From contig NC_135256.1 of the NCBI RefSeq assembly GCF_964204865.1, positions 13,454,001 to 13,518,000 of the forward strand: 64,000 nt of DNA. The letters are read 5' to 3'. The DNA comes from Styela clava (lineage: Eukaryota). The notes under the pieces are model-generated. The model worked only from the letters and a program-made list of their open reading frames with translations, was not told the DNA's origin and ran no database searches. Of this stretch, positions 1-64,000 are shown piece by piece. Within the stretch, counting starts at the first letter, position 1. Each line of letters starts with the position of its first letter. The position numbers and the translations under genes were made by a program.

Positions 1-1390
1 CCTTTTTCGCTATACGTAATTTTTCAAAAATGGGCCATTTTCGCTTCGATAATACCCTAGATTCTAATAAAAACAAGGCTTAGGTTCGAGTTGTGTGAAA
101 AACTTCAGATAAACCTCTTTAATAATAAATAATCAAATCGGATGCCTCTTGGGCGGAAGGGTGTGCTGCTAGGCTTTGAAATTTGGCTAAATCAGCTTTT
201 TTGGCTATAAGTAATTTTTCCAAATAAGGCCATTTTCGCTTCGATAATACCCTAGATTCTAATAAAAACAAGGCTTAGGTTCGAACTGTGTGAAAAACTT
301 CAGATAAACATCTTTAATAATAAATAATCAAATCGGATGCCTCTTGGGCGGAAGGGTGTGCTGCTAGGGTTTGAAATTTGATTGAATCAGCTTTTTTCGC
401 TATACGTAATTTTTCCAAAATGGGCAATTTTCGCTTCGATAATACCCTAGATTCTAATAAAAACAAGGCTTAGGTTCGAGTTGTGTGAAAAACTTCAGAT
501 AAACCTCTTTAATAATAAATAATCAAATCGGATGCCTCTTGGGCGGAAGGGTGTGCTGCTAGGCTTTGAAATTTGATTGAATCAGCTTTTTTCGCTATAA
601 GTAATTTTTCAAAAATGGGCCATTTTCGCTTCGATAATACCCTAGATTCTAATAAAAACAAGGCTTAGGTTCGAGTTGTGTGAAAAATTTCAGATAAACC
701 TCTTTAATAATAAATAATCAAATCGGATGCCTCTTGGGCGGAAGGGTGTGCTGCTAGGCTTTGAAATTTGATTGAATCAGCTTTTTCCGCTATAAGTAAT
801 TTTTCAAAAATGGGCCATTTTCGCTTCGATAATACCCTAGATTCTAATAAAAATAAGGCTTAGCTTCGAGTTGTGTGAAAAACTTCAGATAAACATCTTT
901 AATAATAAATAATCAAATCGGATGCCTCTTGGGCGGAAGGGTGTGCTGCTAGGCTTTGAAATTTGGCTAAATCAGCTTTTTTCGCTATAAGTAATTTTTC
1001 CAAATAAGGCCATTTTCGCTTCGATAATACCCTAGATTCTAATAAAAACAAGGCTTAGGTTCGAACTGTGTAAAAAACTTCAGATAAACACCTTTAATAA
1101 TAAATAATCAAATCGGATGCCTCTTGGGCGGAAGGGTGTGCTGCTAGGCTTTGAAATTTGATTGAATCAGCTTTTTTCGCTATAAGTAATTTTTCCAAAT
1201 AAGGCCATTTTCGCTTCGATAATACCCTAGATTCTAATAAAAACAAGGCTTAGGTTCGAACTGTGTGAAAAACTTCAGATAAACATCTTTAATAATAAAT
1301 AATCAAATCGGATGCCTCTTGGGCGGAAGAGTGTGCTGCTAGGCTTTCAAATTTGGCTAAATCAGATTTTTTCGCTATAAGTATTTTGAC
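1..1390. repeat. Tandem satellite array, 195-bp unit, about 7 near-identical copies (runs off the left edge of the window)
   Basis: GATAATACCCTAGATTCT recurs at 48, 243, 438, 633, 828, 1023 and 1218, a period of 195. Confidence 0.97.
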
Positions 1391-1780
1391 ATCAGGGCAT
1401 TTTGTCTGTGACAATACTCGAATTTCTAAAATTTTGCAGGGATTGTTTCGAGTTGTATGAAAAACTTAAGGTAACCCTCTTAATTATTGAATAGTTGAAT
1501 CTCGTGCCTCTTGGGCGGAATGGCTTTGTATTAGGATTTGAAAATGGTAATTTTACCCTCTTTTTGGCTGCTTGGATTTGTAAATGGTAATCTTTACCAT
1601 TTTTTGACATATGTGATTTTAACAAATGAATCCATTTTCGCTGTGAGAATACTCTAAATTCTAAAATTCGAAAAGCTTTGTCCAAGTTGCGAGAAATACT
1701 TCAGTTAGCCCTTTTTTCTATTAAATATTGAAACTTGACTACTATTGAGCGGAAGGGCATGCTGCTTGGATATTATACGT
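1391..1780. repeat. Two degenerate edge units of the 195-bp satellite
   Basis: Diverged matches to unit motifs: TTCGAGTTGTATGAAAAACTT, GCCTCTTGGGCGGAA, CCATTTTCGCT and GCGGAAGGGCATGCTGCT. Confidence 0.8.
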
Positions 1781-2159
1781 CATACGACGTAAAATAAACC
1801 AACTTTTGAATTCACGTAATCGAGACATATTGAAATAACAATAACTCCTTTACGCTCTGATTACTGCCTATATACCACAAAATGCATGTGAAAATTCTGA
1901 AATAACCAAGATATAATAATGAAATTCAACCCTTGTTACGTCATACAATACACAATTTCATACGAAGTAATAACTCGTGTACGGCAATCAAATTTTTTAA
2001 TAATTTACTAGGCTTTGAAGCATTCTAAGTCATTCATTTGTCCATCTCATTGTTGGATTAACACTTGAGGAAAATAAGCACATGCAAATGGGGAACCGCG
2101 TAAATTTTCATAGACGATTTTCCAACGGTATCTTAGTGTTTAGTAAATTAAGTCTAGAT

Positions 2160-2891
2160 CAGCACTTCTTAACCTGGGGTAAATTTACCCCTGGGGGTAA
2201 ATTTCTTCGTTCTTGGGGGTAAATTTGGTTATTGTAAAAAATGATTATGAACATACATAAACCACGGCTCGTTATGTTGCGATAAATCAGTGTTATCGTA
2301 TTATTAACAGTAGTCTTATATTTCAAACGAAACCGAAAACCAACACCTTCAATTAAGTGGTGTTCTTTGTTATTTTAACCATTCCATTAAATGTTGTCCC
2401 CAAAATAGCACACTAAAAGTTGTTGAAACAAAATGCTACTAAAAATAGCACAGAAATTCTCAGGGATTGGAGGAAAGACGGTTCTTTTAACGAGCGCGTA
2501 ATCGCGACCACTGTTTCAACAGTGAATGAGATTTTTAGATTTCGATCCCCTCCCCCCTTTCTTTAAAATCTTGGCTGCGCCCCTGATCAGGACGAATATT
2601 TAGATTTTGAGTTTACGTATACGTATCTTCTGTGCATGGAAATCTTTTCAAATAGTATCATGAAACCTGTCCAACTAAAACAGCACTTAGCATGATTAAG
2701 TAAAAACCGGTCCTTTTTTCAATACAGAAGCGAATATGGATTAAAAAAGAGAGTAAAAAAAGGCTTCGCGTCTACAGTTAGGGCCCTTTATACTTTACTT
2801 GATAACTTTTAATTAATGATGTTTTAGGGGTAAATTTTGTAATCCTGTTTGATGAAGGGGTAAAATATGCAAAAAAGGTTAAGAACCACTG
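2160..2891 (+). mobile_element. Non-autonomous hAT (Charlie/Buster-like) element with a transposase zinc-finger relic
   Basis: TIRs CAGCACTTCTTAACCT / AGGTTAAGAACCACTG; 8-bp TSD GTCTAGAT at 2152-2159 and 2892-2899. Internal translation 'LCMEIFSNSIMKPVQLKQHL' (about 2630-2690) resembles the Buster/ZBED5 'MKPSKLKRHL' motif. Confidence 0.85.
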
Positions 2892-3524
2892 GTCTAGATG
2901 GTCATATGATTTAGACCTCAACATTGGATCGGTTGAAATTAATAATTTCTCTCCTTGGAGTGCCATCTAACACCCCCGTATAAAGGTTTGCGGTCATGAG
3001 AACTATTACCCCAAAATGTCATGTAAAAGAATCATAACTTTTAATTAGTAGTAAATACTTAAACATATGCAGATGACATGGAAGACTAGTTTCATTATTT
3101 TTGTTTTATTTTTTTTATAACACATATGAATACGTAATCCAACATTTTGTCAACGGATCTTTCCTGTTCCCATTTCATCAGGCGAGTATATAAACTTTTC
3201 GCCAATGTAATTTAACAAATGAAACGCCAAAGTCGATCGAACCGCCGGGATGATCTCCACTCATTCGCAAGTTGCCGTAAATATATTTGAATTTACTGCT
3301 TATCGCAATGTATTTCTTCTGTATCTGTAAACTAAGTGTTATTCTCAGTGTGGAATTTAGGACTCGCCCATGATTTACACCAATGCCCTTCAATAAGCAC
3401 AAAACTGCAATATCGCGCTTCAATGAGCACAAAAACGAGATTTAACGCACCGCTGCGCAAAATTAGAAGAAGGTTTGCTACTAGCTTCACAGTGGTACTT
3501 TGGTAAGTAGTAAGACCCGTACTC

Positions 3525-3740
3525 CTGTAGTGTGTGTACGAGGTTAAGGTTAGGCCATAATTTTATTCCGATTTTCCTTATTTAATTCAATTACGAGTTG
3601 CGAACTGTCTGTGTTAGCTAATTGAATATACCCTCTGACCATAGTAATTAGTCCCTTAATAGAACTTGATGTAAATGAGACTAACACAATTAGTTACGGT
3701 ATCGGCATATTGGTTGGTACCGGTACACTTCTTGGAGATT
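3525..3740. repeat. Dispersed repeat with GTTAGGGTTAGG motif; second copy at about 7764-7963
   Basis: GTAGTGTGTGTAC-AGGTTA(A/G)GGTTAGGCCATAATTTT...CTGTCTGTGTTAGC...GAATATACCC is shared by both copies. Confidence 0.75.
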
Positions 3741-3950
3741 TGTATGCATTTTTAGAAAAATATGCTCAAAGCAAGGTGCACTCACTCAGCTTTATAAACA
3801 TTGTGATTTCTATGATCTAATATGGTTGTACTATATTCAACATTCAATTGATAATAAGTTTGTGGTTATTTGTTGCAGACTGTATTTGAGAGAATGCATT
3901 AGTTATGCATATATAATATATATAATTTGTGCAATCAATTAAATTAAGGT

Positions 3951-6900
3951 ATGGTATTTTTGACAAGAGCACTGTTTGTTCGGAGGTTTTCTAGGCAGCA
4001 GAAAATAAAATTAAAAGATTTATCACAATGGAGTCATCCACTCTATGGTTCGGAGCAAACTCCTGTGGAAGGCAGGATGAAAGGATTAATGAAAGGACTT
4101 TATCCTGTTACAAGAACAAGGGAATATTTGAGACAAGGCATCGTTTTCCGAGATTGTGTGAAGGTTATGACTATAAATTATGGAAATTATGAAGATGGGG
4201 AAAATAATCATGAAGGAATTAGGTGAGAAATTCATATTTTGGAGAAATAGTGGGCATATAAAACACATACCGGTAGGAATGACATTCAATTCTTTTAGAT
4301 GACGATGCTATTTTTTAATTTTAACTCTGTATTTGCTCGGAAGTCATTCATCAACTATTTCAGTGTCATTTAATAAAGGGTCTTACTACTTACTGAATAC
4401 AGCGCGAAACACCGCAAAGAGCGCAAAAGAGCACGAAACAGCGCAAAACAGCGCAAAAGAGAGGAAAACAGCGCGAAACAGAAGGAAACCAGCGCAAAAC
4501 AGAGGGAAACAGCGCAAAACAGGAGACGCAGTCATTACCACCTCCTGCCACGAAAGAACCACGGCGCCTCTCGCTATGGTTTTATGGCGCTATTTCCGGC
4601 ATATTTACAAGGTTATGTACCGGATTATAGGTCATCATGCGAAATTTTATCTACCTTTTTGGTGCTCCAGAAGTATGTGCAGCAATATGTCGCACAACCT
4701 GAATCCGCTACACACACACACACACACACACTATTTTCAGGTTGTGCGCCATCTTGGTGCACATACTTCTGGAGGTCCCTTTTTACCTAACCCTAACCCT
4801 AAAGCCAACCATATCCATATGGAAAATGTTCTAAATTATGGTACCCTAAATGTGTCACCAGCAGGGGCAGACCTGCCATTACAGCATTACTGGCTACATA
4901 CGTTGGTTTGTGTTTTTAATTTGCTGCCGTGGTACTCCAACTCAAAACAAGGTGTCCCGAACTCATTGCAAAATTTTTTTCTGCTTCACACTGTTTCCCT
5001 CTGTTTTGCGCTCTTTCGCGCTGTTTTGCGCTGTTTCCACACTGTTTTGCGCTGTTTCCCTCTGTTTTGCGCTGTTTCGCGCTGTTTTGCGCTGTTTCGC
5101 GCTGTTTTGCGCTCTTTGCGGTGTTTCGCGCTGTATTCAGTAAGTAGTAAGACCGTTTAATAAATGTCTCTTTTTAGAATAAGGCTTTAACATTCCTTCT
5201 AAAACTGAGATTGTATATGTTAACATGAATTTCACAACATTCTGAAAACTTTTTTTTTAAATAGGTGATTGAATTATGCCATAATCAATAGATATTTCTT
5301 TTATAATGGAAAATAAAAATCATATTCAATGGTTTACTATCTTGTGCAGAAGTTTACTTTTCATGTTTTTTTCATTTGAGCATCAGAGGTTAAATGAAAT
5401 CTGCTCAAACTTCAACTCTCGACCAACTCAGACAGTATATTTTCAATTAACGATTTGCAACTCCGCTTTCCAGAGATGTGATCAACATGAATCTCCAACA
5501 ACTCAGATACACAAATCCAAATGTTCACATTGACCTGATAGAAAACCTCACACCGACACCATATATTACATTTTATTTAGGTAAAAGTTTTTTTTTTTTT
5601 TTAATATTAAACTACCTTTAAAATTTAGCATGGGTACAGTTACTTGGATAACTCACTAAGTCAGGCTGTTATCATCGAAAAATCTGATATCATATTTTTG
5701 TTTTCTAATTAACTTTATCATCAATAACTGAGTAGATTGCCATCAGAAAACCCAAAGTAGCTACGGTATGTTACGTTTTTCAGAAATGGACTTAATGAAA
5801 ATATGTCATCATGAACCAGGAGCCATAAATTTCTTTATAAAATCTACATTTGTTAGATAAATTACAAATATGCCATTTTCTCAAAACCTTTAAATGTGAC
5901 ATATGCTTATTTAGTTTTACATCAGCGAAAAATTATTCGGAATTTGTTTTTTTTAAGTGGATTTATGTGGATATCAACACATCATAATAAGTCTTACAAA
6001 TAACAGAAAAGTGAATTGTGCACAGTGGCATTTTACCAAGAAAGTCCTATTTTTGCAGACTCTGGAGATAAGTTCCATGTAGATGTTGATGGCAAAGAAC
6101 AATTTGAAATCCTGACTCACCTTCAAAAAGTTATAGGAAAACCAAAGTATGTAAAGTATATTTTCGTTTTAAAGTCACTGAAACAAACACCTTGCTAACT
6201 AATCCATACCTGATGGGACTGGTAACCGGATGCGAGGCTTCGGTTCGCCATATGGTTAGATCACCTTTCCTCTTCACCAGGATAAATATTTAAATTCTAT
6301 CCAATTTAATGATAGATTATGATTCTCAGAAAGAGAATTTTTGTTTTATTTGGGAGAAGTTTCAACAGAGCATTGGATTTGCATATTTATCCCATAGGAG
6401 AGGAGACAGCTTAATCATATGGCAAACCATGGCTTCTTGGTTACCTTATCAGTCCATGTCGGGTGTGGGTTTAGGTGATGAGTTATTTGTTTCAAATACA
6501 TGAACTTGATGGTAGAGGAAGCCATAACACTGAATAGTGGTCACATGAACCACCTAATGGTGATAAGGAGTCTTGCAGTCCTTTGACATATTATCTCCCA
6601 CAGGAGAATCTACGAACCCAAGCAGGGTAGTCAGAGATGCGGTGGCGAGCATATTGTTACCGCTTAGCACTATGCGCAACATCGCTTAGCATATCATATA
6701 TCTTTCTATAAATTTTCTATGTAGTTTTGTATTGCCTCCTGTAGAGACCACTTTATAACATAGCATTATTGACTTGTCTTATTTGAGGGGCCCACAAATT
6801 TCGAGTATATTGTAAAAACGACCCACAGCACTGAAAAAGTGGGAACCACTGCTTAACAAAACCTTTTGTGAGGGGGTATATTTTGGAATATCAGTAATGA

Positions 6901-7178
6901 TCACTTAGAACTTGGTATAATATAACTTACTGTCTATCGTAAGTATATTTTCATTCCATGTAAATGTATTTTTCAGGCGTTTGTTGGAACAGGAAATGAC
7001 GAAAAAAGATGAAAACCCAGCAAATTTTGGGAGGAAGTTCAGTAGAAAATGTATTTGTGAAGTTGAAGGTCAAGTACCATGCTCTTCAAAACAGTTGGAG
7101 CCAGGTTATGCACGCGCTTTACATGGGAAAAACATTAATCTGAATCCAAAGAAATATGTTTTTGGTAAAGAAGAATAA
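3951..7178 (+). CDS. MRPS25: Mitochondrial ribosomal protein S25 (mS25); exons about 3951-4222, 5474-5580, 6059-6146, 6977-7178
   Basis: Spliced product [71 protein letters not shown] matches the known MRPS25 pattern. Introns are GT-AG with compatible phases. Confidence 0.93.
4378..5155. mobile_element. Foldback-type non-autonomous DNA transposon (MULE- or Merlin-like) in MRPS25 intron 1
   Basis: Long TIRs starting (G/C)GGTCTTACTACTTACTGAATACAGCGCGAAAC, built of 10-bp subrepeats (CAGCGCAAAA variants); 9-bp TSD TTTAATAAA at 4369-4377 and 5156-5164. Confidence 0.9.
4661..4779. mobile_element. Small hairpin MITE (about 110-120 bp) nested in the foldback element, with a (CA)n core
   Basis: Inverted arms GGTGCTCCAGAAGTATGTGC..CAACCTGAA / TTCAGGTTGTGCGCCATCTTGGTGCACATACTTCTGGAGGTCC; same family at 8473-8585 and 22121-22230. 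Confidence 0.85.
6200..6690. mobile_element. Two degenerate SINE copies in opposite orientation in MRPS25 intron 3 (+ partial 3' end about 6200-6305; - about 6370-6690)
   Basis: Match the SINE at 57310-57650, e.g. GGTAACCGGA..GGTTCGCCATATG and its reverse complement. Confidence 0.75.
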
Positions 7179-7674
7179 TTTAGTGCAAATGAATCTGGTA
7201 TGCCCATGAGGAAAAGTGTTGAAATTCGGAGTTTTGAGTATAAATGCATTTCCCTCTTTTGAAATCAATGCAATATTGATCATTGGAACATTGGACTGTG
7301 AATTAATTGCTCAGTGGATTATGCATGCTAGTAGATGGTGAACTCTCATCTGTGCGCTGCATTTAAATAATCTTCACCACCAGGCACCAACTATGCCTTA
7401 TTTATGATGCCCAAGGTTTAACGTCTTAAATCTGATTGATGACAAGATGACTATTGGAAAGGTTATGACTGTTCAAGTCTGGTATGCTTAAACAACTTGA
7501 GTGGTGACACTTTAGTATGCTTAACAAGTTAACATGATCTCAATCGCATACCAAAATGTCACCAATAGTATTTAATCTTATGGAGACATTCCCATAGACT
7601 TCAGTTCCTAACCTTTACTGAAAAACTGAGATCACATATCGAAGTATCACCACTTTAGTCTCTACTCTCTAGTC

Positions 7675-8357
7675 CAGGCGTCTCCAACTCAAAATATGTC
7701 ATGGGCCACTTTTTGAACTTTATTGACGAAGCGAGCCACAAACCAATAAATTGTGGTACACTTGTAGTGTGTGTACCAGGTTAGGGTTAGGCCATAATTT
7801 CATTCCGACTTTCCCTATTTTAATTATAATATTACGAGTTCAGGGACTGTCTGTGTTAGCCAAGTGAATATACCCCCTGCTTCGGTCCCTTTACACAACC
7901 TGATGTACAGTAGCCGAACAAAATTAGTTACCTTCATATTGGAACACGCACTTACGGAGCGCCCAAATGGTTATTAGAATTACACACAAGATACAAATCA
8001 TCCCACTTCTCTTGAAATATTCTGTGCTCTTCTTAACATTTCCGCTTCTTGGACATTGCGTATGGGTTTACTACTTTATAACAAGTTTAAAATAATCTAG
8101 TTTTGCTTCAACTGCACATAGGCAGAATTAATGATTTATAACTTGTTCATTTCGTCATTATAAAAATGCGGAATGAAATATTTAATTGGTAACGTGGTAA
8201 AGTGGAAGAACGGGAAAAAATTCTGTTTTTGTCTGACCGGACTTTTGATTATAAATAACGCGATAAAACTTACTCATAGTTGACATCGTACTAGTTTAGT
8301 TTATCTCAACCATAACGCAGGCCGAAAAAATTACGGGCCGCGAATTGGAGACCCCTG
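7675..8357. mobile_element. hAT-type MITE carrying a nested repeat at about 7764-7963
   Basis: TIRs CAGGCGTCTCCAACTC / GAATTGGAGACCCCTG; TSD CTCTAGTC at 7667-7674 and 8358-8365. Confidence 0.85.
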
Positions 8358-8472
8358 CTCTAGTCCTATCTTCTTATTTCCTGTAATTGTTTGTGCGGAT
8401 TTTCTTGAACTAAATCAAAAAAATGACTGTATGGTGTGAAATATATTGTAGAAGTATATAGTATTAAAATAA

Positions 8473-8650
8473 GGCGCTCCAGAAGTATGTGCACCAAGAT
8501 GGCGCATAACCTGATAGCCCTAACCGGGTACACATACTATTTTCAGGTTTTGCGCCATTTTGATGCACATACTTCGGGGAGCACCTAAAATAGGGGGTGG
8601 AGACGAAGCTAATACTATTTTCAGGTTGTGCGCCATCTTGGTGCACATGA
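8473..8650. mobile_element. Hairpin MITE (8473-8585) plus an extra partial arm (about 8612-8648)
   Basis: GGCGCTCCAGAAGTATGTGCACCAAGATGGCGCA arms; near-perfect 8-bp TSD TAAAATAA / TAAAATAG. Confidence 0.8.
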
Positions 8651-9004
8651 AATAGTGAGTGGAGACAGAGCTATTAATAAGTGCAAAATATGACAAATTT
8701 GCGGTCTGGGAAAGCGGATTGTTCTGTGTTTGTGTCACTTTTCCTCGGTTACCGTTATCAATAGAAAGGGGTAAATTTCTAAGGCCCGACCGATAGTTTC
8801 CTAACACTAGGCCGATATGGCTACAAGCAACACTCTGAGAATTCGTGCTTTCCCAGCGTAATTTTTACATTTTGGCAGTCACGTGATTGGCCGATAACTA
8901 TCGGTGAAATTAGCCGATACCGATAGTTCGAAATTTGTGAAGAACATGGCCGATATATCGGTCGGGCCCTAATTCCATACGATTCTTTGGCCCACAACAC
9001 CACT

Positions 9005-10231
9005 TCAATATTTTTCTTCTATTACCTGTCCCAATCGTCTTAATAAAGGCACAACTTCTGTGATGCTATCCACTGTTTTGTCAGCACCCAAATCACAATC
9101 TCCACCTGGACAGATGCCTATTGTGAGACCAACTTTTGAGTTCCGTCCCAGTTTCATGTCAATTGGCGTGTTTCCGACGACCACAACATTACTAGGTCTA
9201 ACGCCAGTGTCCGCACATATGGAATCAACATTCGAAGCATGTGGCTTTGGCAGAAGGGAAGGATCTTTTGCACATTTTGTAATGTCTATCATTTCTTCTA
9301 TTCCAAGATATGATATAGTTCTTTTGGTATCGTCTCTGGTACTGGAAGAGCATATTGCAATTTTGATTCCGAGGTTCTTCAAGTCTTTGAATGTACCAAT
9401 TACATCACCTTCAAATAGATATATTTTATTCAAAGATATAAGAACATTTGAACTGGACATAAGCGAACCAAAATAGTCTAGTCACGCTTACTACATGACA
9501 TTGCTTTGCTCAAAAATTCTTAATTAAATCAGACTAACCAATTGTCGCTGAAGATCTCTTATTCTGCTCATCTATCAGCGATTCGTGTGGTAGTAATTCA
9601 GCAGTGTCGAAAACGGCTAGTTTGTATGATGCACTGGTTTGCTGAATTGACTTCGTTACATATCTTTCTGAAAACCTTGGTCAAAAAGAAAATGTTTTTA
9701 TCAATCGAAGGTCGGAGACATAGGTGATACTTGTCGTTATCGGCGAGAAAAATAGCTTATATGATTCATATTTGGGCTAAAATTTCAGTGCAAATTTTCA
9801 GGGATTATACCGGTAAAAAACAACTTTCCATACAATAAACAACTTTCCAAAGTGCACGAGATACGGGTTATGCACTATTTGATAACGAAGAAAATCATTC
9901 GTAATTTGATCTGAGAGCAATAAAGCTAAAAAAATTTGTATTAGGATGTTTACGCAATTGCAAGTTAACCCTAAAACCGATTTGTGATTAGCCTATCACA
10001 GAATGCAATGACAATTTAGACTTTTGAGAGAAATTAAGCATAAAATTTTTTGTTTCGGGGCGGAAATATCGAAATGCTATCTAGAATTCGGCGTAGTTTT
10101 ACTAATTTTGTTTAGTTATTTATATACCGCAAAATCTTTATTTTTAGAATGAGTATTTACCTTATAATGAGCGTTTTCGGTTTTCCGAGAAATTTTGAAA
10201 ACGATCCGGAAATCATCTTGGACGGGCCCAT
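9005..10231 (-). CDS. HAD-superfamily hydrolase-like protein (HAD-C), cap-less with degenerate catalytic motifs; exons about 10231-10161, 9663-9539, 9408-9005
   Basis: The last exon GDVIGTFKDLKNLGIKIAICSSS..LPKPHASNV..VVGNTPID.KLGRNSKVGLTIGI..VDSITEVVPLL aligns with HAD-A and HAD-B. The middle exon gives YKLAVFDTAELL at the motif I position. The first exon (MGPSKMISGSFSKFLGKPKTLII) needs an AAG acceptor 4 nt downstream of a CAG, so it is less certain. Confidence 0.75.
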
Positions 10232-11838
10232 CACAGACTAACTCCAGGCAGCTATGTGCGTTGTAATAGTTTATTCAGGACGGTAAATGCCAATACCATT
10301 GAATATTACACACAAAATACTGGAAAACGGTCATTGGTGATTAAAAACGAAAATTTAGGGGATGAAGACAATAAATTTATTTTGTCATGCGAGAAGTCAC
10401 AAATAAGTAATTCATACATAAATTATCATACATTGGATAGGATACCAGATATCATCGCTATTAACAGGTAGTTGCGAGGGACCGCAACTGGTCATCAAGA
10501 GTCTGCGACATCGCCATTTATTTATCCAATATATATATATCAACAATGCTACGGAATCATGAAATATAGAAATACCGATAATTTCAGCTAAGACATCGAC
10601 ATTGTTTGAGAGTATTATTCGATTTATTAAAATACTTTAATGACATGATTAATAATCGTAGTTAAACGATAGTCAATCAATTAAAATTTAGAAAAATGTT
10701 TTAAAAATCTTTGCAGAACAATATATATACATACTATCATAATCTTTTATTAATAAAATGAAAAGAAAACAGCGTCATTTTGGATGAACTATCAGGTTAC
10801 ATAAGATTCATATGAAATTTAGAAATAAATAAAATTAATAACCTTTTAGCAACAACAACAACAATCTTTAACCACTGAAATGTTCAGTGTTAAAGAGAAA
10901 CGCGATTTTTTTCACAACAACAACATTACGAATACTAACAACAAAATATCAACAAACGATCCATACATAATTCCAATTCGTGTCCAAAAATGTGCATACT
11001 AAAAAGTCTATGCAAGTCTGATTGCTTGCTCGCATGGTGGGAGAATTGACGCCAAGAATGCAGTTCGATTTTTTTCGCGCTTCTATATATCTTTCACTCC
11101 AAACAAAGCTCTGTAAGCAGCAACTGCTTTGTAAGATTTGGAAACTACTTTATTTTGAAAAGAGTTTATTTTCAATTTTATTTTTTCCAACCAGTAAAAA
11201 ATATCACAATCATAAATTACGACAAAAATATAATTTACAGAGTTTATCTGATTCGGCGTCGCTAACCCGTTATATTGAGGGTGGGTGGGTTCAATTTTCA
11301 CGCCTATGACGTTATCCAAATCCCCCTTTTCTAGCATCATCTCACATGCGCCTTCCCTATAAGTAGCTGACCGCCTGACAATTCAAGAAATTTAATTCGG
11401 ATCTTAAAAGTAACGTTTGAAAGACCAATACAAATTGACATTACATGCTCATATTGTCGCCAACATCGGACATGTCTCATGCTCATTCGTTTTCTCTGAA
11501 TTTGATTAGTTCGAAGAAATCATTTCTGACAAGACGCGTTAGTCATTGGTTATTAATTTGAGCCCGCAATACTCGATAACTTGACCTATATATATGCTAC
11601 ATTTGCCTACATAGGAAAGCAATAACAATCATAATATACTGACTGATAACTGATGCAAAATCAAATACGACATACAAAATTGTGGTCGCCCCACACTACA
11701 AAATGAATGCGATCTCGTCTATTGTATCATTTTGAAATAAAGTTCAGATCATTTATTGTCTCGCGGATAGTTTCAACTTTATCAGTGCTGCTGCGAATTT
11801 GTCAAGCAGCTTTGCTTTCGCAACTTTTGTTTACACAG

Positions 11839-14800
11839 GATCTTGTTGACTGTATACCGGATTAAACCATCCAAACTGGAATAGGCCGCCGCACAATAAC
11901 ATTCGTGTACAATGCATTTACGGTCGCGTACAAAGCGATTAAAATGACATCTACATTTGCAGGACTTAAACTTACTGTTACTGTATGCTTACATGGGAAT
12001 ATTAATGAATTAGGAACGAGTATATGCATGGGAATTACAGGTATTCAAAAGTAAAAATACGGATGTAACTGTTCAATGGACTTCCGTGTATCGATGGAGG
12101 TAAATTGGTAGCATCGCCCTAAGAAAACAACGAGCGTCACAGAACTGCCAACTCGCTGATACGCGATAATTACAATTGTACCTAACTTTACTATTTCTTT
12201 GCTTAACTTATAGGTCTGCAAACATTGTGCAATCATTTCATCAGAGGATTGCGGATTAAAAATAGGCAATACAAGCAATCGGATGCCGATAAAGAGAGTT
12301 GTATTTGATACCACGGCGGCGAATTTCACGCGAAATAGGTAGATAATAGGTAGAGTGGTGGCAACACTTTTGCATGGGAATCGCTGAAAGTTTTCTATCA
12401 TTCTCACGCTATTCCTCGAGTCGATACATAGCCCACATATTCACTAGATGCTATACTCGAGGTATCAAGGCAAAAAGCATCATACAAAAAGCTTAGGTTC
12501 TCTTCTAAAATCCTTAGTTTCTTCTCACAATTCAACTTTTAAATAAAGGCTCTGCAGATGAGCCGCAGGCTAGCGGCCAAAGTTTGGTTAAAATCAATCG
12601 TATTCTGCGTCAACAGATTTCATTGGCGAATGAGCACGACGCCCAATTCAAAACGATGTCTATTTCGCAGGCATCGTATAATCGACGTGCTTTACTAGTA
12701 TCATTCAATGCTTGAAATCCTGAATGTATTTACACGAATATAAATGCAGAATAATAACTAAGTCTAAACTATAGCGATGAAATATATGTTCACTTTGTTA
12801 TGATGACGCAGCCATAAGAGCTACAGAACAAACAAGCTCGAATTTGTGGACTTTGACTTCTGATGATTAAAAACGAGAGACTCCAAAAGAGAGCCCTTTG
12901 GCGCGCAAACCAAAAATCTTCAATTCGAATAATAATTAGAGCATGAAATAAAAGAACGAGCAACAGAATACTCGCATTCCAAATGAAATCTTGTTAATAC
13001 GCCTGTGAACACTCATCGCCTTACGATGAAGTTGATGTCCCTAAATACTGATGTTAACAATGCAATTCTATGTAAATGACGAACATGTTCGTGCAAATAT
13101 TCCATCACTAATACAGGCGAGATAGTTTACTTCATTTCTAGTAGCTCGAATTCAATTATATATAAATATATTATGAGTAAATAATAACATCTGAAAATAA
13201 GTAGATCAATACATGAACACTCTGCTGATAAATCGGGACAAGTGTACTCTGTCACCATTTAGATAGCCAAAAACAAAATCACATTTTTTGCGCTTCCTGT
13301 AACAGTTGAAAGCGGATGTGTGGTTCAAGATATATACTCTGCTCTCTCAAAGGAAGTGCGTACATTATCAATATTTTCGATGTCTGAGCCCACTGTATAA
13401 GTCTCAAATACTAAGTATTATAATCTTCTGCTCTATCAGAATAAGTGCGTGTATTAACATTTTCGATGACTGAGCTTACTATGTATGTCTACTTGATGGG
13501 GGAATACTAAGTATTACCACACGTTTCAAATTAAATAAGTTTAAACCTTGCTCTGCCACCAGAAAAACATGTACACAAAATCATTTCATTACATGAGAAT
13601 TGCACACTTGAATTAGAATGAATCATTACATTGATCGAATGCAAGTATGAAAAAGCAAAAACTGCGCATATTGTAAAAATTAACGTCCTTGCTAGAATCG
13701 GAGTTGTAAAACGTAATTTGGACAATGATAAGCCAGGTTCATCCCATGTATCCCTTTGAAAAATGAAAGAATTTTTAGTTAGTTTAAAAGGAGATATTAT
13801 GATTCAGATAACATTGAGGTATTGTCAATGAACGAACCAAAGAAAAATAAAAAAAACCTATAAATGAGTTGGTATGAAAAAGTTATTATCCAAATAGCGT
13901 GGTATTCCAGAATTCTATAAGAACAAAGCAAGGGGTGTAGACTCACTCAGGAGTAAAGAATATTCCTCTTTGAGCAGAGTTACTGACGGAAACCATGTAG
14001 AAATTGGGAATTATGGGCCAGTAAATACCGATTCATTCAAGACTTGAAGTAGTGCAAAATTATATGATTAGGAGTATAGCTTCAATGTAATTAATTCCAC
14101 AAAATTAATTTCAATCAGATTTCATTTCAAGAATAACAAATGTTACATTAGGCAGTAATTCGATTCTCAACAAGCATATTTTTCCTAACATCACACCATG
14201 AATTTATACCAAATCTTGAAATACATATACTTGAATTTAAAACAAAAAACCTAACATTTTTCATCTCATTCATATCATGGAATTAGTATCTTATTAACGA
14301 ATTACACTTTACTTTATTTTTGACGAGAAAAATAGATCTTACAAATATTGAAAATTTATAAAAATTCAAACTTGGTTTCAAAAAATGAATCAACCAACCC
14401 CTAACTACAATTGAGTTGAAGTCTTCAAGACTGAAGCCAATTTCTTTGGCTGTTGTCTGGTCTAATTAGCCACATAGCGTTTGAAAAATGTCAATGAAAT
14501 CAATGAGCCGAGTCAAAATGTATAATTTGAGATTTCTCGAGCTGTATTTGATATGACTAAATCACTTTTGGGAAACCTGATTTCTTGGCTCCCCCTACAA
14601 TTCAATATTGGTAATAACGTCCATAAAATTTTGAATAAAAGTATAATAACAATAGTTCTAAATTAATGCAGTAACAAAATCCCACTTCATTTATATAGCG
14701 TTTTTCTATGTTATTGCTATTTGTCTAAATGCTGACGACTTTAAAAATGATATTGCATGCAACAAATAAATTTACGATGTAAATGTACGATTTTGCGTAT

Positions 14801-15322
14801 AACTACGATGCCTTAATTAAATTAAAAAGTTATGAAATTTCATTGAAGACTAGTATGTTATGAAATATTGATAGAAAAATATCATAGCACCAAAGTTTTG
14901 ATGTTGGACATCACAAAGCAGTGTTAAATTTCATATTTTGCATAGAGTTTGTTAATTAATTTTATGATTCATTTTAGGTGATCTCATTTACTTACAAACC
15001 TACAGAAAATGAATAATCAATTGCGATTTCGTTTTGCTTCATAAAACACACTATAAATTTTTTTCTGCTGGATATGGCCTTAATTTAGCTAAGACATAAA
15101 TATTTTCTTTACAGATTACGCATGATTGCAATTGGAATGGTCCAAGACTACTACAGAATAATGGGTGTTACTGTAGCACGAGGTCTAGAGCCATTTGTCA
15201 CCTATCAGGTGCAGTCTGAGGACTACTGCTTCCCCCAGAATCTGCTGCCCTGTAAACAAGGGAGCAATATGGAGTTCCTAAATCAGATTCCTCCACTATC
15301 TGATCAAGTTGACATTGATTGA
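11839..15322 (+). pseudogene. Probable decayed multi-exon gene of unknown family
   Basis: Exon-like blocks with splice signals and mostly open frames broken by single stops: about 12214-12338, 12558-12712, 13560-13736 (one TGA), 13898-14020, 14478-14610 (one TAA), and a terminal-exon-like block 15115-15322 after TTTTCTTTACAG. I do not recognise the family. Confidence 0.3.
13338..13516. repeat. Diverged tandem duplication, about 90-bp unit, two copies
   Basis: CTGCTCT.TCA..A.AAGTGCGT..ATT..ATTTTCGATG.CTGAGC..AATACTAAGTATTA occurs twice. Confidence 0.7.
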
Positions 15323-15643
15323 GGGCAATTCAAAATGTTGCAGAGTTTTATAGAAGAGACATTCTGACAGAAAAAAACAGTGCTACCATTTTTTTATACC
15401 TTTCTTTCTTGAATATGTTGTTTTTATAATGCTTAATTATCTAATTAAATCATTACTAGCGCATATACAAATTAAGTATTTCCCGTCAAATTAAATGGAG
15501 ATGGGATGGAAAATGCAGTGGTATCTCTCAAGTTAAACTATTAGCTTAATGTAGATCTCACGCTATAATAGCACCAGAATAAGTACATTTCCTGAAAATT
15601 CACAGAAATAGTTGGCATGTTGACAATGGAAATCTTATCACAT

Positions 15644-18600
15644 CTAGCGTTGCTCTGACAAAGATTTTGGTTGATAAACGGGAGTGTTTGGCATATGAAG
15701 GGGTTCACGGTTACGAAGTCTATCTGCAATCTTTTCAGCAATCATAATCGTAGGACCATTGAGGTTGCCACTTACGACACTTGGCATTATAGAGGCATCT
15801 ATTACTCGTAGATTCTCAAGACCATAGACCTGCAAAAGATTTTAAATAAAGATTATGAAAGCTCAAAGCCTTGAGTTTGATGGCTGAAAACTTTTGGAAG
15901 AGTAAGTATCAAACGATCAGAAGAACAAGGTCCATTACAAAAACATGCTTTCGAATGAAAAGTTGATGAACATATCAATTTCATGTTCTTGATTTATTGT
16001 CAGTTAGAGGTTCTACAGTAAAGTTAAAAATGCTGGTATTATTCTGGACATTTATTTTCTCACCTGGCCTTCATTGTTGACGACTGCCATTTTATCAGAC
16101 TCCGCTCCCATTTTACAAGTACATGAGGGATGGTAGGATGAATCACAATATTTCCGAACAAATGCATCGATTTCTGAATCTGACTGTACCTGAAGGAAAA
16201 AGCATTCGATGTTTAATGACATAGGTTTATACAAGATGGGACTTTCATATTATTCTGCGAAGGTGAAAATTGACAATATACCTTAAGCATAATATGGGAA
16301 CTACGACCTCTCAATCTCGACCAATGCAACATACTGGGTATGAGGATAGATGAGTTATTTGTTTCATATGTGTGGATTGATGGTGGTTGAAGCCCACAAC
16401 TGGCCAGTGGTAACGTGGATCAACCTACGACAATCAAAAGTCCAACCATCCTTTCACACATAATTATCCCCGAAAGGGATTCAAACCTACAAACTCACAA
16501 AGGTAAATTAGGGTTTCCACAATAAAGTTAGGTGACTTTTACGGTTTTACTATATTTTTATTTACTTCAAATCTATATACCAAATAGCTACATTTGTAAA
16601 TGTACTACTGCACAAACGAGACTGTTGATTTTATATAGAAACTATGTTCAAAAAACTTTATGAACTTGTCTTCCTGTTTTAGTTTGAGAAGATACACCGT
16701 ACTCAATAATTCACAAAAAAATCATACCTCTGCACCAGGTCTTAATTCTTCTCCTTTCAATTCATCAAATGCCTTTTGTTGAAATATTTCTCTGGTTAGT
16801 TTCACACAATTTCTCATGTCAACAATGTCTTCCTCTGAACGGGTAAGGTTGGGTTTTATTAGGCAAATAACAAAAGTAACCTACCATAATTTGTCCAAAT
16901 ATTTTTTTTAATAAACTTAGATTTATGTTAGTTGGGGATCTGTCTTTAATGTAATTTAGCGTAATATACATATTATGTGAACAAATTTGACTAGCCTGAC
17001 TGATGCTAAAACAGCAGGTGATTATCGATCACTATTTGTGTACCATAGTGAACTCAGAATTCGACAAGCAAAGTCTCAATTTTTATTTGTTTTATGCATT
17101 TATTCGAAAAAGTTTTTCTCAAAAGACGATTGTGTGTCTAAAGCAGGGGTTCTCAACCTGGGGTTCGCGAACCCTCAGGGGTTCACGAGAAGATTTCCAG
17201 GGGTACTTGGATGACAGTCGAGTTTTTGTATGTTGCTGTTTTTTAATATCCTTTATTACTATCATGGGGAAATGCGTGCCCATTGGAACTAGACACCAAT
17301 TGATACGTAGATTTTCCTTGATCTTGCATTGTTGTATTTGTGACGCAACAATGTGAATTTCAAGTCTTTGCGAACAAACTGTGAAATCTCTAAAGACAGC
17401 GTGCTGCGAGCATTGGAGAAGTGATTATGCTTATTGAAAATTGGGAGAAATTTTAGGAATTCATTAGTTAGGCAGACGACAATTGCAATAATATCAACAA
17501 GACGATTTAATTTAGTTACATATGGTCAATAAATTCGTGTTGCAACAAATTGTTAGTCAATGTATCAGTATATCACAACTTTGTTTGGTGTCTTATTACC
17601 GGAGTACGGAAAAAAGGTTGAAAACCCCTGGTCTAAAGTATGGCTCAGGAAGTGCTTTCTGCTGTTTGGTGAATGGTAGCTGGTGGAAGTCTTTCTTTGT
17701 GGTCAAACAGAAGTGACCCCAGGACCCACAATTTGAGAAACTCTGCGCTAGAGATTACTGTGACAGTGAAATGTGAGAATTTTTACTACTGGAATATTTC
17801 ACAGTTTCCAATACAACTTCACTAGCTTCAAATATATTAGAAGAAAGTTTTGATCTTTGTAATACAAAAGAGATACAATAGTTTTACTCACCGGTACTGA
17901 GGTAATTTGGTTCAATAATTGGATGATCTTTAGGATTCTTTGACTTCAATTTCAACCAACCACGACTTGATTCTCTCATAGTACCGGCATGTGCTTGGAA
18001 TGCATGGAATTCTGGATCAACTCTACCATGGTCAATAACCTGAATAAAGTAAAGTGTTGCATAATGAGGTTTTGAACAAGTCATTTTCTGTTAATCAGAA
18101 TAGAGCAGGATTAAAATTTATCTTGAGAAAGAACAGTTGATGGAACAATTGTTTAACATTGATCAAGCAAGCTTATATTGCCCTGGAATATATATTGAAA
18201 CTCTATTTCCTTTCTGTAATCAGCCACCCTAATAATTTAGTACAGCATACAGTATCATAGCATAAAAACTTGGCAGCCTCTATTTTGCTTAGGTTGATTG
18301 ATTTATATTAGTAATTTAATTTTGCAGCCATAAAAGTACTACATGCTGTTCAGTATTTGAGCATAGCACTGGGTCACAATATTTTACAGAATTTATTTTG
18401 TAAATATTTTGTTTATTTAAAAGATTTGGGTCGCTTGAAAAAAATTTTGTCAAAATGCATTTTAACCTAAACAACACAGACGAAATGCCAATATTACAGC
18501 AAGAGACAGCCACAGTGAATCAGGTTTATTATCTCTCTCTAGAACATATTCCCATATACAGAAGGTCGAACACACCTGAGAGGGCAAGAAATGATATTGA

Positions 18601-21600
18601 ATATCAGGATGTGAAACTCCTGGTTTACTTCTTATAAATCCTCCAGCATGAAGATGTGTCGTTGCTCCCATCCCTGTCTGTTTTAACAACCACTCAGCAC
18701 CAATAGGAATCATATTTATAAGTTGTTGAGCACTGTACAGCGTGATTGGCTGAAGCAAACAAAACATATTTTATATTGAAAATGATTATAATACAAGCAA
18801 CCTACAATACATTTCAAGTTTCAATAAATTTACTTTAAATAATTTTTATAAGTATGTGAAACATGCATCGTGTTTTAATCAATATCAATCGAGCTGTGTA
18901 ATGCAAGAATCAAGAGTCTTGTTGAAGTTTAAATAATTATTCTTGTCTGAAGAATGCTGACCTCGGTCAGAGGAAACATTGAGAAATAAATTTATGATAG
19001 TGTGCAGCAAGACCCTTGAATCACATAGAATAGTCATCTTCATTCCTGATTCAGTGTCATTGCATTATAGACATACAGACTCATCAAAAAGTATAGTAAT
19101 AGTATAGAGTAGTCTCGTGTAATTCCAACCGATAGTTATATTTACAAGCATTTCAAAAAATTGCAATTTGTAAACATCAATTTCAAATAAAAATTTAGTC
19201 CCAAAAGTGAAACCATTTCACATCAACATTAACCATTAAATGTTATAACACTAATATATCAATATCTCTGACAGGACTACCAAAAAATATTTGGGAAAAA
19301 TTTAACAATAAGATTGAGATAACTGACAAAATAACATACAGAATGTAACTCGGAAATAATAAAAAAAACTGTGGAAAAAGTCTGAGACAGAATTTTAATT
19401 AACAATGTAGAACCTTTGTTTTGGAAATGATGCACAGCACCCTATCTAAAACAAAATACAATATCTGCATGTTACGTTTATCATTAACCAACCTTTTTAC
19501 ATTTGTATTGAACGTAAACTTCTATATGATCTTGTAAATTTTCACCGACACCCGGTAAATTCTCAACAACAGGAATGTCTAATTTATTCAGATCATCAGC
19601 GTTACCTGTAGATAATTAAGAAAACGATCAAATCGAGAGAACATAAAGATTTAATTCGAGTATGATACAAGATAAGTTTTTTTTTACATGTAATTGTATA
19701 ATAGGTCATGAAGTAACACGGCCTCAAGTTGGGTATGGGAATAGCGAATAAGATAAATTTAGTCTCAAATGCATAAACTCGGATGCTGGAGAAAGTTGTG
19801 ACCAAGCTAGCACTAGAGATGAGATCTGAAGCCCAAGCCCGACCCGACAATTCGGATCGGGTCGGGCCTAAAATGCCAATCATTACGTTCGGGTCGGGCT
19901 TTTCTATCGATGACTTTTTTTTTAAATAAATATATTTTTATAAAAAATAAATACTAAAACTATGTGTGGATACTAAACTAAGGAATACTTGGTATAAAAG
20001 AAATAATTTGAATAAATCAGAGAAGAAGATGTAATGAACCTTTCCCCGACCTCTGACCTCTGAGAATATTCTTCCTATACTCCTAGACTCCTAAATAAAA
20101 TATGAAATCTCGGGTTTGCTTCGGGCTCAGACCTGCAAATCCAGTTAATTAGTCGGGCTCGGGCCATCTTCAGCACACTGAAATTAACCCTTGATGCTTT
20201 GAAACTTATTTTTAGGTTCCTATTGAAAGTTTCCATTTGTTTTGTCACAATTGAAATTCTGCAATTCCGACTCGAAATTTCTACCCCCTACATCACAGCA
20301 CTGCCCCAGTAGGTATGTTGAACCATCATGGTGGTGACGAGTACAGACATTATAATCACCAATGCTTCTCCCAGAAACGTTCTTGTACATTGCAATACAA
20401 CTAAAATACCAACTCACCAATTCCAGACAACATTAATAACTGTGGAGAATTGATTGATCCACCAGATAAAATAACCTCATTTGAAGCTCTGAATTCTTTC
20501 CTTTGACCATTAATCATGCATTCTATTCCAACTGCCTTTTTACCATCAAATATGATTTTAGTTGTAAAACATTGTACCTGTAAGACAGTAGAAAAAATTT
20601 CATAATCATCACGATTTTGCTCAATCGAGTATTTTTGATCAAATAGATCAGGGGTCGGCAACCTTTTGTCGCTCGCGGGCCAAAATTAAGGTTGCAAGTC
20701 ATTGGCGGGCCGCACATATTTTTAGAAAGTTGAAAACCGAACGGATGATACTTTTTATATTAAAAATCAAGCAGTGATACATCTCTCGAATAGAATATCG
20801 ATTTGTTTCCTCATTGCATCTCATAAAATTTTATTTGAATATTTTCAGCGCCATTGAACCCTTTGCACTTAGTATCAACTTTTCTGCGTTTTGTTGTCAT
20901 TTGCCTAATTATATTTAAATTATATGCTCATTAAACGAGTAATTGCGAATTATATAATTGTTAGGTTATAATATAATTTAGTCTAAAGAATATATTCGTC
21001 AAAACAGATGTTTTGTTAGTGTAATTTAGTGAAGCGTCGCGAACCGGATTATAGTGCTCCACGGGCCGGATCAGGCCCGCGGGCCGTAGGTTGCCGACCC
21101 CTGAAATAGATGATCGATTCATTGATTTGTCAACCAATAAGAAAAACAAATGAAAGCATACATAATAAACAAATACTGTTTTTTGGTAAAGACTGGAAGG
21201 AGCGACAGAACCATGCGGTCATCCAAGTCAGCTCCCTCCAATTTATTCGATTGACATAGTAATTTAGCTTTTGAAGAGATAAAAAGAGATAGAATTTTTC
21301 ATATTTATAAGAAGAATAAAGTCAATAAGATAGTCCCATTTGAACAAAAAAAAGCTTATCCATGTTTAGGCTCCAAACAAGTCTCGGTACAAGAGGCCAC
21401 TGATATCTAATTATAGAAGGAGCTAGAATTTCTGAAAAGAACAGAATCTCTCTAGTTCGGCACTGCCACTGCATACCCAATTTATAACACCCTGGTTGAG
21501 TTGGTAGACATGGTATTTGAACCTTATATATGGTGACCCAAACAAAACCGGAACCCAGTTCCATTTGGAACATATTGCATCGGTTTCGTTTTTTTGGGAT

Positions 21601-24600
21601 CACTCTGTATATATGAAAACTGCGTACAAATTGTTTGAAATAGGAAGAAAGTTGATACTTATATATTGAAAGGGGTTACCGGTACAAATCGGGTACAATA
21701 ATAGTTAACCAGTTCTATGCTTCATATGCATGGACTTTTGCATTTATTTTGTACCTCAGATACAGTTCTTTGTTAGATTAATTATTTCAAGTGGAGCATC
21801 ACCATAGATTTATACCAATAGGGACAGGATAGGATTTACATATTTATCAGACGGAGAGGAAGGAGGATGAGACAGCTTGATCGTATGCCGAACAATGGCC
21901 TCTTGTTTGGCAACTAGGCCATGTTGGCGGGTATGGAATTAGTTAGCCAGTTATTTGTTTTTGGAAGCATGGATTTGATGGTGGAAGTACTGGTACCGTA
22001 CCCTACTACAGCAGCGAGGAGTTCAGCAATTCTTTCACACATAACTATCACCACATGAGATTTGAACCTGCAAACCCACACAGTGTAATCAGAGCCACCG
22101 TTATTCCTATAAGATTTACCGGACCTCCAGAAGTATGTGCACCAAGATGGCGCACAACCTGAACATAGTAGTTGTTCCAGGTTAGGGTTCAGGTTGTGCG
22201 CCATCTTGGTGCACATACTTCGGGAGCGCCGATTTACCTCTGTTTGAAGATTTGATCTCCCTAATACAGGTCTTAAATAAGCTGTAGCAGCACTCCATCT
22301 ACGACCTTTATGAACCGTCATATCCATTGGACCAACACCTTCCTGTTGAAATCCATTTAAATCATCAGTATATGGATATCCTGCTTGCTTTCCTGCCTCA
22401 ATCCATGCCTGATACAATGGTCCAGATGTGTCACCTGCAAAATAGCTAATTTATTAAGTTGGTACATTAGTTATATTTTGTTTAGATCCCAAATTACAAA
22501 TACTGGAGTTAGAACCGCAATTGTCCAGTAAAAACCCAAAGCCCTCCATCTATCCCAAATATAACGGCCCTTCAAGAAACCATGTTCGATACCTTTTGGC
22601 GAACTTCTGGGTAAATCTCTGGGACCAAAAGAACAAACTTTCACTATGTACCTTTCGCAATACCTATATTAGTTCAAAGTGAATTGATTTGAATAAGTGT
22701 TTGACTGTTGTACATTAACTCTCTCATTTATTTTTGTTGGCTTTATATTATAACAAATGAAATGAGTGATAGAAACTATATATTATTATTTGAGGACAGG
22801 TGTAAATGTTGAAAATCTTGCGTAAGGGGCCACGCACGCATCATCGAAGTTTAAACCACTGGTATAAACATATACAGATTATGATATAACTAACCTCGAG
22901 AAACGTTCAAGGGACCATCACCACCTTTATATGTATCAGCACCCAACTGGTGAGTCTGAGCTTTTTTAAAATAAGGTAAACAATGATCGTAATCCCATCC
23001 TTCTGCCCCCTCATCTTGCCATCGATTATAATCAAAAGCATGACCACGGATATAAACCATGGCATTGAGAGATGATGATCCACCCCAGACACGACCCCTG
23101 GGCCAATACATTACTCGGTTGTCAACATTCTTTTGAGGAGTTGTGTGATAGTACCTGGAAATATATGAAGTAGAAAAACGTTATGCGTGGCCCATCATGC
23201 TAAGCGGTAGGAATACGCTCGCCACACACACCTCTTCTTACCCTGCGTGGGTTTGCAGGTTCGAATCCTGTGGGGGATAATTATGCTTGAGAGGAATGCT
23301 GGACTCCTCGCCGTCAAAGGGTGGTAAATGCTGGTTGGTTACGGCTCCTATACCCGACATGGAGGCGTAACCGAACGAGAGGCCGAGGTTCGCCATATGA
23401 TTACGCCGCTGTATCAGCATTCCTCTTCTCTGGGATAAATAAGTGATTCGCCTCGGCCTATCCTATCCTAATGTTATCATAGCAAAAACATCCAGAATGC
23501 AAAATATATATGATCAGCAACTAGCATTTGAGGTTATGCAAAACTACCCAGCTATTGGTATGCCTTTGCGTTGGTGCATCCATTTGAGTATAATGTAGCG
23601 ATGTGTTATCACATATTAGGATGACTATTTCATATGATCAGTGATGCAAATTTCATCATCAATTTACTATTTTCTGATTAATAATTCATACTGAATGAAC
23701 ATAAACCGATAATCGCTTGGGATGCCGCGACATGACAAATCCCTATCTTACCAGTTATATTTATCATCACACAAATTGTAAGTAAGTGCTGCAGGCATAT
23801 GTATCTTCCATAACAATCTCATGCTGTTCATTATCGTATCTTTAGGTCCAGCTTCAACCAACAAGACATTGTTTGATGAGTCCTCGGTAAGGCGGTTCGC
23901 TAACACACATCCTGCAGAACCTAATGTATAAAAGTTATTATCAAATTCTAAATATAGTAAAACATATGGATGGTCTGTGCATTTGGTATCATAGAATTAG
24001 AATCGTATTCAAAAGATTACTCTTGATAACATGGTTTAATCATATGGCGAACCACAACCTCTCGTCCAGTTACCAGCCCATGTCGGATAGGGGTTTATTC
24101 AGCCAGTTATTTGTTTCAGAGGCATGGACTTGATGATGGAGAAAGCAATACCTGCTGTGAATCACCCTACGGTTGGCGAGGAGTCTACCAATCCCGGCAC
24201 ACATATTTGTCCGCCCCAGAATTCGAACCTGCAAACTCATGCAGTATAATCAGAGGTGCGTTTGTGAGTGTATTCCTAATTCCCAACTATTAGCAGAATG
24301 CGCCACTCATTCTATGAATAACGTCACTGATAAGATTACGTTACTGGCATATAATATCCATACCTGCACCAACAATGATATGAGTGAAATCTTTTTCCAT
24401 CACAGTAGATGTTGAGAAAAAATTTGCAGTTTTCTGCTTTCTAATGTGTAACCGGTGGAGAATTGAACTATAAAAAATTTCATAGAAATGAATAAAATAG
24501 ATTTGAGACAGCTCTATGTTTATACCGGTACTTCATTTTATTATTTTTTTTCATGCATGCTAATAAATCAACAAATTATCAAGAACGTACAAATCAGGAT

Positions 24601-25059
24601 TGTTGGGAATTATTTAAAAGAAACTCCAACTTGAAAAAGGGTGAGGCGCAGACGGGAATTTTCAAAAGGGATTCTGAAATTTAGTCCATGTGTATGAAAT
24701 AGCAACCCCATAGACACAACCCTGCAAAATCAGGAGTTGAAAATGATTTATCCCATGACTTGACTCTAGATTGACAGAAATTGTGACTAGGGAATCATGC
24801 TCCGAAATTTCAAGGAAAGTAAATTGTTATTATAAAAATATTGATGTATGCAAGACATGAAACTTATATTCACCAATCCAAATTGAAGACTATATATTAA
24901 AACTATTCACAATTACAAAAGTTACTAACTGAAAAATTATGAAGTATAATAATATATAAAAATAAATTGAATTAGCATAGGAAAAATAAGATGAAAATAA
25001 TATAACCTCGTCTTTTTGAATCTAGAAGAGTTGCAGACAACCTTCCCAGCATGATTCAT
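15644..25059 (-). CDS. CHDH: Choline dehydrogenase, mitochondrial (GMC oxidoreductase); 12 coding exons about 25059-25007, 24467-24364, 23920-23752, 23153-22895, 22434-22238, 20577-20418, 19604-19492, 18750-18575, 18039-17892, 16834-16727, 16189-16064, 15829-15644
   Basis: Rossmann motif [92 protein letters not shown] and [27 protein letters not shown]. The C-terminus [12 protein letters not shown] resembles vertebrate CHDH. Confidence 0.97.
17144..17630. mobile_element. hAT-type MITE in a CHDH intron
   Basis: TIRs CAGGGGTTCTCAACCT / AGGTTGAAAACCCCTG; TSD GTCTAAAG on both sides. Confidence 0.88.
19814..20172. mobile_element. Degenerate MITE with CCCGA/TCGGG subterminal repeats
   Basis: Clusters of GCCCGACCCGA and TCGGGCTCGGG at both ends; TSD not clear. 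Confidence 0.5.
20649..21103. mobile_element. hAT-type MITE
   Basis: Perfect TIRs CAGGGGTCGGCAACCT / AGGTTGCCGACCCCTG; TSD AAATAGAT on both sides. Confidence 0.92.
21822..22100 (-). mobile_element. SINE copy (degenerate)
   Basis: Reverse-complement match to the 57310 SINE, including the GGATAGGAT tail. Confidence 0.75.
22121..22230. mobile_element. 110-bp hairpin MITE inserted at a CHDH splice donor
   Basis: Arms match the 8473 family; 8-bp TSD GATTTACC at 22113-22120 and 22231-22238. Confidence 0.9.
23185..23470 (+). mobile_element. SINE copy
   Basis: GCTAAGCG..AGGAATACGCTCGCCAC..GGTTCGAATCC..GGACTCCTCGCCGTC..GGTTCGCCATATG..CCTATCCTATCCTA. Confidence 0.85.
24030..24306 (-). mobile_element. 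SINE copy
   Basis: CATATGGCGAACCAC..CTCTCGTCC..GGCGAGGAGTC..TTCGAACCTGC, reverse of the consensus. Confidence 0.85.
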
Positions 25060-26269
25060 TTTGGTTGGCTAATATTATTTGATAAGGTGTGAAATAATTT
25101 TGATGTTCTAAATAATAAATAATGAATTGAAAGAAATGAGACCAATTAGAAAAAATATGCTGATGAATTAAGATACACAAGATATAATAGTTGTCAGCTA
25201 AATTTAAAGAAATAAACGATTTTGCTCGACTCTCAATGTTAAATTTGGTATTCCGGAAAAGAATAAGCATTACACATTTACCCTGACCAAACACCCTCGC
25301 GCAAGAGAGAAACAGAATCCCGCTATGCGTAGCATGTACGAAGATTGGAGGTATTCTTGTGATCAGCGTGCTGAAATGCACATGCGTATTATGCAAGGAG
25401 GAATACGGTACTTTAAATCGGAATAAAAGTTCATTCCAGTGTTGGGTAGGATTCCCCAAACCCAGATTCAAGTCTCACTGACACTGTTGATGACTATAAC
25501 AGGTGATTCGATTCGGATGAGTCGAGTCAATTTGAATCTTTGATTGAGATTCACGAACGTCAACGACTCAAACCTTCCCAATATCGGTTCATTCTACACA
25601 TATATAACCACATAAAAGAATTAGTGGGTCTGCATCGCTTAAGGATCGAAACCCCCCCTTTCTGAACGTAAACAAAAAGATTTCATCATACATAGCAATT
25701 TTTTGTAGCTTGAAAAGCTTTTAACTGCCTTGAGACTCCTAAAAGCCCAATTATTTTGGCGCAACATCAAATAGTTGTTATGGTTTAACTTGGGAATTAG
25801 AAAACCGCCCTGCTGAAAATTCTTGGCTATGTCTCGGCCTAGCAGTATTGAGCAGTCTCAAGTCATTGACTCACTCACCATTCACCAAAAATTTGAGTTG
25901 TCTAAACGGGATGACTCAGACAAATAAAAATAACTTGGACTCACCTTTGAGAGTAGAAGATACAAAACCTAGAAGTTAAATATTAACCAACAATTATTTC
26001 TAAACACCTGTGATTCAAAGTATTTGTTATATTTGTGCAATCAGTGCGCTCTATATTTTTTCTAACTAAATGTATAAAAGCTTCATTATACAACAGACAC
26101 ATTACATCTAAAAAGAAGATAATGGATACCTAATAGTAGTTTAACAGTAGTTCCTTGTATATATCTGGGTCTGCATAATTAAAGTTGTTTTTGGATTGGA
26201 AGGATGGATAATAAGTGCCCAAAGACGATATTTTAAAGGTATAATCTATGTATTATTACATATTGTGAA

Positions 26270-26665
26270 TAGGGCTGGTCATTTTCGAATACCTGATGAT
26301 TTCAGAATCGAATCGAATATTTTTTTTCGAATCGAATCTCGAATATTTCGGAGATATATAATTGTATGTACCTTTCTTCTTGTATTTGGTCCTCCAGACA
26401 CATAAATTACTAGAAACGTAAAATACATCGCTCTGACAGATTGCTGAGCGATCACACACAATAAAAAATACGTTTTCATCAATAACTCACTACAGAAAAG
26501 AGTCATATGTCAGAATTGCGTTGAAAAAATATGACTTCCATAAAAAAATTGAGAAATATACCTCGACAATTGGCGGAAAGGAAATAAACAAGATGGTGGC
26601 GATTCGAAATTTCGCTCTGAACCGATTCGAATAATTTACTATTCGATTCGAAATGCCCAGCCCTA
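26270..26665. mobile_element. MITE with TAGGGCTG termini and TCGAA(T) subterminal repeats
   Basis: TIRs TAGGGCTGGTCATTTTCGAAT / ATTCGAAATGCCCAGCCCTA; TSD ATTGTGAA at 26262-26269 and 26666-26673. Confidence 0.88.
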
Positions 26666-28167
26666 ATTGTGAATCAAATTTTCTCAACCTTCATCGGTTC
26701 ATAATCCCTCAAAAAGATATACAGTGACTCAATTACCTTCTCTGAACATTGGATTATGAATATACACTCCAGATTATAAATTAAATATTGAAAAGAAAAG
26801 AAAATTTTATTCGCAAAATTTCTTCATATTTTTGTTAGTTGTGTCAACACTAGGTTGAGAAACTTTAGTTCAATATTACAATTTACAATTTTCGAAATTT
26901 TGAACAAAAACGGTATTTCAGCGCTAATTTTCAAATGTTTTACTGATAATACCAACTATCTACTCCTATATAAGAATTACTATCCAAAATCAGAATATAA
27001 TCGAAGAACGCCTCCAATATGAAGACATTAAACATTGTCAAATGGAATATTTATATTCACATTGAACAGTAGAAAAATATAGGATGTGACATTAAAAAAG
27101 CTCTATCATAAACAACACTGAATTGCTGCTGCAATGTCATGCTTAATAACAAGTGCAATATCAGACAATCTAGAGATGCTATTTTAAAATACATTCCAAA
27201 ATAATATTTTTGAATATTAAATATTGAAGATATTCTAAAATGTATCATGTTCAAGAGATAATTTGCACAAAACATTATGAATTCAAAAAAAAAAACGGGA
27301 TTTGGTAATGCAAGATGTTTCATATAAACACTGTTTCGGGTAACAATTTTTTGCAGTAAATCTAAGTCTATTTTCGTCTAATCACCACATTACCAAACAC
27401 CTATTAGAGTAACAAATTTCAGAAATGAAGATATTCCAAATTATTTCTGAAATCAAGAATTAACTATTATCGAAACACCCATTTTTGAAAGTATTCCATT
27501 ATGTGATTCATTATGGACATTCAAGCTTAAAACCTACTTAATTCGGTTCTTTTCAACAAATTTAGCTGCAATATACAAGAGAATACAAAAATAAACTTTA
27601 AACGAGATTGAAGGTATGATTTTCGACTATGGCTCCACAGGAAAAGGAATAATGATGAAACTTAACACTATATGAAAAAATTGCTGACCCAGATCATCCA
27701 GGTATTCATTTAACATAATGATTAAAGACATGCTTCATACCATTGACTATTTCATCTGTTATCATATTTTTGATTAGAAAAACATACGATATTTAGAACA
27801 ATACAATAACCGTACTGTAAGGTGGGTACCAAACTGAAGATGGTTACCACAACATTACCATATCCATCTTCACTCAAATAAATTTATGGAACAAACATAT
27901 CAATATTAAATGGAAATAAATTTTGGGTGATACAATGAACAATTGTTAATTATCCAGACCAAAAAATTATCATTTTAATTACAATTAAAGCTAATCCAAT
28001 ACAATGTGAATAGGTGCATAAATCTATGTAGTCAATTCTATTTAAGTGCAAAGTGTTTTTAAAGCATGCATTATATAGTACATTGTACTAAAAATTAAAT
28101 TGTGACAGATAATTGTCATATGCTGTGCTATAGATGGACCACACCTGTATCAGATGACTGATACTCG

Positions 28168-28170
<3 letters not shown>

Positions 28171-28198
<28 letters not shown>
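28171..28198. repeat. (AT)n microsatellite
   Basis: About 14 AT units seen directly. Confidence 0.9.
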
Positions 28199-29122
28199 CA
28201 TGTTTTTGTAATATAAATTGTATAATGTACATTGTACATAAATATAAAAGTAATATACTTTATTGGACAAGACGTAAGTCTATGTACCATATTGCTTAAT
28301 TGTTATTGTGAAAGAAACTACTTCTTCTTAACTATTTGATCAATTGATTCCAAATTTCCAGTACTTCGAGATGGAAAAAATCAACACATACTTTTACGTT
28401 TATTCATTTTTCAAATTTCCCTAGAGTCCTACGAGCCCGAAATTTTCACCCTAAATTTTGATGGTTTATAAAATGCACGAACACAATTTTATATGACAAT
28501 GCAATTCTTATAAAAAAGTGACTGAAATTTTGTTGACAATAGTATTGTTCTGTTGTCTTAAAACAGTTTGTTACAAACCATAAGACAGACCATTTATAAC
28601 AATTTTGAAGGGTATTAGTATGAAAATATACTTCTTTTTCAAGTCGTTTCTTAAAAAAAAAAGAATTCGAATTGCTGAAACCATGCATTCTGTCTTGACA
28701 ATTCGCTTCATATAAGGATAAAATATAAATGTATGAAGTATGTAGTATGAATGTACAATTTGAATTCAATAAACAACACTTCCTTTATCCAATTTGAAAA
28801 ATTGTAACAAAGCAGCATATTCAATAAATTGAACAGTAATAGAAAACTACAAGGTTACCCATAAAAACAGAACATATATAAATTTCTCAATTACTTCTAT
28901 AAATATATAGAAAATATATTTCACACTATTCTTCAGTTTGTGTATCATTGTACAGAGAAGTTTTAGTCATCGTGAATGCTTTGCACAAAAGTTATGTTCC
29001 CTCTAGAATATGTTACAAATAACCTGGGTTCTGTTTTTTTGGGTGTCAGTCACCCTGTATTAAATTAAAAATCCAAAATTAATTTTATAAAGTATACTGA
29101 TATATTTTCTACAATTCAACAA

Positions 29123-32100
29123 TCAGTCTTGTTGTGGTGATGTACTTCCACTCATTGTACTGTTTTCTGATGAGCTGAAAAATAAAATATTACAGTTTAA
29201 TAGTAATTATTAGGATCCCAGAAGTATTGAAAAGATTAAACATGATAAATTTTGAGCTGTTATCACTACATTTACAACATTTTTCAATAGTTTTTTCTTG
29301 CGTCAATTGCATCAAATTTGGTTTAGAATGTGATAATACAACATGTGAAGCGAAAATTTCAAAATACGGATAGTTTATAGTTTTTCCAAATTAAACACAA
29401 GCGTAACACACATTTTACTTTTATTTTATTTGAATCCTATAAAACTCAAACTGTGTGTTGCAAGAGTATATTTTCTGCTCTGACAGTAATCGAAAAAAAA
29501 ATGATGAGAACGACCTTTTTAAATCAACAACGCAATACAGGTGTTGATTAGCAACAGCAAAAGCTTATTTCAAAATTACTCTCAAAACAGGCACATTCAT
29601 CACAATGAGAATGAGAAGAATAAATGATTTGAGGAACGTTGTTGTGTGTTCTGCGTTTTTATATTTATATTTATATCAAAGAAGATCAAAGTTGGAATGC
29701 TCAATAACACCTCACCATGATACATGAACATTTAAATCCAAAGTAGACGATTAGACAAATTATATTTTTATTATTTTACCTTGTTTTGTACATTCTTGTT
29801 GAATGCTCAGCATGTCTCGGAGAATTACCTTGTTGAATGAGGAAAGATAGTTATGTTAATTCCGCAAAAGTGTGGAGAATAAATTAATAACAGGACTGAT
29901 ATAACTGTTGATGAATCTTCTGTGGCTACAATAGTTATTAAGATTTAACCAGAGAATAATAAATCCTAATGCTACATGTAAAATAATTTACAACAATCTA
30001 AATATCAAAGATAGGATTTAGATTTTATTATTATATTTCAAGTGAATTTGCATGTTTGTCATGCTGACCCACACAGAGAAAATATAGTCTCTTCCAATAA
30101 GCAAAGTTACGAGATAGTACCGAAATTCCAACAGCAACTTAAATTTAGTGCATGACAGAATAGGTCTAATAAAGTTGAAATTCAGATAAATGGGACTTGA
30201 CATTTCTTACTATATAACAAAACTTCCCAGTAAGGTCTTGATTTTTCTCAAATTCTTCCAAAACCTAATTTCAGAATGCTGTACTATTCAGTTAAGGACA
30301 TTTCCCAGCAATAAAACCTTACCTGCATTACGAAGACTGTTCGAGTCAGAGCCATTAAGAAGTATAGGCAAAGCTTCATCAATTGAATTAACAACATAAT
30401 GTGCATCCTTAAGATCAGATTTTTCCACTTGTCCAGATAAAACACCAATTACTGTTCCACAATTACTATCTCTTCCCATGACTGTGTCAAAATGAGTATC
30501 ACCTATACCAAAAATCGAACTCAGAATATGCCAGAATACATTAGATTTAATTTGAATAGGAATTAGTTAATAGAGGTGATACAAATATTGATTATGACAA
30601 GGTGGTCCAAGGCTGCGAGGTTGAAGGGCCACAAAAACGTTTGAGGAGGTCTCGGGGGGCTGCAGTCGGAGAAAACCCAAAAGAGATCAAAACTTCGTGA
30701 GTTTACTCACTTTAAATATATTTAAGAATGAGAGTTTATCGTTCTAAAATCAGTTTTTTAAGGAAACTATATGAATGACCTTATAAATTTAATTACCATA
30801 GATATTGAACTTCGGGTGTCGTTGCTCGATATCCAGTTTTGGTTCATTGTGGGTTCCCTTACCAGTAAAAATGTGTGTTGAATTTGTTTTATTTTTTTTC
30901 AATTTCAAACTTCACAATGACAATGTAGGCAATATGACAACAGCTAAACCATTCTCTTCAACCAATAGCCATCATGCCAAAACCTACCTATCATAACAGT
31001 ATCCTCAACTTTAACATCAAGATCTTCACAAATCATACGAATATTATCGGGTGCAGGTTTTGGAGTGTTATCAGCATCATCACCACAAACCAATCTATCA
31101 ATCACGTCAGCAACGCCAAGAGCTTCCAAACTGAGTTCAGCACCAATTCTTGAATCAGCTGTACACACAGCTATTTTGATATCGTTTTCCCTGTGAAAGA
31201 ATTACATGAAAATGGAATCAATTGTAAATCTTTACATATTGTAATAATTAACAACTCTGTTAGTGAAATACTGGCAACTTGTCTTGAACTTGTGTTCAGA
31301 ATAAATTTGTTTGATTCGAGGGATTTATACCTATATTGGTTCTCTATCTTCTTTGTCAGGGGTGGCCAATATGTCGATCGTGTTCATATCGCCATATCTG
31401 GAGTGCTCAAGCGTATCTGATTTTGAATGAAAATAACAACATGCTCAAAAATTGTCTTCAACAAGTATTTGTACTGTGCGACAGTAGCTGTGACACCAGA
31501 TTGTCCTTTTCAATATTAATTTTTTATTGATTCTAAACAAGCCAAGATTTGGTAGTATTCATTCATTTTTGTAAGTGACTTTACTATCGATCAGTCAATC
31601 GCAAGTTTATGAAGATTTTAGTCGAGCTTGGTTGAAGATGGGTTAGCCACCTCTGTTTTGTATCAACAAAATTTAAAATATTTAGTTCGAATAATATTCG
31701 GTACTCAAGCAATTAGTGATATTGAATAATTCCAATACAGGAACAAAATTATCCTCTACATCGGGGCTCTTCTAACCGATGGTACCGACCCCCAGTGGGT
31801 CCCGAAGGGGCAGGAAATTCTTTTTCGACACTAACTTATGTTTAAAACCAAATATCAATCAAATTTGGAACAAGCACTGAGACCCACTATCACCAAAATA
31901 GAGCCAAGACTTTATCTTTTGTGCTGGAATATGCAAGCACATCGGTTTTATTGAAGGTAGTATCAATTTTATTATTCTTTTTTTTAATATTCTCTGTATT
32001 TCCCGTTTTTATTTATTTTTATTATTGTTTTATTATTTCAGTTTGTAGAGGGTCGCGAAAAAATTTGCCCGTGCCAAGTGGGTCACGATGAAAAAAGATT

Positions 32101-34063
32101 GAAGAACAATGCTCCAGAGGAATTTACTAATAAATAATAACCATGTGAATATGAACAAAATTAACCCAAATAAGTTTTCTAATACAAATTGGCACAAAGC
32201 TAAGAGATAATAAGTCGCAATCATCTGAATCCTGTGGCCAAAAGATGGTACTTCATTAATCAATCTTTTCTGTTCCGTTTTTTTGGTGGTTTCTTGCTCT
32301 TGGTATTTCATATCATCACCCCTATCTAATAAAAGTAAAACAAATTGAACTTTTCCATTTACTTCAAAGTCCTGAATACTGATTGAACATCTCCCAACGG
32401 TTTGACAGTGAGAGTATGACATTTGTCAGTGGAATCAAATGAATCAACCCAGGCATGAGAAATGAGTGATTTTGCTTCATCTATATCTATTCCATGTTGT
32501 CCAGCCTGTAAACAGTTATTCAAATATTAGTTGTTAATCCATGAACGTGACTTGATAACCTATTTGAATATATAGTAGTGTTTGATAAATTCTTATCCAC
32601 CGAAGTCCTTCAATCATGGTTAGGTTTGAATTTTGCTTGGATGAAAAATTCCATCGAAGAAAATGTTTCAACTTTTCGATTTACCTTCCTAAGGGAGGAA
32701 TTTTCTCATCATTGCAAAAACAAACATATTCAGTAAAAATTGAGTTTTCTATTTTACTGGTTTGAATTATCAAAAAGTTGTCAGAATAACGATTAAAAGA
32801 TAATGACGAGATAGCAATCAGAGACCGCCGACTTATCGATCTAGTGGGGTGTATCGTTTGCTCTGACTCAATAGCGACACAGGTGTCCCATCACTAATTA
32901 ATTAATAACCCGCTAATTATACGACATAGTTCATCCAAAATCAATAGACTTCTGGTCCTAGATATGATGAATGCACATACAAAATTTGGAGCAGATTCAA
33001 CCTCGCTTTGGTGAGATATTGCGTGTATCTTATTGACAGACAAACAGACAAATACCTATCAACATACTTACCGATCAAGTTCGATAAGTAATAAAATATC
33101 ACAATTTACTGATAAAAAGTCTACAGTCGGCATACTCACTAAAACGTCGACCAATCCTTCTTTCAATTCTCCATGTGTATCATGAGCCAATATACTTCGA
33201 CCAAATCTTTGTGTCGTCTTATCATAGTTAAAATATTCAAAAAGATCTTCTGAGAGTTTCTTCCCAGAGGCGTTTTCTAATCTGTGAATACGCAATCGTG
33301 TCGTTTGTCCAAAACAAAATAATTTCAACCCTTATTTTTATATTTTAACGAACCTTGATGCTGTAGCCTCACACCACGGGGCCCACATTGAGTTAAAACA
33401 TGTGAGAGTCCCATCTTTATCAAATATAACAAGCTTACATTGAGACTTTTTTAATGAAGTTGACGAATAACGAACGATTGCTGATGGGGAAAACTGTTTA
33501 CTGAAAAAATATAAAAAACAATTACAGAGGTCAATTTATTTGTATTCTATTGGTGCGTTGTTCCCCAATAGCGGAGGAATTTGATTAGAACAATTGTTGT
33601 TTTGGGGAAAGAAATAGATAAATATTGCTTTGCATTTAGTGTAGTTTTACTAAAATCCTTCAGCTACTCAGCATTATTGTAATACATATTAGTACACACA
33701 TTATAGACAATTTGAATCATGCAAAAGTCGGAGTTCGATTTGTGCATAGCACGAGCTTTAGATTATTTAAAAATTGATTAAAATATGGAATTATTCACAG
33801 TACAGAAGAAATAAAGAGACCCAAAATAGGCAACGAAAGTAATCATACATCGAAAAAGGTTGTGAACCACTGAATTTGTGGTTGTGCGTGACAACTGACA
33901 AGGAAACCAAGCATAAAAACGGTTGTAAACCACTACGCTAGAAAGCCTTTATTCAAATAATAATGTCCTTATTTACAATTTTATAAAACAACTAGAATAC
34001 TCACTTAACATTTGCAATCAACTTCTGTGATTGGGGAAGCAATTTTCGTAATGAAGTATTCAT
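29123..34063 (-). CDS. HAD-superfamily (subfamily IA, PGPase-like) phosphatase HAD-B; exons about 34063-34005, 33500-33354, 33281-33140, 32505-32363, 31190-30988, 30502-30323, then an uncertain 3' end (29925-29829 and/or 29174 onward)
   Basis: [41 protein letters not shown] (motif I)..KIAVCTADS (II)..NTPKPAPD (III)..IGDTHFD (IV). All introns are GT-AG and in phase. The stop depends on splicing: 29152 or 29123, or 30288 if the last donor is read through. Confidence 0.88.
32807..33092 (+). mobile_element. DINE-1/Helentron-like non-autonomous element; second copy at about 34563-34850
   Basis: Two close copies with subterminal inverted repeat GACTTATCGATC, (CAGA/CAAA) microsatellite and 3' hairpin ACTTATCGATC-AA-GATCGATAAGT. 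Confidence 0.7.
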
Positions 34064-34377
34064 GATATAAAAATATTTACAAAAATTACCTAATTAGAAA
34101 CGAGCCTAAATATATCTGTAAATATAATATTAAATTATTGCAGATGCATCACAATTGCTATATTGCATTACTCTAAACAAGAATAAAAATACACTAAATA
34201 TAAAATAAGTTTGAATAAATATGGGTTTGGCTGCCTAGGATATAATTTAACATTGTTTGTGATAGTATAGTCCAGGGTTTCTCTGACTGGGCCCCTGAGG
34301 GGCCAAAGAGAGGTTCTCTAGGGGCCATGAGAAAAGGCCTTCACTAGGTATCATTCACTATGACCAGTGTTTTAAAG

Positions 34378-34924
34378 CAGTGGTTCCCAAAGTTGATTGA
34401 CCGGGGTTGATTGCCCAAATTAGAAGCAGAAGGATATTCGCGGCCCAGGAGAAGGGTGTATAATTGTGATACCGGTGTAAATGATTTGATATGAATATAC
34501 ACATGCTAAAACTGTGATGACGTAACAATTGGTGGTATCAAGAACTCAAAAAGAAAAAAAACACGAGATAGCGATCAGAGACCGCCGACTTATCAATCTA
34601 GTGGCGTGTATCCTTCGATTTGACTCAATAGCGACACCACGTGTCCCATCATTAATTGATTAATAACTCGCTAATAATACAACATAATTCATCCAAAATC
34701 AATAGGCTTCTGGTCCAAGATATGATGAATGCACATGCAAAATTTGGAGCAGATTCAACCTCGCCTTCTTGAGATATCGCGTGTATCTAACAGACAGACA
34801 AACAGACAAATACCTATCAACATACTTATCGATCAAGATCGATAAGTAATAGTGTTAAAATATTTCACCTAGGTTCGATGGACCATATTAAATCGTTATG
34901 CATGCCTTGGTTTGGGAACCACTG
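34378..34924. mobile_element. hAT-type MITE containing the DINE-like element, itself nested in an older MITE (about 34273-35121)
   Basis: TIRs CAGTGGTTCCCAAA / TTTGGGAACCACTG; TSD (T/A)TTTAAAG. Confidence 0.8.
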
Positions 34925-36614
34925 ATTTAAAGTGAATCAAATATGATGACTGTGATACATTAGGTAATTCTTTTTCTTTCGCTTACTGGATATTATTATT
35001 TAATGTGATGGAAACACCAGAGAAATGGGAAAGCAAAAGTATTTTCATGGAAGAGCAGGGAGCCACAAGTGTTGAGTCCATGGAAAATGGGCTCATCATG
35101 AAAGCTTATTAAGAACCACTGGTCTGGTAACACTTGATCATAAAAATTATCTTCCCATGAATGGATTGTTGAAATTTCAGCCAATGTGTAAAATACGAAC
35201 AGCACTTGTATTTTCAGTTATAAATTTATGACAAAAATCGTAAATTTCCGAAAATGAAGACTTCAAAAAGCTGCATGGAAGAATTATGGAAATGGTACAA
35301 AAACTACAATACAAAATTTTGTTGGCCTTTCATGTTTTAGTGCATTAAAGTTTTAATAAGTATCAAATGAAAAGTAGTAGGGTTACAATGAAATTATCTA
35401 CTAAATTAGTATCTCATTTGATAATGCTGAATATACTAATGAAAATGAGCAAGCGCACAAAGATAATACTTATTTAAAACAATGATTACCAATACTTATT
35501 TAATAAACATAATAATAATCAATGTGCTCAAATCAACATAAAAAGCTAAGTCAGTCTCTGATTAACGATATAAAACGAACAAATTGCATAATTTGTTAAG
35601 AAAAATTTTCAATGTTTGATTTCATGACATTGTGATAATACATGGAGGATATATAGAGCTAGGCTTCCCAAACTGGGGGTCGCGCAATGAATTTTAGGGG
35701 TTGCAAAGAATACATCAATTTCAAACAAAGTATCATACATATTGTACTCTTTCAGAGTTTTGATTTGAAACACAATTATTAAAACTAGTTCAGAAGATCA
35801 ATCTCACGATTTTGAGAGAATACAATTAGGATCAGAGACTTGACAAGGGTCGCGGGAAATTTTAATATATTGGAAAAGGTTTAGGCAATCAAAAACAATT
35901 TATTTTGCCAAAGTTTGAAATTTTTATTAAAAAAACTGCAAGACATGGCGTGCTAGGGACACTTCGATATATGTATAAGGAAAGGTAATAAAAAAAAAAA
36001 CGATGAAATAATATAATTGGTATGGTTATGTTATGTATTACCTCACCTTAAACATGCGTAGCAGCCAGTTATCACACTGAAAGATTATCCAGAATACCAA
36101 ACATTTATTTTTGCCAGTTACCGGTAAATCTTATCTAACACCAGTAGGTATCAAATTTATTAAACAAACAGTTGACATAGCAAATAAGTAAATACATGAA
36201 CAAAACAAAATTATCACCATTGGCTATATAAATTATCGAATATACATTGTACACGGAGCAACTAGAAATACCATTGTACCAACCAACATTTTCTATTACT
36301 TTCTGATGATATTACAATCAACCTGCAAGAAAGAAAAATTGTTAAAAAAACATTATTTTAAAAATCATTTCAACATATGGATTGACAGATTGAGGACTAC
36401 AAGTTGGACTTTAAAAATTTGTAATTATTTTTATATTTGTTTTATGAACGTTTATAAAGTTTGAATTTGTATTAGTAAACTTAATCTCCAAGATTAGATT
36501 CAAATTTCTGAGCCTGCTTTTGCATTTTTTTCAATCTTTCAGATAGTAAAATCTTATATTTATTCATTCAAAAATACTCGCATATACAACATACACATCC
36601 ATACAAGCATTGCT

Positions 36615-39600
36615 CTATTTGGCAGAGTTTTTTAGAAGAATAGGCAGAGCTTCATCAATTGAATTAACAACATAATGTGCATCATCAAGCTCAGATTCAT
36701 CAACTTGTCCTGTCAAAACCCCAATCACTGTTCCGCATTTACTATCCCTGCCCATGACGGTATCGAAATGAGTATCACCTAAAAAAGAACAATTGTTGGG
36801 GTGAGAGTCAAATTACCCCATATCCAAAACTGGTGAATTTATCACCAGTCGAGAACCCAACTAACTAGACTAACGTAGAAACGAGACAAATATAAAAAAA
36901 AATTTTTTTAAATTAGTCTTCAAATATTTATAGAATAAAGTCTGTTAGTGTGTGAAATTTTTGTATCTCAGATATGAATAATATTTTCAGATTTTCATTA
37001 GAAGATTTTACAACATGCCAGGTCACAGTAAAAAAACATAGGAAAATAACTATTACATGCAAGTACTTCTAAATGAACACAACAATATTTCTTCCAAAAA
37101 GTCCTTCCAACACCAATTACGGGTACTAATAATGTCTAAATGTCTTTTTGCAAGTTGAAACATAGCATCATTTGAAACAAAAAGATGAATTATTTCATAA
37201 AAAAGCTCAAATGTATTTTACCTATCATAACAGCATCTTCCACTTTAACATCAAGATCTTTACAAATCATATGAACATTATCGGGTGCGGGTTTTGGAGT
37301 GTTATCAGGATCATCACCACAAACCAATCTATCTACTATATCAGCAACACCAAGCGATTTCAAAGCTAATTTTGCGCTCGGTCTTGTGTCAGAAGTACAT
37401 ACAGCTACTTTAATGCCATACTCTCTGTTAAAAAAATATTCAGCTTATCCATATGGCGAACCACGGCCTCTCGTCCGGTTACCATTAAGATAATACAATA
37501 GGCTTTGTTATTCTGAACTTTCAGAACTTGGTCTTCCAAAAAAGGTTTGAGTCATCAAACTCCATTAGCTGTGAGCTCTCACAGTTAACAGTCAATGTAT
37601 CTACCAGACAAAAAAAATGTTATGCCTAATTTTTTTCGAAGAACCTCAGTTATGCAAATTCACTACACCACTGTTTTTTTTCAAACCATATTGACATAAA
37701 ATGATTTAAGTCTCCCTTTAATCTGTATTTACTAATGCACTATCTACGTGATTTTTCATAATCTCAGAAGCTCTTGGAAGTTTAGTTGTTTCCCGCAACT
37801 TTACTCACTCAGAGATCAGATTTCTATGTTTCTGAGTGAGTAGGTGTAACCTTGCATTGAGAAATTCTTGTTACAAGATTTTTAAAAAACATATCAAGCA
37901 TTTTTTTATACTGAGTTACTGACCCTTTTATATCCAAAGATAGAAACTGTATCAACTGTAAAGCAATTAAGGATATCCTAAATTTCAAATACAGGAAGTA
38001 TAAATGAATAACAAGTCGAGTGATTAATTTTTTTGACCATGAAACTTGGTAGAAACAGTTGCATCAAGTATGACCGAAACCATAAATGGCGTTTACTATT
38101 CTTAATATAATATAATCTAAATTATTAGGTTTTCTTCAACCGAAATTTTACAAAGTCATTATGAATTTATAGAGCTTATATTTAGTAAAAGAGATAATTG
38201 ATTTTATACAGTATCAAAATAAAAAAAAAGGTTGTTTTCATCAGATGTGGAATGAATATAACAATAAATTTAAATGTGAAAATATTCTAATTTCTTCCAA
38301 AAAATATTTACTTTATTTAATGTAACCAATTTCGAATATATTGGTTCAGATAGTCCTGTTTTCAAGTTCAATAAAAATACAAATACTTTACTTTAAAGTT
38401 TGAAATATTGTTCGAACATCTCCTAATGGTTTGACAGCATTGGTATGGGAATCCCCGGTAGAGAATGTATCCGTCCAAGCATAAGAAATGAATGAGTTTG
38501 CATCATCAAGATTTATTCCATGTTGTTTATTCTAAAAATAAATTGCTAGAAAATAAGGTTTAGTAATTTTGGTAGTTTTCTTTGATAATTCTTAATGATA
38601 ACATTGTGCTTAGGCCTTAGAATAGGATTTCAATGATATTGGGCACAATTTAAATTTTTTTAATTGTTAAAATTGATCGTGCACCTTATAAGATGTGTGG
38701 ATCATGTAGTGCTTTATGCTTAATTGCCTATATTCAAAATGTGCCTACCGGTATGTGCCTTATGTATGAAAACAAACACAATCTAAGCAATTTATTGACA
38801 GTGCACCTTATTTATGGGTCGTAAAATATGGTAGGCCTATATTATACTCTCTCAAATGAATTCTTTAAATAAAAACATGAAGTTAGAAACAACTCGAATA
38901 CTCACAAGAATTTCAGCTAATTGATCTTTCAATACAGCATTTGTGTCGTGTGCTAATTTACTTCGACCAAATTTTTGAGATTTCTTGTCATAGTTAACAA
39001 AATCATAAAAAACATCAGATAGTGTCTTTCCAGAAGCTTTTTCTAATCTACAAATAGACAACAAGAATAGGGATTCCAAAGGTCAGCTTTGTGTCCAATC
39101 AGTAACTTGGAGTGAATGGAATACCAAAGTACAGTATATACAAAACATAATATCTTTAGTAATAACATGAAAAAACATGGAAGCAATGCCTAATTGAAAT
39201 AACTGAAATTGAAAGAAATAAAATAAAGGCAATAAATAGCCTCCTTCAGCCTTTAATTACTGAAAGTTGAAAATTGAATTGACGACTAGAACCTTGATAA
39301 CAACAACAACAAAATATTTAGCAAAATGATTCAATTTCAATGAGGATTTAGATATTTATCCCAGGGGAGAGGAATGCCAATAAAATGTCTTAATCATATG
39401 GCGAACAGCCTCTCGTCCGGTTACCAGTCTATGTCGGGTACAAGCAGTCTATGTCGGGTATGGGATTAATTAGCCAGTTATTAGTTTTGAATCCATGGAC
39501 CTAATAACTCTTGCAGCATAAGCTGCAATCTAAAAAGATATGTAGCCAATATTTATTTGCTGATGTACAAAGAATATACCTTTCAGCAGTTTCTTCACAC

Positions 39601-40306
39601 CATGGTGCCCACATAGAATCAAAGCATGTGAGTGTTCCATCTTTGTCAAAGATAACCAGCTTGCATTGAGGCCTTTCTGATGAAGTTGAAGAGTAACATG
39701 GGTAAGCAACACGCAACAAAGATACTCTTCTGTAAAAGAATATAGCAGAATAATCTATATTTAGATGTGAATATGAACACATAAGATTTCACAAATACAT
39801 TTTTATAAATTAAGATATGGTGTGATATTTTGCAATAGAATATTTTAACTACGTTAGCAATGTCACAAACATTGAAGAAAAAAAATTAATGTGGTTGCCA
39901 AAAAGCTACAGGGGAAAAGAGAACGATTTTATTATTACAAACAAAGTCAATACACAAAACTATACATTTCAGTCAGAACATAAAATAATTCAACAGTAAT
40001 TGGTTGATGATTGTTTTGCGTAGGTCAGTAAGCAAGATTAATAAAGTCATACAGGCTCCTGACCCTGTGTGTATAAGTATAATGTCTATAAATATTCATT
40101 TGAATATATAATTTTTAATCCACACATAGATTGTATATAGCATGCACCAATTCATTTTGCACAATTTACATAATTCTGTAATTTGAATTGACATAATTAC
40201 AACATATCATTCATTGGTGGACACTGAACACTCACTTTACATTTGAAAATCGAAAAATTAATGAAGACTGAATAAGCAACTTTCTTGCAAGGTGATGATT
40301 GTTCAT
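36615..40306 (-). CDS. HAD-superfamily phosphatase HAD-A, tandem paralog of HAD-B; coding exons about 40306-40236, 39729-39580, 39047-38906, 38531-38392, 37424-37222, 36778-36615; probable non-coding first exon ending about 41616
   Basis: [91 protein letters not shown]. Intron positions and phases are identical to HAD-B. Confidence 0.92.
39340..39500 (-). mobile_element. SINE 3' fragment; further fragments at about 16340-16510, 37445-37485, 46430-46590, 47070-47400, 62410-62570 and 63810-63880
   Basis: TTTATCCCAGGGGAGAGGAA..CATATGGCGAAC..CTCTCGTCCGGTTACC, reverse match to the SINE tail. Confidence 0.75.
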
Positions 40307-41823
40307 GGTGTTATTCCTGAATGCTTTGAAACAACTAGCTTAAAACTATATAATATTAGCTTAATTAAATGGTAAGAATACAAAAGTTATACTTCCAACA
40401 CTAAAATTAATTTTCTAGCATAACTTTCAACCAATATGTATTAAAGGCTTTACAAAATCCTTTCTATACAATGTAGGTAACTATCTACATTAATGGTCTA
40501 GCATTACTTTAACAGTTAACAAAAATATCTATTGTACTGCAGACTAAATAACATTATTTCACTATAAAATAATAACAATCTACAGATCTACCAACAAACT
40601 GCAATACATAAACTACCGTAAGTAATTCTAATATTCATTACTCAACAAAAAATATTCACATTCTTATGAGAACAAGATACTATTATATTACAAATATCAG
40701 AGCTCATTTGTTCAAACCCTCTCAACCATTGTTTGCTCATTAAACATTGAAAGAATCAGCACATTTCATTATACGAGATTGAGACAATTCGTAAAGTAAT
40801 TAGAGATTAAGATTAAGTAAAGATTTCAATGTGCACATATGCGAAAACAAGCCTGATGAGTACTTGTTTAGTACTAATAAGGCCAAACCACTAGAATTAA
40901 TTGGGTTAGGTTATAATTACACCTAATATCCTAGTATCGTTTATAATACAAATTTGCCCAAGGCAACCACAGTTACACTAAAAACTATAATGTAAAGTCA
41001 TCCCTGCACAATCATCTGATAACAATAAACCAAAACAAAGTCAAAGTAGTTCATTTAGGCTTTCCGAGATTAAAACTTCTAAGAATTTGTACTTATTTGC
41101 TCGTTTATACTCAAGTTTAATAGCATTGTTAACTTATTGTATAAACTATTGAATGTTGCTTAGGAACCTCTTACCTATGATACAAAGCGGGTGAGTATTT
41201 AAACAATAAAGTAATACAAGTTTTGTTTAATTTCTATTTTTTTAATCTGTAATTTTAAAGTTTTTTTTTAATTTTGCAAATCAAAAATAGACATTGTTCA
41301 TGAGAATCTCAACACTAAAAAGAACAAACGTTAGTTAAAGCATTACACAAAAATAAAATCCACCAAAAAATATAAGAACCTGCAATGAATGGTAAAACAT
41401 GAAAATCATAGATAAACTTCAAATTAATAAGGGGATGACATAAAAAGACAGAATTGAGAAATACCCCAATTAAAATGTATTCAAAAAACATCATGAGCAC
41501 AAGTTATTGTTATAATTAAAGGTGCTATGTGCGCCAGGCAAAAAACCATTTAAAAAAAATACAGATAGCTATCTTACATTTCACGCAAGACAAAAAAAAA
41601 CAATGCATTACATACCTTAAAAAATGTTCAAATAAGAATAGCAGCAACGTCAGTGATCTGGAATTTTGGACAAAATCTCTTATCAACTAGCAATGGTCCG
41701 TGACTACTTTGGATATTATGATTCGAGGAACAAAACACGCAAAAACTTATTCTTAAATTCTACGATTACCAGTAATTTTCCACCGGGGAATTGATGCGAT
41801 AACGAAACCTGTATGACAATTAA

Positions 41824-44766
41824 TAGGCCGCGAGCCGAGGCCATTTATCTTTCAGTTTCGTAGCGCACATCAGGTAACTACCTGAAAATGATTTTAAAAT
41901 GTTCCTTAGAAATTTAGTAACAAATATTGCCTTGTTCCCACTTCCAAAAGTTGCACGTTTTACAGAAAAGACGCTTTTACTACAATAAATATGTGTTACC
42001 ATCTGTCCTATTTTCTCTGCTTTTCCGGTATCATGGGCCAATGAACGCAGACTTCTGCACGACGTAACAGTCAAGTTAGTCAGCTGTAGGTGGATCCCCA
42101 GTGGTCGGATGAATATCAGATGTACTAAACTGCTCGCTTTTGCGTTGAGTAGCCTTTCCATAGTTTTTTTCAGTTACCGGTAATATTAGTCCAGTTATTC
42201 TAAGGAGGTGTTGAAAAGTATAGGTAAGATATTAAAAACGTGTATATCCTTGCCATAAATAGCAATTTTAGTTGAGCACTAGCTCATAAGACGTTGTTAA
42301 ATAGGTACGGTGCGGTAACTCCAAGGAAGGCTAGACCTAGAATAATACCTATGTCACAAACAACGATATTTTCTGGCTTGCATGAAATGTTTATGATTAA
42401 TTTAATGACTCTTCTTGACTATTCAGCAGACTTATACTACTATATAGGCCACAGCATATTTGGAAATATAAATGAATGGCTGTTTCTGTAATGCACGGTT
42501 GTGTGAAAGAGAAGAAATTAATCAATTTTACTAATGTCGGTTGGTCTAAATCTAAATTCATAGAGTCGACAAGAACCTGGGAAGCAATGATAAGTTATGC
42601 CGGAGTGGAAAGAAAGGTAGCATTGGAAATGATTGAGAGGTGAGAAATGAAGTTGTAGACAAACAGTTGATGTTTCAAAATATAGTCTATAGTCCATACT
42701 CATACTGTCATAGGACATTTCAGACTGTGATATATCAAAATTTAGTGTAGATATAGTCTAGTAATGGTATGCAAACACTGCTGGACTGTAGAACATGCAA
42801 TGAGCATATATACGCTCATTTAGTACATCAGATAAAATGCATTATGTATTCAAGGTATTAGTTAGTATTTAGGGGTATTTTTTAAAATCGTGCTGCTCCA
42901 AATATTATTTTCTTCCTTATTTTAGATACTGTACTACAAAAGAAAACGGCAACGTCCACCAATCCGACCTAACGCAGGCTCTGATCCCTGCTGCTATCAG
43001 TGCTATAAAATGGATTAAACAAGAAGTCTTGAAGCTTAAAGGTATATAATCATAATAGTTGCAAACAGCTTAGATGGGCTATTCATATTGAAATACTTTA
43101 GCACTTTTCTGCAATTGGAACTGCCCATCAAATTCATGTTGGAGACTTCATTGAGATTTTCAATTCATTTTTTTCCCTCGACTATGAAGATCTTTTGAGG
43201 TTAACGAGGTATTAATAAATAAAGCTGAGGAATTGGAAGAGGGTATGAAGAATGTAAATGATACCAGGGCACGTCTATTTAACACTGTCAAACATAAGGA
43301 TTATACTCTCCACCCAACAATGATTCACTGAAGAAGCATGTGGCCCTCAAATCAGTTCTTGAGTTGGCAAACTGCAAAGAAAAATAGTCAAAATAATTTA
43401 TGAAAGTGTGCCAAAATCAACTTAAATTGCACAGATTTTTGTTTTTGTATTGACTGCAGCAATCACAGTACACCTATAGAGGAAAAGTCGATTTTTGAGA
43501 TAGTGGATTTCGAAAACAATTCAGAAGAAAGTGAATTAGATATTACAGTTGATTTAATAAGTATCATACATTTTTTTTTTCGGACATTTGTTAGTGTCGT
43601 AGTCCTGTTTCTAGAAATATTATTGCCTTTGTTCAAATACATAACCACATAAACTAAAAAAAGATTAATTGTAAATTGTAATATTTCTGTTCACTATGTT
43701 ATGTACATATTGTACATTCATTTAATTTTCTTGACTTTTGCGGGAAATTTCTAAGTGAGAAATAACTGATTTATTTGTGTTTTCGTGCTCACGATGTTAA
43801 TTTGTGACTTCATTGCTTAAAAATAAATACGTTTGATACTTGATAGCTTCTATAAAATGGATGTAGCTTTTTATGCTGTTCTTGTTGTAAACTGCTTGTG
43901 GTTATTACATAAAATTTATTCTCAAATGTGAATCAGCGTTGTTGGTGTCGCTGCTTTCGAGGTCACTCCCGACTCCTGTCACACAATTAAAGTATTTTTT
44001 GTTGTTGGTTACATGTATGCCATATTTTTCGTAATCTACCTAATAAATTATGATTGACTGAGGAAGTCCGATTTTGGTCAGGCAAAACATTACAGGAATA
44101 CATTTGTGTTAGTGTGCTGTAGGGCTCTCGAATTGTATAGTTCTTATGTATGCGTTGTAAACTTATGGTTATTGAATTTCCGGGAACCTCTTATATTTAA
44201 TTTCGCACCAGGATTGTGGAACAAGCTGTAGTGCGTTCATTATGTTCGTTTTCACACAAAACTGAAGAATTTATTTAGTTACCAGATGTGCGCTACGAAA
44301 CTCATTTTCTGGGCGTTTTCATGGTTTCGTCTCACGGCCCATATCCGTGGTAAGGATCTACAAGTGTTTAATAATTTACTTATACATTTTTCAACAACGT
44401 CTTAGCATAACTTAACTAATAATAACTAAACAGGGCTATGGAAAGCCTGCCCAACTCAGCGCAAGGTCGAGCAGAAATAACTAATATTCATCCGCTCGCT
44501 AACAGCTGGTTTAATTCAATTGTTACGTCATGCAGAAGTCATTGTTCAGTGCCGAAAATGTAGAGAATATAGGACAGATCGTAGCACATATTTCTTGTAG
44601 TAAAAGCGTCTTTTCCGTAAAACGTGCAACTTTTGGAAGTGGGAACAAGGCAATATTTGTTACTAAATTTTTAAGGAACATTTTAAAATCATTTTCAGGT
44701 AGTTACCTGATGTGCGCTACGAAACTCACTTTCTAGGCGTTTTTCAGGGCCTCGGCTCGCGGCCTA
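41824..44766. mobile_element. About 2.9-kb DNA transposon with long TIRs (PIF/Harbinger or ISL2EU-like), no intact ORF
   Basis: Termini TAGGCCGCGAGCCGAGGCC / GGCCTCGGCTCGCGGCCTA. About 200 bp of near-identical inverted repeat extends with decay to about 430 bp. Flanks read as a TAA TSD, or AT/TA depending on the boundary chosen. Confidence 0.85.
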
Positions 44767-45038
44767 TAAGTGTATCGTTGGTGGATATAGAGCTATACGT
44801 TATACAGTTATATGCACATGCACTGTATTCGTATTTCAATGGAGACTTCCGTTCAATGGATTACGCATACTTGCCAAATTTAACCAAGGCCCAAACAAGA
44901 AAAATTCGACTAAATAATATTTTGTATCACTCATTTCAAACCCTGCATTTGGAAAATTCCAGGCGCACGTGTTCGGTTTGTTGTTTTCTGTTTGCCTGTT
45001 TGTTATCCCGATGTATTGCAGTGTTGAGATTGCACAAA

Positions 45039-48000
45039 ATGTCCAATGGTTCCAGCGCACCCACATCTGTACCGGCGAGTCCATTGCCCCAGAATTCTGA
45101 CGACCCAAACAGCGAAGTTTTTGATATTGAGGTAAAATTTATTTATTTTTTGTTCGGATATTTGAAACCGGAAGGGCCGCAAAAATGAGATTTTATCGGG
45201 ACATTTGGCCAGCTGTTTTTTTTATTTTCTGATTGTTTGACTAGTGATTTCTTTATGGGTAATATTTAAATTGACATCATAAATTTTTGTGTCATTTAAT
45301 TCGTGAAAACCTTGGGAAAATATTTTAGGAGTATTTTTCTGAATGTGTGCAATTTATTCAATTCTGTTTTTTTATGAAACATACCTTTGTTTTTTATCTG
45401 TTTTAAACACAATTCTTCATCACAAATACTATTTTCAGTGATTATAGTGTTCTTAAATTTTAATACAAATTATCCATTCTAGTGTCATTTCTCCTTCATA
45501 CCCAACCATGGCTTAAAAAACACTTCATGCCCTGTCTAGTTTAGTTTATAGTTACACGATTTATGATCACCCTAACCTTTGAATCTATGGTGAGTGAAAT
45601 AGCCACATCTGTCACTTTGCATAAATGAATTTTATTCTAGCGGTCATGCCTCGTTGGATAATCATAAACAAATTATTCCACCGAGAAGTTAGCAATCCAA
45701 TGAGCTATTTTCTGTTCGACTTTTATATTAATTTTGGTTTTTATAGAGCATTACAAGACTTGCAAGCACAACAATCGTTCTTCATCCTGGATCATCACAT
45801 TTAAGAATTGGAAGAGCATCTGACCCCCAACCTTTTCTTGTTCCTCATGTAATTGCATGGAGACACAAGCACCCAGGAGATCAAAAGCCTATTAAAAAAT
45901 CTTTATTATCAAGAGAGAGAACAGAGGTTTGTGCAGGGAAAATTACAATCATGTATGAATAATATTTGTGTTCAGAATTTGTCAATTTAACCAAGCTGAA
46001 AGACATGTTGAACGTTCTCACTAGTTGAGGGGTGTGCAACCTGCGGCCCATGAGCCAAATTTGGCCCTCAAGAAAAATTTTAGCGGCCAGTGAAAAAGTG
46101 CCAATTTTGAACGATTAGCGGCCTGCGAAACGAGTATTAATTTAGTAATTCCAATCCCATTGCGCTGCGAAGCCTATGCATGAGTCCAATTTATTATCTA
46201 TGCCTATGACATTATAATGCCCTAACAGCTAGTTCGTTCGAAGCAAACAACGCATGCTTATAAGATTAATAACCATGATTTTTGTGCTTGCAACCACAGT
46301 AAAAAGCCTATGTTAAATAAAGGTGCAACCCGCAGTTTCACCCAGTTATTTCTATCTGGCCCTCCTGTATTAAAAGTTGCACAACCTTGCTCTAGTTGCA
46401 TCTGGTACTGGTAAGAATAAAATCTCCATGTTCATCTAGGGGAAAGGAAAGATAATACAATGTCTTAATCATATAGGAACTTCAATGGTGAAGAGTCCAG
46501 CAATCCCATCGCACATAATTAAACCGCACAGTGAACAAACCTACAAACATACTGTGACAAGCAGGTTCCTAACTCTCAGCATGATGCGCTGCTATAACCA
46601 ATCTGGGTGAAAGTCCAGAAAGTTCCACTCCTTGCAATAATGATGATGAAATTATTATCCTAAGGTCAATTTTCATATTCTTTGTCTAATATTCGTAGCA
46701 TGTTCGTGACAAGCTAGCATTTTTTTCCCATTTGATGCGTTTTTCTATTGGTTTTATAGTATGCTGATGACTACAAAGTTACACAATCGGAGGGATACAA
46801 ACAATTAAACAATGCAGTGCAGACTTATACTGGGCGTTCAGTTTGTAGATGGGAACAAATTTCCAAGAGCAACAAAAAACAAAAACCAGAAACCTTAGTT
46901 GAAGGTTGTGGATGGAACTGGACAGACACAAGCCAAAAACAGGAGTTTCTAATTGGTGATGATGTAAGTGTCTTTATCACTTCTATCTTGTAATATTAAC
47001 TCGTTTACAATCTTATCCTCAATGCTTTTCAATTTGTGGGGAAAACTTCTGTAGATTTCAACAATATCAGGATTTTTTATACTTATCCCTAAGGAAAGGA
47101 AAGTCGATAAACCAGCCTAATCATATGGCGAGCTGTGGCCTCTCGTCCAGTTATCATGCTGGATATGAGAATGTTAAACAATAGGTTAGGATAAGATTTG
47201 TAAATTTATTTGGGGGGAAGAAAGCCAAGAGAACCACAGTCTCTTGTACGGTTGCCAGTCCATGTCAGGTATGGGATTAGTTAAATAGCAGTTATTTATT
47301 TCAGATGTATGGGCTTGATGTGGAGTAAGTCACAGTCGACTATGTGAGCCACTCTAAAACGACAGGGTGTCCAGTGCTATAATAAACATGTTGGCGCAAT
47401 GTGCCAGCTGTTAAGCTGACAATCATTGATAGATTTATGCCTTTATTAAATCTTTGTTTTGTAACAACAGATTGTATTAGATAAAAATATCTGTTTGTTT
47501 CCTACTAATGCCTCACCAATATTTTCTTTTCTTAGGCGCTTTATATTGATGAAGCAGATTGTTATGATTTACAATGGCCGATTGTAAAAGGTCAGTTGAA
47601 TGTTCATGACGGTTCGCATGGTTCACTTCATTCTGTTATGACTAATTTGGAAATGCATTGGATCAAGTCGATAGAAACGTTTCTTCACATTCCGAAAAGC
47701 GAACTTGTTGGCTACAGGTTTGGCAATATTTAATATGCATTTTAGACCCGAGATGCAAATATTGTTCAAGTCCAGACATCTAACCAATTTTGGGGAGCTA
47801 TCACACCTTTCAATTTTTGAGGTAGTAATGCCAATAAATGTTGATATGCATTATATATTGGTATGTTTATATTGGAAAAGCAGCAGTTGTGTTTGTGTTT
47901 ATGGATGGCTGATTAATATTCTTTATCTGCATATTCAAAGAAATCACAACTTTGCATCCAAATTTCTGTTGGTATATCAGAGCAAAAAAAATATATAAAA

Positions 48001-51000
48001 AAAATACAATGATTATATACAGCAGTGTTTCCCAAACTGTTTTCTGCCAGCGCCCCCTTGGACAACTTTTTAACTAGCAAACGCCCCCCTAACAAAAAAA
48101 AAAGTCAAAGTAACTTTGTTCTCCATTTATCATTAGTATAATGTGAAGGTTGAGTCTAGTGAAATCCAACCAGCTTGATAATATCTTGCTTCATTTCAGT
48201 CAAAAACAGTCTTGAGTCTCCTCGTCTGACACTGTCGAGGGAATCTCTTTTGATGTAAAAGTGCAGCCACTGCACTAAATACTCGCTCTACCAAGAATGA
48301 GCTGGCAAGAGCAATGAAAAAAACTTTAAACCCGATCTCACTCGTGGGATCTTCCAATTTGATAATGTTCCCAAAAAGATGGAACACCATTGAACATGAG
48401 TTTGAAAGTAAAAACTCGATGGTAGTGTTGCATTCCCGCTTCTGGAAATTCAGGGTTATCTAGAAAACAGAAACCAAAAATTTCTTCACTATATCCATTT
48501 GCGCTTGAACTACTTCTTACTTACTACTTCTTCTTCATAATATTCTTGTTATTAAACAGGTGTTTACTGCTTGTCCCAGATATATATATTAGACAACATG
48601 TTAAAGCACTCATACATATGCTGATCAACAATATGGGCTTTTCTTCAATATTAATTCATCAGGTGAGACTAATTGTTGTATTTACAGTGATTTTGTGAGA
48701 ATATTCAAATTATGATTTTGAGGTAACATATAAATCAATCTTGGGCCAGCATGTGAAAATTGCAAGCGGGGTAAATGTTCGATCTGATATATTGCTAAAA
48801 CATATCCTCTCATTTAGTAGAGGACAGCTAAAAAAGGCTATGATGATATCATTTACCAATTAAATGCTTTATTTTTATTATTACTTTTATGCCTGATTCA
48901 TCATAAATTTTAGGAATCGGTTTGTGCGACATACGGTTGTGGTATTGCTACTGCATGTGTGGTAGATGTTGGTCATGAAAAAACTTCTATTTGTTGTGTT
49001 GAAGATGGAACATCCCATAAGAACACAAGGTAAGAAGAGAATTTAATAAAGCATAAAATCTATTGATAATTCTGAAGTTGAAAATGCATTTTTGAAGATT
49101 AATTAAACAATTCAAGTTACTTTCACCACTGGATTTTTTATATGAGGGTTTCTAAATGTCACTTCAAACAAGCCGCTGCTCATGCACACATGAGTTACTC
49201 GAAGCATCGTAATCTTCCTGATTCAGCTTCCTGATTAAATTTGGACCTGAAACCTGCTTATGCGATCGTCTGTACTGTACATTCAGTTGGACAATCTGTA
49301 ATTCCTGCGAAAAATTGGGGTTTCTCCCCCTTTTTTTACTATTTGCTGTGTGAAAACCCCATCATCAGCTGATGTGAAATAGTACCATCACAAACTGGTT
49401 GATCTGTTATTAGCATGTTTCCAGGTTTGTGAAACATTGAAATAATAGTAAAAACTTGTGCATGATACACAAACAATTCTTCAATTTTGATTCAAATTTT
49501 CAATAGAATTTGTCTTGATGTTGGTGGGAGAGATATTACAAGAGTATTTGCTGGTTTTTTAAAGCGAAATTGCTTGCCATATCAAAAATTTGACCAGGAT
49601 GATAGAATGGATGCTTTACTAATGGAAGAACTTAAAGTAAGCAAATAGTAATATAACATGACTTGAGGTGGATGACTGTTTGTCAGATACTACATCAGAC
49701 TGAATCATTACGGAAAGAAGGAGAACGTATTATATGCTAATAATACGTTTTTCTTGTATGTATATAGTAAAATGGTATTTATTTATATTCAAATAATTCG
49801 AAAATGCAGCAAACTTAAGACTGAGTATGATCTATTTAGCTCTGTATTTTTTTATAGTTTTTCTCAGAAATGCAATGAAAGCTTTATCGACCATATTTTT
49901 GCGCCCTCAATTTTTTGCAATGAAACTATTCTAAAAGTTTTTGTAAAACCAAAAATTTCAAATATTGAATATAATGGATTCCAATATTCAGTTTGATCTG
50001 GACGGACATTCATAATACCTACTTTTGATATTTAAGAGATAGGATTGCTTTATGGTGACGAACAGGAAAATTCAGGAATGAAGTTGCTGTTTTGATGTTG
50101 CAGTTGAAGGGATTTAAATGCCATGTTGAACACGTAATCGTAGGCTGTCCTTGTATCTTATCTTTTTATAAGTCTTCGATACTTATACAGGAAACATTCT
50201 GCCACATGGAGCCAGATAGAGTTAGCCCTGAAAGTCAGGAATTCCACATCAGAAGACCTGGTCAATGTTCGTTACTTTATCCTATTGTCCTTGGTGATGA
50301 AACTTTAGAGGTCAGTGTTGATTCAAGTACAGTTTCTTTATGTCTGTGACCTTTCTGGTATGATGAATACTTTAACTATATTTGTCGTCATTGATTAAAG
50401 GAAGCCTGCTAATTTAAAAACATAACCTTCTCTTATTTTAGCACCATATGTTCAAGGCTTATGACAGTGGGCCTTATCCAAAGTTCAATAAAATGAGTAT
50501 GCCACATAAAACCAGAAAGAATTCAGGACCTACTGACAGTGACTCTTTACACATATATGTGGCTTCGTGTCTGGAGGATGTATTGTAAAACATCACACAT
50601 AAATAATACTAATTGTCATATATTCCGATTAAATGGTTGACTGACTATATTTCAGGCACCTTTATCCATCTTTTTTCCAAAAGCATTTGGCTTAAAGATG
50701 AAAGATAGACACATTCATTTTGCAACAAGAAATCCTGGAGATTCAGAAGATCCAATGGATGAATATTACTTGCTGCAAACTAGAAGCAAAAATTGGGAGG
50801 TATACTGATGTGTGTAGGAGTTTCGCAAAATATTTCCATATTAAAATTTAATCAAAACGCTTCCATGCTGTTTTGACCACAAGTGTTTACTTCATTAACT
50901 TATGGTTGCAGGCCAAGGCAATGGAGTCATAGTCATATTTTCAAAATTTTGAAATACTCCTATTGGTGATAATCAAAGGCAAAATATTCCACAGAATTTA

Positions 51001-52650
51001 AAAAACAACAAAGTTGACCAAGCTTCCGTTAACAGTGTATCAAGGAAGGCATGCATTTTCATCAAGTCTGGTGGTGTCAATTATAAATTTTCCCGGTCCC
51101 AGGTTGCAACAATTTTTCAATTTGTATTGATAAACAGGATTTGTAGATCAGACTAACCTTTGTATTTCTATGAATTCAATAACATACTTGTCATTGCAGA
51201 TTATCCTGCATGGGAGACTCAGGTTTAAATTCATGTCATTCATCAAAATGAGGGTAGCTATCTATCCTATTTATCACAGTGACTAGTACCTTAATCAGTG
51301 TGAAAAGCTGTATTTTTTTTATGTTTTATAATACCATAAATGTGCAAATACTACCTACACACAGAATGCAAGATTGGGTAGTGGTAATACTATTTTGTTT
51401 CAAACAGAATCGCCTTTCTAGAAGAACGAAAACTGAAAACCTATCGACTAATACATCAAATTCTGCATTAGATGAAAATATTGAAAAAATGGAAGATGAT
51501 AATGGTGAAGATTTAGATGACGAGGAAACACAACAGATGTGCAAGTAATGAACTTTTATGATGGAACGAGTGCTTTGATGCGTAGGTTGATAACTAACAG
51601 TTGGTCATAACTTATTCATTCCGCAAACAAGGTCTGAACTGAAAACATATCGAACATGGTAAAATGTTAATAAATCTTGAGGAAGCATAAATGGAAGCAA
51701 TTAAAAAGTTTGTCCAAATAAGACTGTAATTGAAGAAGAAAGGAACCCACAAACAAATTACTGATGTCTGATTTCGAATGATAAAAATAGTATAATTCAA
51801 TGAATTTACATTTCAGGAGTTCAAATGTAAAATTTTACTGAATTTGACAAATAGGTATATTATCCATGAAAAAATATTAAAAATCTAGCATAGTGAAAAA
51901 TGTCCTGCAAATGAAAGGACAAATAAATGATACAGTAGTTAGGTGTTTTCCTGGTATTAATGGAGTGATTCATGTATTATATTATTTATTTTTAGTTACA
52001 AACCAGGTGCTGAAATGGCACCAGCTCCAGGAGGACTACTTGGATTAGATCAAGCTATTGTATGGAGTGTAGAAAATTGTCCTTTGTCTTATGAAGATGA
52101 ATTAAAAAGGCGAATGTACTCTTGCATTCTTGTGGTTGGTGGAGGATTGGCTCATTTTGCTGGAGCTGATCAGTATTTGAGACACCGTATCAAATTATTA
52201 ATACCAAATACACCTTTAAAATCTTTGATGGTTGGACAAGTGGATGTTGTAGTAAAACCAAAAGTGAGATTTGTTTTTATTAATATTCATCTTCATGTGT
52301 TTTACCTAGGGAAAAAATGGAGTTTTGATCCTCCCTCTAAAAAAGTTGACACACTAATAAATTAGGGGATGATTAGAGTAGGGGATGGCACAGGTGATTG
52401 TTGACCAGAGCTAATATAATAGTGAATGGCTGCCAATAGCTGATTCTTTTCCAAAAAGATTGCCTATTCCGAAATCAGCATAATTGCTAAAAATTATTTG
52501 CTACAGGATCAGGATCCATCGATTGTTGCTTGGAAAGGGGGATCTGTGCTGTCATGTCTTGATAATGCCCAGGAATGTTGGGTCACTAATACCGAATGGA
52601 ACAAATTTGGCTTGAAGCTGTTGAGAGAAAGATCACCATTTATTTGGTGA
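45039..52650 (+). CDS. ACTR8: Actin-related protein 8 (INO80 complex); 12 coding exons about 45039-45131, 45747-45926, 46760-46963, 47537-47717, 48560-48662, 48914-49029, 49507-49636, 50191-50310, 50656-50799, 51408-51543, 51995-52263, 52507-52650
   Basis: IVLHPGSSHLRIGRASD, WPIVKGQLNVH, LLVPDIY, HQESVCATYG, CVVDVGHEKTSICCVEDG, ETFCH, LGDE, DSEDPMDEYYLL, LGLDQAI, ILVVGGG, AWKGGSVLSCLD and LLRERSPFIW* match ARP8. Confidence 0.95.
46027..46389. mobile_element. Degenerate hAT-type MITE in an ACTR8 intron
   Basis: Ends (G)AGGGGTGTGCAACCT / AAGTTGCACAACCTTG flanked by C(A/T)CTAGTT. Confidence 0.65.
48023..48400 (-). mobile_element. hAT transposase C-terminal relic with TIR
   Basis: TIR CAGTGTTTCCCAAACT; minus-strand 'FFIALASSFLVERVFSAV..LLHQKR' resembles the hAT dimerisation domain. 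Confidence 0.7.
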
Positions 52651-52920
52651 AATAGGTAAGGTTTACTGCAGCTGAAATGGACTTTCAGTCAGTATAGTAC
52701 TTCAAAAAGGAAGTAAAAAAATAGTCCAAGCAACCGGTGAAAGAGAAGGCGGAGGAACTGCAACATGACAGCGCAATGCATCAAGATAAAGGTCGAAATT
52801 TACAATAGAGTGATTATTGGTTGTCATTCACACATGTACCCAAATGAATGCTTTGAATATATATTTCAAGCCAGAGATAAGGTTTCTATTTGTTTCTTTT
52901 GGGTTAGGAGGCAGGACAGC

Positions 52921-53180
52921 CAGCTTGTAGTGTTCAAAATATACTGCCTTCTACATATGTTATACAGATCACTTTTTCATTCTTGATGTCCTGACTATCA
53001 ACCAAATATCTATTGGGTCAGCTTGTAGTGTTTAAGCCTTTTCTACATAAGTTATGCAGACCACTTTCTCTTTCTTGAGTCGGCTTATAAGGTGGGCTTT
53101 TGCTTTTAGTGTTCAGAATATACTGCACTGTATATACAAGTTATGCAAACCACTTCGACTTTCTCGATGCCATAATTATC
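52921..53180. repeat. Three diverged tandem copies of an 80-100 bp unit downstream of the ACTR8 stop
   Basis: GCTT(G/T)TAGTGTT..GTTAT(A/G)CA.A.CACTT at about 52923, 53021 and 53102. Confidence 0.7.
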
Positions 53181-53185
53181 TAGCC

Positions 53186-54032
53186 CAGCGGTGGGCAACC
53201 CCTGGCACGTGAGCCCGTTTATTCAGCACACGAAAGAGGCCTCAGAAACGAGATCATTCTCCGTTAGATAAAAAGTTTCGAGACTCTTAATTATCTGATG
53301 AAACTGTGTTCGTTTATTCATTATGTATCGCTTTTTTAACAATCCGTTCTTTAAACTCATTTTATGGCTACAAAGAAATATGTTATGACGTAACAAATAA
53401 ATGAGCTTTAGAGAAATTTTGTCGAGAACAAAGCAGCATTCTTTGGCTACTTTGTTACGTAATATGCCCTTTTTCTTCATTTGGTTAGAGTTACTTGCTA
53501 ACTTACTGTTATGAATGGATTTCGAAAGAAATATAAGCGATTAGGGAAGGGAATACAAGAGAGAAGTGCAGAAAACAAACCATTGCGAGATTGGGATGCC
53601 ATTCCCAAAAAATTTTCGTGTCTTATAAACTATGCAACTGCATTACTTTCCGTGTTTTTATCTACATATGCTTGTGAATATCTTGTTCCCAGTCATGAAC
53701 TTTATTAAGTCTCATAATAGGAGTAGCATGAAAGATGAAACCAGTAGTTCATGTACTCCTTTGAAAGTTACAAAATATAAACCCAATGTAAAATTTCTAT
53801 CAGTGGTAATGCAACAGCAGAAGTCTCACTGATATAGAATAAGCAAAGTAATCGAATCTATTCCGAATAGCAAATATGTCTGTAGGTCTACATGTTTAAA
53901 AGGTTTATTATTGTGTATTTTTGCTTTGAAAGTAGCAAAGCATTGTTTTTAATTTTGGTCGGCACGCGGGAGAATTTTATCGTTCAATTTAGCCGATTTG
54001 GCAAGCAAGCCGAAAAAGGTTGCCCACCCCTG
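53186..54032 (+). mobile_element. Internally deleted hAT element with a frameshifted transposase C-terminus (GTF2IRD2/EPM2AIP1/SPIN-like)
   Basis: TIRs CAGCGGTGGGCAACC / GGTTGCCCACCCCTG; TSD ATCTAGCC. Overlapping ORFs 53511-53832 give WDAIP..LLSVFLSTYACE / MNFIKSHNRSSMKDE..KYKPNV..QQQKSH*. Confidence 0.9.
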
Positions 54033-54319
54033 ATCTAGCCAAATAGCTATTGCCAGGCTCTGAGCAAAACATGGGCACGATCTGTTTCTTTCACTATTGC
54101 TGACATCTCGATTCCTCACAACAACAAAAAAGACCAATATTATACAGTTGCACCATCCGGCAAGAAGACTTATATATAATATAAGACACAATAAAATAAA
54201 GCAGTCACTGCATAAATCTGGACTTCACATTCATTAGCATATAATATTCCATTTCCTGTTCTATGTAAGGTAGACGAAAATTCTTCTTTTCTCGTGCCCA
54301 AATGGCAATGAAGATATTT

Positions 54320-55696
54320 TTATTTTTGCTTCTTCTTGCTTCCCTTTTGTTGTTGTTGTTGGGATTGTGAAGATTCCATCTCTGGTTGAGGCTTCTGCCA
54401 CTTGATCGGATTTCTCCTATACATGGGCCAAGGTGGCAATGTTAACTGAAATAAAAAACTTTAGATGAATTATCAAATCTATATGATGGAAGGAACTTAT
54501 TTGTGTACAACGGTAGGAGTCCTGGTAAATTCTGTAACAGCGTTGAGAATTAATATGCTTCTCATTGACAATAAAGACTTTATCTTGCAGTGATCGACAT
54601 TAAAACTGCCTATTTAGAGGTATTGATGCACAGGCTGCACTTGATTGATTAAACTTTTTCACCCAATTTAATGTGTAAAATACATGGAAAATTTTTCTGG
54701 TAGATAGCATAAATTTGATATACATTTACATATATACATTTACATAAGATTCCTTTGATACATGATGTTCAGCAAGGGTTCTTAGTTTTCCATTCGGGCC
54801 GTACTAAATTTTTTACACCCATTTGCACATATGTACTCATGTGCACAATCATACCAGGCTGTACTATTTTATTTTAGCTTATTTCCTCTTACCAAACATC
54901 CCAGGGCACACCCAGCTGCCAGTATGTACATCATATACGACATCTGTTGAAACATGTATCCCACAATAAAGCCGATGACCTGCAAAACAAACCAAATGTC
55001 ACTCGTGCATATAAGCATTGGATTTTCCATTATCTTGACAATGCTGTAAGAACTGAACCTCTCGTCCGGTTACTCAATAAAGAATGTAAATTTTCAACTA
55101 CTTAAACATGGTGGATTGGGCATCAACTAAATAAGAAGTTAAACAACTTTACGCCATCAAATTCAGCAATCTTATTGCGTATGTATGATCATGCTCCTTC
55201 GAATTTGACTCTTTGTGGGGTCAAATTATTATTGTGTGGGTACGTATCCAAGCAGTTGAGATTAATAAAATGAAAGTGCTTTCAGAAAATACTCACTCCA
55301 AATGTCACTGCAAGAACCTGGAACAGTTGTTCGGACAGTTTTTGTCCTTGATAATCCTGAAAGCAAATATATATTGTAAATGGAAATACATTAAAGCTTT
55401 ATATAAGTCTGCACTCAAATCAATGGCTGAGTGGATTATGATCTCTGAATTTGGGAAGCTTTGATGAAAAATAGCTGTATCTGTGTAGCCTATACCTACT
55501 CCCACATTCTGACATTACCATAACTCTTCTGGCATGTTGTACACACACAGACACACTCAATAACCAGATGATTTACCTTCCATGAGTTATTGTCATACAT
55601 AACTTAATCCATTAACAAATTCCTCATTTTACTTACAAGTGAAATATTAAATATGGGACTTACCATATGTGTCGGAATGCTGTCGAATAATCCCAT
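54320..55696 (-). CDS. SPCS1: Signal peptidase complex subunit 1 (SPC12); exons about 55696-55664, 55356-55297, 54979-54893, 54445-54320
   Basis: Spliced MGLFDSIPTHM|DYQGQKLSEQLFQVLAVTFG|VIGFIVGYMFQQMSYMMYILAAGCALGCL|LTLPPWPMYRRNPIKWQ.. matches SPCS1 (MDYKGQKLAEQ, LTLPPWPIYRR). Missed by the ORF track. Confidence 0.93.
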
Positions 55697-55699
55697 TTT

Positions 55700-56683
55700 G
55701 AATGTTATTTCTAATCTAATTCACGAATACGGACTAAAAATGATTTAAAAAAGAATAAGAGTAAACACGTCGTATCATACCGTATATATTTGCGCGCACT
55801 ACTGCACTACTAAAGTAAAACAAGGCGCTTCAACCCTACGAACGCAAATAACAAACTTGCTTCCACAGTTTCCAGGTTTCAGACATGAGGCACACATCAT
55901 ACATGCATAAATCTTTAAAGTCTGGAATATGATTGACAGTTCGACCATCAATGTACGCATTGGAACTTTGTCAAAAAATATTAGGAAAATGCGTTTTTAG
56001 ATCTGTAAATGAAGCGAATTTTGTGCAAAAAAAAATATTTCAGGATGTAAATTTGATTTTTAATATTTTTTCCTATATTATTTCCACAAATTGGTATTTG
56101 TCACAATTTTTTTAGCGAATTTCTGGCAACAGATGTGTAATGGCCACGTTCGCCTCAAATCTGAATACTGTACTGTTAGTGGCTTAATCGGTACTTTACC
56201 AAAACGTTTTTCTGGCGTATTATACGTTTTTAATTTTTTCATATTTTTAATATAGTTGGTGTCAAAACACTTTATACAAGTACGGGCACATCTGAATGAT
56301 TATTTGCATGGATGATTAGTACTGTACCTCTTCACACAAACCATTAATTTAAAAATTCCGTCGAAAAGACACAGCGATTGCCCTACATTCTTCATATAAT
56401 TATTCTGTCGTATCGAATCTTATTTATCCATTTGCCTAAATAAATACTCTCCCTGAACTGCGTTGGGGTTGCAATGTAGTGTATGTCTACCAGTAAATTT
56501 GATCTTTGACCGTGATATATACTCTTTGACACAGTCACGTGATCGAGAGGAGTACTGAAGAACAGCAACAAATTCCAAGTCGATCGCTAGGTGTTGTGAG
56601 TTCGTCGCTGTCTTCAAGGTTTCGTGTGATTCGTTTTTGGTAATGATGTAAACGTTGTATCTCTTCGGACATTCAAGAGAAAC
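55700..56683. promoter_or_regulatory. Divergent SPCS1/NDUFS7 promoter region
   Basis: Head-to-head start codons about 1 kb apart; CpG retained; E-box GTCACGTGA at about 56534. Confidence 0.55.
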
Positions 56684-58304
56684 ATGGCTTCACTAATACG
56701 ACATTCATCATTTTGGGGAGTTTCTCGGTGGTTTAGTTCAAGGGTTTGCGCAAGAACGTTGCATGTGAATCACACAGCGGAAACTGACAAAAAGCCTTCA
56801 GTAACCGAACCTTCCCAAGCAGCGCAGCCGTTACGACAAGAAATTTCAAAGTTGATGCATGCACCAGACAGAGCTGAATATTTTACAGCTAGGGTTGATG
56901 ATCTTATTGGTCACATCCGTTCCAACACATTATGGCCTATGACTTTTGGACTAGCCTGCTGTGCTGTGGAGATGATGCATTTTGCTGCCCCAAGGTGAAT
57001 CTTTGTTTTAAACAAATAATTGTTTTCTTACACCAGTGTATAAATCCAATACTTTTCGATGAATAATGTAAAATTCGACATATAATTATGATTGTTGTAG
57101 TCCTTTTTCGTTTCTAGATTCGCCACCTTAGCCTTTCAACATTTCTCGTTGTATTACTTTCTAACACATTTGTTGAAAAAAATGATGCAAGACTATTATG
57201 TTTTATATATTTTGGGATGTTTCAGACTTGAAAGTAATTGTATATGATACAGGCCTAACAGTATAAATGCAACGGAAATACCTATCTTGGTATTGTTGTT
57301 GATTTGATAGGCGCGGTGGTGTGGCTCAACGGGCTAAGCGTTAGGAATACGCTCGCCACCGCACCTCTAATTACTCTGCATGGGTTCGCAGGTTCGAATC
57401 CCATGCAGGGATGGTTATGTGCGAGAGGATTGCTGGACTCCTCGCCGTCGTTGGGTGGTTCACGTAACCGCTGGTCGGTTACGGCTTCCTCCACCACCAA
57501 GTCCATGCTTCCGAAAACAAACAATATAACTAATCCCATACCCGACTTGGAATGGTAACCGGACGAGAGGCCGTGGTTCGCCATATGGATAAGCCGTCTT
57601 ATCGGCTTTCCTCTCCCCTGGGATAAATATGTAAATCCTATCCTATCCTATTTTCAAAAGAAGACTGTACAAATAAGTGTGACTGTGTACTGTATCTATA
57701 TACAGATATAATGGATTGACTCGATTAAAACCATTTTCAACATTATGTTTATGAAAATGAAGTTTTCTTCAAGACATTCACAAATTAGAATCTGCTTGAC
57801 GTTGATGAATACTAAATAACCAAAATTACATTCCGCCCAATTTGTGTATTGTCTGTTCTATTAATCAATTTGTATTTCAGGTACGACATGGATCGATTCG
57901 GTGTTGTATTTAGAGCAAGCCCTCGCCAAGTTGATCTTATGATTGTGGCTGGAACTTTAACAAATAAGATGGCACCTGCATTACGCATGGTATATGATCA
58001 AATGCCTGATCCCAAATGGGTACTATCGATGGGAAGTTGTGCCAATGGTGGAGGGTATTATCATTACGCTTATTCTGTTGTAAGGGGTTGTGATAGAATC
58101 GTGCCAGTAGATATTTACGTTCCCGGATGTCCACCAAGTGCGGAAGCCCTTCTATACGGAATTCTTCAACTGCAGAAGAAAATTAAAAGAACAAGAAATG
58201 TCTCGAGATGGTATCGTAGTAGGCGTCCCTACATCAAAACTCGTACAGAAATGCTTGAGAAAGTTACTTCGGACAGCTCAACTGGAGAAGTTGTCAAACA
58301 ATAA
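56684..58304 (+). CDS. NDUFS7: NADH dehydrogenase Fe-S protein 7 (PSST); exons 56684-56994 and 57881-58304
   Basis: [20 protein letters not shown]|[51 protein letters not shown]. Confidence 0.97.
57310..57650 (+). mobile_element. Full-length tRNA-derived (Pol III) SINE, best-preserved copy
   Basis: A-box-like TGGCTCAACGGG, B-box GGTTCGAATCC, conserved body and (ATCCT)n tail; about 12 dispersed copies or fragments in the window. Confidence 0.9.
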
Positions 58305-58909
58305 AAAATATCATTTTGTGCTCTTGCTTTGTTCAAAATTATCTCACTCTAATATTTCTTTTATGTCCATTAAAAAGTTGAATCTAAATCTTAACCATGG
58401 ACTTGTTGAAATTACACTTATAGATGAAATTAACAGCCGGATTGAAGTTAGTTGCAGTATAGATTTATAGAAGTATTCTCATTCTCAGGGTTCAGCTTGT
58501 AAGCCAGGCATGATTTACTTTTTGTGGGCGAAAGCTACATATATATGATCTGTGATGGATTGTTAACAATGTTCCTACGCTGCAAATTCATTCATTTGTG
58601 ACATATCTAGTTTTGCATTCAAACTGTGAAAGCAGCAAGAGATGACCTCAGGATGGTTTAAAATAATTGCTTCTCTACTAATAATATTTAATTTGGGTTT
58701 CATCAGTATATTGCAGCAAATCAAACAACTACTTAGAAATGCAAAAGACTTTACTCTGTGCCTGCCTGGCTCATTCTAATCTAAGCAATAGTGTCTGCTC
58801 TTGGATTATTTCTAGTATGGATTGCAACAGCAGCATCTCTATTGCAATAGCTAAATGCTTGTTGCACATGGCATGATTGTTTAATTTAGTTAAAACGGTC
58901 TGTTGTAAG

Positions 58910-60435
58910 CAGGGCTGGGGCGCCGGAGCTGGAGTCGGAGTTGGAGCCAAGCTTTTCATAACAGATGGAGCTGGAGTCGGAGCCGGAGCTACCAAAAATT
59001 TAGTGGCTCCAGGCTCCAGCTCCTAAATATCTCATTTTTTGTTTTTCAAATTTATAATTTTTTTCTGATAGCGTTACAAATGATAAAATCTTTTCTTTTC
59101 AGCTTATAATTCATTTTAAAAATTTTAGTTCCTAATATTTTTTGAAAAGTTTCCAGTTATTCTGTATGTTTGAAAGTTTAGTATCAAAATTTGAAGCGGT
59201 TCGCTTTTATCAAAATCTTGATTCTCATTTCCACTAAGCTGCAATTTTTCATGATTGCGGTCAAGCTCAAAAACCCTAATGGCCAGGGATTTTCGAAGAA
59301 GTGATTTTGGAATTTCCATGTAACATATTATGATTTTTTCGTGGCGTTGAATATCCAATCCATTTCAAATGTCTTCAATTCTGTTCAACGTATCTCGAGA
59401 TTGAGTCGTTTCACGACAAAAGAAAGGTTTAGCTACTCCAAAATGCACCGCAGCAGTCACCTATCATAAAAATGTATGGCAAAGTGCCCCATTACGGTAT
59501 ATCTTGTTTTGATCCATAACATAGCATGTTCTGGAGAAAAGTCTCATCAATTTCCGTTGTTATTTTTTGAATATATAAAAAGTATATCGCGAGTAAGATT
59601 GATTGCGTTTAGATTTATTTTAGTGACTGTATAATTTTCAAAGTCAACCGGTAAATAATATGTCGTAGGCAAAAAAAATAATGAGATTAACAAGGCATTT
59701 TTTTTTAGCTGTTGGGAGTCTCCGAGAACAAAGTTTATAGTGTTTTCCGTTTCATTTTAGTATCTTATAATAACTCACCATATTTGTGAGAAAACGAGTT
59801 ATTACATAATCATCGGTGATGAAATTCTAAGATAAATAAAGAAGTCAATACGCAAACCAAATTTTCCTGATTAAAAAGCGACATTAGAAAATACTAAAAA
59901 TAAAACAGAAAACACCATAAGTTTTGCTTTAGAATGGCCCACGACAGATTTTATTTGGCTGCATGATTGCCAGTTATGTTGAACACAATTAAATTAAAAT
60001 AAAAAGACAGTTATTATGGGTTAAATATTATGTGGTAGAAAAAGTCATTATGAGCTATTTTACCGAATGCGCAAACGCTGCGACCATTCCAGAAGCCGAT
60101 TTTCCTTCCCGTCTTATTGTGGGGTTATATGTAAAACCCTTATATGCGGGGTAGACCGATTCGCCCGGAAATACACCATATAATAACTCTCAGTGGATTC
60201 ACAAGTTACATGCAGGAACAAAAAGGAATTATCATGACACCGACTTGAAGGGTGTTTACAGCCAAAATAACATGCCACACTTAGAAAACAATTAGCAAAA
60301 TGCGTTATTGGGCTGCACTGCCAGCTCCGGCATTAAAAAAATGAAGCTCCGGAGCCGGAGTTGGAGCTAAAGATTGAATACACTGCGACGCTGGAGCCGG
60401 AGCCATCATGATTTCGAACCAGCTCCCCAGCCCTG
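58910..60435. mobile_element. Non-autonomous hAT element, 1.5 kb, with GGAGCC/GGAGTC subterminal hexamer arrays
   Basis: TIRs CAGGGCTGGGG / CCCCAGCCCTG; TSD GTTGTAAG at 58902-58909 and 60436-60443. Confidence 0.92.
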
Positions 60436-60709
60436 GTTGTAAGAAACCCCATTGGTTCGGGTAACATTTTGTGATAAATTAATGTCTGCTGTCAACTAGA
60501 TTTTTTTTTATACATTGTTCGTAAAAAACATGTCACAAGTACAACACATTGAATTAAACATTTACAATCATGCTACAAAAAATACATTAACTAACAAATA
60601 TAAGTACAACAGAGTGATAGCTAGATAATGTATGGGGGAACAGAAAGAACAAATGGGAATTTCATCCATCCAATGATTGAAAAATATTAGACAAATGAAG
60701 TAATAAATA

Positions 60710-62125
60710 TTACGACTTGAACAATGGCAGCACAATTTCATCCCAATTTTTCGACCAAGTTGATTGACGAAACATTTTCAAATTATTTCTCATATTTGTT
60801 AAAGTTTGTTGGTTTCGAGGAAAGCCGTCTAGCAGTTCACATAGCTGATCATGCAGAGTATTTTCATTGTTAAAAATTACACCATTTATGTTGTCTTGCA
60901 CCAACTCCTCAAGACAGTTAAACCCTATTGCAGCAACTGGCACACCACAACCGAACATGTCTACGACTTTCATTGGCAAGTCAAGGCCACTGGATGAAGT
61001 ATGTAGGCATACTCCAAGATCAGCACTCCCAATTAATAAGGGATAATCTTCTGCTGTCAACCATGGTGTGACTATTTGAACGTGTTTCCAGTCAATTTTA
61101 CTAATTTCATTCAAATAATATTTCTTCATCGGCCCTTTGCCAGTGATAGCACATATAACATCCGGTAAATTTTCATTATTCAATTTTGTTTTATCGTACA
61201 TTTTTAGAGCATTTAGTAATATGGAAAAATCTTCATCTTCTGTCCAACTTGTACTGCTTACGATGAAAGCAGGACGATTATCTCTTGCTGTGACACTCCC
61301 ATCTTTTGAAATAGTACAAAATGTGCTATCGTCATTAGGGCTAAAACCAAACTCAGGATATTCATGTTTCAATTTTGAGAAAAGATCATGCTTCTCATTG
61401 ATACTCAATGGCTTGAAGATTTCAGGTGGTCTATCATAAAGTACAATGGCATGTATGTGCCAGTTATCCTCCAGGTCTTTCTGCATTGCTTTGGTGACAC
61501 ATATATCACTATACACCAGCTGACCAACAACTTTTTCATACCAATGTGCCAGTCTGACCAATTTATGATTTTTTCCCAAACTCATACCAAGTATAGTATA
61601 ACCATAATTATGCCAGTCAATGATGACTTTGCTGCCGTTAAAAATCCCAAATAGCCAGCATATGAACATACAAGGGATGCAGGGCGGATTTTGCATGAAA
61701 ATATATTCAGATGCACCAACTTTAAAGAGCAGCTTTGTGCTGAGTATTAAAGACTGCATAATCACTTTAACGAAGTAGGCAAATAATCGAGGAAAGTAAT
61801 TAGAAAAAGTATCTTTTGTGAGGCTATGTAATACAATTCGTTTGCTGTCTAGAATCTTTTGACTCGGGGTTGAGTCACCATAACCAACAATGTCCACATG
61901 AAAACCATGTTTTTCTAATGACAAAGCATGATATTGCATTCGTGGACTTCGTCCTATATCACCAAGAACAACAACTGTAACTTTTGACATTTTCTTGCTT
62001 GAAACTTGCCATCTGCGACATAAGATAACAATGATAAATAATAGAAGTATACGACACAGGAAGGTGATAGGCACCAGAATGAATGTATTTATACTCGAGA
62101 GTAGATAATGTGTTGTCGGATCCAT
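60710..62125 (-). CDS. ALG1: Chitobiosyldiphosphodolichol beta-mannosyltransferase, intronless CDS
   Basis: N-terminal TM segment, VVLGDIGRSPRMQYHALSL, QNPP, IIDWHNYGYT, VSSTSWTEDEDF and ADLGVCLHTSSSGLDLPMKVVDMFG. First ATG is at 62125 (the ORF track starts at a GTG). Confidence 0.97.
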   Translation of the reverse strand: MDPTTHYLLSSINTFILVPITFLCRILLLFIIVILCRRWQVSSKKMSKVTVVVLGDIGRSPRMQYHALSLEKHGFHVDIVGYGDSTPSQKILDSKRIVLHSLTKDTFSNYFPRLFAYFVKVIMQSLILSTKLLFKVGASEYIFMQNPPCIPCMFICWLFGIFNGSKVIIDWHNYGYTILGMSLGKNHKLVRLAHWYEKVVGQLVYSDICVTKAMQKDLEDNWHIHAIVLYDRPPEIFKPLSINEKHDLFSKLKHEYPEFGFSPNDDSTFCTISKDGSVTARDNRPAFIVSSTSWTEDEDFSILLNALKMYDKTKLNNENLPDVICAITGKGPMKKYYLNEISKIDWKHVQIVTPWLTAEDYPLLIGSADLGVCLHTSSSGLDLPMKVVDMFGCGVPVAAIGFNCLEELVQDNINGVIFNNENTLHDQLCELLDGFPRNQQTLTNMRNNLKMFRQSTWSKNWDEIVLPLFKS

Positions 62126-62924
62126 TTTACAAATGATTCTGCACACTATACAGTTAGGCCTATATCTGTATATGGAATTAATGAGGCAATTTTAACTGTA
62201 AAGAAAATAAATAATAGAGAGGAGATAACCAATACCTGAATACTGCAATAGAGACCAGCAGGTGGTTAGATTATCGTATCTTTGAAATTCTGATTTATTA
62301 TAAATGGGGGGTAAAGGGAATACCGGTACCGGTACCGTCTCACATTAGTCTGTCATTTTAGTTACATAGATAACGTTAGTCTATCATAAATGGAAAAAGA
62401 GGTGGCGGATACCTGGATAGGGTTTACATATTTATCAATAGGAAAGGAAAGCCGATAAGACGGCTTAACCATATAGCGAACCCACGCAGAGTACCGTAAT
62501 CCAGTAATCTGAGGTTCAGTGGCAAACATATTTGGTATTCCTAACGCTTAGCACAATGAGCCAAACGCCTCCTCTAGGTGGTTCGGTACTTACAGGCTTA
62601 GGAAAGAGTCAGACAGGCGACAGGAAGTAGGACAAGACTATTTCTAATGACTTGCTCAATTCTACATCAACTACTGTACCGGTACGTACCACATTATTTA
62701 CGCTTTGTACTACATGACAAAAGGCTGACTGTGGACTAGTGAACCACCTGACTAGATTACTATATTTTGCTGCTTTTGCCCGACAGCTCAGATCCATTGA
62801 GGTGTATATAGACTATATGCTATAACACGAATTCTACAAACAAAACCGACCTTTGACCCCCGAAAATTTTCCTTCTATGAACCTTTCCCCAACCTCTGAC
62901 CCACGGAAAATTTTTGGGGCTATG

Positions 62925-63670
62925 AGTTGGCGCCTGTAAAATGGGGCATTTGTTTCAAACCATCATTAGGATTCATCGCACAAAATATTCTGTTTGTTAA
63001 AAGTACCGGTAAATAGAGCCCAAAAACGCGAAAACGAGGTAATGTTTACGACCACTCTTGAAAATCTGTCTGAGTGAGGACAGTGTCTGAGCGGATGCAA
63101 AAAGGGAGCATTGTAACGTCATTTTTTCCATCTTGCTGATTGGCCAATGTCACGAAGTAAACAAGGAAGTCGATGCTCGGGGAAAGCTCCATACTTTACT
63201 ATTATAAAATTTTCGGGGCTTATTTTAAGAGTGGTAGCGTGAGTTGGCGCCTGTAAAATAGGATATTTGTTCTAAAGTCTAAACCATCATTATAATTCAT
63301 TGCATACAATAAACTGTTTTTTCAAAAATACTGGTAAAAAATTTCAGCCTAGTCTATCACAGCTATTTCTACACTATTTTTTTTATTACTGCAAAACTCA
63401 TAGGAAGACAAAGTGATCATTGAATTATCTGATTTATAATTAAATTTCCGAAACAAAACTGAAAACTAACGAATAGCGTTCAAAAACGCAAAAACGAGGT
63501 AATGTTTACGACCACGCTTGAAAATCTGTCTGAGCGTAAATATATACTACTACCATGAGAGAGAAAAGTGTCTGAGCGGATGCAAAAAAGGGGCGTTGTT
63601 ACGGCACATTTTGCATCTTGCTGATGGGCCAATGTCGGGAAGTAAACAAGGAAGTCGATGCTCGGGGAAA
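62925..63670. repeat. Diverged direct duplication (about 62925-63185 and 63241-63670) upstream of ALG1, with promoter-like motifs
   Basis: GAGTTGGCGCCTGTAAAAT..AAAACGAGGTAATGTTTACGACCAC..GCCAATGTC..GAAGTAAACAAGGAAGTCGATGCTCGGGGAAA is present twice. Confidence 0.85.
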
Positions 63671-64000
63671 AACACATAAACTAGTTAGATGTCAAAAACA
63701 TTCTTTTGTATTTGAAATATTCAACTAACCAATATTTAGAAGTAATAATAATAACCAATTTATGCTTTCACAGGTTTTTCGGAACTGACTTTTGTTCGCC
63801 ACAAAAGAAATAAGATTAACATATTTATCCCGGAGGAGTAAAAAAACGATAGGACGACTTAATCATTTGGCGAACCACGCCTAAATTCATTAGCGTACGG
63901 TATGTATAAAATAAAATACTGAATACTGACAAATAGCACTCGAAATCACGAAACCATGTCTGAAATCTCTCCGCCCGTCAATATTGTCCGATGATAATAT

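Follow-up and report, generated by a model that had tools for sequence, protein, structure and literature searches.

A HAD–CHDH gene cluster in the tunicate Styela clava and its probable relation to HAD–CHDH fusion proteins of other animals

Marine invertebrates use glycine betaine as one of their main osmolytes. Choline dehydrogenase (vertebrate CHDH, bacterial BetA; TIGR01810) resembles both the CHDH of the window analysed here (the whole 64,000-nucleotide stretch of Styela clava DNA) and the C-terminal 550–600 residues of the fusion proteins described below. The described choline dehydrogenases have no HAD domain, whereas many invertebrates have a HAD domain fused ahead of CHDH and Styela has one encoded just upstream of it. 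In the available parts of the respective reports, CHDH is handled as a stand-alone enzyme in oyster (PMC11849188) and in sea cucumber, where it was cloned as 600 residues with GMC domains only (PMC10559093). Our literature search, run on articles without their supplementary files, found no paper on a HAD–CHDH fusion, and the search on Styela found nothing.

Several described HAD phosphatases invite comparison. PchP of Pseudomonas aeruginosa, likewise a HAD phosphatase, frees choline for the choline-to-betaine route; according to the accessible portion of its description, it is induced together with the choline catabolic genes, is periplasmic, has DMDNT as motif I and Ser in motif II, and was modelled on phosphoserine phosphatase (PMC3170909). 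PchP is not reported as fused to or lying beside betA, and it was compared with the Styela HADs by description only. MtlD of Acinetobacter baumannii, a bifunctional mannitol-1-phosphate dehydrogenase/phosphatase, is also a HAD-IA phosphatase fused to a dehydrogenase, although its dehydrogenase comes from a different family than CHDH and the protein is bacterial and cytosolic. Both MtlD steps serve one compatible-solute pathway, with the phosphatase acting after the dehydrogenase rather than before it. PHOSPHO1/PHOSPHO2 and plant PECP1-type enzymes are HADs that act on phosphocholine or phosphoethanolamine, belong to a different HAD subfamily and are set apart here by description; we know of no link between them and CHDH.

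In the window, four co-oriented minus-strand genes occupy positions 9005–40306 in the order HAD-A > HAD-B > CHDH > HAD-C, with intergenic gaps of 2.5, 4.1 and 5.4 kb. The gene models bear out the sequence-only reading that three genes of one HAD family surround CHDH on this strand. HAD-A (36615–40306, minus strand), modelled from sequence and reading frames, has six exons (40306–40236, 39729–39580, 39047–38906, 38531–38392, 37424–37222 and 36778–36615) encoding 289 aa with intact HAD-IA motifs. It corresponds to RefSeq XP_077970452.1 (P0151), which was aligned exon by exon and is 100% identical in exons 1 and 3. HAD-B (29123–34063, minus strand; RefSeq XP_077970447.1, P0001) encodes 324 aa, also with intact motifs, in eight exons: 34063–34005, 33500–33354, 33281–33140, 32505–32363, 31190–30988, 30502–30323, 29828–29780 and 29174–29123. 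Exons 7 and 8, the former with a phase-2 donor, encode its Ser/Thr-rich tail, and the exon 6–7 and 7–8 joints were each present in three of four RNA-type runs. The two proteins share 67% identity and carry FDKDGTL (motif I), CT(S/A)D (motif II), PKP (motif III) and GDTHFD (motif IV), the set that had been reported as intact in two of the HADs. First coding exons comprise 23 codons in HAD-A, 19 in HAD-B, 17 in CHDH and 23 in HAD-C, each plus 2 bases, so that the first introns of all four genes are in phase 2; the phase-2 intron after about 17–24 codons claimed for every gene was thus recovered at 17–23 codons.

The RefSeq names (PpaX-like, phosphoglycolate phosphatase-like) and the generic HAD-IA fold would suit ordinary housekeeping phosphatases that flank CHDH by chance. 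This is extremely improbable. All 12 matches to the HAD-A type in the 377-Mb Styela genome fall inside the HAD/CHDH cluster, which argues that the cluster is not a chance arrangement; the PpaX and phosphoglycolate phosphatase equivalog cut-offs are missed widely, and fusion or adjacency of the two families recurs across animals, a protist and bacteria.

The CHDH gene (15644–25107, minus strand) has 12 coding exons. Exon 1 (25107–25007) contains the ATG at 25059 and contributes 17 codons plus 2 bases, and its joint to exon 2 (24467/25007) was seen in all four RNA-type runs. Exon 2 (24467–24364) ends in IIVGAG, the junction with exon 3 reading IIVGAG|SAGC. Exons 3–7 lie at approximately 23921–23751, 23153–22893, 22435–22235, 20580–20416 and 19606–19493, and exons 8–12 at approximately 18764–18573, 18039–17893, 16859–16725, 16192–16061 and 15832–15644. 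An upstream non-coding exon, starting at or above 25945, is joined to exon 1 (25107/25945) in two of the four runs. An open reading frame at 24240–24070 was rejected as the CHDH start, as it sits in intron 2 and overlaps a repeat. Among approximately 20 GMC loci, this gene is the best CHDH match in the Styela genome; its exons match Pfam GMC_oxred_N/C and show 47–76% identity, exon by exon, to the CHDH part of the fusion P0074. The betA equivalog TIGR01810 (cut-off 732.1 bits) is passed by the CHDH parts of P0074 (762.6) and of a second fusion, P0351 (768.8), the window CHDH itself being compared exon by exon.

Transcription across the cluster bears on whether co-orientation simply marks a tunicate polycistronic or read-through unit, with the genes linked by expression only. 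RNA contigs cover 26000–29174 nearly throughout, while depth is near 0 in the introns at 29200–29780 and 25200–25599; the DNA that separates the stop codon of HAD-B from the 5′ exon of CHDH (25945–29122, minus strand) is therefore transcribed, either as a long HAD-B 3′UTR or as read-through, perhaps continuously across the high-copy repeat that it includes at approximately 26200–26800. An older RefSeq model (P0152) also merged HAD-A with HAD-B. Tunicate operons, as known from Ciona, have very short intercistronic distances and no first exon for each downstream gene, whereas the Styela genes are 2.5–5.4 kb apart and all begin with a first coding exon of their own, CHDH having separate 5′ exons as well; an operon was rejected on these grounds. 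Expression linkage would also leave the protein fusions of other phyla and the bacterial pairing unexplained, and we regard it as very improbable. HAD-B and CHDH lie on separate transcripts in the Styela RNA contigs, and no joint from HAD-B to CHDH exon 2 occurs among the 15 joints listed (25 others fall beyond these). Given the separate transcripts, the Styela cluster is best read as an old HAD–CHDH unit in split form.

Such a unit is found as single proteins elsewhere. All 20 matches to the HAD part of P0074 have both HAD and GMC Pfam domains, and a GMC domain is present in 43 of 44 long relatives retrieved with HAD1 of P0171, the HAD being fused upstream of CHDH. Fusions occur in molluscs, nemerteans, an annelid, amphioxus, a crinoid and a protist, with named examples in Branchiostoma (880 aa), Anneissia (870 aa), Tubulanus, Lineus, Owenia and 'Rmarinus'. 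One full fusion of 1195 aa (P0314) is encoded on a contig of 3844 nt, and others of 804–839 aa on contigs of 2.8–3.8 kb; contigs this short are taken as intronless mRNA. The shared layout starts with a presequence-like N-terminus, followed by one or two HAD domains and a disordered linker that is basic and rich in Ser/Thr, with CHDH last. HAD-A shares 38% identity with the fused Branchiostoma HAD (E = 2e-61), and the Styela HADs are likely orthologous to the fused HADs. Against the pairing stand the unfused HADs of nematodes, cnidarians and Clavelina, and the sea cucumber CHDH with its GMC domains only; for the Clavelina, Ciona, amphioxus and echinoderm genomes, HAD–CHDH linkage was read from fused products only. 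There is no vertebrate among the named matches to the Styela or fusion HADs, in keeping with the earlier remark that no vertebrate orthologue of the FDKDGTL type was known.

The pairing extends to bacteria. In one gammaproteobacterial order, betA directly adjoins the HAD gene, as a divergent neighbour, in 26 of 30 loci whose HADs are 43 to 100% identical. Among the best 80 bacterial loci, betA lies next to the HAD in 3, and the two genes adjoin each other in one Anaerolineae genome. The betA genes of two loci (L026 and L041) pass TIGR01810, and HAD-A is 29–31% identical to betA-linked bacterial HADs. Linkage or fusion of HAD orthologues to CHDH/betA had been set beforehand as a test, and the outcome was fusion in many animal phyla and betA pairing in bacteria. 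The same two families thus appear fused or adjacent in independent lineages, as the Rosetta-stone and conserved-neighbourhood argument looks for, and we consider the HAD–CHDH link very probably real. The proposal that the HADs and CHDH form one functional module finds strong support in the fusions and the betA pairing; the arrangement itself is better taken as a split fusion gene than as a cluster formed anew. In Styela the genes are separate and in the same order as in the fusion, each with a short first exon and a phase-2 intron. We favour, at slightly better than even chances, an old two-enzyme unit of a HAD-IA phosphatase from an uncharacterised clade and CHDH, split and partly duplicated in Styela. 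HAD-A and HAD-B are placed as products of a styelid-specific duplication in a tree of 51 domain rows from 42 chosen proteins, from which domain matches not spanning profile positions 65–260 were dropped, HAD-C excepted. Both HAD trees are quick SH-aLRT trees, and the HAD backbone is unresolved.

Turning to what the phosphatase part might do, motifs and structural modelling place HAD-A and HAD-B in subfamily IA of the HAD superfamily (C1 cap), with a predicted helical cap and Rossmann-like core. The AF2 model of HAD-A (pLDDT 87.8) sets helices at 60–169 between strands 48–51 and 173–177, and its top Foldseek matches in PDB are C1-cap HAD-IA phosphatases, including the MtlD phosphatase domain (7ocu, 7ocs). 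The window exons match Pfam HAD_2. Nothing more specific emerged: exon-wise Pfam and NCBIfam scans returned generic HAD matches only, the best E in a sequence search of PDB with exon 5 was 0.14, Foldseek against PDB gave the generic HAD-IA fold and no substrate-specific match, and the ESM Atlas returned generic HAD clusters, the nearest (score 0.93) being a 322-aa cluster commonest in nematodes. PhnX-like (TIGR03351) and PpaX/phosphoglycolate phosphatase profiles gave the best partial matches and account for the RefSeq names, but the Styela HADs score far under their cut-offs and keep motif I DxDGT and the motif III Lys. P0151 reached 65.1 of 218 bits for PpaX, and 52.9 of 225 and 46.5 of 180 for PGP, and P0001 scored similarly against the PpaX and PGP models, so both identities were rejected. 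Members of the TIGR03351 phosphonatase group have DxAGT as motif I and an Arg where motif III would otherwise have its Lys. Identity as such a phosphonatase-like hydrolase was likewise rejected, with a best score of 66.5 against a cut-off of 218.9 bits, DKDGT as motif I and an invariant K212; in the alignment of 56 sequences F51, D52, K53, G55 and T56 do not vary either, and conservation of D54 is at least 90%. No NCBIfam equivalog was reached by the Styela HADs, and no family model above its cut-off names a substrate.

HAD-A and HAD-B would release choline by hydrolysis of a phosphate ester that bears it, phosphocholine being the likeliest, and CHDH would then oxidise the released choline to betaine aldehyde, towards glycine betaine. 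As the substrate itself, phosphocholine falls somewhat short of an even chance; to our knowledge it is not an established matrix metabolite. An ABC importer lies beside the bacterial HAD in many of the best 80 loci (binding protein in 31, permease in 36), and its nearest named families are 2-aminoethylphosphonate transporters (phnS2 of L026 scores 516 bits, the cut-off being 393). An aminoalkyl-phosph(on)ate ligand would agree with this, and such phosphonate-type neighbours suit a phosphonate-related substrate just as well. HADs coupled to CHDH might thus act on phosphoethanolamine, a glycerophosphocholine breakdown product, a 2-aminoethylphosphonate-family phosphonate or a flavin phosphate that the flavoenzyme needs; the transporter-like neighbours, the PhnX-like best partial matches and the fact that no model names a substrate speak for this. 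The DxDGT motif and the retained Lys depart from the phosphonatase pattern, however, and the partner enzyme passes the choline dehydrogenase equivalog, making another substrate rather unlikely. If the HAD does free choline, a bifunctional enzyme system of another kind would carry out the first committed betaine step in molluscs, nemerteans, annelids, amphioxus, crinoids and tunicates. A function could then be assigned to a widespread, uncharacterised HAD clade that is at present wrongly named PpaX or phosphoglycolate phosphatase, and a role to the bacterial betA-linked HADs; and Styela would offer a clean chordate example of gene fission with order, orientation and intron phase kept. The pairing points to an undescribed two-step route to betaine.

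Where the two enzymes would meet is suggested by their N-termini. The first 40 residues of HAD-A, HAD-B and HAD-C contain 6–7 K/R and 0–1 D/E, and in CHDH the 17 codons of exon 1 and the opening 22 of exon 2 each encode 4 K/R and no D/E, in agreement with the basic, acid-poor N-termini first described. This composition, with motifs of the R-x-[FY]-S-T type, would suit a mitochondrial location of the Styela HADs, and HAD-A and HAD-B would then enter mitochondria. In the fusions, the linker preceding CHDH is predicted to be disordered and contains [RK]x0-2[FY]S[ST] in 17 of 20 cases, with 45 occurrences in 1500 aa compared with 3 in 18077 aa elsewhere. The HAD-B tail resembled the linker of P0074 (1 of 500 shuffles reached the score), as did the tail of the styelid relative P0192 (0 of 500), while comparison of the HAD-B tail with the linkers of six other fusions was not significant (11 to 359 of 500); resemblance to a mollusc linker, significant for P0074 only, is suggestive only. 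Taken together, these data allow a broader, tentative and on balance unlikely account in which a phosphocholine phosphatase–CHDH unit is conserved from bacteria to animals, cleaved from a precursor, split in tunicates and lost in vertebrates. Most marine invertebrate phyla would make CHDH as a HAD–CHDH or HAD–HAD–CHDH precursor whose disordered linker would contain R-x-[FY]-S-T motifs of the presequence type as one or two internal cleavage sites; given these motifs, the precursor may be cut into separate enzymes after mitochondrial import. Tunicates would have split the gene at the linker, the HAD-B tail being its first half and the presequence part of CHDH its second, and the phosphatase would have been lost in vertebrates. 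Mitochondrial betaine synthesis in these animals would then start from phosphocholine rather than from free choline.

The HAD part might instead be mainly non-catalytic, serving CHDH as a regulatory, substrate-binding or assembly module. Consistent with this, one of the two HAD domains is degenerate at the second Asp (DLHGT or DLNGT in molluscs, DKNGT in Owenia), and Styela HAD-C is degenerate. Nevertheless, all four motifs are present in at least one HAD domain of each full-length fusion whose sequence was examined, HAD-A and HAD-B are intact, and the nucleophile Asp, the Lys and motif IV show no variation across the family alignment, which makes a non-catalytic role quite improbable. HAD-C (9005–10231, minus strand; exons 10231–10161, 9675–9539 and 9408–9005; 203 aa; XP_039249975.2, P0095) retains PKP as motif III; its other motifs read FDTAELL (I), CSSS (II) and GNTPID (IV), motif I departing from DxDx(T/V). 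It forms a long branch without resolved placement in the trees. Judged by its sequence, HAD-C is a degenerate, capless copy and would be a catalytically dead remnant, two catalytic residues having been lost along with the cap domain.

A HAD domain and choline dehydrogenase (CHDH) are recurrently found in physical association, in three settings: as fusion proteins, as neighbouring genes in an animal and as neighbouring genes in bacteria. In the Styela clava window, HAD-A, HAD-B, CHDH and HAD-C follow one another in this order across 9005-40306, all on the minus strand and with successive intergenic gaps of ~2.5, 4.1 and 5.4 kb, bearing out the co-oriented cluster of the sequence-only reading. 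Exon-by-exon mapping onto the window identified the three HAD genes as XP_077970452.1 (HAD-A, P0151; 289 aa, RefSeq name 'putative pyrophosphatase PpaX'), XP_077970447.1 (HAD-B, P0001; 324 aa, 'phosphoglycolate phosphatase-like') and XP_039249975.2 (HAD-C, P0095; 203 aa, 'uncharacterized'). These names are best-hit labels only, because all NCBIfam equivalog cut-offs were missed, the best scores being 66.5 versus 218.9 bits for PhnX-like and 65.1 versus 218 bits for PpaX. An older RefSeq model (P0152, XP_039251063.1, 601 aa) joins HAD-A and HAD-B via a small extra exon at 36300-36330; the current models are separate.

HAD-A and HAD-B are 67% identical, have a six-exon core in common and carry FDKDGTL, CT(S/A)D, PKP and GDTHFD, whereas HAD-C keeps CSSS and PKP, shows FDTAELL and GNTPID instead of intact motifs, and is missing the entire cap region; the sequence-only reading had likewise seen intact motifs in two of the three HADs. 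The AF2 model of HAD-A (pLDDT 87.8) found its best Foldseek matches among generic HAD-IA phosphatases, and sequence and model together assign HAD-A and HAD-B to HAD subfamily IA, whose helical cap is of the C1 type. First exons comprise 23 (HAD-A), 19 (HAD-B), 17 (CHDH) and 23 (HAD-C) codons plus two bases, so that all four first introns are in phase 2, and the encoded N-termini are basic and poor in acidic residues, as had been claimed. A search of the 377-Mb genome with HAD-A (E ≤ 0.001) returned 12 matches, all within the cluster. GMC oxidoreductases, the family of CHDH, occupy ~20 other loci, in tandem arrays on contigs C1, C2, C13, C16 and C18 (42 exon matches); none resembles CHDH as closely as the window copy, whose exons, searched one by one, are 49–74% identical to the fusion protein P0074 versus 35–51% for the others.

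Relatives of the HADs were collected by an exhaustive HMMER search with HAD exon 5 (263 representatives, E ≤ 0.001) and a word search with HAD-A (129 matches, E ≤ 1e-5). Named matches of the latter came from tunicates, a sea anemone, nematodes, cryptophytes, Chloroflexota and Phyllobacteriaceae; no vertebrate was among them, in agreement with the earlier view, which knew no vertebrate orthologue of this FDKDGTL..W type. The family signature across 56 sequences reads F-D-K-D-G-T-L...W, T-x-D-x-R, C-G-D-D, P-K-P-x-P and G-D-x-x-x-D. Sea anemone members (P0197, P0026) have ~130 additional N-terminal residues ahead of the HAD domain.

Linkage or fusion with CHDH elsewhere had been proposed as a check, and fusion was found in nearly all long relatives. 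In P0074 (812 aa), a match in the exon 5 search, the HAD domain continues directly into CHDH; its HAD part matched 20 long proteins, all 20 with HAD and GMC Pfam domains, and the first HAD of the Mercenaria protein (P0171) gave 44 matches, 43 of them with a GMC domain. Named carriers include bivalves, gastropods and cephalopods, the nemerteans Tubulanus and Lineus, the annelid Owenia, Branchiostoma belcheri (880 aa), the crinoid Anneissia japonica (870 aa) and a protist, 'Rmarinus' of EukProt (886 aa). Both P0074 and P0351 have a CHDH part that exceeds the betA equivalog cut-off. Merged gene models do not account for all of these fusions: a 3844-nt contig carries one of 1195 aa, and contigs of 2.8–3.8 kb carry several of 804–839 aa, with no space left for introns. 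That the HADs sit beside CHDH by chance is a minor alternative, against which these fusions count. Counter-examples to fusion are the stand-alone HADs of nematodes, cnidarians and Clavelina, and a sea cucumber CHDH described, in the available text of the cloning paper, as 600 residues with GMC domains alone (PMC10559093).

Fusions share one layout: a basic N-terminus, a single HAD in deuterostomes and in the protist but two in lophotrochozoans, a 44–71-residue linker and then CHDH. The linker is basic, Ser/Thr-rich and has few acidic residues; in the amphioxus fusion it is predicted to be disordered (pLDDT < 50 at residues 300-327, and likewise at 1-58). Within the 75 residues preceding the CHDH GxGxxG, [RK]x0-2[FY]S[ST] occurred in 17 of 20 fusions and at least twice in 14, or, counting overlapping matches, 45 times in 1500 residues versus 3 in the remaining 18077 residues of the same proteins. 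Motifs of this type resemble matrix processing sites. Comparable ones in Styela are RYSST near the HAD-B N-terminus and NFFSTS in CHDH exon 2. Exons 7-8 of HAD-B encode a tail similar to the linker's first half, a similarity that reached significance for a single fusion, and BLAST alignments of HAD-B with the fusions of amphioxus, the crinoid and Owenia extend into the linker.

Transcription in Styela was read from four RNA-type contig sets from three studies, mapped to 24400-30399; their run label 'RNA?' is a guess, and GT..AG joints show spliced RNA. The CHDH exon 1-exon 2 joint was seen in all four runs, an upstream 5' exon joint (25107/25945) in two, and the HAD-B exon 6-7 and exon 7-8 joints in three each. 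A splice from HAD-B exon 7 (donor phase 2) to CHDH exon 2 (same acceptor phase) would stay in frame; no HAD-B to CHDH exon 2 joint appeared among the 15 joints listed, of 40. In these contig data, the two messages are separate. Contigs cover 26000-29174 almost throughout and leave adjacent introns empty, so transcription also takes in the stretch from HAD-B to CHDH, at least on either side of the repeat at 26200-26800. This high-copy repeat has a summed contig depth of ~1000–7500 versus 10–60 in its flanks, with numerous internal joints and loose ends. A cluster serving as an expression-only unit is a minor alternative; the transcribed stretch speaks for it, and each gene's own first coding exon against it.

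Among the best 80 bacterial loci, mostly Chloroflexota, a betA-type gene directly adjoins the HAD in three: divergently in two Acidiferrobacteraceae MAGs, and upstream in the same orientation, 24 bases away, in an Anaerolineae MAG. The betA-type genes of L041 and the gammaproteobacterial L026 pass TIGR01810. Within the order to which L026 belongs, 69 of 243 genomes carry the HAD (E ≤ 1e-20), and 26 of the 30 best loci (HAD identity 43–100%) have a betA-like gene, 48–51% identical to animal CHDH, inside the 1.5-kb flank. Just downstream of the betA-linked HAD, two Acidiferrobacteraceae loci hold a small dual-specificity-phosphatase-like ORF (L026, 10753-11274; L031, 10790-11275; both minus strand).

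In the reading favoured here, the HAD would release choline from a phosphate ester, with phosphocholine the likeliest, in the same compartment as CHDH. The main rival accepts the coupling and assigns a different substrate: phosphoethanolamine, a phosphonate or flavin phosphate. In Chloroflexota the HAD gene frequently closes an operon for an ABC importer, which comprises a binding protein, two permeases and an ATPase, with a binding protein in 31 and a permease in 36 of the 80 loci. The importer's nearest named families are 2-aminoethylphosphonate transporters, a likeness that the binding protein shows weakly (69 bits) and the ATPase at close to the cut-off (433 versus 458); L026 phnS2 exceeds its family cut-off. 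In L012, L025 and other Chloroflexota loci, the ATPase stop overlaps the HAD start. A non-catalytic HAD role is a minor alternative: the phosphatase-type catalytic motifs are intact in HAD-A and HAD-B, as they are in both domains of the Tubulanus fusion. A recurrent pairing of an intact HAD with a copy without the second motif-I Asp was also observed, as DLHGT/DLNGT in mollusc domain 2 (P0171, P0177, P0180), DKNGT in Owenia domain 1 (P0334) and in domain 2 of the HAD-HAD proteins P0013/P0023/P0034, and DTAEL in HAD-C (9005-10231).

Public databases list the fused proteins with automatic labels, among them 'choline dehydrogenase' and 'uncharacterized', and our literature search turned up no account of HAD and CHDH being fused or clustered; available text of oyster (PMC11849188) and sea cucumber (PMC10559093) papers handles CHDH as a GMC-only enzyme.

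In quick trees, with the backbone open and HAD-C a long branch, HAD-A and HAD-B group separately, each with its own sequence of another styelid, indicating a styelid-specific duplication distinct from the lophotrochozoan HAD1/HAD2 pair. Animal HADs and 'Rmarinus' group apart from bacterial and cryptophyte sequences (support 91). Read most parsimoniously, a HAD-CHDH unit would be older than bilaterians and would have been split into separate genes in the tunicate line, retaining order, strand and a phase-2 junction, after which the HAD duplicated and one copy, HAD-C, decayed.

A ~40–60-base element, probably a small dispersed repeat, recurs by eye in introns of HAD-A and CHDH (about 39470-39395, 37480-37440 and 24090-24040); a protein-start-like ORF at 24240-24070 was rejected as the CHDH start, as it lies within CHDH intron 2 and overlaps one copy. 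A ~270-base segment, probably a transposable-element fragment, was likewise seen by eye in two copies, upstream of HAD-B (about 34830-34560) and in HAD-B intron 3 (33075-32800). Unrelated neighbours in the window are a complex I 20-kDa subunit gene (56630-58301, plus strand; Oxidored_q6, 89.5 bits) and a single-exon, 493-aa, ALG1-like group 1 glycosyltransferase ORF (60713-62191, minus strand).
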